In this document: in pieces, positions 1-62,507 of the stretch
Layout of the letters: the number at the start of each line of letters is the position of its first letter
Numbering within the stretch: the first letter of the stretch is position 1
Assembly: GCA_001661245.1 (NCBI GenBank)
Contig: KV454014.1
Location: 1,383,989-1,446,495, forward strand
From: Pachysolen tannophilus NRRL Y-2460
Lineage: Eukaryota
Reading direction: 5' to 3'
Length of the DNA: 62,507 nucleotides
Notes under the pieces: generated by a model
What the model saw: only the letters and a program-made list of their open reading frames with translations
Databases searched by the model: none
Told to the model about the DNA's origin: nothing
Position numbers and translations under genes: made by a program

Positions 1-1720
1 ACCAATCATCAGTGGCATTTCCATTATCACGATTATCTCCAGAATACAAGTGTTTTCCTGCTTTATGTATATCATCATCTTTAACTTTAAAATTTCTATT
101 TGTCACAGATGAAAAATTTTCAAAGCCTGCACCTCCCCCTGCTCCTCCAATATGAAGATATTGTTGTAACATCGGAATATCTATCACAGACCCACCTGGA
201 GTCATATTGAATTCAAATGGAGTACTTCCTCTACTATTATAATTATTACTATTATTATTAATGTTGTTGTTATGACCATTATTCTGATTACTATGAGTAA
301 AATTGAAGTAACCTTGTTGTTGTTGTTGTTGATGATGTTGTTGCTGGTTTCCTTCTGATTTATTACCATATTTTTCCAAATCCAAATTCAACGCTTCTAT
401 TGTATCTATATCACGAAAATCAACACCAAGTGCGTCTAAATCAAATCCGGATAAAAGTGCTTTTTCGGCTAACTCTTGAGCACTTAGTTGTGGTGTTGCA
501 AAACCAATTTGGTGAGGTGCTTCAGATATACAGTTCTCTTGAATATTTTTAGCGTCTTTCAATAATGTATAAGAGGAAGCAGAAGCAGCACTAAATGAAG
601 CATGTCTGTTTTTATTTTTTTTACTTTGTTCCAGATGACTATTATTTGATGAAGTTGAATTATTGTTATCATTGCTATTATGATTACTATCTCCAGGAGT
701 AGTACTTGATTCTGGGAAAGTGGAAGAGCTCACACTATGGTTCATTGCTGTAGAAACAAATGTCATAGGTGAAGGTCCTAAATAATTAATATCCAAGTTA
801 TCCTTATTTGTATGTGCAAGATTTGGAGGTGAAGTATTTGAAGTTGCTGGTGAAGGTTCCTGAGGTTTGTTTAAATTTGAGAAAAGTGATCCCACGACAA
901 TAGGAGATCCATTTGATGAAGAAGATGTCCTTGAAGTATTATTTTTAATATTGGTACTATTATTAGCAGATGAATTTCCAGCAGTCATTGATATACCATT
1001 ACTCAGTATTGATAGATTTTTTTGATTAAAATCCGATTGAGGAGGAGTAAAAGTTGATGGGATATTTTTACTATATCTTCTTGGTCTTTTAGTTTTAAAA
1101 TTTGGATCATTTGTATCTTCTTCAGTAGTAACATTATCATCATTTTTAATTTCTCCCTTGGGGCTTAACAAATTATCATTATCCTTTGATGGTAGAGGTA
1201 AATTTGGATTTGTATTTTTATAAACTATATTAATATTTTCATTTAAATAATCTTGAATAACGTCTCCTGGTTTAACATTTGGATTAAAATTATGTTTTCT
1301 TGTTCTTGACCTGTTTGGTGTTGGTAATGAAGCATGTAACTTTTGTTGATGCCTCAATACCAAATCTCTTCTTGCAAAACATCTTCCACAAGCACCACAT
1401 TGGAAAGGTTTTTCATTTGTATGTGATCTTTCATGTCTTTTCAAATGTTCTAATCTAGCAAAAGCTCTTGTACATGTCACACAAACATGTGGCCTCGGCT
1501 TATCGGTTTTAATTATAGCCGACTTCTTAGGTATTGGTTGATGAAGAGATGGCGATAACGGCGACTCGGATCTTGATTCTGGTGACGGCTGTAAAGGGCG
1601 CTTCACAGCAGTAATATTGACATTAGCAGCAGGAATCATACCAGCAACAGTAGTATCTGAATTCAAATCAGCAACAGAACCAACACTGTCTTGTTTTATC
1701 TTTGATGTGTTTAAAGACAT
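1..1720 (-). CDS. C2H2 zinc-finger transcription factor, Tda9/Rsf2(Zms1)/Adr1 family; 3'-truncated by the window edge
   Basis: Missing from the ORF track because there is no stop in the window. ATG at 1720 reads [13 protein letters not shown]...[69 protein letters not shown]: two C2H2 fingers with the IIKTDKPRP leader typical of Tda9/Rsf2. The same frame reads as coding at the window start. Confidence 0.9.
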
Positions 1721-2002
1721 CCAAAAGAAGAGAAAAAAGTAAAAAAAATTTCTTTGTAAAAATCAATGAATCAATAAATCTTTTAATCTCTTGATCTTTT
1801 TTTTACTTTTTTTTTTTTTTTATATTATATATATAATATAAAAAAAAAAAAAAAAAAAAAAATTTAAAAATTAAAAAAGTACTTTATTCTTCCAAATCCT
1901 GCCCACAAATGGGTGGTAGAATATTCAATACCGTAAGATTAAAAGCTTAAATAAGGTTACTATATTAAAGCCTGATTCTTTATATAAAGTATTATCTGGT
2001 AT

Positions 2003-2034
<32 letters not shown>

Positions 2035-2161
2035 TTTTGACTATAGTTTTTAATGCTTCTTTTTTTTCCATTATAGCTCTCTCTGACGATTTTTTTTATT
2101 AGAAATACATTTTTTGATCTCCGAGACACTACTGCTTTGCCCGAAACAGTAATCAGCAATG

Positions 2162-2281
2162 TAGGGCTGTTTGTTTTATCTTATTTTTTTTTTATACTTT
2201 AGTTCTGGGGCTGTAGAAATGTTAGGGGCGTTAAAAGTTTTAAAAAAAATTTTTAAATTCCGTAAAAAAACCAGCCCCTAA
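2162..2281. promoter_or_regulatory. Cluster of Tbf1-like sites upstream of the snoRNA
   Basis: TAGGGC 2162-2167, TTAGGG 2222-2227, CCCTAA 2276-2281, followed by poly(dA:dT) tracts and a TA-rich box near 2540. Tbf1 sites are a known feature of yeast snoRNA promoters. The same bases also fit STRE (AGGGG) or Mig1 motifs serving the divergent TF gene. Confidence 0.5.
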
Positions 2282-2608
2282 TTGGGTTTGTGCTTTGTTT
2301 TTGTGCTTTTTTTTTTGTAAGTAAAGAAAAAAAAGAAAAAAAGAAAAAAAGAAAAAGAAAAATACAAAGGTCGTGTAGTAGTAACTAATACTTGTAATTT
2401 GTTTCAATTTGTGTGATATCGGCCGCTACGTGCACTACTATACTCTTAAGTTTTTTTTTTTTTTTTTTTTTTTTGGTTTTGTTAACACGACTGTGTATTA
2501 TGTATGGTTGGTTGGTTTAGCCAGGAAAATTTTTCTTCATATATATATTGGTATTATTCTTAATTTACATTTAATTTTCTTTTCCTTTTTCTTTTTTTTT
2601 TTCTCTAC

Positions 2609-2817
2609 AACCTTTGTCCAAAAGGAAACCATCATAATAGACAGTGCATTTTTTATGTTATCGACAGTTTGATCCAGTCATTGGATTGAACTGTCTTTTT
2701 TCAATTCCAATCATGATAGATGCGATCATTGATGGTGAGATAAAGTATTTATGTGTCATTTAAGAACTCGTCTGGATTTTGAAGATGAAAGAGGAGTGTC
2801 AGTTGGCCCAAACAAAA
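2609..2817 (+). ncRNA. SNR3: Box H/ACA snoRNA, snR3 ortholog (25S rRNA pseudouridylation guide)
   Basis: Hairpin 1: lower stem ACCATCA 2628-2634/TGATGGT 2730-2736, upper stem GCAT/ATGC, 15-bp apical stem 2663-2695 with G:U pairs, H box AGATAA 2738-2743. Hairpin 2: ACTC 2766-2769/GAGT 2794-2797, ACA box 2812-2814. Both 3' guide strands start 14 nt before their box. Pocket 1 (UAGACAGU + GAU) fits 25S AUC-U-G-ACUGUCUA; pocket 2 (UUUAAGA + GUCA) fits 25S UGAC-U-C-UCUUAAG. Ends are approximate. Confidence 0.85.
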
Positions 2818-3345
2818 TAAATAAATTCTTTCTACAACAGTTTCTTTTCACTGGTAGATTAATTAATTAATCTTTACTTTTCCAAACACTTTAGTTGTTG
2901 TGTTTTTTCCTGTACTAATAATAATAATAATAAATAACTATTGTAGACAGTCAGTTAGTTAGTATAGCGGTTTATATTCCATCTCTTTTGCCGCTTTTCT
3001 TACTAGATTTACCCGGACCTTTTCCCTCTCTCTCTCTCTCTCTTCTTTTTTTCACTTCTTTTCTACTTTTCTTTTTTTTCACTTTTTCTTCTTTTCTTCG
3101 CATGAAAAAAAAGTTTTCCTCTTTTGGAAAGAAGTAAACATGTCGACGCATCTCTATGAAGTGACATTTTGACCCGGCCAAATCGACAGCGTCCATCGTC
3201 AAGAACCTTAAAGATTAAAACTAAATTACAATAAATAAAAAATATAACAAAAAATACAAAAAAAAAAAAAAAAAAGAGTAAATTTACAAATAGTTTTCAA
3301 TATAAAATAAAATAGTAAACAAACAGACTGACTTCTATGTAACTT

Positions 3346-5349
3346 TTGGTAAATAAGGAGAATATTAGCGATTTATCTGTCTTGACACCAATAAAGAGAA
3401 AGTTTAATACTTCACCACCACTCTTGGACAAAATTATAAACAATGACCAAGTTCAGGATTTGAAATTCGATTTGAATGTTCTCAAGTCTGAATATGCTGA
3501 TTTAATGGTTAAGAATTCTCATTTTTTAAAAGAACAACAAATTTTAGAAAATGATTTACTTTTAAAAGAAAAAGAATTATTAAATAGGTCTAAAAAAATT
3601 AATGAATTAATATCGGAAAATAAGAATTTAGAGAAAAAATTAAAAGATGAAATTGAACTGGGTGAAAAAGAATATCTGAATTGGAATTCCATGAGGAGTT
3701 ATTATGAACAAAAAATTAATAATCTTAATAGAATGTTAAAAGAACAAGATATTAGTCGAAAAGAATTTGAAATAAATAATAATATACTGGGAAATTCTAG
3801 TTTTAACATCAAAAATGGAAATGATACTAGTGGTCCCGAGGAAACAATTAAAACCTTAACAAAGAAATTGAAAATATTAGAACGTGATCATGAATTGGAA
3901 AAAACTTCAAAGATGTTGATTATTGATGAATTTGAATTATTAAAGCAGAAATTTTTAGAATTGGAAATGAAATGTCAATTATTGGAATCTAATCGTGATA
4001 GGCTAATGCTAACAGATATGGATCTAAATCAGGATCCAAATGATTCAATAGGGAGTGTCTCAAGCTATGGAAGTAACGAAGTGGAGAAATTCATATTAGA
4101 TAATGATGATGATAATGATGATAATAGTAATAGTGATAATAATAGTGATAATGATAATTGCAAAGGGCAAATCATTCAGACAAATAATATTTTAGATTCT
4201 TTTAATGATGCGGATCACATAACTCTAAATTCTCCTATAACACTAGCAGATGAATTAAGTGCTACTGTAGGAGCAAGCGCTAAAACAGAGCTTTATGCAT
4301 CAAATAATCTTCAACCGCAAGAATTAATCAAATTGGAATTTCAAATAAGATCATTACAACTTCAAAATGAAAAATTGCATTCATATATTGGATTTTTATT
4401 ACAACAAAACTCTATCAACTCTTTAAGTACTAATGATCAAGCGTTGACTAAAGCTGATAATATTGAATATTCAGATGAAAAATTAATTTCAAGTGCTAAA
4501 AGAAACCTTAGTTCCAAGAGAATCCTTCGTTCTGTTAGTGCCATGCCAATCAATCTAGAAATATCATCAAGTCGGCACAGTAAACAACAGAAAAATTCAT
4601 TGGAATATCCTTATGCCACTCCATCTCCAAATGAGTGGCACTTCAACTATTTTAATAGTTCTACTAATTGTGGTAATGAGAGATTGTTCTCTTCATCTTC
4701 AACATCTTCTTCAGCATCATCCTCATCCACTTCAACCACTGTCTCTGATCATGCAACTGATGAAGAAATGTCAATGTTTTTAGGAGCTGACTATTGTCGA
4801 AATGATCAACAACAGTGGCCGCCTAGATTACATAATATCTGTTCAACGGCAAATTTGAAAAAATTGCATTATGCTAAGAGCAGGTCTTCTTTGAATTCAA
4901 AGAAAAAGGAAAAAAGCGATGGAGACATTTTTCTTAATGATGACAAGGACACTGTGGATCAAGCTTCAGAGAAAACTAACAACATCACAAAGGAAAGATT
5001 GAGCCAAAAAAAATTGTCTACAATAACAGAAGAGATTAAATCATTGAGTAAGAAAAAATCAGAGTTATTAATGTGTTCTGTTTCATCTCCTTTATCTTCT
5101 TCAAGAAGCAAGAGGACAACATTTGAATTGATAAGAACAGATAACATGATAATGCAAAAGGAAAGAATAATTTTGAATCTAATCGATGATTTGAATAGCT
5201 GTAGAATGTGCAGAAATCATTTGTTTTTTAGTTGCCATTGTAGTTTAATGCATAAAGCTGAACTTTTCGCCCATAGCGTGTTGTTTCCAAACGGGTTTTT
5301 GGATGAAGTCGAAGATGTTAACGAAGAAGTTAATTTAGACATTGAATGA
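3346..5349 (+). CDS. Hypothetical coiled-coil protein; start codon uncertain
   Basis: 667-codon open frame with heptad-rich E/K/L segments, D/N-rich and poly-Ser tracts, and an N-terminal KEN motif. The track start is TTG; the first in-frame ATG is at 3505; an in-frame ATG-TAA sits at 3337-3342. Confidence 0.75.
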   Translation: MVNKENISDLSVLTPIKRKFNTSPPLLDKIINNDQVQDLKFDLNVLKSEYADLMVKNSHFLKEQQILENDLLLKEKELLNRSKKINELISENKNLEKKLKDEIELGEKEYLNWNSMRSYYEQKINNLNRMLKEQDISRKEFEINNNILGNSSFNIKNGNDTSGPEETIKTLTKKLKILERDHELEKTSKMLIIDEFELLKQKFLELEMKCQLLESNRDRLMLTDMDLNQDPNDSIGSVSSYGSNEVEKFILDNDDDNDDNSNSDNNSDNDNCKGQIIQTNNILDSFNDADHITLNSPITLADELSATVGASAKTELYASNNLQPQELIKLEFQIRSLQLQNEKLHSYIGFLLQQNSINSLSTNDQALTKADNIEYSDEKLISSAKRNLSSKRILRSVSAMPINLEISSSRHSKQQKNSLEYPYATPSPNEWHFNYFNSSTNCGNERLFSSSSTSSSASSSSTSTTVSDHATDEEMSMFLGADYCRNDQQQWPPRLHNICSTANLKKLHYAKSRSSLNSKKKEKSDGDIFLNDDKDTVDQASEKTNNITKERLSQKKLSTITEEIKSLSKKKSELLMCSVSSPLSSSRSKRTTFELIRTDNMIMQKERIILNLIDDLNSCRMCRNHLFFSCHCSLMHKAELFAHSVLFPNGFLDEVEDVNEEVNLDIE

Positions 5350-5735
5350 TTGTATCACTAGTTTTTATTTTATTTTATTTTTTTTTTTAGATTCATATAA
5401 TTTTTTATTTAGGAGGTTTCTATAACATTGGGTGGTTTTTTTTATATATATATATCTTTTAATTCTTCATAGGTTCTTCAAAAATAATAACGATCAATAA
5501 ATTACTTTAATGCCCTTACTCTATCAAACATTATTATACTCTTAATTATATTATACAGAAGTTTTTTAAAAGTGCCGGAATAAAAAAAAAATAATTTTAA
5601 CAAAATCAAAACGAAACATTCAAAAATATAAAAACAGATCATTATCAACAAAATTAAACTCAATAAAATAAAAGAGATAGAAAACAAAAAAAAAAAAAAA
5701 AACTTAAGAAAAATGAGAAGAAAAAAATGCATCTA

Positions 5736-8700
5736 TTAAGCTGCAACAGGGTTAACACCTCCACTGCTACTACTGATATGACGTAATAAAGAACCAAACA
5801 AAGTTTCAAACTCCGGTTTCGACTTAGTGAAGCCCAATTCGAAGAATGCATACTCACTGTTCTTCAATAATTCTGTGAATGTAATTAACAATCCCCATGG
5901 ATGTGGTCTGTTTGCAATTGTTCTCTCTAATAATACTCTTGCGATAAGCTCTTGTATATTTTCTCTATTTGAGCCCCACAAAGAAGCATAGCTGAAGAAA
6001 TAAATTAAAATGCAACTAAACCAATGAGTATGCGCATTAGGATATCTCAATTGATTAGTAATAGCTTCTAAAATCTGGTATTGTAGCTCAACCGATCCAC
6101 TTTCATAAATAAGCCCCGAAAGCAAAGAAACGTGAGACGATTTCTGATTGAATAATGCAGAAGAGGTTTGCTGTCTCTCGTTCACTGCGCTAATTCCAAC
6201 ATAAAATACCAAGGCGTTAATAGTCTTTAAATCATATGTGCACTTTGAAAACCCAATACCAGATTCCGAAACCGGTTCTGCCAATTTCAAAGAAGAAACA
6301 ATGGTTTTCAAAATTGAATGAGAAGGAACACGCAAGTAATTGTCCACAGTTTTCCTCAAATTTTTGTTCAGGAGATCAATAGCAGGATCATAGGCTATAA
6401 CTGGAACCTCGTTAATTTCAGGTAATCTATCCACTTTTAAACCTGCTTGGAAAGGATCTGCAATGGTCATATTTGATGGAAATGCAGAAAGAACAATATT
6501 CCTCAATTGGACATGTGACATTTGTATATTGATTATCAACTGGTAATGGTTTTGAACAAGAAATTCAGGGAAATCGTGCAAAATCAACAAAAAGATACGA
6601 ACTGTTCCTTTGTAAACTAGTCCCAACATATCTTTGGAATCTTTATTATTAACATATGTGGATTGAAATCTCAATAACGCTGTTAATAAAGGAACAAATT
6701 TTGACCAACCTTCATTGTTTGACAACTCCAATATACATGGTAAAAAAAAGCGGTTTGATATTAAAGCAATCCAACTGAACGTAAAACCAGGAAATGCTAA
6801 TGGCTGTAGAGAGGTAAATGTTTCAGCCATTGTTAAATAGAAGAATTTATCAAAATTTAATAAATCTCCATCTTTGTGATTCTTTTTATATTCCTTCCAA
6901 TTGGCCAATAACGTAGAATAAATTCTAAAATATGGTCTCTGGTTAAAACCTTGAACATCCTCATGATCATGGGCAAAACATATAGTAACAATAGATAAAA
7001 TTGCTTTCAATAGTGTCAATTTATAGGAACCATTTTTGTCGTCTTCGACATTAATAAGAATCTCCATAATCAAATCTGCAAAAGCATCTGTTGTGGCATA
7101 AAAATCAGCTCCCTGCTTCTTTGAGTCATTATCTTTAATAAAGGAGGTGACAGATACTTGAGTTGCAAGTCTGAAGAATAGAGTCAAAGATTCGTTATCA
7201 GATAAAATATTATTTTCAAACAATTGTTTGACAAAAGATGCTCTTATCAAACGAATATTTTTAACATCTTGACGCTGACAAATTTTAACCCACTCCGAAT
7301 AAACGGAACACATTGCTTCAGCAGAATTAAATGAGGGGTTCATTGATGCCTCATTCAATCTTTCGAAAAAAGATGATATTATCGAATTTTCTTGAATTGA
7401 TAATTCATGCCTTAATGCTTCAATAACGCCAATAAATTGTGAACGAACTGTTATCTGGGAATCCGATGCAATTACAAGTGTTAATAATTTGACAGAAAAC
7501 ACAATAGCTGATTGGTTTCTATCAGCAATCAATTTCGACATTGTGGAATCCAATTCAACTGGAGAAACTAGCGATCTCTTAAGTAAATGAATCATGACAT
7601 TTTCATTTAATTTACGTTCATCGTAAACATGAACCAACCAATAGCTGACATCCTTGAAAGTGATTGGGGATAATGAGCAGATTTTTGCTAGTAATTCAAC
7701 AAATATCTCAGCGGCCAATTGGTTATCGTCACAAGATGTAAATAAAATATTAATTATAGCCTGAGATACCTTTAACAAAAATTGATCATTAGTCGCATAT
7801 CTTTCCACTATAGTTGATATTTGAGAAATGATAACCTTTATTTGATGATCATTAGGAATTTCTTTGAGAGACTTTGCATTAGATCCTGCAGTGGATTGTC
7901 TTAACAATAAGTCCAAAAGCTGTGAGAGTGAAATAAGACTCTGCTCCATTAACTGAGCTTGCTGCTGAACTGTGGATAATTGCTGTTGCTGGATAACAGG
8001 CATAGCATTAATGGTATTTGGAGTGAGTTGTGAGTTAGAGTTAACTTGCTCTGTACGTGGCAGCTGATCATAAATGTGACCATCACTTACAATACGTTGT
8101 TGAATAGGAACCTGCTGAGCCGGCTGTTGCTCCAGTAAATTGATCGACGGTTGCGCAGTACGCTGTTTAGCAAAATTTTCATAAACAGAGAGTTGTTGCG
8201 GAGTAACACCACCAAGTTTAAGTCCTAAAGGTTCTGGTAATTGAATAGCATATTTAGAGGCAGCAGAAATATCAATAAATGGTTGCAGACCTCTGGATTC
8301 TTTATGTTGTCTACGAGCTTGATAGCCCTTCTGTAATATTTCTTCTAAATCCTGTAACGCTCTCTCGACAGCAGAATTCTGAATAATGGCTATGGCAATA
8401 TCAATATTTTCATCAATTGCTAAATTCAACTCATCTAATAATGCTTGATCGATTTGAGATACTATAGTACCCAATAGTTGAACCAATGAATTATGAACTT
8501 TTTCCTTTAAGAGATCATGACATGTCACAATAGTCAATTTTTCGGCTAACTTACTAACTTGCTGCTGGGCGGCAAGTCTTAACTTCAACTCATCACCATC
8601 CAAAGCAAAATCTTTAGTTACTAAACTTTTAGTAGTGAAAAGCGCAATTCCGTTAACTCTTTCAACAACAGCTGGTAAAATTTCTCTTACAGATCTTGCA

Positions 8701-11700
8701 AAAGCCATCTGAAAGATACGCTTCAAGTTTGGATGAGTGACAAAAGATGTTTGACCGTGTAAAGCAGCAAATGGACCCAACGAGCTATTATCAAGTTGGG
8801 CATTATTCATATTTAATGGCGAAGCAGTAGAGGTGACAGAGCCTGCAGAAGTTATACCAGCAGCAAAGCCTGATTGTTGTTGTTGCTGTTGTTGGATCTG
8901 GGCCAACCTCTGTTGCTGCAATAATTGCTGCTGTTGTTGTTGTAACATAGCGGGGTTTATTGTTGCAGAAGGAGCCATATTTGAGACTTCAGGTTCATTC
9001 AATGTCATTTTAGCCATTCCACGAATTACATTTGTACTTTCATACAAATTATCAATATCATGCGGTTCGTGACTTCTGATAATTCCAGATGCTTCAATGT
9101 CATCTAATTTAATATTTAAAGAATTACATAACACTTCGATTTCAAATTTTAAGTTTAATTTCAAATCACCAATTTCATATAACTCCTTCAAAATCAGTAA
9201 AATTCCCAACAACCATGGATTTGGATACAGAAAAACTTTTGAATATTTCGCCTGATCTAAAACTTTACAGACAAAAGGAATTATGATTGACAACTTTTTA
9301 TGGTCAAAAGCTTCAACTAATAAATCATTGAATGAAAAATTTTGATGCAAAATAGGTCTATTTCTTGATATGGTAATGCGTCCAAGCCAGGAACCCAAAT
9401 TTTTCAAATTTTGTCTTTCGGTATCTGTCAACGACTCTTGGTCTCCAGAATTTGAAAGACTTACATTCATTAATTTAATAATTTGTTGAGTCGAAATAAA
9501 CAAAACATGATTCTCAAATAATTTAGAGTGTAATTCTTTAACCAATCTTCCATAAATTTCATGATAATTGGGTTCAGATTTTGCTCTTTGAACAACCAAA
9601 TAGAATGCGAACCACTCACAATACTTATCTAACAAAATTTCTCTCATCTCTTCAATTTTGGAATCAAAATTATCGGTACTTATATTATTAACAATAAACA
9701 ACACTTTGTCTGAAATTTCTTCGTCTGGAGTCTCCTGTGGTACATCACCCTTGATAGCATTACTGAGAAAAATAGATTTGAGTTTGGATTGTTCGACTTT
9801 TGCCTTATCTTCTTTGGGACTTTGGCTTGTTGTATGTTGCTGTTGATATGCACCCAGGGCAGACAGTGTGTTTGGCGTAAGTTCGCCATTTACTATAGCT
9901 GTGATGACATTATATACTTGAGGTTGTGTTTGTAAAGTTGGAATTTCAACAAGGATAGAACAATAATTTTTAAATTCCGGTAACCTCTGCCTACAAGCGT
10001 ACAATGCTTGAACAGCAAATTTGAACATATTACTTTCGGCAGGTTGTCTTGCTGAATCTAAAATATATCTCAATGCTATTTGCAAAGCTGTTCCTTCAAA
10101 TAATTTAAAGTGTATCATTGAACCGAACAACACCGATGTTAATGCTATAGCTTCAATGGGGTATTCTGGGAAAAACCTATATTCATCGATTATAGAATGT
10201 AACATACAAGCGAATAAGTCTTGCTCTTGAGGATTATCTGAATTTTTCAAATTTCTTAACAAATCAGTTATTGTTCTAATTTCCAATTCATTACTATACA
10301 TTCTCTGGAAATAAAGCTTCATTTTCTCTTCAACTTCTGGACTAAAATGGGGATTTAACTCATCTGCTGCAAGTATTGCTTCATCGTGACCAAAACCAAA
10401 ATTGATTAATCTTGGGAAAACTTGTAATAACTGCACTTGAATATTTTTGAAAATTTCTAAATTTTGAGCTGATAATTTTTGATTAGAAATTACATTTAAT
10501 ATTGAATGAACAGTTGTGAGTTTCAAATTTTTATTGTGAATCTCTATTGCCTGTTGACATTTTGATTCTATGAACTTCAATATTTCCAGCATTTTTTGAT
10601 TAGCACCTTCATCCTCAGTATTTTGAAATTTTTTGTTCAAATATACTTCCAAATTTGGCCATCCTAAATTTGCAGCTTCGACACTTAAAACTAAAATTTC
10701 TTCAAAATTTCCAAGTCCATTCAAAATCATTTCTATACCACCTTCAAAAGGTATTGCAAGCGATAATGATTTTTGTAAAGAATCAAAGTTAGATCTGGAA
10801 TTATGATAACTAATTAAGGCCTGGGCTAATGTTTCATTATTATATTCATGAAATTTTTGAACAATATAAGGTAAATATGTGGAATTAATGTCTAATAACT
10901 GAGTGAATAATGAATTTAATATATTTAATATAATTTCATCTTCTTCTTCGTTATTTTGTTTCTTATCACTTAACAAAGATATAGAAGCAATGACTAAATA
11001 TTCAGGTACTGCTCTATAATCTTCATCAAATAATTTCGAAAGTTCATCACCTACTTCCTGATCTTGATGCTGTAAATTTGAAATAGTAATTAATTCCAAT
11101 TTAGCAATATTCAAGAAATATAGTATTGAATCTCTTACATTTGGTTGATCATTAATCACTGGTTCTAGGTCTAATGTTAGAACATGAATTGCACCATCTG
11201 GTGCCATTTTTTTCAATTCGTGTAATGCTATAATTAATTGTTTTTGTAAAGTGGTTAATTTTTTTTCATTTATTAATTTTTTCAAGAAAAAATCAATTTG
11301 TGGAGATAATAAACAAGATAAAAATTGACTTAATGAAGAAGTTGTAAGTTTAAAACTATTTTGTAAAAATTGTGAAACAATTTTATCAATAACAACATCC
11401 CAATTTGGTTTTAAAGTTAATCTATTATAAAAAATTGTATTTAACAAAGTACCATTCAGTGTTGATTCAACAATATTTTCGGGTGTTAAAGAAGTATATC
11501 TATTACCATCCAAGAGTTGAGATGTTGGAAATAATATTTCTGTTAATAATATTGAAATAGAATCATCTAATTTATCTTGTTGTTGAATATTTAATAATGA
11601 AGTTAATAATTTATCTGGAGCTAAATTATGAGGTCCCAATTGTTGTAATATATCTTTAAAACTCATTTTGTTTACTGTTTGGAAAAAATTATTAATTTCA

Positions 11701-12386
11701 ATATAAATGGGATCTTTTATATCTTGTGATTTTTTTAAAATTTGATTTAAATCTAATTGATTTTTTTCAACAATAATACCTAATGTAATTAATTTTTGTA
11801 AAATTGTATAAATTTTATTTTTATTTAAAAATTTTTTTAAAAAAATTAAAATACAATTTTTTTCTAAAAAATTTGATTGTAAATATTCAATTAATTCTGG
11901 TAATAAATCAATTAAAAATTCAATATTATTATTTTCAATTAATTCTAAAGATGATAAACTTAAAAAAATTTTTTGGAAAACAGTTAATTTAAAAAAATTT
12001 AAAAAATTTTGTATATTAAAAAATTTTAAAACTTCTTTATCAGGTGTTATTAAACTTAATTTAAAAAATTGAATTAATTGTGGTTTTTCTAAAGTTAAAT
12101 AATTTAATTCTTGATTTATTAATTTAAAAATTATTGAATTTTTTAAATCAAAATTATTTATTTTTATATCACTTGAAATTAAATTAATTAAACGACGTAA
12201 ATATTTTAAATAAACTTCTTGTGAACTATTATCTAATAAATAATGAATTTTTTTAAATGAATTATTAAAATTATCTTTATCAATATTGGTGACTAAAACT
12301 AATAATTCCGCAACAATTACTTGACTTATTTCTTTGGATAATGGGGCGCTGTTACTACTATATTTATTATTTGTGTTTTCACACAT
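5736..12386 (-). CDS. CDC39: CCR4-NOT complex scaffold subunit Not1
   Basis: About 2216 aa with Not1 motifs: FACMLHSIIDEYRFFPEYP, LKNLGSWLGRIT, PLAFPGFTFSWIALIS, NQLRYPNAHTHWFS, RPHPWGLLITFTEL. First ATG at 12386 (track start 12389 is TTG). Confidence 0.97.
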   Translation of the reverse strand: MCENTNNKYSSNSAPLSKEISQVIVAELLVLVTNIDKDNFNNSFKKIHYLLDNSSQEVYLKYLRRLINLISSDIKINNFDLKNSIIFKLINQELNYLTLEKPQLIQFFKLSLITPDKEVLKFFNIQNFLNFFKLTVFQKIFLSLSSLELIENNNIEFLIDLLPELIEYLQSNFLEKNCILIFLKKFLNKNKIYTILQKLITLGIIVEKNQLDLNQILKKSQDIKDPIYIEINNFFQTVNKMSFKDILQQLGPHNLAPDKLLTSLLNIQQQDKLDDSISILLTEILFPTSQLLDGNRYTSLTPENIVESTLNGTLLNTIFYNRLTLKPNWDVVIDKIVSQFLQNSFKLTTSSLSQFLSCLLSPQIDFFLKKLINEKKLTTLQKQLIIALHELKKMAPDGAIHVLTLDLEPVINDQPNVRDSILYFLNIAKLELITISNLQHQDQEVGDELSKLFDEDYRAVPEYLVIASISLLSDKKQNNEEEDEIILNILNSLFTQLLDINSTYLPYIVQKFHEYNNETLAQALISYHNSRSNFDSLQKSLSLAIPFEGGIEMILNGLGNFEEILVLSVEAANLGWPNLEVYLNKKFQNTEDEGANQKMLEILKFIESKCQQAIEIHNKNLKLTTVHSILNVISNQKLSAQNLEIFKNIQVQLLQVFPRLINFGFGHDEAILAADELNPHFSPEVEEKMKLYFQRMYSNELEIRTITDLLRNLKNSDNPQEQDLFACMLHSIIDEYRFFPEYPIEAIALTSVLFGSMIHFKLFEGTALQIALRYILDSARQPAESNMFKFAVQALYACRQRLPEFKNYCSILVEIPTLQTQPQVYNVITAIVNGELTPNTLSALGAYQQQHTTSQSPKEDKAKVEQSKLKSIFLSNAIKGDVPQETPDEEISDKVLFIVNNISTDNFDSKIEEMREILLDKYCEWFAFYLVVQRAKSEPNYHEIYGRLVKELHSKLFENHVLFISTQQIIKLMNVSLSNSGDQESLTDTERQNLKNLGSWLGRITISRNRPILHQNFSFNDLLVEAFDHKKLSIIIPFVCKVLDQAKYSKVFLYPNPWLLGILLILKELYEIGDLKLNLKFEIEVLCNSLNIKLDDIEASGIIRSHEPHDIDNLYESTNVIRGMAKMTLNEPEVSNMAPSATINPAMLQQQQQQLLQQQRLAQIQQQQQQQSGFAAGITSAGSVTSTASPLNMNNAQLDNSSLGPFAALHGQTSFVTHPNLKRIFQMAFARSVREILPAVVERVNGIALFTTKSLVTKDFALDGDELKLRLAAQQQVSKLAEKLTIVTCHDLLKEKVHNSLVQLLGTIVSQIDQALLDELNLAIDENIDIAIAIIQNSAVERALQDLEEILQKGYQARRQHKESRGLQPFIDISAASKYAIQLPEPLGLKLGGVTPQQLSVYENFAKQRTAQPSINLLEQQPAQQVPIQQRIVSDGHIYDQLPRTEQVNSNSQLTPNTINAMPVIQQQQLSTVQQQAQLMEQSLISLSQLLDLLLRQSTAGSNAKSLKEIPNDHQIKVIISQISTIVERYATNDQFLLKVSQAIINILFTSCDDNQLAAEIFVELLAKICSLSPITFKDVSYWLVHVYDERKLNENVMIHLLKRSLVSPVELDSTMSKLIADRNQSAIVFSVKLLTLVIASDSQITVRSQFIGVIEALRHELSIQENSIISSFFERLNEASMNPSFNSAEAMCSVYSEWVKICQRQDVKNIRLIRASFVKQLFENNILSDNESLTLFFRLATQVSVTSFIKDNDSKKQGADFYATTDAFADLIMEILINVEDDKNGSYKLTLLKAILSIVTICFAHDHEDVQGFNQRPYFRIYSTLLANWKEYKKNHKDGDLLNFDKFFYLTMAETFTSLQPLAFPGFTFSWIALISNRFFLPCILELSNNEGWSKFVPLLTALLRFQSTYVNNKDSKDMLGLVYKGTVRIFLLILHDFPEFLVQNHYQLIINIQMSHVQLRNIVLSAFPSNMTIADPFQAGLKVDRLPEINEVPVIAYDPAIDLLNKNLRKTVDNYLRVPSHSILKTIVSSLKLAEPVSESGIGFSKCTYDLKTINALVFYVGISAVNERQQTSSALFNQKSSHVSLLSGLIYESGSVELQYQILEAITNQLRYPNAHTHWFSCILIYFFSYASLWGSNRENIQELIARVLLERTIANRPHPWGLLITFTELLKNSEYAFFELGFTKSKPEFETLFGSLLRHISSSSGGVNPVAA

Positions 12387-13007
12387 CAATGTGGATACTA
12401 ATTAATAAACTCTTTATGTTAATATCTATAATTCCATTAAAACATATCCATTTATGTAATCTTAAATGAATCGTTTTTATAAAAAAAAAAAAAAAAAATA
12501 AATCAAATTAACTTTACTTTTTTTTTAAATAGTAAAAACAGAAAAGAAAAGAAAATAAAAGAAAATTATATCTTTTTTAAAACAATTTTCTTTTCTTTTT
12601 TTCTTTAATTATAAAACAAATCAAACAACAAAAAAAAAAAAAAAAAAACAACCCAATCTTTTATATTCCAAACTTCTTCTTTCCCCAATACTAATTAATA
12701 ACAGATTGATTAATTTTCAAATCTGTATTTTCTTTTAATTAAAACCACTTATTTTTATTCTTGTTGTATATATTTTCTTCCTTTTTAAGTGTCTCGACGT
12801 TTTTTTGTTTTTTTAATTTTTTTTAATTTTTTTTTTACTACTTTTTTTCTGTCATTTTAAATAAAGAGAATTTACCCGGATATTTATTTTCACCTATACA
12901 AAAACTATATAGTATATAATAGCAACGACAAGAAGAAAGTTAATGAGGTGGATCTTGTTTATAAGATAAAGAAAAGAGTAGGAAGTTAATGGGTAGGTGG
13001 TGATTCA

Positions 13008-13481
13008 TTAAGTTTTATCTGTATTTAGTTCTTTGCACTCTTTACAGTCTGTGTTTGGTAAATTTTGTGATTGATTTGTTGTATTAATATTGTTTAAATT
13101 TTTTTTCGGATTTTCTTCAGTAATTAATAATTCTGATTTAACATTATTATCTATATGACCTAATCTTTCTCCTGGAAATAATAAATCTCGTATTTTTTGT
13201 TTTAATAATTTACTATCTGGGAAACCTCCATCTCTTTTTCTTTCCCAAATTAAATGACCTTGATTTTCTAATAATTCTTGTAAATTTTTGAAAACTTCAA
13301 TTTTAAATGTACCTGAAACTAATGATGGAATTAAACTTATTTCACCAATATGATAATTTTCATATTTAGGATTTTTAACAAATGTTTGAATAATTTCTTG
13401 TTGATACCATGAAGCTCTTAATGACCATTTACAACCAACACAATAAGAAATCTTAATTTGTGGAAATTGTAAAGCACTCAT
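13008..13481 (-). CDS. Rdx-family (SelT/SelW/SelH-like) thioredoxin-fold protein
   Basis: ISYCVGCKW (CxxC), LRASWYQQE..QTF and IWERKRDGGFPDSKLLKQKIRD are family hallmarks. Confidence 0.9.
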   Translation of the reverse strand: MSALQFPQIKISYCVGCKWSLRASWYQQEIIQTFVKNPKYENYHIGEISLIPSLVSGTFKIEVFKNLQELLENQGHLIWERKRDGGFPDSKLLKQKIRDLLFPGERLGHIDNNVKSELLITEENPKKNLNNINTTNQSQNLPNTDCKECKELNTDKT

Positions 13482-13945
13482 ACCAATTCAATAGAAACAA
13501 AACAAAACAAAACAACTAACTATCCAACAACTCTTAACTACAATCTTTTATTGATTATAAATTAAGATTATCTAAATGGCGCTTCAGTGTTTTCAAATCA
13601 ATTTTGAATGCTGCAGATGGGTTGTTTCTAATATGCACTACCAACTTTTTTTTTTTACCCATATACAGTACAAAACATGGTGAGAAAGCAATCAATTATA
13701 GATCCTAAATCAGTCATTCAAGTTATCTACAATGTAAATTAAATTTCTTAAAAATAGTATTGTATCATCTTATAAATAGAGAGAAAAAAAAAAAGAAGTA
13801 AAAAATAAATGATTTATATAATATATTTATCATGTATTTAGCACTAGAAGTTTTCCCTTATAAAAGAGATTGTAGTTCTTGTGCATAAGTAGTTTACTGT
13901 TCTAGTCTTGGGTTAATTTTTTTTTTATTGTTCTTTTCTCTGGAT

Positions 13946-14369
13946 TCATTTTTTGACATCGTCAGCAACTTTTTCAGCACCACTTTGAGCACCTTCCTTG
14001 GCGCCAGCGGCAGAGCCTGAAAGATACTCTACAGCTTCACCAAGCTTTCCCTTTGCTGAATTCAAGTATTCTTGAGCAGTATCAGTCAACGACAGATCGC
14101 CGCTGGCTTTACTCTTGCCGCTTTCAACAGCGTCACCAACAGTTTGTCCAAACGACTTGTTGTTGTCCGGCTGGACTTCTTTGGCAATGGTGTCATAAGC
14201 ATCTGTGGCCTTTTCCTTTGCCTTTTCAACATATGTTTTCTCGGAATCAGGTTTAACTGATTCAGTAACCTTGTCTGATAAGTTTTTACGACCAGCTACA
14301 TAATAAACAATTAGTTTCTGACCCTGAAACAAACTTAATAAAAATTTAAAAATACTTACTGTCTGACAT
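13946..14369 (-). CDS. HSP12: Hsp12/Hsp9 stress protein; two exons, 14369-14360 and 14295-13946
   Basis: Splicing gives MSDTGRKNLSDKVTESVKPDSEKTYVEKAKE, matching the Hsp12 N-terminus. The ORF-track N-terminus reads through the intron. Confidence 0.92.
14296..14359 (-). other. Spliceosomal intron of HSP12 (64 nt)
   Basis: GTAAGT donor, AACTAAT branch-like site, TAG acceptor; removal restores the frame from ATG 14369. Confidence 0.88.
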
Positions 14370-15406
14370 TTTCTAGTTTTAAAGTTAAAATTGTTCAATA
14401 AGAGTAAAAGATAGATATTTCAAATAACAAAAATTGATATTATTAAAAGATGTTAATTGAAGTATTATAGAAATTTTTCAATCTATTTATACCATTTTTT
14501 TTTTTCTCTTTTAAAAGAAAAAAAAATCAATATTTACTTTACATGATCCAAGAAGTTTATAGAAATAAATAGAATAATAAGCAACTACGTATCTCATATC
14601 CACAAATCATGCTTGAAAATAGATAATTTAACTCATTGTACTTATCTTGCTTTTCAATTATTATTTGAAGTATTAGCAATTATTAGCAACTATAGTAGTA
14701 AAACTCTGTTTACTATGAAGCAAACATACATAAAACATGCATACACGACTTCATTGCTATTTCTCTTTAAATGACACCGATGAATTGCAGTTACCTTTTT
14801 TCTTATGAATGTTATTAGTTTGTAGGATTAATGATCAAACCATGCTCATCGCCTCCGAGAAAAAGGGTTTTTATTTTTAAATTTCTTTTTCTTTGCGCAA
14901 AAAGTTACCTCTTTGCTAGTTCTTTTGCTATTACTAAAGAACCCTTAAGTTGCAGGGGAAAAAACCAGTAGTTGCATATACTTACGTAAAATAATCAAAG
15001 ATCATTTAGTGAATCAAATCTACAACTTTGGGGATCAGATTTTGTTTAGCTAATCAGAATCTTAAAGCAAAAAAATAAAAAAACAAAAAAAAAAGGTCAG
15101 GGTTATATTATTAAAATAAAATTGATCTCTTTGTGACTTAAACTATAAGCAAGCTTTATTGTACTACTAACAGTTTTACTCTTGAAAAATTTAAATGAGT
15201 TTCTTTAAGATATCTCGAAGGCAGGAAAAAAAAAAAAAAAGAATTAGACCATCTGCTAACTATTTGGAAGGAAGCAAAAACCAATAAGAATCAATTTATT
15301 ACTTCCCGTGTCTACGAAGCAAGTTGGCAATAATCAATTATACTACAGAAATGTGGTTCTTTCTTTAATTTTCTAGTTTTACTCTCTATGCATAAATACT
15401 TATAAA

Positions 15407-16408
15407 TTAGAAAAATCTAAACTTAACATCATATTTCGTGAAGAAAGCAGCAAGACCAACCAAGCTTACATCGAAAATTGTAGTTAATATAGCTCTAGAT
15501 ATATTTTCATTTTTAAACAAAGAAGTTAATGTATTCTTAGCTTTAAACCATAAAGATTTATTTTCTCCCATTGTAAGTAATACGTAAAAAAATTCACCTG
15601 CAAAGTAAACTTCTAAAGATTTTTGACCCACATTATTCAATGATTGAATAATAATAGATGGTATATAAGGTAAACTTAATTTAACTAGAGTATATTTCAA
15701 TATACTCCAGCCACTGGAAGCCATTACAAAAGTTGGAGTCCATAATGGTTTAGAAATTGGTAAATACTTTGGGAATAATAAAGATAAACTTTTACCCAAA
15801 ACCATTAATGAACAACCAATAATAACGGAAGTTTTCAATGAAAAATTTTGAGAATTAAACCAAATTCCTGACCATATAGTTACAGCAGTACAAAGTGCAC
15901 CTAAAAGTCCCTCAGGATCAAAAGTTTCCCTATATATTCTATCAGCGAAAACTGGTTTATCAAAGAAATGTTGTGCAGTATTTTCTGGTCTATCAAAAGG
16001 ATCAGCTTTATTCTTAGCAAATAAAATAGAAATCAGTAACCATACACTAGTTAAAATTGCAGGAGTATAATACGAATTTGTATTTGGTATTGTTTTCAAT
16101 ATTAATGATGCCAATCCATGTCTTTGTAAAACACCAGGAATCCTTAATTTTGTCCCATAACATAATGAAGGAATCGCATTAAAACACAACCCTAGACCAA
16201 TCAATTGAATATCCCTCTTAGCAGGTGATGTTCTACCTAAACCCATCCCAGAGAGAAATGAAAAACATGGGAATATACTATCAGCATAATTGAATTTTTT
16301 CTCTTCAAACAGAGCATGGTCAAAAAATGGGTGATCACATGTCTCCGCATTCTCCATTTCTAAGACAGTTATGCCTCTCAACACATCTAAACTTATATCT
16401 CTAACCAT
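15407..16408 (-). CDS. Membrane acetyltransferase, heparan-alpha-glucosaminide N-acetyltransferase (HGSNAT/NagX-like) family
   Basis: Motifs RxxSLDVLRG, ADSIFPCFSFLSG, RIPGVLQR, FDPEGLLG and PISKPLWTPTFV; multiple transmembrane segments. Confidence 0.85.
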   Translation of the reverse strand: MVRDISLDVLRGITVLEMENAETCDHPFFDHALFEEKKFNYADSIFPCFSFLSGMGLGRTSPAKRDIQLIGLGLCFNAIPSLCYGTKLRIPGVLQRHGLASLILKTIPNTNSYYTPAILTSVWLLISILFAKNKADPFDRPENTAQHFFDKPVFADRIYRETFDPEGLLGALCTAVTIWSGIWFNSQNFSLKTSVIIGCSLMVLGKSLSLLFPKYLPISKPLWTPTFVMASSGWSILKYTLVKLSLPYIPSIIIQSLNNVGQKSLEVYFAGEFFYVLLTMGENKSLWFKAKNTLTSLFKNENISRAILTTIFDVSLVGLAAFFTKYDVKFRFF

Positions 16409-17153
16409 TGTCTTCTCCTACTATAACTTATTCTTGATTTTTAGTTAAATTAGAAATGAAAAGAAAAAAAATAATGTTGTACAAAACCTACTTAAATATA
16501 TGTCCGAAACTAATAAGGAAACGGATAGGCAAAGATAATGCAATTGAAAAAAAAAATAATGTTACGCGTTTGCAGCTTTCTTGCAGAATTTAATCAAAAT
16601 TTAAATTACTATACAAAACTGGTTTTTGTTATTTTTTTTTTTTTTTTTTTTGTGACTTATCCAAAGGTGGAATGATTGATAATTTGAAACTTTAAAGCCA
16701 TTAATCTCAAGTCAAGTTCATATCACATAAAAAATTTAGTTTTAAAAGATATTCGGGATCTTCTAAAATGCAACCAAAAGGAGTTGGCTGCAAAAATTTA
16801 AGGCACCGTCCACTCTGCGGCGGTAAATGTTGAAGCTTTGACGATCCAAATTTGTTAGTGAATTTAATAGTATGTAGCAACGCTTTCATGCTAATGATTC
16901 TATAGTGAAATTTTTTCTTTCTTTATTGTAAAGATGAAAACTGTAACCTTCAATTTAGCTGTTACTACGAGATTTCAAGATAGTTCTTTGAGCCGCATTC
17001 AGATTTAATAAGGAACTACAACCTTAACAGTATTTGCATGAAATTGAACATGCAATTCTGAGTACCGAAGTACCGATAAGCTTTTATTTTGAACTCATAT
17101 TTAGTGAACCAATTTTCTCAGTGTAAAAATTATTTATTTTTGATTCGGTAAAA

Positions 17154-18814
17154 ATGAGTTGTTCTAATTCTTTGAATAAAGATAAAAACATTACAGCGGT
17201 TGAAATCACCGAAAATGTTGAAGATGACATTGATGAAATAATTTTGAAAACCAAAGATATTGCTGAGGAAGAAAAACAGGTGAGCGTATTTGAGGCTGTT
17301 AAGCGGTATCCAAAAGAGATTTTATGGTCTTGTATTTTCTCTTTAGGTGTAGTTATGGCTGGTTATGATGCTCAGATTATCTCATCATTTTATGCTTTAC
17401 CATCATTTCAAAAACATTATGGTATTCCTGATGGAGATGATTCTTATTATATTACTCTGGCTTGGCAAACTGCCTTAGGTATGGGTAGTCCAATTGGCCA
17501 AATCATTGGAACTTTATTTTGTGCATGGCCTTTAGAATGGTTTGGCCGTAAGAAAACTTATGCTCTGGTTAATGCTGGTTGTATTGCATTGGTCTTTATG
17601 CAATTTTTTGCTCCAAGTATACAAGTTTTATGTGCAGGTGAAATCTTAGCGGGCCTCTTATGGGGTTTTTGCGTATTAATTGGTCCAACTTTTGCCTCAG
17701 AGATTACACATACCTCTCTTAGAGGAATCTTGGAAGTAGTCAATAACTTAGCGTTCGTTATCGGACAATTTATTGCCAACGGTTTAGCAGCAGGTATGCA
17801 AAGTCGAACAGATTCTTATGCATACAAGATTCCATTTCTGATACAGTGGATTTGGCCTTCAATCATTTTATGTACTATTTATTTTGCACCTGAATCACCA
17901 TACTGGTTAGTTAGACAGAAAAAATTTGAAGAAGCGAAAGAATCGTTGCGTAAGATCTCTTCTAAAAATGAAAAAGAATCACAAATTGAAGACAGATTAA
18001 AATTAATCATAGAAACAGATCTGTTGGAGCAACAGATTGATCGCACCACATCACATAAAGATGTGTGGAAAGGTATTAATTTGAAAAGAACAGAAATTTG
18101 TTCAATGGTCTATTGTATTCAAATTTTTTCTGGTAATCCTCTTTGTGGTGGTTATAGTACTTATTTTTTTGAAACCCTGGGGTTGTCCTCTTCTAACTCA
18201 TTTAACTTGGCTCTTGGATCCACTGCTATTGGTTTTTTTTTACATGTTTATCATGTTTTATGTTATCATGGTGGGGTAGAAGAACAATATATAATTATGG
18301 TTTAGTTGCCTGCACAATCATTTTATTTGTTGTTGCTTTCTTGGACTGTTCTCCACTGTATGATACAAACAGTGGTATTCGTTGGGCCCAAGCTTCTTTG
18401 TTTCTTGTTTGGGCAGCTGTTTATCAAGGAACAATTGGCCCAATGACATTTGTTATTATTGGTGAAGTTCCTTCAACTAAATTAAGAGGTAAAACTATTG
18501 CAGTTGCAACCGCTTTACAATCTGTCTGTGCTTTAGTTTTCACTGTTATTATGCCCTACATTTTAGAACCAACAGAAGGAGATTTGAGAGGTAAATCTGG
18601 ATTTATATTTGGTGGACTCTCATTGTTATCTATAGTGTGGTGTTTTTACAGATTACCGGAAACTAAAGGAAGAACTTTTGATGAAATAGATGTCATGTTT
18701 CACAGGCAAGTTCCTCCTAGAAAATTCAAAAACTATGATTTATTGGGTGAAACTATTACTAATTTAGGAATTGAAGACAATGACCAGTATAGTACAAAAG
18801 TCACCGAAGCGTAA
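17154..18814 (+). pseudogene. Sugar porter (maltose/alpha-glucoside permease-like) split by a 1-nt frameshift in a T-run; pseudogene or assembly error
   Basis: ORFs 17154-18305 and 18260-18814 are consecutive parts of one paralog of 45946-47622. Adding one T to the T9 run at 18233-18241 gives GFFFTCLSCFMLSWWGRR, versus GFVFTCLSWFIMAYVGRR in the paralog. PESP and LPETKGRT motifs are present. Confidence 0.85.
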
Positions 18815-19730
18815 ACGAAGAAATACAAAGTTCCGTTATGGTGCAACAGTATACCTATTTAAATATTTATAATTATATATTTTAATTTATTAGAGTTGAC
18901 AAGAAGTCACATTGACACATCTCTTCGTAATGTAGGGCAACAAAAACTAATTTTTAAATAACAATTTCCTAAAAACCAAAGAAGAAAAAAAGCAAAATAC
19001 AAATCACCGTCTCCATCCAATGTCTGTTTCAAAATACCGATAAAGCATTTGTGATGTTTATCTCTTCCATTTCTTATCGTCGGTCTCTTGAAGTGCGGCT
19101 CAAAATTTTCATGCATAAAAGATTTTAGATAAATGTAACATTGCAATTTTTGTTTTCGGCATGGTTGGTTACAATCTCTTTCTCCAGTTACTTTTTTTCC
19201 ACGTTACATTGAATATATATCAAAATAAAGGATCTGAGAACCTTATAGGGAAACAATTGTAATCGGAACCACTTTGATTTTACAATGTAGCGTGTGATAA
19301 CTTGAGCTATCTGATTTACAGGTTGTTGAGATCTTACACTGGAGGAATGTAGAATAAATCAGGTTATATCTTCAAACTAATAGTTAAAACTACAACCTAA
19401 AGACATAACATTTCTTATCTTTTGATCACTTTGCCAAATTGCAAATAGCTAGGTACCTATCGCCAAAAAAAAAAATCTGTTCTCGGACTTTCTTTACATA
19501 TCAATGTGATATGTAAAAGAAGATAAGTTGAAAACTAAAAAGCAAAAAAGAACAAGAAAAAAAAAAACGCACACACCCAACACATACAACTAAACTATTA
19601 TCCATTAGGAACTAATACCTTATAATTTTCTTCTCTTTATCTTCTCTTTTTCTATACTTCAATTATCATTCATCATTGAAACTATTGAAAAATACAAAAC
19701 GTCGTGCACAAATATACTAATTGATATGTG

Positions 19731-19790
19731 ACGCGTAAAATTCTTTAAAAAAAAAAAATCAAAGAAAAAAAGGAAAAAAATCAAACCAGC
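19731..19790. promoter_or_regulatory. MCB element and Swi5/Ace2-type site upstream of the Sic1-like gene
   Basis: ACGCGT at 19731-19736 and ACCAGC at 19785-19790 in otherwise poly-A sequence. Confidence 0.45.
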
Positions 19791-20013
19791 CATTTATTTA
19801 ACCAAAAGGAATTAATTTAATAAAGTATCAGTAATTTTTTTTTCTTTTGATTCTAACGGTAATATTTTGATTTAGTTGTTGTGGTGCTAATCATTTTAGT
19901 TTTGTTATTGTCATTGCTCTTACTGCTACTTTTTTTGCTGTTTTAGATATTGCTATTTTTATTGTCAATTTGATTTTTTTTTTTTTTTTTTGCAAATTGA
20001 CCTAACCACAAAT

Positions 20014-20805
20014 ATGTCTTCGTCTTCATCATCATCATATATTCCACAAACTCCTCCTAGGTCACATAAAAAAACGAAAAGAGGCAATAACTCTCCATTC
20101 ACTCCAAATAGCCCAGTCACTAGAACATGTCATAACAATAAGGATAAGGTATCTTTGGATTTTAAAATATCTTCCAAGACTTCATTATTAAAGACACCTT
20201 CGTCAACTTCTCATCAACAAGGAAAACCTTTCACAATATATCAAACTCCGATTACTCCTCTATCGATTGCACATAAGAGAACTAGAAGTGATTTAATACC
20301 AACAACTCCAGTTTCTTTTACACAAACTTCTTCAAAAGAAGGTTTAACTACGCCTCAATTTTCAGGAAGATTATTATTTCCTGTTAACCCAGCAAGAATT
20401 GGAAGTGGGAGGTCACATCATAAACTGTCGTTAAAAACACCATCATTGACTTCTTTATTAAACAAGGCTGCTTTATCTGAGAGTGAAGGAGATATATCAG
20501 GAGAAGAAGATGAAGCAGAATTATTTGAACAACGTGGTCCTTCAACGCCTAAAAAACAGTTATTTTTTCAAACTCCAAGAACTCCTCCAAAATTGAAAAA
20601 AAGAAAAGATGAAGAAGATATTATAAATGATTTAGATAATAATTTAGGATCTAGAAAGAGAAAAAATGTTTTCATAAATGAAAAAGAAGAAGATAAGAGA
20701 GAAATTGTTTATGTTAATAGATATGGAGAAAAGAAAGTTCAAAAATTAAATGAAAAAGAAGTACAGGCTTTAAAACATACAAAGAGAAAATTAAGTTTCA
20801 CATAA
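20014..20805 (+). CDS. Disordered S/T-P-rich protein, probable Sic1/Sol1-type CDK inhibitor
   Basis: Many TP/SP CDK sites; the C-terminus EIVYVNRYGEKKVQKLNEKEVQALKHTKRKLSF resembles the Sic1/Sol1 inhibitory tail. ATG at 20014 (track start is TTG). Confidence 0.6.
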   Translation: MSSSSSSSYIPQTPPRSHKKTKRGNNSPFTPNSPVTRTCHNNKDKVSLDFKISSKTSLLKTPSSTSHQQGKPFTIYQTPITPLSIAHKRTRSDLIPTTPVSFTQTSSKEGLTTPQFSGRLLFPVNPARIGSGRSHHKLSLKTPSLTSLLNKAALSESEGDISGEEDEAELFEQRGPSTPKKQLFFQTPRTPPKLKKRKDEEDIINDLDNNLGSRKRKNVFINEKEEDKREIVYVNRYGEKKVQKLNEKEVQALKHTKRKLSFT

Positions 20806-21005
20806 TTTCTTTCTTTTTTTTTCTTTCTTGTTCTTCTTAAAAGATTCAATATAATATTTTTAGTTTTTTTTGTATTTGAAACAATTGGGCGGTTAATACA
20901 ATACAGAGAGTGAGAAATTAATGTGAATGGGTAATTTATTTATTTATTAATTAAACTGTAGCGAAAATGACTAGAAATGTAATTTATAGCAACTAAAATG
21001 ATAAC

Positions 21006-23582
21006 CTATTCAATAATAACAGGTTTACTCTCGCTGTGTTCATCTATGGGACTAGAAGTATCATGTAAATCTACGCCTTTATTACCAGTAGTAGTGACAT
21101 TACCATTTCCATTATTATGCGATCTGGCCTTAACCGGAGTTAGCAAAACACCGTCAATGGATACCTTCCTTTGATGCGGGGACGACATAGGATGAGTTGA
21201 GATAACATCATCATGGTTTGATTTCAAAGGTTTATACTTTAGGTTTGAATTATTCATTTTGGTTTCTTCAACTTCTTCTGGGTCATCCTCTTCTCTTGAA
21301 TCCGAATTTTCAGGTAATAATTCAGAGCTGCTAGTTCTTAATGTGGAAGTACTACTGCTACTTGATGCTCTTTTCTTAGCACTATCAACAGCATTTTGCA
21401 ATCTACTTTGAACAGTTGAATTTCTTGATAATCCGCTATAATTTTTCTTAGATAAAGGTAAACTTGAAATAGAAGTTGGTGAAGATTTCTGTAATGAATT
21501 TTTAACGTTACCTCTTTGACGAGACTGTTTTTTTAATTCATCAAATATTTGAACCTTATGCTCTAATAAATCTTTTACTAATTTTGATGTGAAAAGTCCT
21601 GCACTGCTGCTACTACTGTTATTAGTACTTGATCTCAATATTAATGTTGAAAATTCATTAGAGATATTGCTGACAAATTTATTAATCATCTCCTTCTGAT
21701 TATCTTCCTTACTATCTTGACCTACTGTACTAATCATTCTTGTAAAATGAGTTAAAATTGAATCCAAAGTAGCAATATTGCAAGTTGGTAAGTTGCTTAA
21801 AAAATTTATGAGACCAGTAATTCTTTTTTCAGTATTTGCCTCATCAGATCCAACAAATTGCAGATATAAAGATTTAATCAAATCAAAATATTCATTTGGT
21901 ATTAATGAGTCAGGTAATTCCAATAAATATAGTTTTAAAACTGATGCGATAATGGAGGGCGACCCGTATGTATTGTAAATTTCTTGCATTGTTTTAATTG
22001 AATATCTGGATTCATCATTATCTAACAATAAATTATTCAATTTATTTCTAAGATCATGAGTTAATTGTAGCTTCACTGGGATAATCCAACAATTTAACCT
22101 AACCTCATCATTTTCTAAAATAGGATAAATAGAATCCATATACATCAAGGTAGAACTAACAACAAGTGGGACCAATTTTTTATCAAACCTACACCTCAAG
22201 CTTAAATCTACACCAAACATTTGCTTTAAACTTGATTGATAGAAATTATCATACAAAGTGACTTTTGGTTGATAATAACCCGTTCTATAATTTTCCAATA
22301 GAAATAATAAATCTTTTATAGGTTGAATACTTTCTTCATAAATCATCAATTTGTCAATAATGGATTTCAAGGAAGTGATCTTGTTTGAAATTGATGCCAA
22401 GAAATCTAGTGTTACCTTTTTCAATGCTTTTAATCTATCTAATTCACATTTTTCCATAAATGAATAATGGTCAATCATCAATTGTTCCAATTTACAACGT
22501 AAATCATCTAATTTCAAAGCAGCATTTAAATATTCTTTATCTAAAGTTTTAACCTCCTGAATTAATCTTTTAAGACCTGGAATGTCGTTAATATCGACTT
22601 TTGTAGTGACATTACTCATTATATCATCAAAGTAGTTTGTTAACTGAGCAGTACCTTTAATATTATTAACAACTGATGAATCTTCCAATTCAATCCCTGC
22701 AAGTTCAAAACTATAAGGTTTCCATTGATAATACATTTGAGAACTATTAAGGAAATTTCTTTGTCCAACTGATCCAACAACTCTTAAAAATCCATTTTCT
22801 ATTAAACCTTGACCAATATTTTCCAAATTTTCTATTGAATTATTTGTTAAACCTAAATTATGTTGTAACCACATAACTATATTTGAACCAGTTGAACAAT
22901 TTTGATAAGTTCCCAAGATTGGTACTTTATATGAAGTTTTTGGAATTTCTTGTAACATTTTTTTCAAGATATCTTTTAAATTATTATAATCATATTCAAA
23001 ATCACCCAATTTAATATTTAAAGATTCATGTTCTCTTAATTTTTCTTCTTCCACAATTTTATCTTCTTGATCAATATAAGTATAAAAATCTTTTTCATTT
23101 GGAAATTGAGATTTTATATCTTCTAATAATCTACACCTATTAAAATATTTTTTTTGAATTTTTTCTAAAAATCCCTTATGCTTATTATAATTTTTTAAAT
23201 TAGTTTTTAAAGTCTTTTCACTATATTGTACTCTTTGTTTATGTTCCATTGACCATTTTGAAAAAGGATCTAAAACCATCAATTTTATATTTTGAGCAAC
23301 TTGAATATGATATTCACCTTCTCCACCCATCTCATTACATAAACCAAGAAAACATGATTTTAAAGACGCTCCATCATCTTTATTAAACCCTGATGGATTC
23401 GGCTGATGTTGTAATGGAATCTGACTTAATCCCTTACCATATTGTAATTCACATTCCATCCTCGTTGTAAATAATGAAACAAATTCATCATTCTCAACAC
23501 ATCCTTGATACAATTTACCAAATAAAATATCAATCCCAGAAAGATAATCATTAGTCCAAAAACTATCAGCAAATGATGGCAT
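21006..23582 (-). CDS. RGD2: F-BAR/DEP/RhoGAP protein Rgd2
   Basis: N-terminal SFADSFWTNDY..G...LF.KL (FCH domain), a DEP region, and the RhoGAP motif ASVLKLYLLELPDSLIP. Confidence 0.9.
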   Translation of the reverse strand: MPSFADSFWTNDYLSGIDILFGKLYQGCVENDEFVSLFTTRMECELQYGKGLSQIPLQHQPNPSGFNKDDGASLKSCFLGLCNEMGGEGEYHIQVAQNIKLMVLDPFSKWSMEHKQRVQYSEKTLKTNLKNYNKHKGFLEKIQKKYFNRCRLLEDIKSQFPNEKDFYTYIDQEDKIVEEEKLREHESLNIKLGDFEYDYNNLKDILKKMLQEIPKTSYKVPILGTYQNCSTGSNIVMWLQHNLGLTNNSIENLENIGQGLIENGFLRVVGSVGQRNFLNSSQMYYQWKPYSFELAGIELEDSSVVNNIKGTAQLTNYFDDIMSNVTTKVDINDIPGLKRLIQEVKTLDKEYLNAALKLDDLRCKLEQLMIDHYSFMEKCELDRLKALKKVTLDFLASISNKITSLKSIIDKLMIYEESIQPIKDLLFLLENYRTGYYQPKVTLYDNFYQSSLKQMFGVDLSLRCRFDKKLVPLVVSSTLMYMDSIYPILENDEVRLNCWIIPVKLQLTHDLRNKLNNLLLDNDESRYSIKTMQEIYNTYGSPSIIASVLKLYLLELPDSLIPNEYFDLIKSLYLQFVGSDEANTEKRITGLINFLSNLPTCNIATLDSILTHFTRMISTVGQDSKEDNQKEMINKFVSNISNEFSTLILRSSTNNSSSSSAGLFTSKLVKDLLEHKVQIFDELKKQSRQRGNVKNSLQKSSPTSISSLPLSKKNYSGLSRNSTVQSRLQNAVDSAKKRASSSSSTSTLRTSSSELLPENSDSREEDDPEEVEETKMNNSNLKYKPLKSNHDDVISTHPMSSPHQRKVSIDGVLLTPVKARSHNNGNGNVTTTGNKGVDLHDTSSPIDEHSESKPVIIE

Positions 23583-24386
23583 CGTTAATTCTAAATTTTT
23601 GTATGTATCTATCCCCGTTTTGCTTTTTCTTTATTTTTATGTTTATATTTATATTTTTTTAACTAACCGCGCTTAAACTTCAAAACTCCAATTTTTTCCT
23701 TTTCTTCAGAGAAACAAAAAGCCAATTTTTGCAAGTTAACAACTCAGCTATTAATACGAAAAGCAAAAAAGAAAAACAAAAGGAAAAGAAAAAAAAAAAT
23801 TAAAAACAAAAAAACGAAAAAAAAAAAAAAAAATTTAATTGATCCAAAGTCTTAGATATCAAAATTTAAAAGATAGTCCACCATTAATTAAATTAAATAT
23901 ATTATAATAATAATAATATTATTATTATTATATATCATATAACTTTTGTAACAGCGTTTAAAAAATCTAAATAAACCAGCAAAAAGTGATTAGTTAAGAA
24001 AAATAAAAAAAAAAGATTTATAAAATATTAGTTGATAACGCACGACCTTATGTATTGCTGCAACTATTATGCTGCAACTATATGCAGGATACATGTTTTA
24101 ACAGTAGTATTTAAATCAGAAAGATGTAACGAAGTTGAGTTTTGTTTGAAACAATTTTTTTTTTATTGGGGGAGAGAATAAGTTAAAAAGTCCAAAAAAT
24201 AACTAGAACTAGATATATAGTAAAACACAAATAGTCTCTTGAATAATACAAAAGGGAAAATAAAAATAAAAAAAAAAAAAGGGAAATCGGTAAAGGTCAA
24301 AAAAAAAAAGTAGAAAAAAAAAAGAGACACCCAAAAAGATAAGAGATAGAAAAAAAAAAAAATTAAGCAACAAAAAAAATCCGAGT

Positions 24387-26407
24387 TTATACAGTTAAAG
24401 ACATTAAAGAACCAACAAATGTTAAGATCAATCTTGATCTGACTTCGTTAATATCTTCAGGTACTAACCAAATCAAAGCACCTAATTTTCTTGCAATTGA
24501 GATGGCCAACCTTGCGTTTGCGTATTTTTCCTCATCAGTGTTACCAGGAGTGACCAAATCGTAATCGACATAGCCAGGTTTTATTCCGTGTAATAGGTCC
24601 AATAGCCATATACCGTTGGATAAGGAAGGATCACCAAAGGATCTGATTGTAGATTTCTTGCCACCTTTGGCAACTTGTTGAATACCCCATTGTAAAATAT
24701 CTGAATCTGTTAATTCTTTACCATTATGTGATAAAGATTTTAAAGTTAAAGTAATATTTCTTCTCATCAATTGCCAAACAAGTCCCAATGTTAAAATTTT
24801 GGAACCATCAACAATATCTGAACCTTCAATTCCTACTAATGAAAATCTATTAGCTTTACCAATTTCAACACAATAATTTGTATTTTCTAAAGCTTTAAAT
24901 CTTGATACTTCGGATCCATTTGAAGGCCTCTTATTAACATGTTTCCAATTAACAGAACCAGGCATAACTTTATCAAAGGCTTCCAGTAAAATTGTACCAT
25001 CTTTAAGATCTTCAAAAAGTGAAACAACAGGTGTGCTTACATCTAATGAATTTAACCACAATGTAAATACACGAGCTTCTCTTTCACCAGTAGCATCAAA
25101 TGCTTCTATTTCTGTTTTCTCCGATTCTTCAATTGGTTCTAATCCAGGATAAGTATTAAATAAATGAGCAACAAAGGCCAAATTTAATTTTGGATCACCA
25201 TTTACTAAAGCAGTTGGTGTTAAATATTTTCTACATTCAATCTTATCAGCATTTTCCAAAATTTGTTCAGCTCTTGTTAATAAATCTTTTGTTTGTAATG
25301 GATCTCTTGAACAATATTCAGGTTTTAATTGATTCAACAAAATTGTATAATTTTCACCATCTGAAACATCTTTAGAAAAATTACTAATTCTTCTGTTCCA
25401 ATTGGCTAATTTCAAATGATAGTTAAACCATCTAATTAAAATTTGTTCAGGTGGTAATCTCAAAAATTGTTCCAAAGTTTCATCTTCTTCCAATAAACGA
25501 TATAATTCTGGGTGTAATTTAATATCAATTTTACTTAATAAACCTCTTCTAATGATTTGCCAAATCAAACCCAATATAAGATGTTCCTTACCTTCAATTA
25601 TATCTTCAGCGTGAACGTTGACAACAATACAACCAATGGCTTTAGCAGAGTTAATAACAATATTTGCATTTTCAGTCATTGTAAAATTATTCAATTTCTT
25701 ACCCTTCTTAGGGAAATTTAAAACTCTAGTATCAATGGTATCGGGGGCTGAATCGTTGATCAATTTTGCCAATACAAGACCATCAGTACATTCATCAAAC
25801 ATTTGGAAATTATCAAGCGGAAATGGTAATCTATCACCTATATCTGGATCACCTGCTAAAGCAGTATTAATGTGTCTGGTGAATTCAACTCTTGCATCAT
25901 CATTAATTGTATGAGTAGTATCCGAGGTTCTACCACTAAGAATAGTTTTCGCATTAACTCCGGTGCCTTTGTGCTGGAAAGTATGAGGAGCATGTTCAGG
26001 TTCCACCTTCAATTCCCTCAACTTTGCAACTAGCTCAACAAAATCATCTAATTCAACATGTCCTGAAGCATCGAGGTCGACTTGTTTCAAAGTATTTCTT
26101 ACTTCATCATACGTTCCTTTACCAGACCCAGAAACATTTTCAATGACCACTTGTTTATCGGCCCAACCCTTATCATCCGCGTCAATGTGTCTAAATTCAT
26201 CAATGGCAGAGTAAAGGTCTTCTTGAGTCAATACAGGAAATTTTTTCTATAAAATTCTTCCATTAGTAACTGTTATCTTCAACAAATTCACAACTAGAAA
26301 AAAAAATAAAGCAAATTATTAAAAAACATATAAAATTCAATTTTGTTTTCGAAGAATTACAAAAAAAAAAAAAAAAAACAACATACCTGTAATTTAACAA
26401 TATTCAT
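24387..26407 (-). CDS. SAC6: Fimbrin; two exons, 26407-26387 and 26246-24387
   Basis: Spliced N-terminus MNIVKLQ|KKFPVLTQEDL; EF-hand region plus four CH domains (HLILGLIWQIIRRGLL, GEREARVFTLWLNSL, AISIARKLGALIWLVPEDI). Confidence 0.97.
26247..26386 (-). other. Spliceosomal intron of SAC6 (140 nt)
   Basis: GTATGT donor after codon 7, TACTAAT branch near 26263-26269, TAG acceptor; same position as the S. cerevisiae SAC6 intron. Confidence 0.92.
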
Positions 26408-26614
26408 AGCTAATTTGTCTTATCTCTACTATAAAATTGGCTATTTGATTATTATCTTATATAAAGGAATATTATTTTTAATTGTTAAATGAATATGGTT
26501 TCAATTGTATGACAAAAATAGAGAGGTACAGCCAATAAATGATGATGCCAGCCATCTCTTTTCCGAACAGGTAGTGTTCGTTCAGTCACAAATTCCAAAT
26601 TCGGGAATATTTTT

Positions 26615-26668
26615 ACACCACCCACACCACCCACACCATCTACACCGTACACACCATCTACACCACAA
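26615..26668 (+). repeat. Interstitial telomere-like array of six degenerate 9-mers
   Basis: ACACCACCC, ACACCACCC, ACACCATCT, ACACCGTAC, ACACCATCT, ACACCACAA; the telomeric C-strand unit is ACACCACTC. Confidence 0.8.
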
Positions 26669-26790
26669 ATACAAATTTTAATATATATAATTTTAACACA
26701 TATATAAATACCAGCTACATGCATGTATAAAAAACATATACCGTAGAATAAAAAAATCTGTAACAACAAGACTATGAACTATCACTTATG

Positions 26791-29466
26791 CTAGCTACTT
26801 GAGTCATTATCATCATGCACATCTGATTTTTCACCATCTTTAACGTAATAGGGATTTTTGAAATTGTCGAATTTTTTCTTCAAGTATTGATACAGTTCTC
26901 CATCGTTCACATTATGACATAATTTCAAATGATTGATTAATTTTTCTTCTCTATTGAAAGTCTTCGTACATTTGTGACATTTGAAAAACCTCTCATGAAT
27001 CTTGTAGTGTTTTGTTAAGTTGGATGATTCGTTAAATTTTTTGGAACAATTAGGATATTTACAAGCTAAGGGCTTTTTACCAGTATGAATTCTCGAATGA
27101 ATAGACAACGATGAAGAAGTTTTAAACCACTTGCCACAAATTGAACATCGGTAAGGTTTTTCACCGGTGTGGATTCTGATATGCTGTTCCAACATCAAAT
27201 CAATTGAAAATCTTTTACCACATATTATACATTCATAAGGTTTATGCTTTGTGTGAACATGCAAATGACGAATTATCTTTTGTCGTTGATTGAAAAGTTT
27301 GTGGTTTCTTGAACAATTCTCCCAGTTGCAAACATAACTAGATTTTCCACCTCCAATATGGTCATCAATTATATGATCAGTTAGTTCGTCCGTGGTGGAA
27401 AAAGTTCTATTACAAATAATACTTCCGTTTTTAGTCAGAAGTTCCCATTTACATCTATGGTCTGGATCTGTATCAGAATTTTCTTCTTTTCCAGAAATTT
27501 TATTAGTATTTGTTTCGATACTGATTGGAGTAGTCATCAAATCCTCAGTTTTAATCTTCTCTTCAAAAATGGCATTATTGTAATTATCATTCATCGATGG
27601 TCCTTGATTTCCCATATTGGAATCCACACCAAATCCATGAATAGTTGGAATATGACTTAAAAATTTTAAAATATCATCTGATTCAAAATTACAACCCATC
27701 CACTCGCAGTGATAATTCAGCTGACTTGGCAATGAAGAAGTATCAGCTCCTGAAGACAGAGTTCTATTATTTTTAAAGTTATCTGAATCTTTATTTTCTT
27801 TAATAGGAGGCTGGTAAGATTGTGCTGTTTGATTTGATTGCAAAATATGATCTTTCAAAATGTGGGACTGCAATTGTTCGTTAGTGTTATATTTCAAAAT
27901 ATTCGAAGGACAATTTTCCCAAAGACAATGAATATGATCAGATTCTAAATTTTTCTTATTATTTACAAATGCAGTTTCATTGGAAGTGTATTTAGTGTTG
28001 GCATTATCGGTTAACTTAATTTTATCATTGTGATTTTTCAAATGCGATCTCAACATTGGAACTTGCAAAGGCAAGTCATTAAAGTTAACCCAATTATAAT
28101 TGAACTCTTCTATGGTGCTATTGCTTGAATTCGATAATTTTTTTGCTCTTTTAACGATATCTTTAAAGCCTAAATTATTTTCCCCAATATAGTTCTGTTT
28201 CCGTTTCTCACTGTGTGGTCGACCAGAGCAAAAATTTATACCAGTATTAAAAGAAGGTGTTGTTTTAGTCCTCAAGTCACTTAATTTCGACTGAGTCGAA
28301 TTGTCAATGCTTAAATTCCCATAATTTTTTCTTAGGACGTCATCAAATGAATTGGGAATATAATTTTGAATAGCACCATTGGAAACTGAACCATTTGAAT
28401 GAGATTTTGCAATGTCAGTATTATTGCAATTTTTATTATACATTGTTTTAGAATTAGTAGGATCTGTAATCGGCGAAACCATCAAAGGCAATGCAATTTC
28501 AGAATTCAAACTAATGCTTTTATTGGCAATATGACCATGAAATTCGTTCGAGTTTGTTCCATCACTGCAACAATTTGCAGCAAACCGTATATTATGCTTA
28601 TGGTGATCGTTCTTGTTCCCATTGCTAATGGCACATGAATGATCAATAAAATTATTTGTTAATCCAGCTGGATGATTATCGAAATTACAATATTCAAAAC
28701 AGCAGTCATTCTTCCCTGTGTCACCAGTTTTGTTTCCATGATTAATATTTTTCTGCTTTAAATGGTTAGGGTCAAAGCAGCATTCGATGTCATCAATATC
28801 GTTAAATAATGATGACAAATCAGTATGCATGTGATGATAAGTGTTGGGACTATTAGCGGAAGCAGGGCTAATCGATGTTGATGGAGCTGGAGAATTAATT
28901 TGATTACTATGCTGGCAGTGATAATCACAGTGATCGGTGCAGTATTGATTAGGAGAGACGTAGCAACAGGAAGCATCTTTAGAAATACAATTTGAATCAT
29001 CACAACATTCATACTCTTCACAATCGTTACTGTCTGGACTTAAATTATTATGAACAGAAATATCGTTACAACTAGAATCAAAACAACGATCAACAGATTC
29101 ATTAAATGAACATTGATCAATAATCTGCTGAATTTGAGAATCTGTTAGGTCCAAAATAGGATTTCGATTTTGCTTGTTTCCAGGTTTAACATCATCTAAA
29201 TTAGGTGTTAAGGAAGAAATATTCTTGTTCCCATTATCAGTATTTCCATTCCCAGAAACAAGTAGCTGACCACCGACGTTCGTATTTCCCTGGTGTTTTG
29301 AAGAATCGGGAACCTGCTGAAATGAATTTAATGGATGATGGTGCTTATGAATATGTCCATGAATATGTTTATGATTATTATCATAAGTATGAATGTGGCC
29401 ATGAATGGTTCCGTGGGTCAAAAAATTACCATCCTGAATTTCTTGTGTATTGCTGTTATTATCCAT
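26791..29466 (-). CDS. ZAP1: Zinc-responsive transcription factor Zap1/Csr1
   Basis: N-terminal HGHIH repeats, Cys/His-rich region, tandem CxW..C fingers, and a C-terminal C2H2 array (FNQRQKIIRHLHVHT, HIRIHTGEKPYRC, FNESSNLTKH). Confidence 0.9.
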   Translation of the reverse strand: MDNNSNTQEIQDGNFLTHGTIHGHIHTYDNNHKHIHGHIHKHHHPLNSFQQVPDSSKHQGNTNVGGQLLVSGNGNTDNGNKNISSLTPNLDDVKPGNKQNRNPILDLTDSQIQQIIDQCSFNESVDRCFDSSCNDISVHNNLSPDSNDCEEYECCDDSNCISKDASCCYVSPNQYCTDHCDYHCQHSNQINSPAPSTSISPASANSPNTYHHMHTDLSSLFNDIDDIECCFDPNHLKQKNINHGNKTGDTGKNDCCFEYCNFDNHPAGLTNNFIDHSCAISNGNKNDHHKHNIRFAANCCSDGTNSNEFHGHIANKSISLNSEIALPLMVSPITDPTNSKTMYNKNCNNTDIAKSHSNGSVSNGAIQNYIPNSFDDVLRKNYGNLSIDNSTQSKLSDLRTKTTPSFNTGINFCSGRPHSEKRKQNYIGENNLGFKDIVKRAKKLSNSSNSTIEEFNYNWVNFNDLPLQVPMLRSHLKNHNDKIKLTDNANTKYTSNETAFVNNKKNLESDHIHCLWENCPSNILKYNTNEQLQSHILKDHILQSNQTAQSYQPPIKENKDSDNFKNNRTLSSGADTSSLPSQLNYHCEWMGCNFESDDILKFLSHIPTIHGFGVDSNMGNQGPSMNDNYNNAIFEEKIKTEDLMTTPISIETNTNKISGKEENSDTDPDHRCKWELLTKNGSIICNRTFSTTDELTDHIIDDHIGGGKSSYVCNWENCSRNHKLFNQRQKIIRHLHVHTKHKPYECIICGKRFSIDLMLEQHIRIHTGEKPYRCSICGKWFKTSSSLSIHSRIHTGKKPLACKYPNCSKKFNESSNLTKHYKIHERFFKCHKCTKTFNREEKLINHLKLCHNVNDGELYQYLKKKFDNFKNPYYVKDGEKSDVHDDNDSSS

Positions 29467-29936
29467 TTTTTCTTTACTTAATCCTTTTGTCGGACTCTTT
29501 TCAATACATAGACAAATAGATAAAATAAATAAAAGTCAAATAAATATGATTTTCAAAACAATATTGTTTAATCAACTTCAGGTCCTTCAGTCCTTCTTTA
29601 AGAAATCATTGAATAAAATAAACATGAAAAAAAAACAAAGTAAAAAAAAAAAGAAAAAAAAAAGAAATAATTCTTCAAAGAAAGCAGACGAACAAAAATA
29701 TTAGCAGATACTCCAGTCAAACATCACTCTGGAAATCTATATGGTAAGCTGAATCTGATTTTTTTTTTATAAAGGCATCACTAAAATGAACAACCGTTTT
29801 GAAAAAAAATTTAGTAACCCTGGTGGTTGTGCGGTTAACATCGAAGCACGTCATATTTTGCAAAGAAATATATTTGATATTCATCGCACTACTATATTTC
29901 ATTATGGGTGTAGGTTAAGAAAAGTACCAAACCAAT

Positions 29937-30862
29937 CTAATCTTCTACTATGTAACTTCTTAATTTTTCCATTAAATCGTCATCTATTGATGTGAAGGTA
30001 AAGTGTGTTAGTATTAAGTAATAGGTGAAATGCGGTAACAGATTGTAATTGACATACCGTTATTTTTAGAATTTGTTTGAGAATATTTGTAGCCCCTTAA
30101 TCTTTCCATCTCATGAGATTCTTGTTCTTGGATATGAAAGAATTTTATCAATTGTTCTTCATCAAAATCTTTTAAAAACTTTATATTATTGAGTTTTAAG
30201 TTTGATAAGAGTCTTGATGTAGATGAACAAGAAGAATCCAGGCTTGAAGAAGAAGATAACTCTGATTTAGCTGATTTATATTTCTTGGAAGAATCAATAT
30301 TTAAAGTATCCATTTTCAGGAGTTCTATTTTCGTTTGGTCCCTGCCCATTCCTGGAAATGCCACTATTACTTCATCATTATCATTGTCATCGTCATCTTC
30401 TTCATATTCTTTTAAAGTTTCCTCAGAATCTGAATTAAACAATAAATGTGTTGTTATTTCTGCTTGTTCTATAGCGTTTACTTTAGCAGTTCGAAGTGGT
30501 TGATCTGAAAAACATGAATAATCAAACTGATCGCCCTTTTTCAATAAAACATATTTAGCTGAAAAATTACTACTCGTTGTTGTATCAACAGATTCATTGT
30601 TATTGTTGGTATTACTATTCAAAGTGGATGACGATGGTGTATATACGCGCTGGCTTGATTTAATTGAAAAGGGACTTTTCAGAACATTAGAACTTTGTTG
30701 AAGAGTCTGTGGGGATGACTCAAAATGATTAGATGCTAAATCATTCACCACATCGTTATTACTTTTCTGAGATTGATTTCCATTGTTATTAGTTCTCATT
30801 TTCTTAGTTATTCCTAAAAATAATTGTCTTCTAACATCTTGACTCTTTGATCTCGATGACAT
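29937..30862 (-). CDS. Hypothetical Ser/Asn-rich protein; two exons, 30862-30058 and 29983-29937
   Basis: ATG at 30862 (track start is GTG). A canonical intron near the 3' end gives the C-terminus ...TNSKNNDDDLMEKLRSYIVED*. Confidence 0.7.
29984..30057 (-). other. 3'-proximal spliceosomal intron (74 nt)
   Basis: Perfect GTATGT (30057-30052), TACTAAC (30013-30007) and TAG (29986-29984). Confidence 0.8.
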
Positions 30863-31168
30863 ATTCAATAAAACCACTCAATAAAAAAGAAAAAAAAATA
30901 ATCTCTACTAATAAATAAAGATTAAACCCTAGTAACCTCAAGTCCACTAATATATCAATTTATGAAAAGCTTTCTTATTATCAATCTTTGGGTAATCTTT
31001 CTTTGATTTTCGTCTTTGTTTTTGTTTTCGTTTTCAAGTTTTTTTTTTCTCTTTTTTTTTTTTCGCAAAAACCTCTTTTTCTTTTACGCACATACATAAA
31101 CTACGGTTATCATAATCTTTGTTTTATCTTTACAAACATCGTTTCTCATGATTATTACTATTGTAATA

Positions 31169-34100
31169 CTATACAAAACTGGTCAGGCAGTGGCACCCGC
31201 ATCCAGTTGGACATTCAACTTCTTCTGAATCCTTCCACCACTTTGAGGCACAATCTGAGTGTAAAACATGCTCACAAGCTGTACAGACAAATATTCTCTT
31301 TTTAATAGATAGTCCGCAATAATTACAAACTTTATTTATACTAGCAGATGTGAAATCATTTTCATCTTTAATTTCTTCTCCAGTTTCTGATCTCCACCCA
31401 ATAATACCTTGGTGGTAATGAAATGGTGAGTTTTGAGGTGACTTATTTTCAAATTGAGGGAAATTGAATTTCAAAATATTGACTCTATTAACATGTAATC
31501 CCCATGAATATAACATTGAAGCATATTCATTTCTATATTTTTGTAATTTAATAGAATCTACTTCACTTAACAAATTAACTGAATAAATGTCGTTGAATAA
31601 GTCCAACTCTGCTTCATTACACATTTCAACTTTAACCACTAATGAACTATTTTGTAAATTATGTAAATTTTGTAAATTTTGTGAATTAATTAAATTTTGA
31701 GTAAAAGGTTTCCCAATATTGGTAGAAAACGATGTCAGTCTTGAAATTGATGCATGATTCCAATTTGGTGCCGAAAAAGTAGAAGGATACCTTTCATTGT
31801 TAAGTTGAGTATTTGGGCTTTCTACTTTCCCCATACTAGAAATAGGTTGACAAGTGAAATATGAATCATTTAAAAAATCGTCTCTTCTAATTTGAGGTGT
31901 TGTTACAATTTGTTTCTTAAAATAACTGTTAAATCTATCCGGTGAACCTGAATTAAAACTTCCTTGATCTAATGATGAAATTGAAGTAGAAACTGAGTTA
32001 CCTCTTCTATTAGAAATGTTAAAATTGTTATGACCATTATTAAAATTCTCAGTATTACCATTTTTGTAAGGATTTGAAGTTAAGTTGTTAGCAGTAAAAA
32101 TAGGATTCTGTTTTGGTTGAGGTCTAACATAAGGTACAGAAAGTGGAATTGTTTGATCAGTTTCAAAATGAGAATTTTCAAACAAAACACAACTTAACAT
32201 AGCAAGCATCTGGACATTACCAAGCCTTTCATAATATTCAAAAATTTTTTTAATCAACCATTTCGCCCCAAAAGGATGAGATCCCCAAAAAAATCTAAAA
32301 TTTTCAGGGAAAGTAAGATATTCGCTACCAATGCTCTCCAATAAGTCTGCTCTTAAAATCAGTTCTAAAGTTGAAGAATCAAATTTTCCTTCTCCAAAAA
32401 TTTTGTTTTTTGAAATATCTTTTACCAAGACACACTGTAATATCTTCCAGCAATTGGCAATATCGGTATAACCATACTTCTCAGCAACCAATGCATTATG
32501 TTTTGCCAACTCATCAGGAGTTTCACCTAAGACCTTATATTCAAAAGCGAGTTCCATTTTGGAAGGTATCAAATAACGGAAATCATATATCTCAACTATA
32601 TTTTTTGTTGAAGTGCTTTCACCTTTTATTGACCGTGTAGCTTGCGAAAGGTCGGTGGGTATGGACAACTTATTTCCTATTGCAGTATTACCGTATTGTC
32701 TCAACCCAACATTAGTTCTTAAAAACCCTGATATTCTAGGCATGTCTCCTTGCAAAATATCATCCCAATCTTCTGTAAATGAATCTTCATCACTTGAACT
32801 AGCTTCATCTTCTGATGACGATAAATTCAATTTTGAGTAATTTTTCGATTTTTTTTTGGAAGCTTCAAATTTTGTCTTTTTAGCTAAACTTCCAGTTAGA
32901 CCAAAACCTTCTTGATCAAACTTAATCAAATTTGATTTAGGTTTTTCAATTTTCGGTATGAAGAAACATATTAAATGACCACTTGGTGTCCATACAGCAC
33001 CACAACCTTTGGGCACAGGCGTGCTATCAAATGCAGGTTTGGATTGCAACTTTTTCTCTAAAGAACTATGATCATCTTTAGAAGGAATAATATTGTCTGT
33101 AGGTACCAATTCATCATCTGAATCATCAGAAGAAATAGGTGTTTGAGATGTTTCTTCAAATGAAGAATAGTCATTATTATTTTCATCATCATATGGTATA
33201 TTGAATGGGTCAATTGATAAATTTTCATTTTCAAAATTCTCAAAATTTAAATTTACTTTTTCACCCATTAAAGCTCTTAAACAGGGTTCAAGACAATATT
33301 TATCAGCATTTACATAAGCTTGAGCAATATCATTCAAAGCAGTTAAAATTTCCTGTTTCTTTTCTTGTTTTAATTCATGATTTTCTTCAATTTTGAAAAC
33401 TGGATATGTTTGTGACAATGGGTAGTCTCTAGGGAAATTAATCTCCAATCTTAAAAATAAAAGTTCATCCTGAGTAGCAGATAATGGAGAATTTAATGAT
33501 ATTACCAAATTACCTGTAGAAACTGAAATTTTTTCAAATCTAATCTTAGGAAATTTATGACCAACAACACTCACTTCTTCACCCAAATTAGCAGGTTGGG
33601 GACTTTCAAGAGCAAGACCAAATAAACTACTTTCATTCTCCACCGAAGGAGCAAAAGCAGATCGTCCAATCCTAACCCCTGAAATCCAATCTAAATGATT
33701 GATTTGATTATTATAACTGGAAGAAGTACCTTTCCTTGAAACAAAATCATCTTTGTAAGGACCCGAAGCAACTATTGCATTTTTTCTATCTTCTGTAACT
33801 TCAGGTTCTTTACGGTAAGTCTTGTATTGGAAATCAGTTAATTTTTCAGGTAATTGTTCATTTCTACTAAAATTCACTTTACCATAAAAATCGTCTTGTA
33901 TAGGCCATAATCTTAAATCACAATCTTTAGACCATGTAACTAATTGAAATTCTCTATCATCAATTGTTGATTCTTTTGAATGTCTTGATCTCCATAAAAA
34001 ATCTTTAATAGGTTCCATGTGCCCTTTAAAAATATGTACTGGTTTCAATTTAGATTCACCTGTTTGACCTTTATAATTAACAACATAAATTGAATTATTT

Positions 34101-34975
34101 CCACCTCTCATAGGCATTATACCACAAGCAGATTCTCCAAAGGGTAAATGTCTTGCTCTATTAACGGGGAAATCTGTGTTTATTGTATATTGAGGATTCT
34201 CGATACTTTTTTCATAATCCCAAAACTTGACAGTTAAATCATTTGAGCATGAAATGATTTCACTTTCATTTATTCTCCCAAAATCTATACCATTTATTCT
34301 ACCATTATGTGCCTCTACTTTATGAACAGGCATTGCCCCTTTCCTAATATCCCATATATAAAAATGACTATCATGAGAACTTGCAATCACGTTTGGATTC
34401 TTGAAATTCCATTTAACTTGAGAAGCACTTGCCCTCCAATCTGCCCATTGAGCTATGGGTCTTTTTGGTGTTCTTAAATCCCAAGCATATACAAATGTAT
34501 CTACTGAACATGTAGCTAACAATTCAGGATTTTCTGGGTGGAAATTTATATCAGTTATAGCCCTATTATGTCCATGTAACACATGTTCTATTGCATTTGA
34601 TGAACTTCTTTCCAAGTTCCAAACCATTGCCTTTTGATTAGAAGTAGATATAACCCATGAAGGTTTAGATTTATGAGGTGACCACTGAACATCCGCAACC
34701 TCCCACGAGGTAACATGGTGCAACCATCTCGGCTGAGAAAATGGATCATCTAAATCTATTATATATAATCCTCGACGTCTATAAATAATATTAGTATATA
34801 AAGAATTGTCCCCATAAAATTATTTAAAATTATAATACACTTACCCAGCAAGTACAGCATCTCTACCACTTGGAGATAACGACATGGCACCAATGTCGCC
34901 ATTCACCCTTAAAGACAAGGTATTGCCAAACGTTATTGAATCATAAGGAGATAATTCATCAACGGCTAATGTCAT
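31169..34975 (-). CDS. MTC5: SEA/GATOR2 complex subunit Mtc5/Sea3 (WDR59); two exons, 34975-34845 and 34778-31169
   Basis: Spliced N-terminus MTLAVDELSPYDSITFGNTLSLRVNG...GRDAVLAG|RRGLYIIDLDDPFSQPRWLHH; WD40 repeats, RWD domain, C-terminal RING-like C..C...CEHVLH..C...W...CPTGCGCHC. Confidence 0.93.
34779..34844 (-). other. Spliceosomal intron of MTC5 (66 nt)
   Basis: GTAAGT donor, TACTAAT branch at 34796-34790, TAG acceptor; removal joins two conserved segments in frame. Confidence 0.9.
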
Positions 34976-35395
34976 CGAAAATTCAAATCAATCAGAAAAA
35001 CAACAATATCTGATAAGATATAATTATTGACTTAATTACTCAAAACCATTGATTGGCTTTAAATTTCTTCAAGTAGAAAATAACAAAAAAAAAAAGACGT
35101 GCTTCAACAAATCACTTTTAAGTTCTTTAATTTATCTCTATTACCGAATTGATTTATATATTATAAATTTTTGAACCCTACTATCTATTGCCCTGAACTT
35201 TTATAAAAGATTAGCCTTTTAAATTTAACTTATAAAGGCTAAGGAAAGAAAAAAAAAAGAAAATGCTATATAAAGAAAAAGTCTTAGAGAGAGAAAAGAA
35301 GAATAAGAAAGAAAGAAAAGAAAGAAAAAAAGAAAAAAAGGCCACTAGAGTGAGTGCCTTTTTCTCTGACTAAGAAAAAAAACAAAAAAAAGAAG

Positions 35396-36130
35396 CTACT
35401 GATTTTCGTTAGAATCGTTATTGACCAAATAGGGTATCGACGATCCTATTAAACCTTCTGAACTTCCCTTAACAGCACTTTCAAATGCAGTACTTGCATT
35501 TTTCAAGTACTGAACTTGATTATGATCATCATGTTTGTAAGGTAAACCGAAAAATTCATGAAATTTATGTCTGCAAAATTCTGTAGACATTTTTTTACCT
35601 CTCATTTTAGAAATTTTGTTGGAAATGTATCTCCATTTATGCATTTCCGCTGAAGCTAGTAATTTTTTCAAAATTAACAAATCTTCTTCGGAGACTGTTT
35701 CTAGAAGTGATAGATCAACCAGTCTAGTAGGATGAGCTTCAAGAGTACTTTGTGATTCATGTTGTTGTTGTTGTTGTACATACTCTTGTATTAGCGGTAA
35801 ATCAGATGTGCTTGAAGGACCAAACAGAAATTCTGTTGGATCGACAATATTATTGTTATTACTATTGTGTGACTGTAAGTCTAATCTAACTGTAGTATTC
35901 TGTGTATCTGATGGTTCTTCGTTTTGAACTTCTTCGTTAATAATCACACTTTCTTGAGGACATATTACTTTTAAATTTTCATTTTCATTTTCATTTTCAT
36001 CTTGTTGTTGTTGTTGTTGTTGTTGTTCCGATGCCGCTGCACTATTTTCAAACGAAGAATTCATGAATGAAGGCGGCATAATGAAGTCATAGTTATAAGC
36101 TTGGTTTCGATTTGTCTTAGAGTTATCCAT
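35396..36130 (-). CDS. Hypothetical protein with a Myb/SANT-like domain and poly-Q tracts
   Basis: EEDLLILKKLL...KWRYISNKI.......STEFCRHKF has Myb-like spacing; the N-terminal region is Q/E/N-rich. Confidence 0.65.
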   Translation of the reverse strand: MDNSKTNRNQAYNYDFIMPPSFMNSSFENSAAASEQQQQQQQQDENENENENLKVICPQESVIINEEVQNEEPSDTQNTTVRLDLQSHNSNNNNIVDPTEFLFGPSSTSDLPLIQEYVQQQQQHESQSTLEAHPTRLVDLSLLETVSEEDLLILKKLLASAEMHKWRYISNKISKMRGKKMSTEFCRHKFHEFFGLPYKHDDHNQVQYLKNASTAFESAVKGSSEGLIGSSIPYLVNNDSNENQ

Positions 36131-37406
36131 TTAACACACTAATGAATGAATTTGACATTCTTGGGCCGAATATTTTGATATCTTTCAAATAAAAGATAAA
36201 CTACTCGAAATAATAATAATTTTTTAATCTTGTTGAAAAATAACATACAAGACATACAAGACATTTTTATATAAAGTACTAATTATAACATATTTTTTAA
36301 TGCGAAATGTGCATTCGACGGTTTAAAAGTCACCGCGTCGGAAGACACTCACATTACGAAAGCGAGACATACTTGTGACTAAAAATCATATGGTAAAAAG
36401 CACCGTTTGTTTTCTGTTCAAAGACATGAAAATGCATTTACATGTAAAGATGGAAAACTACTTTATTTTTTTCAGAATGTCTCTAATCTTCTATTACATA
36501 TTACTACCGTTTCTAGAATAAGTTTTTTGAAAAAAAAGTTTTGCCAAAAAAATTAAAAAATCAGATCATTCTGAAAGCATGTCTTTTATTTTTTTGTTTT
36601 TTTACATAAAAATGACATTATTTTTTTCCACCATTCTTTTGACCAGCCAGTTAAAATATCAATTTATCACGCATAAAAACGTAATTCTTTAACTCGTAGT
36701 TAATAGCGTTATACGACACTTGATTTGAATTTGAGTTAATGTTCTCAAACTCAAACTCAAACTCAAACTCATAAGATATTATTAAAAAGGTAAATGATGC
36801 TTGGAGCACAATGGTATTCCCGGAAAGAGTATTTTTTTTTTTTCCTTTTGGTTTCATGGTTTCATGGTTTCAGAACAGAAAAACAAGCTGACTACAATTT
36901 ATTTGTATCTTTTATTCTCTCTTTCTCTCTCTTTCTATAGTTCCGAATACCTCAAACTTTTTTTTTTTTCACCTCTAAACTCAAAAAAAAAAAGGAAAAA
37001 GAAAAAAAAAAAAGTTCTCGGACTACGTAAATCAGATCTAAATCATAATTTTATATATAATTATTTTTTTTTTTTTTTTTTTTGGTTTTTCTCTTAAGAT
37101 TCCCCAGTTTTATCAAGTGATTTATAAATTCTCTTTCTCTTACTTACCAATAAGCCAAAAAAATAAAAATTTAATATGCAAAGCAAGATAGTAGTCCGTG
37201 AAATATCAAAGATACGGATAATTGAGTAGTGTTTTCCGTGCCAAAAAACCCCAAAAAAAATTTTTGATTTTCAAATTGTTTTGACGCGCCTAGTTAAAAT
37301 TCTTAACTTTAATATGGTAAACAAAAACAATTTTAAACACTTTTTGATACAAGTATTAAATAAATGATTGATTGATTGATTTGATTGATTTGATGAAGTA
37401 AAGATC

Positions 37407-38471
37407 ATGTCATCTTTGGAATCGCCATCGTCTTCTATTTTGAATAGGGCTTGGAATTTGTGTTCTAACTCGTTGAACGAGTTGCCGATTACTAAATTAC
37501 TTGAATTGATTGATAATTTAGAATTAATATCTCATGTTAATATTTTAGATAAAGATAGTAGAGAAATAGCTTCTAAATTTATTGAAAATCATAAAGATGA
37601 AGATTTGGTTATAACTTTGAATGATTTTAGACCATTTTTCGATAAATTGTTTGGGTTTACGCTATCGGAAAAAATTAATAAGAATAGAAATATTTCTCCA
37701 TTTCAACAAAGAAAACAACATTTTAATTCTTCTCCATCATTATTTAATTCAACAGCGCCTCCTAAATTAAATTTTAATACTGATCCAACAACAAATTTTG
37801 TGAATCTGGAATTGATGAAATTGAAAAGAGCTAATGGTCAAAGTGAAGATGAGATTAAATTTAGAGATGATGTTATAAAAGATTTAAATGAAAAAAATGA
37901 AATGTTATCAAATAATTATAAAAATTTTAAAACAAATAATATAAAATTACAAAATAAATTAAGAGATAATGAAGAATATTTGAAAAAATTTGAAGATGAA
38001 TATAGTACAAATGAGAGATTTAATAAATATAAAAAAAATTTTTTAGAACCAATTGATGGTAATAAGATAAAGAATAATGATGATTTGCAATTAAATCAAA
38101 GAGATCAATTAATAATTCAATTAAATGATGAAATAAGAATTCAAAATCAATTAGTAAAATCTTTAATTAAACAAAATACAGAATTACAATCACAAAAAAA
38201 AAATTTTAGTCATAAAGAAACTTTTACAACTTCTTTTGCAAATAATGATAATAATAACAATAATATTAATAATGGTAATTTGAAAAAATTAAATTTTTTG
38301 AAAAAATCATCCTCTGTTATTATATTAAACATAAGATGGATTATATTATTTACATTTTGCATATTATTAATTTTAAGTGCTTTGGAATTTTTAACTGAAT
38401 ATTTTGGCGATAATTTAGAAGATAAGATAGATTTTTTCACAGATTCAATTAGTCAATTCCAAAATTCTTGA
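37407..38471 (+). CDS. Coiled-coil protein with a C-terminal TM helix; Mps2/Csm4-like nuclear-envelope or SPB protein
   Basis: N-terminal ILNRAW...KLLELIDNLE resembles the Mps2 N-terminus; central coiled coil; single TM (WIILFTFCILLILSAL); ACGCG core at 37284-37288 upstream. Confidence 0.55.
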   Translation: MSSLESPSSSILNRAWNLCSNSLNELPITKLLELIDNLELISHVNILDKDSREIASKFIENHKDEDLVITLNDFRPFFDKLFGFTLSEKINKNRNISPFQQRKQHFNSSPSLFNSTAPPKLNFNTDPTTNFVNLELMKLKRANGQSEDEIKFRDDVIKDLNEKNEMLSNNYKNFKTNNIKLQNKLRDNEEYLKKFEDEYSTNERFNKYKKNFLEPIDGNKIKNNDDLQLNQRDQLIIQLNDEIRIQNQLVKSLIKQNTELQSQKKNFSHKETFTTSFANNDNNNNNINNGNLKKLNFLKKSSSVIILNIRWIILFTFCILLILSALEFLTEYFGDNLEDKIDFFTDSISQFQNS

Positions 38472-38588
38472 AATTTAGGCACTTTCTTTTTTTTTTTCTT
38501 TTACATTCATTCAATATTAGCTAATAATTAATAATTTTTGAAATCATTGCATATTAATTATTATTATATCTTTTAATTTTTTTATTTA

Positions 38589-39608
38589 TTATTTTTCCCT
38601 CAGTTTTGAAAAATCATCAGCTACTTTAATGGCATCCAATACAATATCCCAAAATACTTTCATGTTCATGTCATCACCAACTAAGACACCATCATTAGCT
38701 TTTTCTAGCAATAGAACTCTTCCATTATCAACTGTTCCAGCATAACCATGAATGACATCTATTTTATATCTTTTATATTTAAAATCTAATAAATTGCAAT
38801 TTTTATTTTGTAAGTCATAAAACGACAAGAGACAAACAACGGCTAAAGGATCATGAACTGGTGGACCTTTCAAAAACCCCTTATTAAATTTGTAGGCATC
38901 CGCAAATGCAGTAATAATTTCATAAAATAACCTCCTCAATTTTGTAACATTTGGTTCATTCAAAATCAGTTTTTGTATATTATCATAAGCAATTGCCTTG
39001 TGAGTTAAATCCGATGGAATTAAAATGGTCTTTGATGATAAGATAGGATCTGTTAGTACTGTATGTGCAGCATGAGGATCGCACGTAATATTAAATTCCC
39101 CAATTTTCCAAGTTCTTTCGGAGACTGCACCTCCCATTATTGATAAATATTTGATCTTACTTTTGACTTGAGGATACTTAGTTATCAATTTTGCTATATT
39201 AGTTAAAGGTCCAACAGCAACCAACGAGATTTCATTCGGGTAATTATTTATTGCAGATACAACAGTTTTTAACATCTCTTCACTTTTACCTTTAATACCA
39301 ATTTCTGTTTTCGGTAAATAGTTAGATCCACCAAGTCCTAACTCGCCATGTATATGAGGAGCATGCCGTGGATCAAGAACCAATGGACTATCAAAACCTT
39401 GATAAACTGGAACATCTGTCCTATTCAATGCTGTCATCAATGACAATGCATTATTAGTAGTATTTGTTAATGAGGAATTGCCATGAACAGTGGAAATTCC
39501 CAAGAGTTTAAACTCATCATGGAATGCAGCAACTAATATTGCAACTGCGTCATCGTTCCCCGGATCACAATCTAACCATAACGGTACTTTAATGCTTTTT
39601 TCTGCCAT
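38589..39608 (-). CDS. URH1: Uridine/ribosylpyrimidine nucleosidase (IU-nucleoside hydrolase family)
   Basis: WLDCDPGNDDA aspartate motif, STVHGN, GPLTNIA, EFNI..DP.AA and GPPVHDPLA. Confidence 0.9.
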   Translation of the reverse strand: MAEKSIKVPLWLDCDPGNDDAVAILVAAFHDEFKLLGISTVHGNSSLTNTTNNALSLMTALNRTDVPVYQGFDSPLVLDPRHAPHIHGELGLGGSNYLPKTEIGIKGKSEEMLKTVVSAINNYPNEISLVAVGPLTNIAKLITKYPQVKSKIKYLSIMGGAVSERTWKIGEFNITCDPHAAHTVLTDPILSSKTILIPSDLTHKAIAYDNIQKLILNEPNVTKLRRLFYEIITAFADAYKFNKGFLKGPPVHDPLAVVCLLSFYDLQNKNCNLLDFKYKRYKIDVIHGYAGTVDNGRVLLLEKANDGVLVGDDMNMKVFWDIVLDAIKVADDFSKLREK

Positions 39609-39969
39609 TATCCATCACCAATTAACAAGTTGAAAAAATTCAAATCTCAATACCATTATTTTCAATTTATTATCTAAGGTTTCGGCAAATTTCTTAAGCC
39701 GCATATAAGAAAAGACTATTACTACTTACTACTTTCAGAATAAATTAAAAAAATTGTATATAATTAAATAATTAGTATTAAATATTAAAATAATAAGATT
39801 CGTTAAAGATCATAAAATAAAAAAAAAAAAAAAATAATTAGTTTTGCAAGTTCATAAAAATGGCAACGTAGAATAACATATAATAATGATTAAAAATTAA
39901 AAAAAAAAATAATAAATATTAATTGGGGAAATCGAATATTTTTTTTCTTTGGAGATTCAAATCAACCTT

Positions 39970-40848
39970 TCAAACTCTTGCATTCCAAAACTTTTTACCT
40001 TTTGGTTTAACTGCAAAAGGACTGTAAGTGGTTGGAACAACAATGAAAGAGTTTGATTTAGAACTCAAACCAACAAAGGCTACGTAGAAACAACAAACAG
40101 CTGAGATAAATGCAAATACAGCTGAAGCCTTTTGACAACCAAGACTACCTCCGAATGTAGCAATAGTCAATAATAAGAAAAACAACCAAACACAAAAAGT
40201 CAAAGCGAATATTGGTAATGTAGATTTAAATGTAACAATCCAAGTATATAAAGCGAAAATTGTCCAGGCAGATAAGTAAAAACCAAGAGCACTGTCAAGT
40301 TCTGTAGTACTATCGTAAGCGCTTACAACGTCAAAACCAGCGCATAAAGTAGCACCATAAGAACCAAAGAATCCGGCATAACATAATAAAATTGTTGCTG
40401 CATAAGTGTTTTCTAATACGATACACCAAATACCTGTAATAATTTGAATTAAACATGATAAAAATAAAAATGGACCAATAACAATAGCATCGTTGGTAAC
40501 ATGTCTAGTTCTGAATAACAACAATGATAATGTAAACAAGGAAATACCAAGTGAACTAATACCTGCTGGAACTGGATTAGCAAACTTTCTTGATGGTTTT
40601 TCATTATAGCCAGTATTCAAATTACCAGTGAAAGGATACATGTAATTTCTTTCATCTACTGGTTCTTCATAAGTAACATAACCTGCGAAGTTGTTAACAT
40701 TAAATCTGCCATATGGAGTTGGGTTATAGTAAGGATTGTCGTTGACGGCAGCACCATCGTTAAAGTTCGATGGTTGTTCTTCATTGGAAACAACCTTAGG
40801 CTCATCTTGAGAAGCAGCTGCAGTTTGGAGATCGTCGTGTTCAGACAT
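39970..40848 (-). CDS. GPR1/FUN34/YaaH (Ato/Ady2) acetate-transporter family protein
   Basis: RKFANPVPAG signature followed by six hydrophobic helices. Confidence 0.88.
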   Translation of the reverse strand: MSEHDDLQTAAASQDEPKVVSNEEQPSNFNDGAAVNDNPYYNPTPYGRFNVNNFAGYVTYEEPVDERNYMYPFTGNLNTGYNEKPSRKFANPVPAGISSLGISLFTLSLLLFRTRHVTNDAIVIGPFLFLSCLIQIITGIWCIVLENTYAATILLCYAGFFGSYGATLCAGFDVVSAYDSTTELDSALGFYLSAWTIFALYTWIVTFKSTLPIFALTFCVWLFFLLLTIATFGGSLGCQKASAVFAFISAVCCFYVAFVGLSSKSNSFIVVPTTYSPFAVKPKGKKFWNARV

Positions 40849-41682
40849 GTCGTTTTTTAATTTTTTTTCAAGTAAATATTAGTTTTGATTAATGATATTT
40901 TCTTGTGTAATAAGAAGTCCAGAATCAATGATAAAATAATAATAAAAATAATGAAAACTACAGAAAAACAGCTACTTAAATATCATTTTCAATTCTTTCT
41001 CCTTGTTTAAAGATTTTCAGTTTGAACCTAAGAGTGAACCCTTAAGTTACCGTTCCTAAAATAAAAATGAATAAAATGAAAATTTTTTAAAAAAATATTT
41101 AACTATATTTTGATAAATGGTAACACTAAAACTCAATTCCAAAGTCAATTTCCATCATCTCGAACCTCCGCTTCATCCCGTTATATTACTTTACAGTACT
41201 GTTAAGACATTCTTTACTCATAAAAGTTAACAACATTCATGTCTGAAGACTTTGTTTCTGATCATTCGATTAACTGAATTACACGAAATGAAGTGATTTT
41301 TCAATAGTTCACCAAAAAAAATTTTTAAAAAAATGCAAGTTCATGCATATTTCTGCAGATGAGAATAAACATACCATTAAAGATTACATTAGGATATAAT
41401 ATCATCTACTCTGGGTTAAACAGTAATTGAGTTAGCCAATTAGTTTTCACCTAAGAGTCATAACAACTCCGTATTGGTATAATATTTCAAAAAAGAGATT
41501 CAGGGGGATATAACTATAGTTAAATTATTCTAGTTTACTTTACAGTCTTCAATATATAATTACGTAACATATAACAAGTATTGAAAACCCACCCAAAATA
41601 GAAATAAAAAAAGAGAAAAAGAAAAAAAAACAAGAAAAAAAATTACATCGAACCATAATTCCCAAAGGAGGTAATGACTTAA

Positions 41683-42573
41683 TTAACCTTCGAGAGCATA
41701 ACCGAGTTGAACATTTTCAAATTTTTTTGTTAATGCAATTAATTTCTCTTTTAAAAGATTCAAATTTTCATTATCACTTTTCAAATCCGGTAACCAGTCA
41801 GCAATACCATGTTGTAAGATACCTTTTGCTCTTGAATCGCCATGATTAACACGACCATAGCTACCGTGTAAGGTTATTCTTAAATTTTTTGAAGAATACA
41901 GAGCTCTGTGAAGAATATTATTATTATAGAACACAAGATCACCGGGAGCTAATTCAACTGTTATTTGACCTTGAATGAATTCTTTTCGATTGTCATTAGT
42001 AGTCTTCTTTCTCTCTTCAGGTGTTCTGATACGATTATGAGATTTTGGTACCACAATTAAACAATTATCCTCTAGTAAGGCCAAATTAAACTGAGCACCA
42101 TCATATTGGTCCTTTAATAATAGTTCCAGTTCTTCTTCTTCGGAAACTTCTGGTTTAATTGTATCTCTATGCCAGTCTAATTCAAAATCAGTCAACGGGT
42201 TTATAAGCATATTTAACAACTCCATTGATAAACCATACTTGTCTGTTTTCAATATATCTCCAGCAACGGCTAAGATTTTGTCACTCGCATAAAAATCATG
42301 GAACGGCTTAGATAATTCACCCAACTCCGGATGTAATAAACCTGTAATACCCCAAATATCTGGAGTAAAGTCCTTTGGCCATGGTGGGAACTGTTTCCCT
42401 CTAGTTCTGGCATGTGGCCATTTTCCCTCTCTAGTGTATTTAATTAAATCTTCTGAAGCTTTCCTATATTGTGCAATTTCTTCTGCTGTTAGAAATTGAC
42501 GAATAATAGTGAACCCATTCTCCGCTATTTCTTCATGATACTTGTGCAATGTTGTAGATGGCATTTTACTCAT
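41683..42573 (-). CDS. Phytanoyl-CoA dioxygenase (PhyH)-family Fe(II)/2-oxoglutarate dioxygenase
   Basis: ENGF.II..FL start, WHRD (HxD), VVPKSH, and L.PGD.VF....LHR (distal His). Confidence 0.85.
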   Translation of the reverse strand: MSKMPSTTLHKYHEEIAENGFTIIRQFLTAEEIAQYRKASEDLIKYTREGKWPHARTRGKQFPPWPKDFTPDIWGITGLLHPELGELSKPFHDFYASDKILAVAGDILKTDKYGLSMELLNMLINPLTDFELDWHRDTIKPEVSEEEELELLLKDQYDGAQFNLALLEDNCLIVVPKSHNRIRTPEERKKTTNDNRKEFIQGQITVELAPGDLVFYNNNILHRALYSSKNLRITLHGSYGRVNHGDSRAKGILQHGIADWLPDLKSDNENLNLLKEKLIALTKKFENVQLGYALEG

Positions 42574-43071
42574 ATAAAATATAATTTTTATTTAGCTTTA
42601 ATTAAATTAATAAATTGTAAAATTATTAACTCAACCGAGAGAAGTTAACCCATTTATTTGATTCTGATTGAACCGAAATTAAAACAATTAAATATCTAGT
42701 TATTTGATTTGTAAATTAAAATAACTGAATACTTATCTCTCATTTAACTTGTTGTCTTTTAACCGTCTTGAGATAAATTTGGTTCGAGGTGACATTTTCT
42801 GAACCTTGGTGCACTTGATGCACTGATTAGCCAGAATGTAACCGTACAAAAAACATAATGCAACATTAAGACAGCCGCAGACATAATCTCATATTGTTCT
42901 TTCTTTTTTTTCAGATTGATTGGTATTAAACATTTAGATGATAAGACGAAAAGATTATTTGAAAGATCAATAACCACTTGCCGAAGCAAAATTTTATTAT
43001 TGAAATTGCTTGAAAAGTTATTAATTTCTTCTTATCAAGTTTTTTCTTCAAGAGGCCAGAAAAAAAAAATA

Positions 43072-44145
43072 ATGATTTATTCATTGAATTGGGGTATTAT
43101 AGGTGCTGGTAACATTTCCGGTCAATTCGTACATGACTTATGTATGAATAACGCTAATTCTACTGATTTCAAACATATTATTAGATCAATTGGTTCATCT
43201 TCAAAGGACAAAGGTGAAAAATTTATTGCTGAGCATTCAATTTTTGATAAAAACAATTTCCATATTAGGCCAGTTGCTGAAACATATGAAGAAGTTTTCA
43301 ATAACGAACAAGTTAATATTGTATACTTGGGAACTCCGCATCCGTTTCACAAACAACAAGCAATTCAAGCCTTCAATTGTGGAAAACATGTTTTATGCGA
43401 AAAACCGGCTACCATTAATGCTAATGATTTAACTGAATTGATTCAATTAGCGAAATCTAAAAATCTTTTTTTTATGGAGGCCGTTTGGACAAGGTTTTTC
43501 CCTTCAATTGATTTGATTAAAAACTATATTTTTTGTGAACAAATATTGGGTGAAACTCGGCGATTATTTGTTGACTTCAGTTACGATGAAGAAATAGAAA
43601 AATTACCTCCAACTTCAAGAGTTCGTGATATCAACTTGGGCGGTGGTGCATTGTTAGATATTGGTATTTATACCATTACTTACGCACGTATTTTGTTAGA
43701 CGATAAATTAGCACCTTTTAATACAGATTTCCAAATTAAGGCGGCACTAATGATTGATAAAGTTGATAAAGTTGATTATTTATGTTCTATCTTACTAAAC
43801 TACGAAACTGGCAAACATGCAGTTTTGACTGCTTCAAATATTTTGAAAGGTAAAGAACCTTTCCTTAGATTAGAAGGTACTAAGGGACAATTAGAAATAT
43901 TCAGTTCTAATCCACTGGCGCCAAAAAAGTTTAAGATTATTTTTAATGATGGTTCAAAACCTATTGAATATGAAGATGAAAGTAGTTATCTTGGTTTTAT
44001 ATACGAGGCAAATGCAATCGCGAAGGATATAGCAGAGTCAAATATAGAAAACTCACTTATGCCTACACAGGAGTCACTTTTAGTTATGAAGATTATGGAT
44101 GAAGTAAGAAAACAAAACGGGTTGGTTTATCCTCAAGAAAAATAA
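43072..44145 (+). CDS. Gfo/Idh/MocA oxidoreductase (dihydrodiol / D-xylose 1-dehydrogenase NADP+-like)
   Basis: WGIIGAGNIS, VYLGTPHPFH, KHVLCEKP, FFMEAVWTRFFP and GGGALLDIGIY. ATG at 43072 (track start is TTG). Confidence 0.92.
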   Translation: MIYSLNWGIIGAGNISGQFVHDLCMNNANSTDFKHIIRSIGSSSKDKGEKFIAEHSIFDKNNFHIRPVAETYEEVFNNEQVNIVYLGTPHPFHKQQAIQAFNCGKHVLCEKPATINANDLTELIQLAKSKNLFFMEAVWTRFFPSIDLIKNYIFCEQILGETRRLFVDFSYDEEIEKLPPTSRVRDINLGGGALLDIGIYTITYARILLDDKLAPFNTDFQIKAALMIDKVDKVDYLCSILLNYETGKHAVLTASNILKGKEPFLRLEGTKGQLEIFSSNPLAPKKFKIIFNDGSKPIEYEDESSYLGFIYEANAIAKDIAESNIENSLMPTQESLLVMKIMDEVRKQNGLVYPQEK

Positions 44146-44283
44146 TATAATTTTTTTTTATTTTATTAGATCTATTTGAAGTTATAGTTATAAATTATCC
44201 TCAACCATCAGTGGTGGGCTCTTTTTTTTTTTTTACAAAAAGAATAAATAAATTTCAAAAAATATAGTTTCACAGATTTATAT

Positions 44284-45516
44284 TCAACCAAAACACCAAA
44301 ATCCGTTGTTTATCCATTTAATATCTTCATTAGTTCCTTTTTTGCCAAAATCTTTCAACATTGGCAAAAAGTTTTTGTTAGAAGTATCTAATTTCCAGCC
44401 ACTACTGATAAGTTGATTCATGATAAATTCTGTAGTTTTTGCATCTTTTGTACAAATGTCAGCAGTGGTAATGGAAAGCTTAATTGAATTTACATGGGAA
44501 AATTTCAAAAATGAATAGTTTTGGAAACTGTCTTTCAAGAAATTTAGCAAATAATTTATATCTTTCAGTAATATTTCTCTTTCAGTTTCAATTTCTGAAT
44601 TCAAATTGGTGAAAAGCTTAGGTAATAATAATCCAGAATAATCCAAAGCACCACAAAAAATAACAAAAGTTTCCTTGCCAATAGTACTATCTTTTATTCT
44701 CAAGCCAATATATTTGTAAGATCTATCGTAGTAAGAACTTACAGTTTTATCTCTTACATAAAAATTGTGAATTGTAGGAGAAGATAAATTAGTAGATCTT
44801 GTAAAGATACCATTGTCGTTTTCATTAATGTATGAAACGTAATCTTGACCAGAGAAAAAGTCAGTAATATTTGAAATATCACCATGTTTCAATGGAATCA
44901 AGTCAACACCAGGATATTCTTGTAGCTCTTGATTTTCTAAAGAGTTGAATTCATGTTGTTTCTCGGCTGGTACAGGTTCTTCGTAAATTAACCAATTCAT
45001 CTCAGGATAGCTTTTAAAACCAAACCTAGCATAATATTCGGAAACTCCAGAATATAAGCTCCAAAAATAATTATATTTGCCTTTAAGTAAATATTCATTA
45101 AGATACTTGTCAGTTTCATCATTATCAGAAAGAGGACATTCAAATTCATATCCTTCAATTTCATATTTTTTGATACATTCACTAATCATATAGCCAGCAA
45201 ACCCTTTTTTTCTATATTTTGGATTTGTATGAACGTTACCAATTAACAAATTGCAGTTTTTCACGTTTCCCGGTTTATACATTATTCTGAAGGAGCAGAT
45301 TATCTCGTCATTATTGGAACTGTCAATCATATAAAATTGATGCCATGGCTCTTGAGAGATATCAGCAACTTCACATTCTGTAATTACAAATACTTCTGAC
45401 GGTAAATTACCTTTAAAATCAATAGAAGTTGAAGTGATTACATCACGTAGCAACAATTTCTTCTCTGGATAATCAGAAGAGTTGATCTGTTTGATTGGGT
45501 ACTTTGAGTAGTCCAT
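44284..45516 (-). CDS. GNAT-family N-acetyltransferase (Lyc1-like)
   Basis: Acetyl-CoA motif A (IGNVHTNPKYRKKGFAG) and motif B (SLYSGVSEYYARFGF). ATG at 45516. Confidence 0.75.
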   Translation of the reverse strand: MDYSKYPIKQINSSDYPEKKLLLRDVITSTSIDFKGNLPSEVFVITECEVADISQEPWHQFYMIDSSNNDEIICSFRIMYKPGNVKNCNLLIGNVHTNPKYRKKGFAGYMISECIKKYEIEGYEFECPLSDNDETDKYLNEYLLKGKYNYFWSLYSGVSEYYARFGFKSYPEMNWLIYEEPVPAEKQHEFNSLENQELQEYPGVDLIPLKHGDISNITDFFSGQDYVSYINENDNGIFTRSTNLSSPTIHNFYVRDKTVSSYYDRSYKYIGLRIKDSTIGKETFVIFCGALDYSGLLLPKLFTNLNSEIETEREILLKDINYLLNFLKDSFQNYSFLKFSHVNSIKLSITTADICTKDAKTTEFIMNQLISSGWKLDTSNKNFLPMLKDFGKKGTNEDIKWINNGFWCFG

Positions 45517-45803
45517 ATTACTAGCCAAGATTGTTACTACTTCTAAAATTTTAAAATTCAATTTGTAGTTATTCAACTTGAAAACAATAGCAAAAATAGA
45601 CCAAGATTGATAAAAATAAATCGAGATATAATAATAATAATAATAATAATAATACTTGTACTTCGTTTTTTCACCACCATGTTCTTCCTACGATCGGGGT
45701 ATAAAACATTGAAACTTAGTGTGAGCCGCTTCGGAGTTTTCTTATTAACGAAATCGCAAATAATACAACGTTACATGCTTGAAAAACTATTTTTTTACAT
45801 GCC

Positions 45804-45830
45804 GATAACAAGATAAGCGATAAAGATAAG
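45804..45830 (+). promoter_or_regulatory. Four tandem GATAA sites in the GNAT / sugar-porter divergent promoter
   Basis: GATAA at 45804, 45812, 45819 and 45825 within 27 bp. Confidence 0.65.
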
Positions 45831-45945
45831 ACTTGCATTTACCAGTAATAGTATATATGTACGGACCTATTCGAAGAAATCTGCAAAAGATGAATTTTTT
45901 TTCCATTAAAATAGAGAGCTAAGAAATTTAGTAATACTACAGAAG

Positions 45946-47622
45946 ATGAGTATTGAATCAGAGACCGATGAAAAATCTCGTACAGTTATTACAACTGTTA
46001 CAACATCGAATAATATTAATCATAACATCCAAGAAATCTTGTTGAGTACAAAGGATGTTTCTGAACAAGAAAAACAAGTTGGGATCTTAGAATCCATAAG
46101 GGAATATCCAAAAGAAATTTTTTGGTCCTGTATTTTTTCTTTGGGATTAGTTATGGCTGGTTATGATGCTCAAATTATTTCATCATTCTACGCTTTGTCT
46201 TCATTTAATAAGCATTACGGTACCCCAGATTCAAGTGGTGAATATGCAATTTCTGCTGCTTGGCAAACAGCATTGAGTATGGGTACCCCTATTGGTCAAA
46301 TTATTGGAACTTTGGGGTGTGCTTGGCCCATGGAATGGTATGGTCGTAAGAAGACTTATGCTGCTACTGTTATGGGGTGTTTATGTTTAATATTTATGCA
46401 GTTTTTTGCACCAAACTTAAAAGTATTATGTCTGGGTGAAATATTAGCTGGAATATTATGGGGGGCCTGTGTCTTAATTGCTCCAACATATTCTTCTGAA
46501 ATAAGTCATACCTCCATTAGGGCTGTTCTAGAGGCAACAAATAATTTGGCTTTTGTAATTGGACAATTCATTGCCAATGGTGTTAGTGATGCCATGGCTA
46601 ATAGAACAGATGAATACGCGTACAAGATCCCATTTGCTGTTCAATGGATCTGGCCATTCATTATTTTGATTTGTATTGGTTTTGCTCCCGAATCACCTTA
46701 TTGGTTAGTTCGTCATGGTAAAATGGATGAAGCTAAGAAATCATTGAGAAAAGTCAGTAGAAAAAGTGAAGACGATGAGTCAATCGAGAAAAGATTATTT
46801 TTAATCAAAGAAATTGATGCATTGGAACAGGAATTAAAACAAACTACATCATACCGTGATATATTTATTGGAACAAATCTGAAAAGAACAGAAATTTGTT
46901 GTATGGTCTATTGTATTCAAATTTTTTCTGGTATTCCATTGTGTATGAACTATTCAACTTTTTTCTTTGAACAGGCTGGCTTGTCTGATGATGATTCTTT
47001 CTCATTATCTCTTGGATCAACAGCTATTGGATTTGTCTTTACCTGTCTGTCATGGTTTATTATGGCTTACGTTGGAAGAAGAACACTTTATAATTGGGGA
47101 CTCGTGCTGACAACTGTAATCTTGTTCATTATTTCCTTCTTGGATATTTCACCTGTTTATAGCACAAATGATGGTGTTCGTTGGGCTCAAGCCTCTTTAA
47201 TTCTTGTTTGGTCTCTGATTTGGCAAGCATCAATTGGTCCAGTATTGTATGTTCTTCTTGGTGAAATACCATCAACAAAATTACGTGGAAAAACAATTGC
47301 TTTTGCAACAGCTATGCAATCAGTTACAGCTCTTGTTTTCACTATTATTATGCCTTACATGCTAGATACAGATGAAGGAAACTTAAGAGGTAAAGCAGGA
47401 TTCATCTTTGCTGGTATTTCATTGGTTTGTATTCTGTGGTGTTTCATTAGATTACCCGAGACAAAAGATAGGACTTTCGACGAAATTGATATCATGTTCC
47501 ATAGGGGAGTACATTCCAGAGATTTCTCAAAATACGTTATTTTAGATGAAGCAGAAGATGTGTTGAGTACCAAGGACAGCAAACACATCATCGGTACTGA
47601 AATCATGAAAACAGAAGCTTAA
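45946..47622 (+). CDS. Sugar porter, maltose/alpha-glucoside permease-like
   Basis: MAGYD, WQTAL, GRKK, YKIPFAVQWIWP, APESPYWLVR, LRGKT, LPETKDRTF; 12-TM layout. Confidence 0.93.
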   Translation: MSIESETDEKSRTVITTVTTSNNINHNIQEILLSTKDVSEQEKQVGILESIREYPKEIFWSCIFSLGLVMAGYDAQIISSFYALSSFNKHYGTPDSSGEYAISAAWQTALSMGTPIGQIIGTLGCAWPMEWYGRKKTYAATVMGCLCLIFMQFFAPNLKVLCLGEILAGILWGACVLIAPTYSSEISHTSIRAVLEATNNLAFVIGQFIANGVSDAMANRTDEYAYKIPFAVQWIWPFIILICIGFAPESPYWLVRHGKMDEAKKSLRKVSRKSEDDESIEKRLFLIKEIDALEQELKQTTSYRDIFIGTNLKRTEICCMVYCIQIFSGIPLCMNYSTFFFEQAGLSDDDSFSLSLGSTAIGFVFTCLSWFIMAYVGRRTLYNWGLVLTTVILFIISFLDISPVYSTNDGVRWAQASLILVWSLIWQASIGPVLYVLLGEIPSTKLRGKTIAFATAMQSVTALVFTIIMPYMLDTDEGNLRGKAGFIFAGISLVCILWCFIRLPETKDRTFDEIDIMFHRGVHSRDFSKYVILDEAEDVLSTKDSKHIIGTEIMKTEA

Positions 47623-47961
47623 ACTGCTATCTCTAGCTAATTTCTTCAATTTTTTAAAAACTAAAAACTTATTTGATCTTTGATTTTGTTCTCTACTGTA
47701 ACTTTTGATGTGAAAAATCTCTCTACTTATGCAGGATACTTTTTTTTATTTTTCTTTTTTACTTTTCAAGTTTTTAAATTAGCGAAGTTTAAATCTTACT
47801 TCGCTGAAATATACAATACACCTATTAGAGCCACACTTTTTCAACGATTTATAATTTGGTGCAACTAATTATAAAATTTTACAAAACTGAAGAAATTGTA
47901 TTCAGACTTTCTAATGTAAAAAATAGGATCTTCTATCAGCATAGATCAGCAACTACATCTC

Positions 47962-49683
47962 ATGGGAACCATTAATCAAGACGAGACAACGTCTCTTTTA
48001 TCTAGAAGCACAAAAGTAGATTGTAGAACTCAGGTACAAAATTATGCAGAAGATTCCTCTATATCATTTGAACAGTGTGACGAGAACAACTCAGAATTTT
48101 TTGATGAGTCTTTAGTTCCAAGTTCACCTCCAATTTCAATATTTTCCTTGGTTCCAAATTTGATTTGGATTGAAATTTCATTGTTTTCAAATGTTTTTCT
48201 CTCTGGGTTTGATACTACAGTAACTGCTTCAACATATGAAACAATTGGGGGTGAATTCAGTGCTGCAGATAGAGCCTCTTGGATAACTTCATCTTATTTG
48301 ATCACTTTTACCTCATTTCAACCACTATATGGTTCATTTTCAGATATTCTAGGTAGAAGGTGGTGTGTTCTTGCTGCGACTTCAATATTTGGATTGGGAT
48401 GTTTGGGTTGCGCAATTTCTCCTAATATTCTAATATTGGATATAATGAGAGCCATTACAGGTGTCGGTGGTGGTGGTTTAATTTCACTCTCAACTATTGT
48501 CAATTCTGACATAATAGCACCTAAACAACGTGGGATTTTTCAAGCTTTCCAAAATTTGTTATTGGGTCTTGGTGCCATATGTGGAGCAAGTTTTGGTGGA
48601 TTAATTTCTGATTATATAGGGTGGAGATGGTGTTTTATTTTACAAGTTCCAATTGCTTTCTTGGCCATTTTTATTGGTTACCTTTATATTGAAAATCAAC
48701 CTGAGTTTCATCAAGATGACTTCCACTCGGTTAACTTAACAGCGAAAATTGATTTTAAAGGTTCTATATTATTGGTCTCGAGTTTAGTCTTACAACTTTT
48801 AGTTTTGAATTTTGGAGGAAATGAATATTCTTGGACTGATCCAAGGCTTACACTGTTGATGGGATTAAGCTTAATCGTTTCTATTTGGTTTTTGAAAACC
48901 GAGGGGGAAACTAAAGCATCTCCCATAATTCCTTTGGAACTTTTGAATGGTGCATTTAGTTATATCTTACTAGGTATTGGTGTCTTAGCAGGTATTTCAA
49001 ATTATGCATACTTGTTTATACTGCCACTACTATTTCAAGTTGTTATTGATGATTCTGCGGCTCTGGCTGGATTAAGGTTGGCTCTTCCATCTTTATTCAC
49101 ACCCATTGGTGGTTTATCTACTGGATATTTCATGAGTAAATATAATTGCTTACCACATTTAGTTAGAACTGGTTCATTAACAATGTTATTAGGAAATGCA
49201 TTAGTTTTGTTAATTCATGGCAAAACACCCTCATACTTGATATCCTTATATTTAGCATTTATTAATCTTGGTCAAGGTATAATCTTTCCAAGTTCATTGT
49301 TTTCTTTTATTTACGCCTTTCCCAAAGATAGACAGGCATCTTCAACTTCAACAGCCTATCTGCTTCGAAGTATTGGTTCAGTATGGGGGATTGCAGTATC
49401 TTCTGCAATTGTCCAGTATACCTTAAGAAGTAAATTGTTTTCGGAATTAGCTCGTCTCAATTATATCTCCAAGGAAGAGATTTCCAAAATTACTACAGGT
49501 GTTATAAAAGATATCGGATACATTAAATTGCTACCACTGGAGATTCAAAAACCCGTAGTAGGTGTTTACGAAGTCGCATTGAAAAGAGCACAACTTTTAC
49601 CCATCATTTGTTGCTTCCTATCTTTAATTTTGTGTTTTCTAAGAGATATCTTTAAACCAAAAACTCAAACTGGGTTCCGTTAG
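47962..49683 (+). CDS. 14-TM MFS transporter (DHA2 / Vba-Fnx-like)
   Basis: FLSGFDTTVTAS, WITSSYLI, QPLYGSFSDILGRR, RAITGVGGGG, GWRWCF. Confidence 0.9.
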   Translation: MGTINQDETTSLLSRSTKVDCRTQVQNYAEDSSISFEQCDENNSEFFDESLVPSSPPISIFSLVPNLIWIEISLFSNVFLSGFDTTVTASTYETIGGEFSAADRASWITSSYLITFTSFQPLYGSFSDILGRRWCVLAATSIFGLGCLGCAISPNILILDIMRAITGVGGGGLISLSTIVNSDIIAPKQRGIFQAFQNLLLGLGAICGASFGGLISDYIGWRWCFILQVPIAFLAIFIGYLYIENQPEFHQDDFHSVNLTAKIDFKGSILLVSSLVLQLLVLNFGGNEYSWTDPRLTLLMGLSLIVSIWFLKTEGETKASPIIPLELLNGAFSYILLGIGVLAGISNYAYLFILPLLFQVVIDDSAALAGLRLALPSLFTPIGGLSTGYFMSKYNCLPHLVRTGSLTMLLGNALVLLIHGKTPSYLISLYLAFINLGQGIIFPSSLFSFIYAFPKDRQASSTSTAYLLRSIGSVWGIAVSSAIVQYTLRSKLFSELARLNYISKEEISKITTGVIKDIGYIKLLPLEIQKPVVGVYEVALKRAQLLPIICCFLSLILCFLRDIFKPKTQTGFR

Positions 49684-50058
49684 AAAGATCATATACAGCT
49701 GGCGTATAGAGAAATAATTAATAGTATATATTTATTACTTATATCTGCAAGATATTAGTTTATGTGGTGGCATACGAGCATGAAGCACTACAGATTAGCG
49801 TACTGAAATCTAAAACTAGTAAATTGTTTTTGTATTATAATCTTTTCTTGGGTATCAATTGATTGTGGCTCACTCACCCACCACTATTTGGTCATTACTA
49901 CCCATGTGATTTTCGTTATCAGAATACTCTCACAATGAGATATGTCTTAATTACAGTACATTTTCGATGAGAGGATGATTTTGATATTTAAATGCAAAGA
50001 TTGAACGTATTTTCTCTAGGAACAATATAATCAATCAGGTACCATAATTTTAAAGAAG

Positions 50059-51717
50059 ATGATATATTTTTCTTACAAACAAGTAATTGTGTTTCTTTTT
50101 TTGTTTTCGCAGACTTTGGCTGATTGGCAATTCAGATCGAGACCGGATTTGTCGCCGCCAAAATTAAATATTACTTTAGCTGCAACCGAAGAAACAGCTC
50201 CGGGATATTTATTTGTAGCTCCATATTCAGGTTATGCAGATGTTCAATTCCATGGGCCTCGTCAGGCAGCACCTTACGTCTTTACGGATCAAGGTGAATT
50301 GGTTTGGTCTGGTTTTGCATTTTTTTCTATTTGGGCAGCAAATTTTCAGGCTGCAAAATATAAAGGTGAAGATATTTTATTTTCCTTTGAAGGTTCGCAT
50401 AATCCAGCTTACGGACATGGTCATGGGCATGTTACATTTTTGAATAAGAATCTTGAAACTGTGAAGGAAATTAGAGCAGGAAATCATAAAATTTTGGACA
50501 AGCATGAATTTCATATTAAAGACGAAAAGACTGCATTGATTGAGATTTATCACCCAGTTCCTCGTGATCTTACCAAATATGGTGCTAGCTCTGAACAGCA
50601 ATGGATTGTAGATGCTCGTGTTCAAGAATTAGATCTTGAAACAGGCGAAGTATTGTTTGAATGGAGTTCTTTGGAGCATATCAACCCTTCTGAGTCAATT
50701 TTACCTATTAATCCAGGTTATGCTGGTTCGGGTTATAATTCAAGTGACGCATGGGACTATTTTCATATAAACTCAGTGGATAAGGATGAAGATGGAAATT
50801 ATGTGATATCCGCAAGACACACTGCTGCGTTGTATAAAATCAATGGAAAGACAGGTGAAATCATTTGGAAATTGGGTGGTCTACCAGGTAAGATTTCCTC
50901 CGATTTCAAGTCAATCGATGACTTTACATTTGCTTTCCAGCATCATGCTCGTATCTTATCTACTTCCCCCGATAAAACCAAGCAAGTAATATCATTTTTC
51001 GATAATTCAGCCCATGGTTCTGAAGATACAAATGGCACTATTGTTCATTATGCAGAAAATTCTAGCGGGAAAATTATAGAAGTAGATATTAAGAGCTGGG
51101 AAGCTAAATTATTAAAACAATACAATCCACCTGAAAAAATTTTGGCTAAGTCTCAAGGATCAACTCAGGTTTTACCAAATGGTAATGTTATAGTTAACTG
51201 GGGTTCCGAAGGTGCATTGACCGAATTTAATGCTGATGGTAAGCCTATTTTCCATACATATTTAGATTCAGGGGATTTAGGACTGAGAGTGCAAAATTAT
51301 CGTGGTTTCAAATATAATTGGACTTCAATTCCTTTTGAAAAAATAGCAGTTTTTTCTGAGGTGACTAAAGAAGATGATACTATTATTTATGTTAGTTGGA
51401 ATGGTGACATTGATACGAAGACTTGGAGACTTTTTACCTTAAGTTCTGATGGAAAAAGGGAATACGTTGCGGAAACAAAGAGAACGGGCTTTGAGACTAC
51501 TTTCAAGATCACTGGTGAAATCCATGAAAGAGTTGCTGTCGAGGCCATTGATAACAATGGAAAGATATTAGCTACTTCAGATATAACAGTATCAGAAAAG
51601 CAGGTCTTACCTTATCTGAAAAAGCCAGTAACTGAAGTAGAACATACTGAAACAGGATTTCAAAATTTTTTTACTTGGAAAATTGGATTATCGTCATTAT
51701 TCAATGATGAGAATTAA
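50059..51717 (+). CDS. Secreted arylsulfotransferase (ASST-like)
   Basis: Signal peptide, FRSRPDL.PP, DKHEF, WDYFHINSV, WKLGG, FAFQHHAR, SQGSTQVLPNGN, YRGFK. Confidence 0.9.
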   Translation: MIYFSYKQVIVFLFLFSQTLADWQFRSRPDLSPPKLNITLAATEETAPGYLFVAPYSGYADVQFHGPRQAAPYVFTDQGELVWSGFAFFSIWAANFQAAKYKGEDILFSFEGSHNPAYGHGHGHVTFLNKNLETVKEIRAGNHKILDKHEFHIKDEKTALIEIYHPVPRDLTKYGASSEQQWIVDARVQELDLETGEVLFEWSSLEHINPSESILPINPGYAGSGYNSSDAWDYFHINSVDKDEDGNYVISARHTAALYKINGKTGEIIWKLGGLPGKISSDFKSIDDFTFAFQHHARILSTSPDKTKQVISFFDNSAHGSEDTNGTIVHYAENSSGKIIEVDIKSWEAKLLKQYNPPEKILAKSQGSTQVLPNGNVIVNWGSEGALTEFNADGKPIFHTYLDSGDLGLRVQNYRGFKYNWTSIPFEKIAVFSEVTKEDDTIIYVSWNGDIDTKTWRLFTLSSDGKREYVAETKRTGFETTFKITGEIHERVAVEAIDNNGKILATSDITVSEKQVLPYLKKPVTEVEHTETGFQNFFTWKIGLSSLFNDEN

Positions 51718-51819
51718 GCATTATGTTCTATTTAATTTTTTTTTTTTTTAATTCTAATAAAAACGCTATTGTATAAAGCAGTAGAGTAAAAACATGTAAA
51801 TTTTTGTAATGAAATCAAT

Positions 51820-52842
51820 TTATTTGAACAGAGATGAGTAGGCAGACAAAGCAGGAGCTCCTCCCAAATGGATGTATAAAACATTAGAATCTTTTTCGAA
51901 TTCATTGTTTCTAATCTTGTGAATTAAACCTTGCATAGACTTTCCTTCATATACTGGATCAGTCAAGACACCTTCGGTGCTACCACATAACTCGATTGCT
52001 TCAATTGTACCTTCATTTGGTAAGCCATAAGCAGGATGAGCAAATCTTGTATCAATATTGATATCTTTTTCAGTGAGTTCTATAGGTAAATCAATCAATT
52101 TTGCGGTGTTTTGGGCGATTTTTAAAACTTGTGCTTTAGTTTTATCAGGAGTGAATGAAGCATCAATACCAATAACATCTTTATGTCTATTATATTGTGC
52201 CATTCCTATAACAAGACCTGCCATAGATGACCCGGTCACAGCACAAACAACAATTTTATCAAATTTAATACCCAATTGTTTTTCTTGATTAATAATCTCA
52301 TCTGCACAACCAACAAATCCTAAACCTCCATAAGGATGTTCTGAACATCCTGCAGGAATTGGGAATGGTTTTTTACCTTTAGACTCACATTCAGCCAAAG
52401 CCGCTTTCCACGATTCTCTGATACCGATATCAAACTTGTGCTCGTCTAATCTGACATCTGCACCCATAATCCTCGATAATTGTATATTACCAACTTTATC
52501 GTAGGAATCGTCTTTATAATCAACCCAGTCTTCTTGAACCAAGACACAATCAAAGCCTAGATGAGCAGCAACTGCAGCTACTTGTCTTGTTTGATTAGAT
52601 TGAATCCCACCAATACTTACCAAAGTATCATAGCCACCTTCAAGTGCCTGTGGAATCAAGTATTCCAACTTTCTGAGTTTGTTACCTCCAAATGCTAAAC
52701 CTGAATTACAATCTTCTCTCTTTGCATAAATATTGACGTTACCACCTAGTTTTTTAGATAATCTTTTCATTGGGGTTATTGGGGAAGGCCCAAAGGTTAA
52801 AGGGTATTTTGCAAACTTCGATAAACCTGTCTTGACTGACAT
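51820..52842 (-). CDS. 1-aminocyclopropane-1-carboxylate (ACC) deaminase
   Basis: [21 protein letters not shown] (PLP lysine), [32 protein letters not shown] and HLGGAPAL. It has the Glu and Leu (E295/L322, Pseudomonas numbering) that separate ACC deaminase from D-cysteine desulfhydrase. Confidence 0.95.
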
Positions 52843-53138
52843 TTTTTTTTTCCTCTATAGAGCTGAAACTAAAGCTTCAAACTTTTGAATATTGTCAATT
52901 AAATTTATAAAAAGGTTGGCCGACACTCGAAAATTCTCGTCAAGTTGGAAATCAAAGAACTTTGTTGGCACATCTTCCTAGCCGCACGAAGTTGCGTCCC
53001 TATCGCTCAGCGTGTACACGAAACTCCTGAACCGGTATTAAAGATCAATTAAATTATACCATACCGACTTTACAATAAATTGAAACATATTCATTTTTAA
53101 TTATATATAAATAAATGTATTAAAAAAGCAAATTTCTA

Positions 53139-54836
53139 TTAACTCTGTCCCATATCATTGGGATCTATTTTGAACACTTTATCTGGGTTCAACAATCTTT
53201 TAGGGTCAAGGGCTAGTTTTAATTTCCGCATTAAGTTGATTGCATCTTCCCCGAGTTCTATTTCCAAAAAATTTCTTTTACCTATTCCAATTCCGTGTTC
53301 TCCAGTACATGTTCCTTCATTACTCAACCCAAGTTTGATCATACGAGTTACCAAGTCCTGACATTTCTCAAATTCATCTTCTTTATAATATATATCAGCA
53401 TGAAAATTAGAATCACCAACATGCCCTAAGATTGCTGTTTGAAATCCAGATTCTTCAAAGTATCCGTCAATAGTTTTCAATACAGATGATAATTTCGATA
53501 ATGGAACAGCAATATCAGTCACCCATAATTTTATATTTTCATCTATTTCATTATAACCATAATCTAACATTGCGTAAAAAGCACCTTTTCTAACAGCAAA
53601 TAGCTCTTCACCTTCTTCTTTATTATTAGCAAATATAAAATCTTTGCAATTGTTCATTTGAGTAATATTTTTAATTTTTTTTATATATTCATTTACAACA
53701 ATTTGATTCAAGCCTCCAACTTTTAAAAATAAAGTAGGAGTTTCTTGCCATTTCCTTGTTGTTAAATCACTATAATTTACAAATTTCATCATGTTTTTAT
53801 CCATCAATTCTACCAATTGAACCTGAATTCCAGATCTTAGAATACTAGTTACTGTATTTGTTGTATCTGAGATATCTTGAAATTGGGCAACAGCAACAGT
53901 TTCATACTTTGGTCTTACATGAAGCTTCACTGTTGCTTCAGTTACTATACCAAGTGTTCCTTCACTTCCGATAAAAATACCTGTAAGATTATAACCTGCA
54001 CTAGATTTTCTAGGTCTTTTCTTAGTTTTAATAATTGTACCATCAGCAAGAACAACTGTAAGGCCGATAACATTTTCCTTCATAGCTCCATAGCGACTGG
54101 CATTTAATCCGGAAGCATTTGTATTAATCATCCCAGATATCTGAGCACCAGTCCCACAATCACAACCTAGCATTAGTCCTGATGGTTCGAGGTAATTATT
54201 GAGTTCAACCCATCCAACACCACCTTGAACCACTGCATCTAAATCATCTTCATGGACTGCCAAAATTTTATTCATTCTCTTCAAACTTAACAAGATTCCT
54301 GGACGTGTTGAGTGAAAATGGCCTTCTAACGAAGTTCCACCACTATATGGCACAACTGGAACGTTATATTCAAATACCACTTTCATGATTTTGGAGATTT
54401 CCTCCGTAGATTCGGGATAAACAACACACTTAGGTTTTTGTGATCTCCCCGGTGTTATAGTGGTGAACTCATTGGTTGAATGATGATTGATATCAACAAT
54501 GCTATTGGTTACATTTTTCTCGCCCACAATCAATTTAATCTTGTTAACCGCAAGATCAAATTCTGTCTCGCTTGCGTAGCGAGGAGGCCGCAAATCTTTC
54601 AATTTTGTAGAAGAACTTAATGGGAATACATCTTCGGCTGGAAACTTTCTAGATATGAGTTTGCCGCTGTAAGAACATAAACCACCAAAAACTACTCCTG
54701 ATGCTATCAAGTATGAGACATTTTTCAGTCTCCAAATAGTTTGCTGCCGTTGAGTAGAGAAATTTCTACTTAAAATGAAGCTAAAGAATTTTCCGTTACA
54801 AGGATTTTTCCGAAAATTTTTGAAACCAAGAACCAT
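53139..54836 (-). CDS. Mitochondrial FAD-linked D-lactate dehydrogenase (cytochrome), Dld1-like
   Basis: Basic presequence, PYSGGTSLEGH, RPRKSSAGYNLT, GSEGTLGIVTE, GHVGD.NFH, GTCTGEHGIG, LDPKRLLNPDK. Confidence 0.92.
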   Translation of the reverse strand: MVLGFKNFRKNPCNGKFFSFILSRNFSTQRQQTIWRLKNVSYLIASGVVFGGLCSYSGKLISRKFPAEDVFPLSSSTKLKDLRPPRYASETEFDLAVNKIKLIVGEKNVTNSIVDINHHSTNEFTTITPGRSQKPKCVVYPESTEEISKIMKVVFEYNVPVVPYSGGTSLEGHFHSTRPGILLSLKRMNKILAVHEDDLDAVVQGGVGWVELNNYLEPSGLMLGCDCGTGAQISGMINTNASGLNASRYGAMKENVIGLTVVLADGTIIKTKKRPRKSSAGYNLTGIFIGSEGTLGIVTEATVKLHVRPKYETVAVAQFQDISDTTNTVTSILRSGIQVQLVELMDKNMMKFVNYSDLTTRKWQETPTLFLKVGGLNQIVVNEYIKKIKNITQMNNCKDFIFANNKEEGEELFAVRKGAFYAMLDYGYNEIDENIKLWVTDIAVPLSKLSSVLKTIDGYFEESGFQTAILGHVGDSNFHADIYYKEDEFEKCQDLVTRMIKLGLSNEGTCTGEHGIGIGKRNFLEIELGEDAINLMRKLKLALDPKRLLNPDKVFKIDPNDMGQS

Positions 54837-55373
54837 TACACAACTGAATCAACGTATAGAAACAAAAGATCAAAACAAAGCCTTCAGAAAATACATCTCT
54901 GAGATATCACGTTGCTTTTTGTACTTTCATGATAAAATCAATTCTTCATCAATTTTCTTTTAGATTTATCGTCAGAATCGAGTTATCAAAACTGTGGCTT
55001 TTATTTTTATTTTTTTCAAGATATCGAAAACAATAAAATGTAGCGTAATCGTGCTTTTTGACAAATTTGACCAAAGAACAACGATAATAGCGCCAGCAGA
55101 AGCATAATAATTAAACTAAAGTGAATGAGTTATTTCCAGAAGAAAGTCAGATGTATAATGATCTTATATCTAGTTTGAAAACTTTCACGAAGAAAGCTCA
55201 ATTAATTTTCAGATATTAAAGTTGTGAAATCTACGAGTTAGAGTTGCATCTACGAAAAACTTTGTTTTCATAAGTAAATCAATTAACGAAGGGCATATAC
55301 TAGCAAAAAGTTCATAGTTTCGCATTAAAAAAAAAAGAAAAAAAAAAAGAAAAACAAATTCATTGTAATAGGC

Positions 55374-57239
55374 TTAACATTCATTGTCACCTTTCTTGGT
55401 AACCTTTCTCAACAGTCCGTGGAACCAGTTAGCAATAATGTCTTCGTCATGTTTGTAGACTTCTTCGCCATCTTTTAATTCTTCTTTGGCTTGTTCATCC
55501 GTTAACTTTGGATCTCTCAAGAATAAAGAACAGATAAATAATGGAGCACAGAATACAACTGCAACTAAGGTTTCCAAGTTCTGGACATATTTGTAAGCCT
55601 TGACTAAAGCTTCTCTTTCTGGGGTACCCCAAGTGTAAATTAAGATGAAATCGTATGGGGAAGCATAAGCTGAGGCGGCTAAAGTAGCATCACCCATGTA
55701 TTCCAAAATTTTTTTATACAATGTTTGAGTCCAGATGGCACCTGAGACAGCGGAACCAACAGCAGCACCAATTCTGTATGTGGTGTAACACAAAGAGCTA
55801 ACGTTAGCCATATTTTCATGGGAAGTGACAGATTGTAAGGAAACGTTGATAGGATAAGTTAAGAAACAGGTACCCAAACCCATGACACAAAGAGCACCAA
55901 TAATACCTGAGTGTGATTCTTCACCACCTCTGTATCTCATTAACATACCACATGCTGTGAACCATAAAGCACAACCGAATGCAATGAAACCCTTTAATCT
56001 TTTGAATTTGACAATGAACAACCCGTAGAATGGAGCGGCAACGACACCGACGAATGATGAAATTACAGAAATTCTTGTAGCTGATTTGGTGGATTCATTA
56101 ACTGCAATAATCAAGACGGTGTAAAGGTAGTCACAAGCCATATAGTAGATGAAGTCAAATAAGAAAGAGATAACAAGAGCAGACCAAACTCCACGATCTT
56201 TAATTAAGCCGAATGGAGCAATTGGGAATCTAGCGAAAAAGTGTTCGTAGATGATAAAGATTGGAATCAAGACACCACCTAAAACAATTGGACCAATAAT
56301 GTTTCCATGTCTCCATTTTTCGGTTACACCACCTGCTAAAGTTAAAGGAACCAATAGACAGCCTAATGAAGCAACCAATAATATTAAACCGATGACATCT
56401 AATTTCCAGAATAATTCGACCATGAACTTAACAAAACGAGAGCCGCGACCTGATACATTCAGCTTCATTTCAGCTTTATGTTCTTCAATTAATTCCTTCC
56501 ATTCTGCGGTCCTGCCTGCTAACCATCTCATATGTAGCATACAGCATAACATTGGGATACAACTTAAAGGAAAAATAAAAGCCCACATACCGATACCCCA
56601 ACTCCAGTTATCACCACCGACTTCAGCAGTAATGTTACCACTAATCCATGTGTTAATGATGAATGGGAAAGTTGGAACAAAAGTATAGAACAATCTCCAT
56701 TTCAATGAAGAGAAATCTGACAAGATTAATAACAAGACCAATATGATACCGGTGTAACCAATATAATATAACACTGATCCACCAGCGTATCTTTGAACAT
56801 CATAAGATTGAGATTGAATAATGGTTCCAACAACGTAAAAAAGAACAGCAACAACGAATAATTGTATTCTACCGAAAACGTCACTTAATCTTGCGTAAAC
56901 TGGCTGTGAAGCTGCACCAACAACAGCCTCAATAACGTTAACAGTGGACAATAAAGAATGGGTACTGTAAGCAGAAGTAGCATACGAAGTGAAAACGTAC
57001 CTAATGTTACCATCTAAACCGTAACCGTAACCGACTAATAATGCACAAAATAAAATCAGAAATTTGTGATAAATAGTGTCGTATTGAGCAGCAATAATCT
57101 CAGTTTTTCTTATAACCAAAGATTTTTTTGGAGCTGCTGTTTCAATGTCAGAAGTGGTTCTCTCATGAGAAGAAACATCTTCTTCCTTTTCAGGCTCATG
57201 AGACACAGAGTGATTTCTTTCTTTAAGTTCAGAATTCAT
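55374..57239 (-). CDS. Siderophore-iron transporter, ARN/SIT family
   Basis: YATSAYSTHSLLSTV, ARLSDVFGR, PFIINTWISG, WSWGIGMWAFIFP, GAIWTQ, WGTPER. Confidence 0.93.
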   Translation of the reverse strand: MNSELKERNHSVSHEPEKEEDVSSHERTTSDIETAAPKKSLVIRKTEIIAAQYDTIYHKFLILFCALLVGYGYGLDGNIRYVFTSYATSAYSTHSLLSTVNVIEAVVGAASQPVYARLSDVFGRIQLFVVAVLFYVVGTIIQSQSYDVQRYAGGSVLYYIGYTGIILVLLLILSDFSSLKWRLFYTFVPTFPFIINTWISGNITAEVGGDNWSWGIGMWAFIFPLSCIPMLCCMLHMRWLAGRTAEWKELIEEHKAEMKLNVSGRGSRFVKFMVELFWKLDVIGLILLVASLGCLLVPLTLAGGVTEKWRHGNIIGPIVLGGVLIPIFIIYEHFFARFPIAPFGLIKDRGVWSALVISFLFDFIYYMACDYLYTVLIIAVNESTKSATRISVISSFVGVVAAPFYGLFIVKFKRLKGFIAFGCALWFTACGMLMRYRGGEESHSGIIGALCVMGLGTCFLTYPINVSLQSVTSHENMANVSSLCYTTYRIGAAVGSAVSGAIWTQTLYKKILEYMGDATLAASAYASPYDFILIYTWGTPEREALVKAYKYVQNLETLVAVVFCAPLFICSLFLRDPKLTDEQAKEELKDGEEVYKHDEDIIANWFHGLLRKVTKKGDNEC

Positions 57240-60200
57240 TCTTATTTCGAAAGTAAGGATATCTTAAAGAATTGTCAACAAGTGATGAAAGAAAAAAAGA
57301 GAAGAAGCAAGTTTGAAATTTCAAAAAAAGAGCGATTTGCTCTCTTATATAGTTTATCTTTATCTATACTACAAAAACTTTTTGGCTTGAGTGAAATGGA
57401 TGAGGAAAAAGAAAAAAGAAAAAAACTTCTCATGACAATAAAATAATTCAAAAAACTAGTCGAAAAGTTTTTGGTATAAGAAAATTTGTTACATACTGCA
57501 GCCGCATGGGATGAACCTAGCGAACGAAAACCTAAAAAGCAACCGATGTACGCAGGACATGACCGATAAATCCCCTAAAAAGTCAATTTGTACTGCATAC
57601 TCTTTACCTAACACTTAAATTGAATGATACAGTAAAAAAGTTGTATTTAAAGAATTGAAACAGAAGGAAAAAAGTGATTCTAGTGAAGCAATATTCATTA
57701 AAATTTATTTTTTATTGAAAGGAAAAGATGAATTATCGAAAAGATCTTATCAAAAGAATCTAATCGATTTCATCAAAGTTGACTTTATGATTATGGGCCC
57801 TAATTTCTCTCTGTTTCTTTTTTTGCCAAGTCATCTGCGAAGTCTTTTAATTACATATCTATGCATTAGCTAAAAATTAATTAATCGTGTGCAGAAACCA
57901 ACATACTTTTACAAAGAACCCTTGAGCATTAAAGACATGAATTCAAAGATTCAGAGAAAGAACAATAGACCAAAGAAACCACATAGCCATTATAAAATGA
58001 GAAAGAGATGTTTTCCAGGGGCAATTAAACATTCAATGCAATGAAGTCCTTTGACTAGTTACTCGTTGCTTTCAATATGTTCTCAGTGGCCAAATGGCGT
58101 GGAACCAATGGCGTGCCGAAAGTAATTTCGAAAACTGAATGAGGTACTTAATACCTAACACCGAAAAGATATAATTTGCTGGGCAAAAATTTGTTTTGAG
58201 TTATTTAAATAATTTTTCTACTGAGTTCCAAGGTTGCGACATTTAGCTTTTGCATTTATTGGCGTATTAAAAAAAATAATTGATACCTAAAGGAAAGAAA
58301 ATTCATTTAATTGCTCTTAAAACGCATAGAGTGCATTAACGAACCTGCGAATAGTGGAGAGTTCATCTTTTTCAATATTAAATTTAAATTCAATCTGTTT
58401 CTGTTTTAATAAGAAAATAGAAAAAGTAATATTACTTACCGATATATTTCTGTGATGCGGCAAGATTACATACTTAAATAGCAATAAATAGATAATTATG
58501 AAACCATAAGTAGCAAGAAGACTAAAATTAACTACTATTTTTTAGATGCTTTAAACGATAATAACGTTCAAACAATAGACGTTGCAAAAAAATTTTATAA
58601 TCATTACCGTTTCTACCATCTATGCTCTAGTATAAATCCTATGGTGGCTTCCTCGTTATTTCAAAGATGTCGGAAAATTCCTATTTGTTGAATGAATAGC
58701 TTGAACTTGTAAAATAAAAAATGCATTTAATGTTTGATCATCAAAAATTTTTAGTGCTATAGGAAATGGTCGATTTTAAAAGCTAGGAATCCAATATAAT
58801 TTGATAAGCATATACTATTTTAACGGGAATAAATAATTTGAGAGGCATATGATTGTTATGATTATAGAGTAATTCCGATTAACGTAATATTAAGTGTTTT
58901 TAAGAGAACTTAGAAGCCCCAGGATAGATGCATCAATATTTTTTCCATGTCTCGGTTTCTTATCGAAAGAGAATTAAAACTAATCTGATAATATTTGAAA
59001 GACCAGATTTCATTATATTGTGAAACCTAGACATGCACACTAGAGATTGCTTTCGATTAAAATAAAATTTACTGGAGATAAGAGAAATCTGGAAGATGTC
59101 TAAGATTTAAAATACAAAGCAAAAGTGCTTATGTAAACAATACAAAATGAAAAAGCAAAATTAATTAGATTCTTGAATTTGTTTTTGTTAAAAGTTGAAA
59201 GATATTCCTTTTTTTAAATTCAGTAGTTGTAGACCAGAGACAACAGTTCTGACTGATAATATCTATGAAAAATGCAAAGAAATATATCGAAAGCTGGATG
59301 GTACTTACTAATAAAGCTAGAAAAATTCGAACAAGTAATTGTCAAAAATATTTTGAAAGAGGTACTAGATGGGAGTGTTTGCTTTGCTATTTAATACATT
59401 AATACCATATTACTTTTTCTTTCAAAATTATACTGTACATTAGATCTGACAATTCATTTGCTTTACTTTTTAAAATAAATCAAATAAAACAAATAAAACC
59501 AAGTGCTTAAAATATCAATTTTAAGACACCTTAGGTCGTGAGAATAATTTTGTATTAAAACTTTAAGACATCTTAAAGACACAATTATTTGGGTTGAATC
59601 CATCTGTTCTGACAGAATTGAGTGTTGCAGTGACTTACTTTCAAAATTGGATCTCATAGAAAATTGAACCAGACTTATACTGAATATGGAATTCTCTTCT
59701 ACTATATTCGTGTAATTTATACAAGCAGATGCTTGTCTAACGTGACTGTCAGTACTGAATTTTATTTAGAAGGTACGGTTAGGAAAGAATTCAATTTAGT
59801 TTGATATGTTCACTAATTACAAAAAATTTGATACTTATTCTCAGATCAATTTTTAGCCTCTTTTTGGTCTATATTTATAGAAGAAACTTTAATTCATCTC
59901 AGGTCTTTTGGCAGATAAAAAGATTTCAATATTCTTTTGCTATTACTATCTCTGAAATGAATTATTTTTCGTAAATAAATCATATATTAAAACTGTTTTC
60001 AGAAAAAATCACAAACACGGTGACATCAATTGATGTCGTTTTGAAAGAAATGAAAAAGATAGAAAATATAATTTTAATTTGAAGAAGAATTTCCTGAATT
60101 TTAAATGTTGAAACTGGTTTCACTGAAGATATTAAATATTAACAGCGATATAAAATTGATGCGACAAATCTGAACTCCGACTAGAAGTTATTCAATATTT

Positions 60201-60920
60201 TTAAGGTTAAACTAAAATTTGAATTTTGGTAATCATAAGAGAGAAAGAAAATTCTGAGGTCCATTTTGTTTTTAAGTTTATCCAAAACTCAAAGAAGAAG
60301 GCAGTGGATTATAATAAACTAGAGTTGAAAATCACCAATGGAAATCCTTTTATGTGGAAAGAAAGATTGGTATATGCGGACACTAAAATCTGAATTTATT
60401 TTATGATTATCTGAAGCACATGTCAAGCACACTCATTTATTGATGTTTTAAATAGATTCAATTGAGAATTGTTTACTTTCTTATATCATTTTAAAAAAAG
60501 AAAACTCTGTTTTTCACTTGCATAATAAAAGGGTTTATTACTGTCTTTTTTAGTTATAGCCGCATAAAAGTGCATATAAAATAATATCAACTACTCGAGG
60601 ATCTTCTTGTTATCAACTATAATTAGTAATATTCAGGGTCTAATCGGATACCAATGACATCAGTATATTAATAATGGCTCTGTCCAAGAGCTTACTGCCA
60701 ATGAAAAACTGAATTCCATCTTGTTCATGAAGAGAAATGAAAGCTTAAGTTAATCTAAAAATAGTTTAATTAATTTCTAATTATACATAAGTGAGAAAAC
60801 CCTCAACAACCAAAAATGAAAAATATACAAAAGCCAAAGGCTTTCCAACTGCACAAACAAATTATTCTGTTACTCAATATATCACTTTACTAGGTTCCAA
60901 CAGTTCATTATACTGCGAAA

Positions 60921-61385
60921 ATGAAGTTTAATTTGTTTGCAATTTTGAGTTTAGTGTTGACAGTTTCTCCATCAGCTGCTTACTATGTTTTCAGTGAAGT
61001 TTCGTTAGTCACTGTATCTAATGATACGGAGACCAGCGGATTTCCTCTAGCTGCAATGGGTGAAGGCAACAATGTTGAGTACCTTTTCTATGAAGGTGCT
61101 ATAAAATATAACTATAACAATGTGACTGGTTCAATTTACACTACGGATGAAACAATTATATCACTTCAAGTTAACACAAGCACCTTGATTATTGAGTTTG
61201 CAAACTCGACTACTTATGACTATTGGAGTTTCGATAGTAACGATTATTTACAACTTAATGGTTCTTCTAATGGATTTTACCTCTGTAAGAACTTTGATGA
61301 TCCTTCTGGTTATTCGGAAACTCGTTATGGTCTCGTTTACGGTAACATCAATACATCTTGCAAGCCAATAAAGCTTGTAACTTAG
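60921..61385 (+). CDS. Small secreted cell-wall-type protein (Rhd3/Pga29-31-like domain) without a GPI tail
   Basis: Signal peptide, N-glycosylation sequons, and the two-Cys pattern FYLCKNFDDP.GYS....GL......CKPIKL. Confidence 0.7.
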   Translation: MKFNLFAILSLVLTVSPSAAYYVFSEVSLVTVSNDTETSGFPLAAMGEGNNVEYLFYEGAIKYNYNNVTGSIYTTDETIISLQVNTSTLIIEFANSTTYDYWSFDSNDYLQLNGSSNGFYLCKNFDDPSGYSETRYGLVYGNINTSCKPIKLVT

Positions 61386-62119
61386 CTCAACTGTATACAA
61401 CTCACTTCATAGGCACTAATGTGGCTCTTGGCCTTAAGTGTATTACTAATTTTTTTGCAGGTTAGATTTTAAAGTGGGACTTGAAAAGAGAACGATAATA
61501 TATTTTTTCATTTTCTTTTACTTAAATTTTTTTTTATTTTAATTCTTTAACGATTACTATTTTGATACCTTTTACAATATTTTTTTGATTTAAAGTTAAT
61601 ATAATCACTGATACCCTTTATAGCTATAAGCTTAATTGGTGTAGTAGTGGTATTCGATATTGAGAGATTGATCTTGATTTTAGATAAGGGTCTTTAGTAA
61701 AATTTGTTGTGGCATGATTTAGTAATTTTAAAAGAATGCCACTTCTTATTAAAAGAGGAATTACTTCAATATCTGAACGCTAAAGCTCATAATAATATAT
61801 AACAGCAAAAATTGTTATTTTTACCACAAGGGCAAAAGAAAAAAAAAGAAGCAGCAAATTTCTATCAAGATAATCTTCATCCATGTAGTTAACAGAAACC
61901 AAATAAACACAGTATGGGAACTAAGGATAATAGAGGAGTCAATCTATAAAAAGTGGATCACAGTTCTATTGTAAATATGATGATTAGCTTTGAGAAAAGA
62001 GCTTTAAAGAAAGCTTTACGAAAAGGATTCACTCAAATATAGTAGTAATATTCCGAGTACATCTTGCATTAATAGTCTTATTATAGTGTTGAAATCATAA
62101 TAACATAATCGCAGCAGAA

Positions 62120-62152
62120 GTGCGTGGTGTGCGTGGTGTGCGTGGTGTGCGT
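62120..62152 (+). repeat. Telomere-proximal variant repeats, (GTGCGTGGT)x3 plus a partial GTGCGT
   Basis: Read directly; the unit differs from the main repeat by one A>C substitution. Confidence 0.95.
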
Positions 62153-62507
62153 GTGAGTGGTGTGAGTGGTGTGAGTGGTGTGAGTGGTGTGAGTGGTGTG
62201 AGTGGTGTGAGTGGTGTGAGTGGTGTGAGTGGTGTGAGTGGTGTGAGTGGTGTGAGTGGTGTGAGTGGTGTGAGTGGTGTGAGTGGTGTGAGTGGTGTGA
62301 GTGGTGTGAGTGGTGTGAGTGGTGTGAGTGGTGTGAGTGGTGTGAGTGGTGTGAGTGGTGTGAGTGGTGTGAGTGGTGTGAGTGGTGTGAGTGGTGTGAG
62401 TGGTGTGAGTGGTGTGAGTGGTGTGAGTGGTGTGAGTGGTGTGAGTGGTGTGAGTGGTGTGAGTGGTGTGAGTGGTGTGAGTGGTGTGAGTGGTGTGAGT
62501 GGTGTGA
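62153..62507 (+). repeat. Telomeric repeat array (GTGAGTGGT)n, about 39 perfect copies
   Basis: Homogeneous 9-bp tandem array, G-rich strand 5'->3' toward the sequence end, running to the last base. Confidence 0.97.

Follow-up and report, generated by a model that had tools for sequence, protein, structure and literature searches.

The window, by which we mean the whole stretch of 62,507 nucleotides that was analyzed, contains two copies of a sugar porter gene, together with genes for Not1/CDC39, a Sac6-like fimbrin, a Vba2-like MFS transporter and an Arn1-like siderophore transporter (Table 1). Its GC content is 25-35%, and CTG is a rare codon in it, accounting for 65 of the 14,222 codons in 28 long open reading frames. 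Scanning the window for tRNA genes with ARAGORN yielded none, and an Rfam scan likewise returned no tRNA, the sole match being snR3.

Table 1. Features of the window, and the codons that face each CTG in the alignment of the two sugar porter genes
Feature	Position	Strand	Description
Not1/CDC39 gene	5736..12386	-	10 CTG; Pfam Not1 domains
Sugar porter copy 1	17154..18814	+	6 CTG: 17457, 17565, 17838, 18021, 18177, 18356
9-T run breaking the frame of copy 1	18233..18241	+	10 T in public contigs
Fimbrin (Sac6-like) CTG	24984..24986	-	ORF 24387-25802; conserved Leu of CH domain
Sugar porter copy 2 (558 aa)	45946..47622	+	6 CTG: 46432, 46879, 47047, 47107, 47215, 47434
Vba2-like MFS transporter	47962..49683	+	5 CTG; equals PACTADRAFT_85762
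Arn1-like siderophore transporter	55374..57239	-	3 CTG; own protein record P0391
CTG in copy 1	17457, 17565, 17838, 18177		Opposite codon in copy 2: GCT (Ala), each
CTG in copy 1	18021		Opposite codon in copy 2: GCA (Ala)
CTG in copy 1	18356		Opposite codon in copy 2: GTT (Val)
CTG in copy 2	46432		Opposite codon in copy 1: GCA (Ala)
CTG in copy 2	47107		Opposite codon in copy 1: GCC (Ala)
CTG in copy 2	47215		Opposite codon in copy 1: GCT (Ala)
CTG in copy 2	46879		Opposite codon in copy 1: TTG (Leu)
CTG in copy 2	47047		Opposite codon in copy 1: TTA (Leu)
CTG in copy 2	47434		Opposite codon in copy 1: GTG (Val)

The second of the sugar porter copies matches the Pfam family PF00083 (Sugar_tr) over its full length (E = 1.1e-92, profile positions 3-452 of 452). 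The first copy is 65% identical to it (347 of 530 aligned codon pairs), and its probable membership in the same family follows from this resemblance. As it stands in the window, copy 1 reads as two overlapping open reading frames (17154-18305 and 18260-18814). We checked this frame in four public runs from two studies, using one covering contig per run, and found one added T behind position 18232 in the contig of each of the runs X1, X2, X3 and X5, of which X1 may be the same sample as the source sequence. Since the contigs of all four runs carry the extra T, the frame of copy 1 is restored, and the frameshift at the T run is an assembly error. That copy 1 might be a pseudogene is ruled out by the same four contigs. 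Besides the run at 18232, the contigs of the four runs point to wrong homopolymer lengths in the assembly at 19464, 19746 and 19834.

The two genes together carry 12 in-frame CTG codons, six per gene, and all of them could be compared between the copies. The residue opposite CTG is Ala in 8 of the 12 cases, Leu in two, Val in two and Ser in none; by copy, Ala faces five of the six CTGs of copy 1 and three of the six of copy 2. A preliminary description of this DNA had given these positions and this tally, and our recount reproduces both exactly. All eight CTG/GCN pairs mismatch at every one of the three codon positions. In the same alignment of 530 pairs, ordinary Leu codons face Ala on 0 of 92 sides, while GCN codons do so on 42 of 65 sides, GCN codons that face CTG being left out of this count. 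By Fisher's test, CTG thus differs from Leu codons in how often it faces Ala (p = 1.9e-9), but not from Ala codons (p = 1.0). Between the sugar porter paralogs, therefore, CTG acts as an Ala codon, far beyond chance, and the earlier assertion that the standard code explains the CTG/Ala pairing poorly is borne out.

Three further genes of the window, those for Not1, the Vba2-like and the Arn1-like transporter, have counterparts among the public protein records of Pachysolen tannophilus NRRL Y-2460, all on one contig of 1,446,495 bases. Not1 aligns with PACTADRAFT_58766 with Ala at 9 of 9 aligned CTGs and is otherwise free of mismatches over 2195 residues; the record lacks 21 residues of the Not1 of the window, and the tenth CTG lies within that stretch. 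After this record, the best Not1 match has an identity of only 43%. The Vba2-like transporter has Ala at 5 of 5 CTGs when compared with its record, and the Arn1-like transporter at 3 of 3. The three genes are identical to their records, save at the CTG sites and in some in-frame sequence that is missing from two of the gene models. Ala stands at all 17 aligned CTGs, though this agreement is circular and no independent measurement, because the annotators chose NCBI table 26, which is defined by CTG = A.

The identity of the three genes with proteins of NRRL Y-2460, a strain whose taxonomic order is Alaninales, puts the organism in the clade of Pachysolen, Nakazawaea and Peterozyma, just as had been proposed from the sugar porters. 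The window is almost certainly nuclear DNA of P. tannophilus, either of NRRL Y-2460 or of a near-identical strain, which reads CUG as alanine according to NCBI table 26. This CUG-Ala code of P. tannophilus is already known, and the window adds no new biology to it. A 2016 paper by Riley et al. in PNAS is said to be the second discovery paper of the code.

The code, its tRNA, the proteomic proof and the clade were all published between 2016 and 2018, and Alaninales is the present name of the order. The preliminary description was thus correct in assigning table 26 to this DNA, for which the paralog contrast, the public records and published proteomics all speak, and also in stating that the code itself was not new, since PMC4937558 reported it in 2016 with proteomics and a tRNA-Ala(CAG). 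According to that paper, the tRNA(CAG) carries G3:U70 and A73, the identity elements of Ala tRNAs, and no Ser variable arm; LC-MS/MS gave Ala at 97.2% of 907 fully supported CUG positions, CUG is described as being as unambiguous as AUG, and it touches 80% of P. tannophilus genes. PMC5951914 lists Pachysolen, Nakazawaea and Peterozyma as the Ala clade, and in its Supplementary Data 3 the de novo matches to CUG are Ala in 158 of 160 cases, with 0 of 160 for both Leu and Ser. Its Supplementary Data 2 covers 554 conserved CTG sites, among which Ala is the largest class (30%), with Leu at 15.8%, Pro at 9.6% and Gln at 7.2%.

We also compared the window with distant homologs, using 455 homologs of five window genes and obtaining 29 CTG columns; all homolog comparisons together covered 37 of the 65 CTG codons of the window. 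In this column test, the standard residue is recovered at a positive score for 59 of the 61 sense codons; CTG and CGG (n = 1) are the exceptions. The other sense codons thus keep their standard meaning (59 of 60 non-CTG codons), the CGG exception resting on a single column. For CTG, the summed scores over the 29 columns are positive for none of the 20 residues; Ala is the best at -16.9, ahead of Gly (-22.6), Leu (-23.4) and Ser (-32.3), whereas the summed Leu scores of the other CTN codons are +34 for CTT, +13 for CTC and +32 for CTA. Of the 29 CTG columns, 3 contain at least 50% Ala, whereas none of the 516 columns of ordinary Leu codons does (p = 1.4e-4); at least 50% Leu is found in 3 of the 29 and in 247 of the 516, respectively (p = 6e-5). 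The log ratio of Ala versus Leu, summed over the 29 CTG columns, is -4.5. When sets of 29 true Leu columns are resampled, the sums span -114 to -58, from which this value is far removed; it also lies outside the span of equally large sets of true Ala columns (+43 to +98) and resembles what a random codon would give.

The residues themselves are mixed: the mean frequency in the CTG columns is 0.147 for Ala and 0.152 for Leu, and each of the two is the top residue in 6 of the 29. No Ala-enriched column was found among the eight CTGs of the Vba2-like and Arn1-like genes, and when these two genes are taken alone, Leu outscores Ala. The homolog columns give a weaker signal than the paralogs do: Leu is rejected as the ordinary meaning of CTG, while Ala is not positively established from the 29 columns alone. 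The mix seen in the window, with three Ala-dominated and three Leu-dominated columns, agrees with the genome-wide matrix in PMC5951914.

Several individual CTGs lie at positions where relatives carry Leu or other residues. In the Vba2-like gene, the CTG at 49021-49023 corresponds to Leu in 109 of 119 homologs, and the one at 49360-49362 in 117 of 119. Opposite the fimbrin CTG, which reads identically in contigs from four public runs, stands Leu in each of the three solved fimbrin/plastin chains shown. Comparison of other gene products of the window with solved structures placed M, R, R, R and R opposite the CTG at 38967 in a nucleoside hydrolase, whose second CTG falls outside the alignments; Phe opposite that of an ACC deaminase, in three structure entries that are all one enzyme; Trp opposite that of a GFO-type oxidoreductase, in the single solved chain that reaches the codon; and Pro opposite the CTG at 51283 in an arylsulfotransferase, in two variants of one protein, the second CTG being unaligned. 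For a PhyH-like protein, no solved relative was found at E <= 1e-5.

How well do other readings of CUG fare against this evidence? Under the standard code CTG would be Leu, and the CTG/Ala pairs of the paralogs would be true Leu/Ala replacements or chance. The two paralog CTGs that face Leu fit this, as do the three Leu-dominated columns (two of them near-invariant), the Leu in all three fimbrin chains, and the advantage of Leu over Ala in the Vba2-like and Arn1-like genes alone. However, this reading leaves the eight Ala opposite CTG to be squared with their complete absence opposite 92 Leu sides, the scarcity of Leu-dominated columns with their abundance among ordinary Leu codons, and the negative Leu score of CTG with the positive ones of its three sister codons. 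It is refuted by the spectra from P. tannophilus, both those with no Leu among 160 matches (PMC5951914) and those with 97.2% Ala (PMC4937558), and we consider it extremely unlikely. We give practically no credence to a serine reading of the kind known from the Candida clade (NCBI table 12), even though the organism is a budding yeast and PMC4986446 gave Pachysolen the alternative (Ser) usage on the basis of conservation data. Not one paralog CTG faces Ser, 0 of the 29 CTG columns have at least 30% Ser versus 135 of 352 for Ser codons, and Ser scores well below Ala. This reading, too, is refuted by the published spectra, with no Ser among the 160 de novo matches of PMC5951914, and by the tRNA(CAG), which has no variable arm of the Ser type (PMC4937558). 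It was in this latter paper, of 2016, that the authors of PMC4986446 changed their own assignment to Ala.

A dual meaning, in which CUG would stand chiefly for Ala but in a small or context-dependent fraction for Leu, for instance through wobble reading by tRNA-Leu(UAG), would soften the harm of a CTG at an invariant Leu site. In its favor, Leu-dominated columns are more frequent for CTG than for GCN codons (3 of 29 versus 1 of 262, p = 0.003), and genome-wide the Leu share at conserved sites is 15.8% for CTG versus 0.7% for GCT in the matrix of PMC5951914, a paper which also states that its spectra leave room for low-level incorporation of other residues. Stochastic reading of CUG as Ser or Leu does occur in Ascoidea asiatica (PMC6041473). 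Yet the de novo matches in PMC5951914 contain no Leu, and CUG is unambiguous according to PMC4937558. The enrichment of Leu at CTG also has a simpler cause: a single base change turns any of the Leu codons TTG, CTT, CTC and CTA into CTG, but none of the Ala codons. Pro and Gln, whose codons CCG and CAG lie at the same distance, are enriched too in PMC5951914. A dual meaning is for these reasons very unlikely, and it is just as improbable that the CTGs at near-invariant Leu sites (49021, 49360, 24984 and 46879) are tolerated by way of a low or context-dependent Leu reading of CUG instead of by plain Leu-to-Ala replacement.

The preferred reading, CUG as alanine, can be joined with a scenario taken from the literature, in which the ancestral tRNA-Leu(CAG) would have been lost, CUG codons would have become rare, and an alanine tRNA with its anticodon mutated to CAG would have taken over CUG. 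This tRNA would have retained G3:U70 and A73, by which alanyl-tRNA synthetase identifies its substrates, and since the synthetase ignores the anticodon, a tRNA with CAG would still be charged with Ala. As no Ala codon is one base from CTG, new CTGs presumably come from TTG or CTH (Leu), GTG (Val), CCG (Pro), CAG (Gln), ATG (Met) and CGG (Arg). Such one-base origins would make CTG sites young and mixed, i.e., rare at conserved sites, enriched in Ala, and with a minority at Leu sites. As a separate observation, the excess of CTG at sites where Leu, Pro or Gln is conserved in the matrix of PMC5951914 is in keeping with this one-base neighborhood.

For annotation, this means that the 65 CTGs in the 28 long open reading frames of the window must be translated as Ala. 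Given that CUG occurs in 80% of P. tannophilus genes according to PMC4937558, most proteins come out with an incorrect residue when the standard code is used. One pair of paralogs, read as raw sequence, was enough here to recognize the code.

When set beside known systems, the window shows the same organism and the same reassignment as the nuclear code of P. tannophilus (table 26, Alaninales), without any difference; the tRNA-Ala(CAG) gene is not part of the window. The CUG-Ser codes, both that of Candida and Debaryomyces (table 12) and that of Ascoidea and Saccharomycopsis, are alike in that CUG was taken from Leu by a CAG tRNA derived from the tRNA of another amino acid (PMC5951914). They differ in that CUG means Ser there, whereas in the window no CTG faces Ser between the paralogs and no CTG column is rich in Ser. 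The stochastic code of Ascoidea asiatica resembles the present case in that CUG is kept off conserved positions (PMC6041473), as it is in P. tannophilus, where 2.7% of CTGs are at conserved sites versus about 22% for GCT, TTG and TTA in the data of PMC5951914. In A. asiatica, however, two tRNAs compete, and both Ser and Leu appear in the spectra, whereas the published spectra of P. tannophilus contain almost Ala alone.

The window is AT-rich (25-35% GC in 5-kb steps) and carries 28 ORFs with 150 or more codons, two of which are related sugar porters. These ORFs contain 65 CTG codons, 37 of which were compared with homologs. No tRNA genes were found within its 62,507 nt. The snoRNA snR3 sits between a zinc-finger ORF and the ORF at 3505-5349. 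The first codon of the fimbrin ORF corresponds to residue 45 in the solved chain of S. pombe fimbrin; the gene's N-terminal portion must hence be located upstream, probably past an intron.

Features of the window, with the CTG codons found at leucine sites
Feature	Position	Strand	Remark
H/ACA snoRNA snR3	2610-2817	+	Rfam RF01251; 49.5 bits (gathering score 40); E = 1.5e-5
Not1 ORF	5736-12386	-	2216 codons
Sugar porter copy 1	17154-18305 and 18260-18814	+	two overlapping ORFs
Fimbrin ORF	24387-25802	-	
Fimbrin CTG	24984-24986	-	opposite Leu in 3/3 solved fimbrin/plastin chains shown
Sugar porter copy 2	45946-47622	+	single ORF, 558 aa; Pfam Sugar_tr, E = 1.1e-92
Sugar porter copy 2 CTG	46879-46881	+	Leu in 85/149 homologs
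Vba2-like transporter	47962-49683	+	5 CTG
Vba2-like CTG	49021-49023	+	Leu in 109/119 homologs; alignment around it unambiguous
Vba2-like CTG	49360-49362	+	Leu in 117/119 homologs; alignment around it unambiguous
Arn1-like transporter	55374-57239	-	3 CTG

The two sugar porter paralogs (copy 1 and copy 2) were aligned codon by codon, and again with CTG masked as X, giving 530 codon pairs, 347 of them identical. Their 12 in-frame CTG codons, six per gene, face alanine eight times (5 GCT, 2 GCA, 1 GCC), leucine twice (TTG, TTA), valine twice (GTT, GTG) and serine never, which recovers exactly the list in the preliminary description. All eight CTG/GCN pairs mismatch at 3/3 codon positions. No ordinary leucine codon stands opposite alanine (0/92, both sides counted), and 42/65 of the GCN codons not opposite CTG do. 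CTG thus differs from the leucine codons (Fisher p = 1.9e-9) and is indistinguishable from the alanine codons (p = 1.0); the pairing of CTG with alanine beyond chance is confirmed and significant.

Copy 1 is interrupted by a frame break, its two frames joining within a run of nine T (18233-18241), and from this run onward the second frame aligns with copy 2 without gaps. Five public runs, which stem from two studies, cover this stretch; one of these runs may be the source sample. The contigs of four were compared, and 4/4 contain, at full depth, an extra T behind 18232 that restores the frame. Hence, the break stems from an assembly error, and the copy 1 gene is intact. Other, intergenic homopolymers (19464, 19746, 19834) likewise lack one base in the window relative to these contigs, for which no base substitutions were reported between 17100 and 25900. 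In each of the four runs, summed contig depth at 19746-20039 is 5 to 8x the flanking depth. A-rich loose ends occur there, as do joints that jump to 23151 or 23998; this suggests a short repeat of low complexity with many genomic copies.

The Not1 ORF is 99% identical to PACTADRAFT_58766, a hypothetical protein of P. tannophilus NRRL Y-2460 encoded on a 1,446,495-base contig, and further matches reach 43% identity at most. The mismatches fall only at the nine aligned CTG codons, each of which is alanine in the record. Likewise, the Vba2-like gene equals PACTADRAFT_85762, with alanine at 5/5 CTG, and the Arn1-like gene has alanine at 3/3 CTG in the database copy of its own protein. The Not1 record lacks 21 in-frame residues containing the tenth CTG, its gene model skipping 8049-8111 (- strand; 63 bases in frame, no stop, a CTG included), and the Vba2-like record lacks 14, the model skipping 48031-48072 (+ strand; 42 bases in frame, no stop); these stretches could be either genuine short introns or artefacts of gene modelling. 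The definition of NCBI table 26 reads 'Pachysolen tannophilus nuclei: CTG=A', and the species is classified under the order Alaninales. Since the alanine residues in the records follow the annotators' table, they identify the organism and do not prove the code.

Evidence of the latter kind comes from published work. According to Mühlhausen et al. 2016 (PMC4937558), P. tannophilus has an alanine-type tRNA(CAG) with G3:U70 and A73; among 16,824 CUG positions in 5288 predicted proteins, the fully supported ones were 97.2% alanine (n=907), with CUG ambiguity not above that of AUG. De novo matches at CUG gave alanine in 158/160 (Supplementary Data 3 in Krassowski et al. 2018, PMC5951914). Together with paralog pairing and record identity, this supports CUG-alanine decoding of the window genes, as the preliminary description had proposed, the tRNA and peptide evidence resting on these papers.

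The homolog columns facing CTG codons give a more mixed picture. CTG was masked in all the genes before alignment. The homolog sets comprised all 150 sugar porter family representatives, 69 of the 120 listed Not1 homologs (P0002-P0070, own record removed), 119/120 for Vba2 (own record removed) and 117/120 for Arn1 (own record and two Pachysolen paralogs removed). Each codon was scored by summing log(residue column frequency / background) over its columns; 29 of the 30 CTG codons in these genes were scored, the other one having been removed because less than half of its column was occupied. For 59/61 sense codons the standard residue scored clearly positive, the exceptions being CGG (1 column) and CTG, the only well-sampled one. 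For CTG, alanine scored best (-16.9), ahead of glycine (-22.6), leucine (-23.4) and serine (-32.3). As CTT, CTC and CTA score +34, +13 and +32 for leucine, CTG is plainly not an ordinary leucine codon. Columns with at least 50% leucine are rarer for CTG (3/29) than for other leucine codons (247/516, p = 6e-5), and those with at least 50% alanine more frequent (3/29 versus 0/516, p = 1.4e-4). However, CTG is also unlike an ordinary alanine codon: leucine dominates 3 of its 29 columns versus 1/262 for GCN (p = 0.003), and its summed alanine-versus-leucine log ratio of -4.5 compares with resampled ranges (29 columns) of +43 to +98 for GCN, -114 to -58 for leucine and -40 to +23 for all codons pooled. 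Mean frequencies in CTG columns are 0.147 (alanine) and 0.152 (leucine), each being the top residue in 6, and the Vba2-like and Arn1-like genes have none of their eight CTG codons in an alanine-rich column. Among the 20 residues, alanine ranks first for CTG, but its own score is negative.

The sole loose end is a handful of CTG codons at invariant leucine positions. If read as alanine, those at 49021, 49360, 24984 and 46879 are leucine-to-alanine replacements at conserved sites. Further solved-structure alignments of other CTG genes showed scattered residues only, and for one further CTG-bearing protein no solved relative was found. Such positions could be taken to mean that CUG, though mostly alanine, keeps residual decoding as leucine. 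We consider this very improbable, as leucine appears in 0/160 of the published CUG matches (spectra of PMC5951914), and the CTG excess at leucine sites is paralleled at proline and glutamine sites. For these reasons, ordinary one-step replacement of leucine by alanine is much the likeliest explanation. On this mutational account, single-base changes leading to CTG would start from TTG, CTT, CTC, CTA (Leu), CCG (Pro), CAG (Gln), GTG (Val), ATG (Met) or CGG (Arg), and from no alanine codon, from which we infer that the CTG codons are young and often recent replacements by alanine.

The code itself is already known, as the preliminary description had said; P. tannophilus is its type organism, and the alanine clade comprises Pachysolen, Nakazawaea and Peterozyma (PMC5951914). 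The P. tannophilus codon-by-residue matrix supplied with Krassowski et al. 2018 (PMC5951914), restricted to sites with >80% agreement among aligned yeast proteins, places 554/20,511 CTG codons (2.7%) at conserved sites, versus 14,854/66,067 (22%) for GCT. Computed from this matrix, the residues are alanine 30.2%, leucine 15.8%, proline 9.6% and glutamine 7.2% for CTG, and 83%, 0.7%, 1.3% and 0.35% for GCT. The window resembles this genome-wide pattern, with CTG scarce at conserved sites, alanine largest and leucine a clear second; its mixed CTG columns are hence to be expected, being the pattern in miniature. In Mühlhausen and Kollmar 2014 (PMC4986446), no Pachysolen CUG occurred at highly conserved leucine or serine sites of 26 proteins belonging to the cytoskeletal and motor classes; matrix and window show that CUG at such sites does exist outside that sample.
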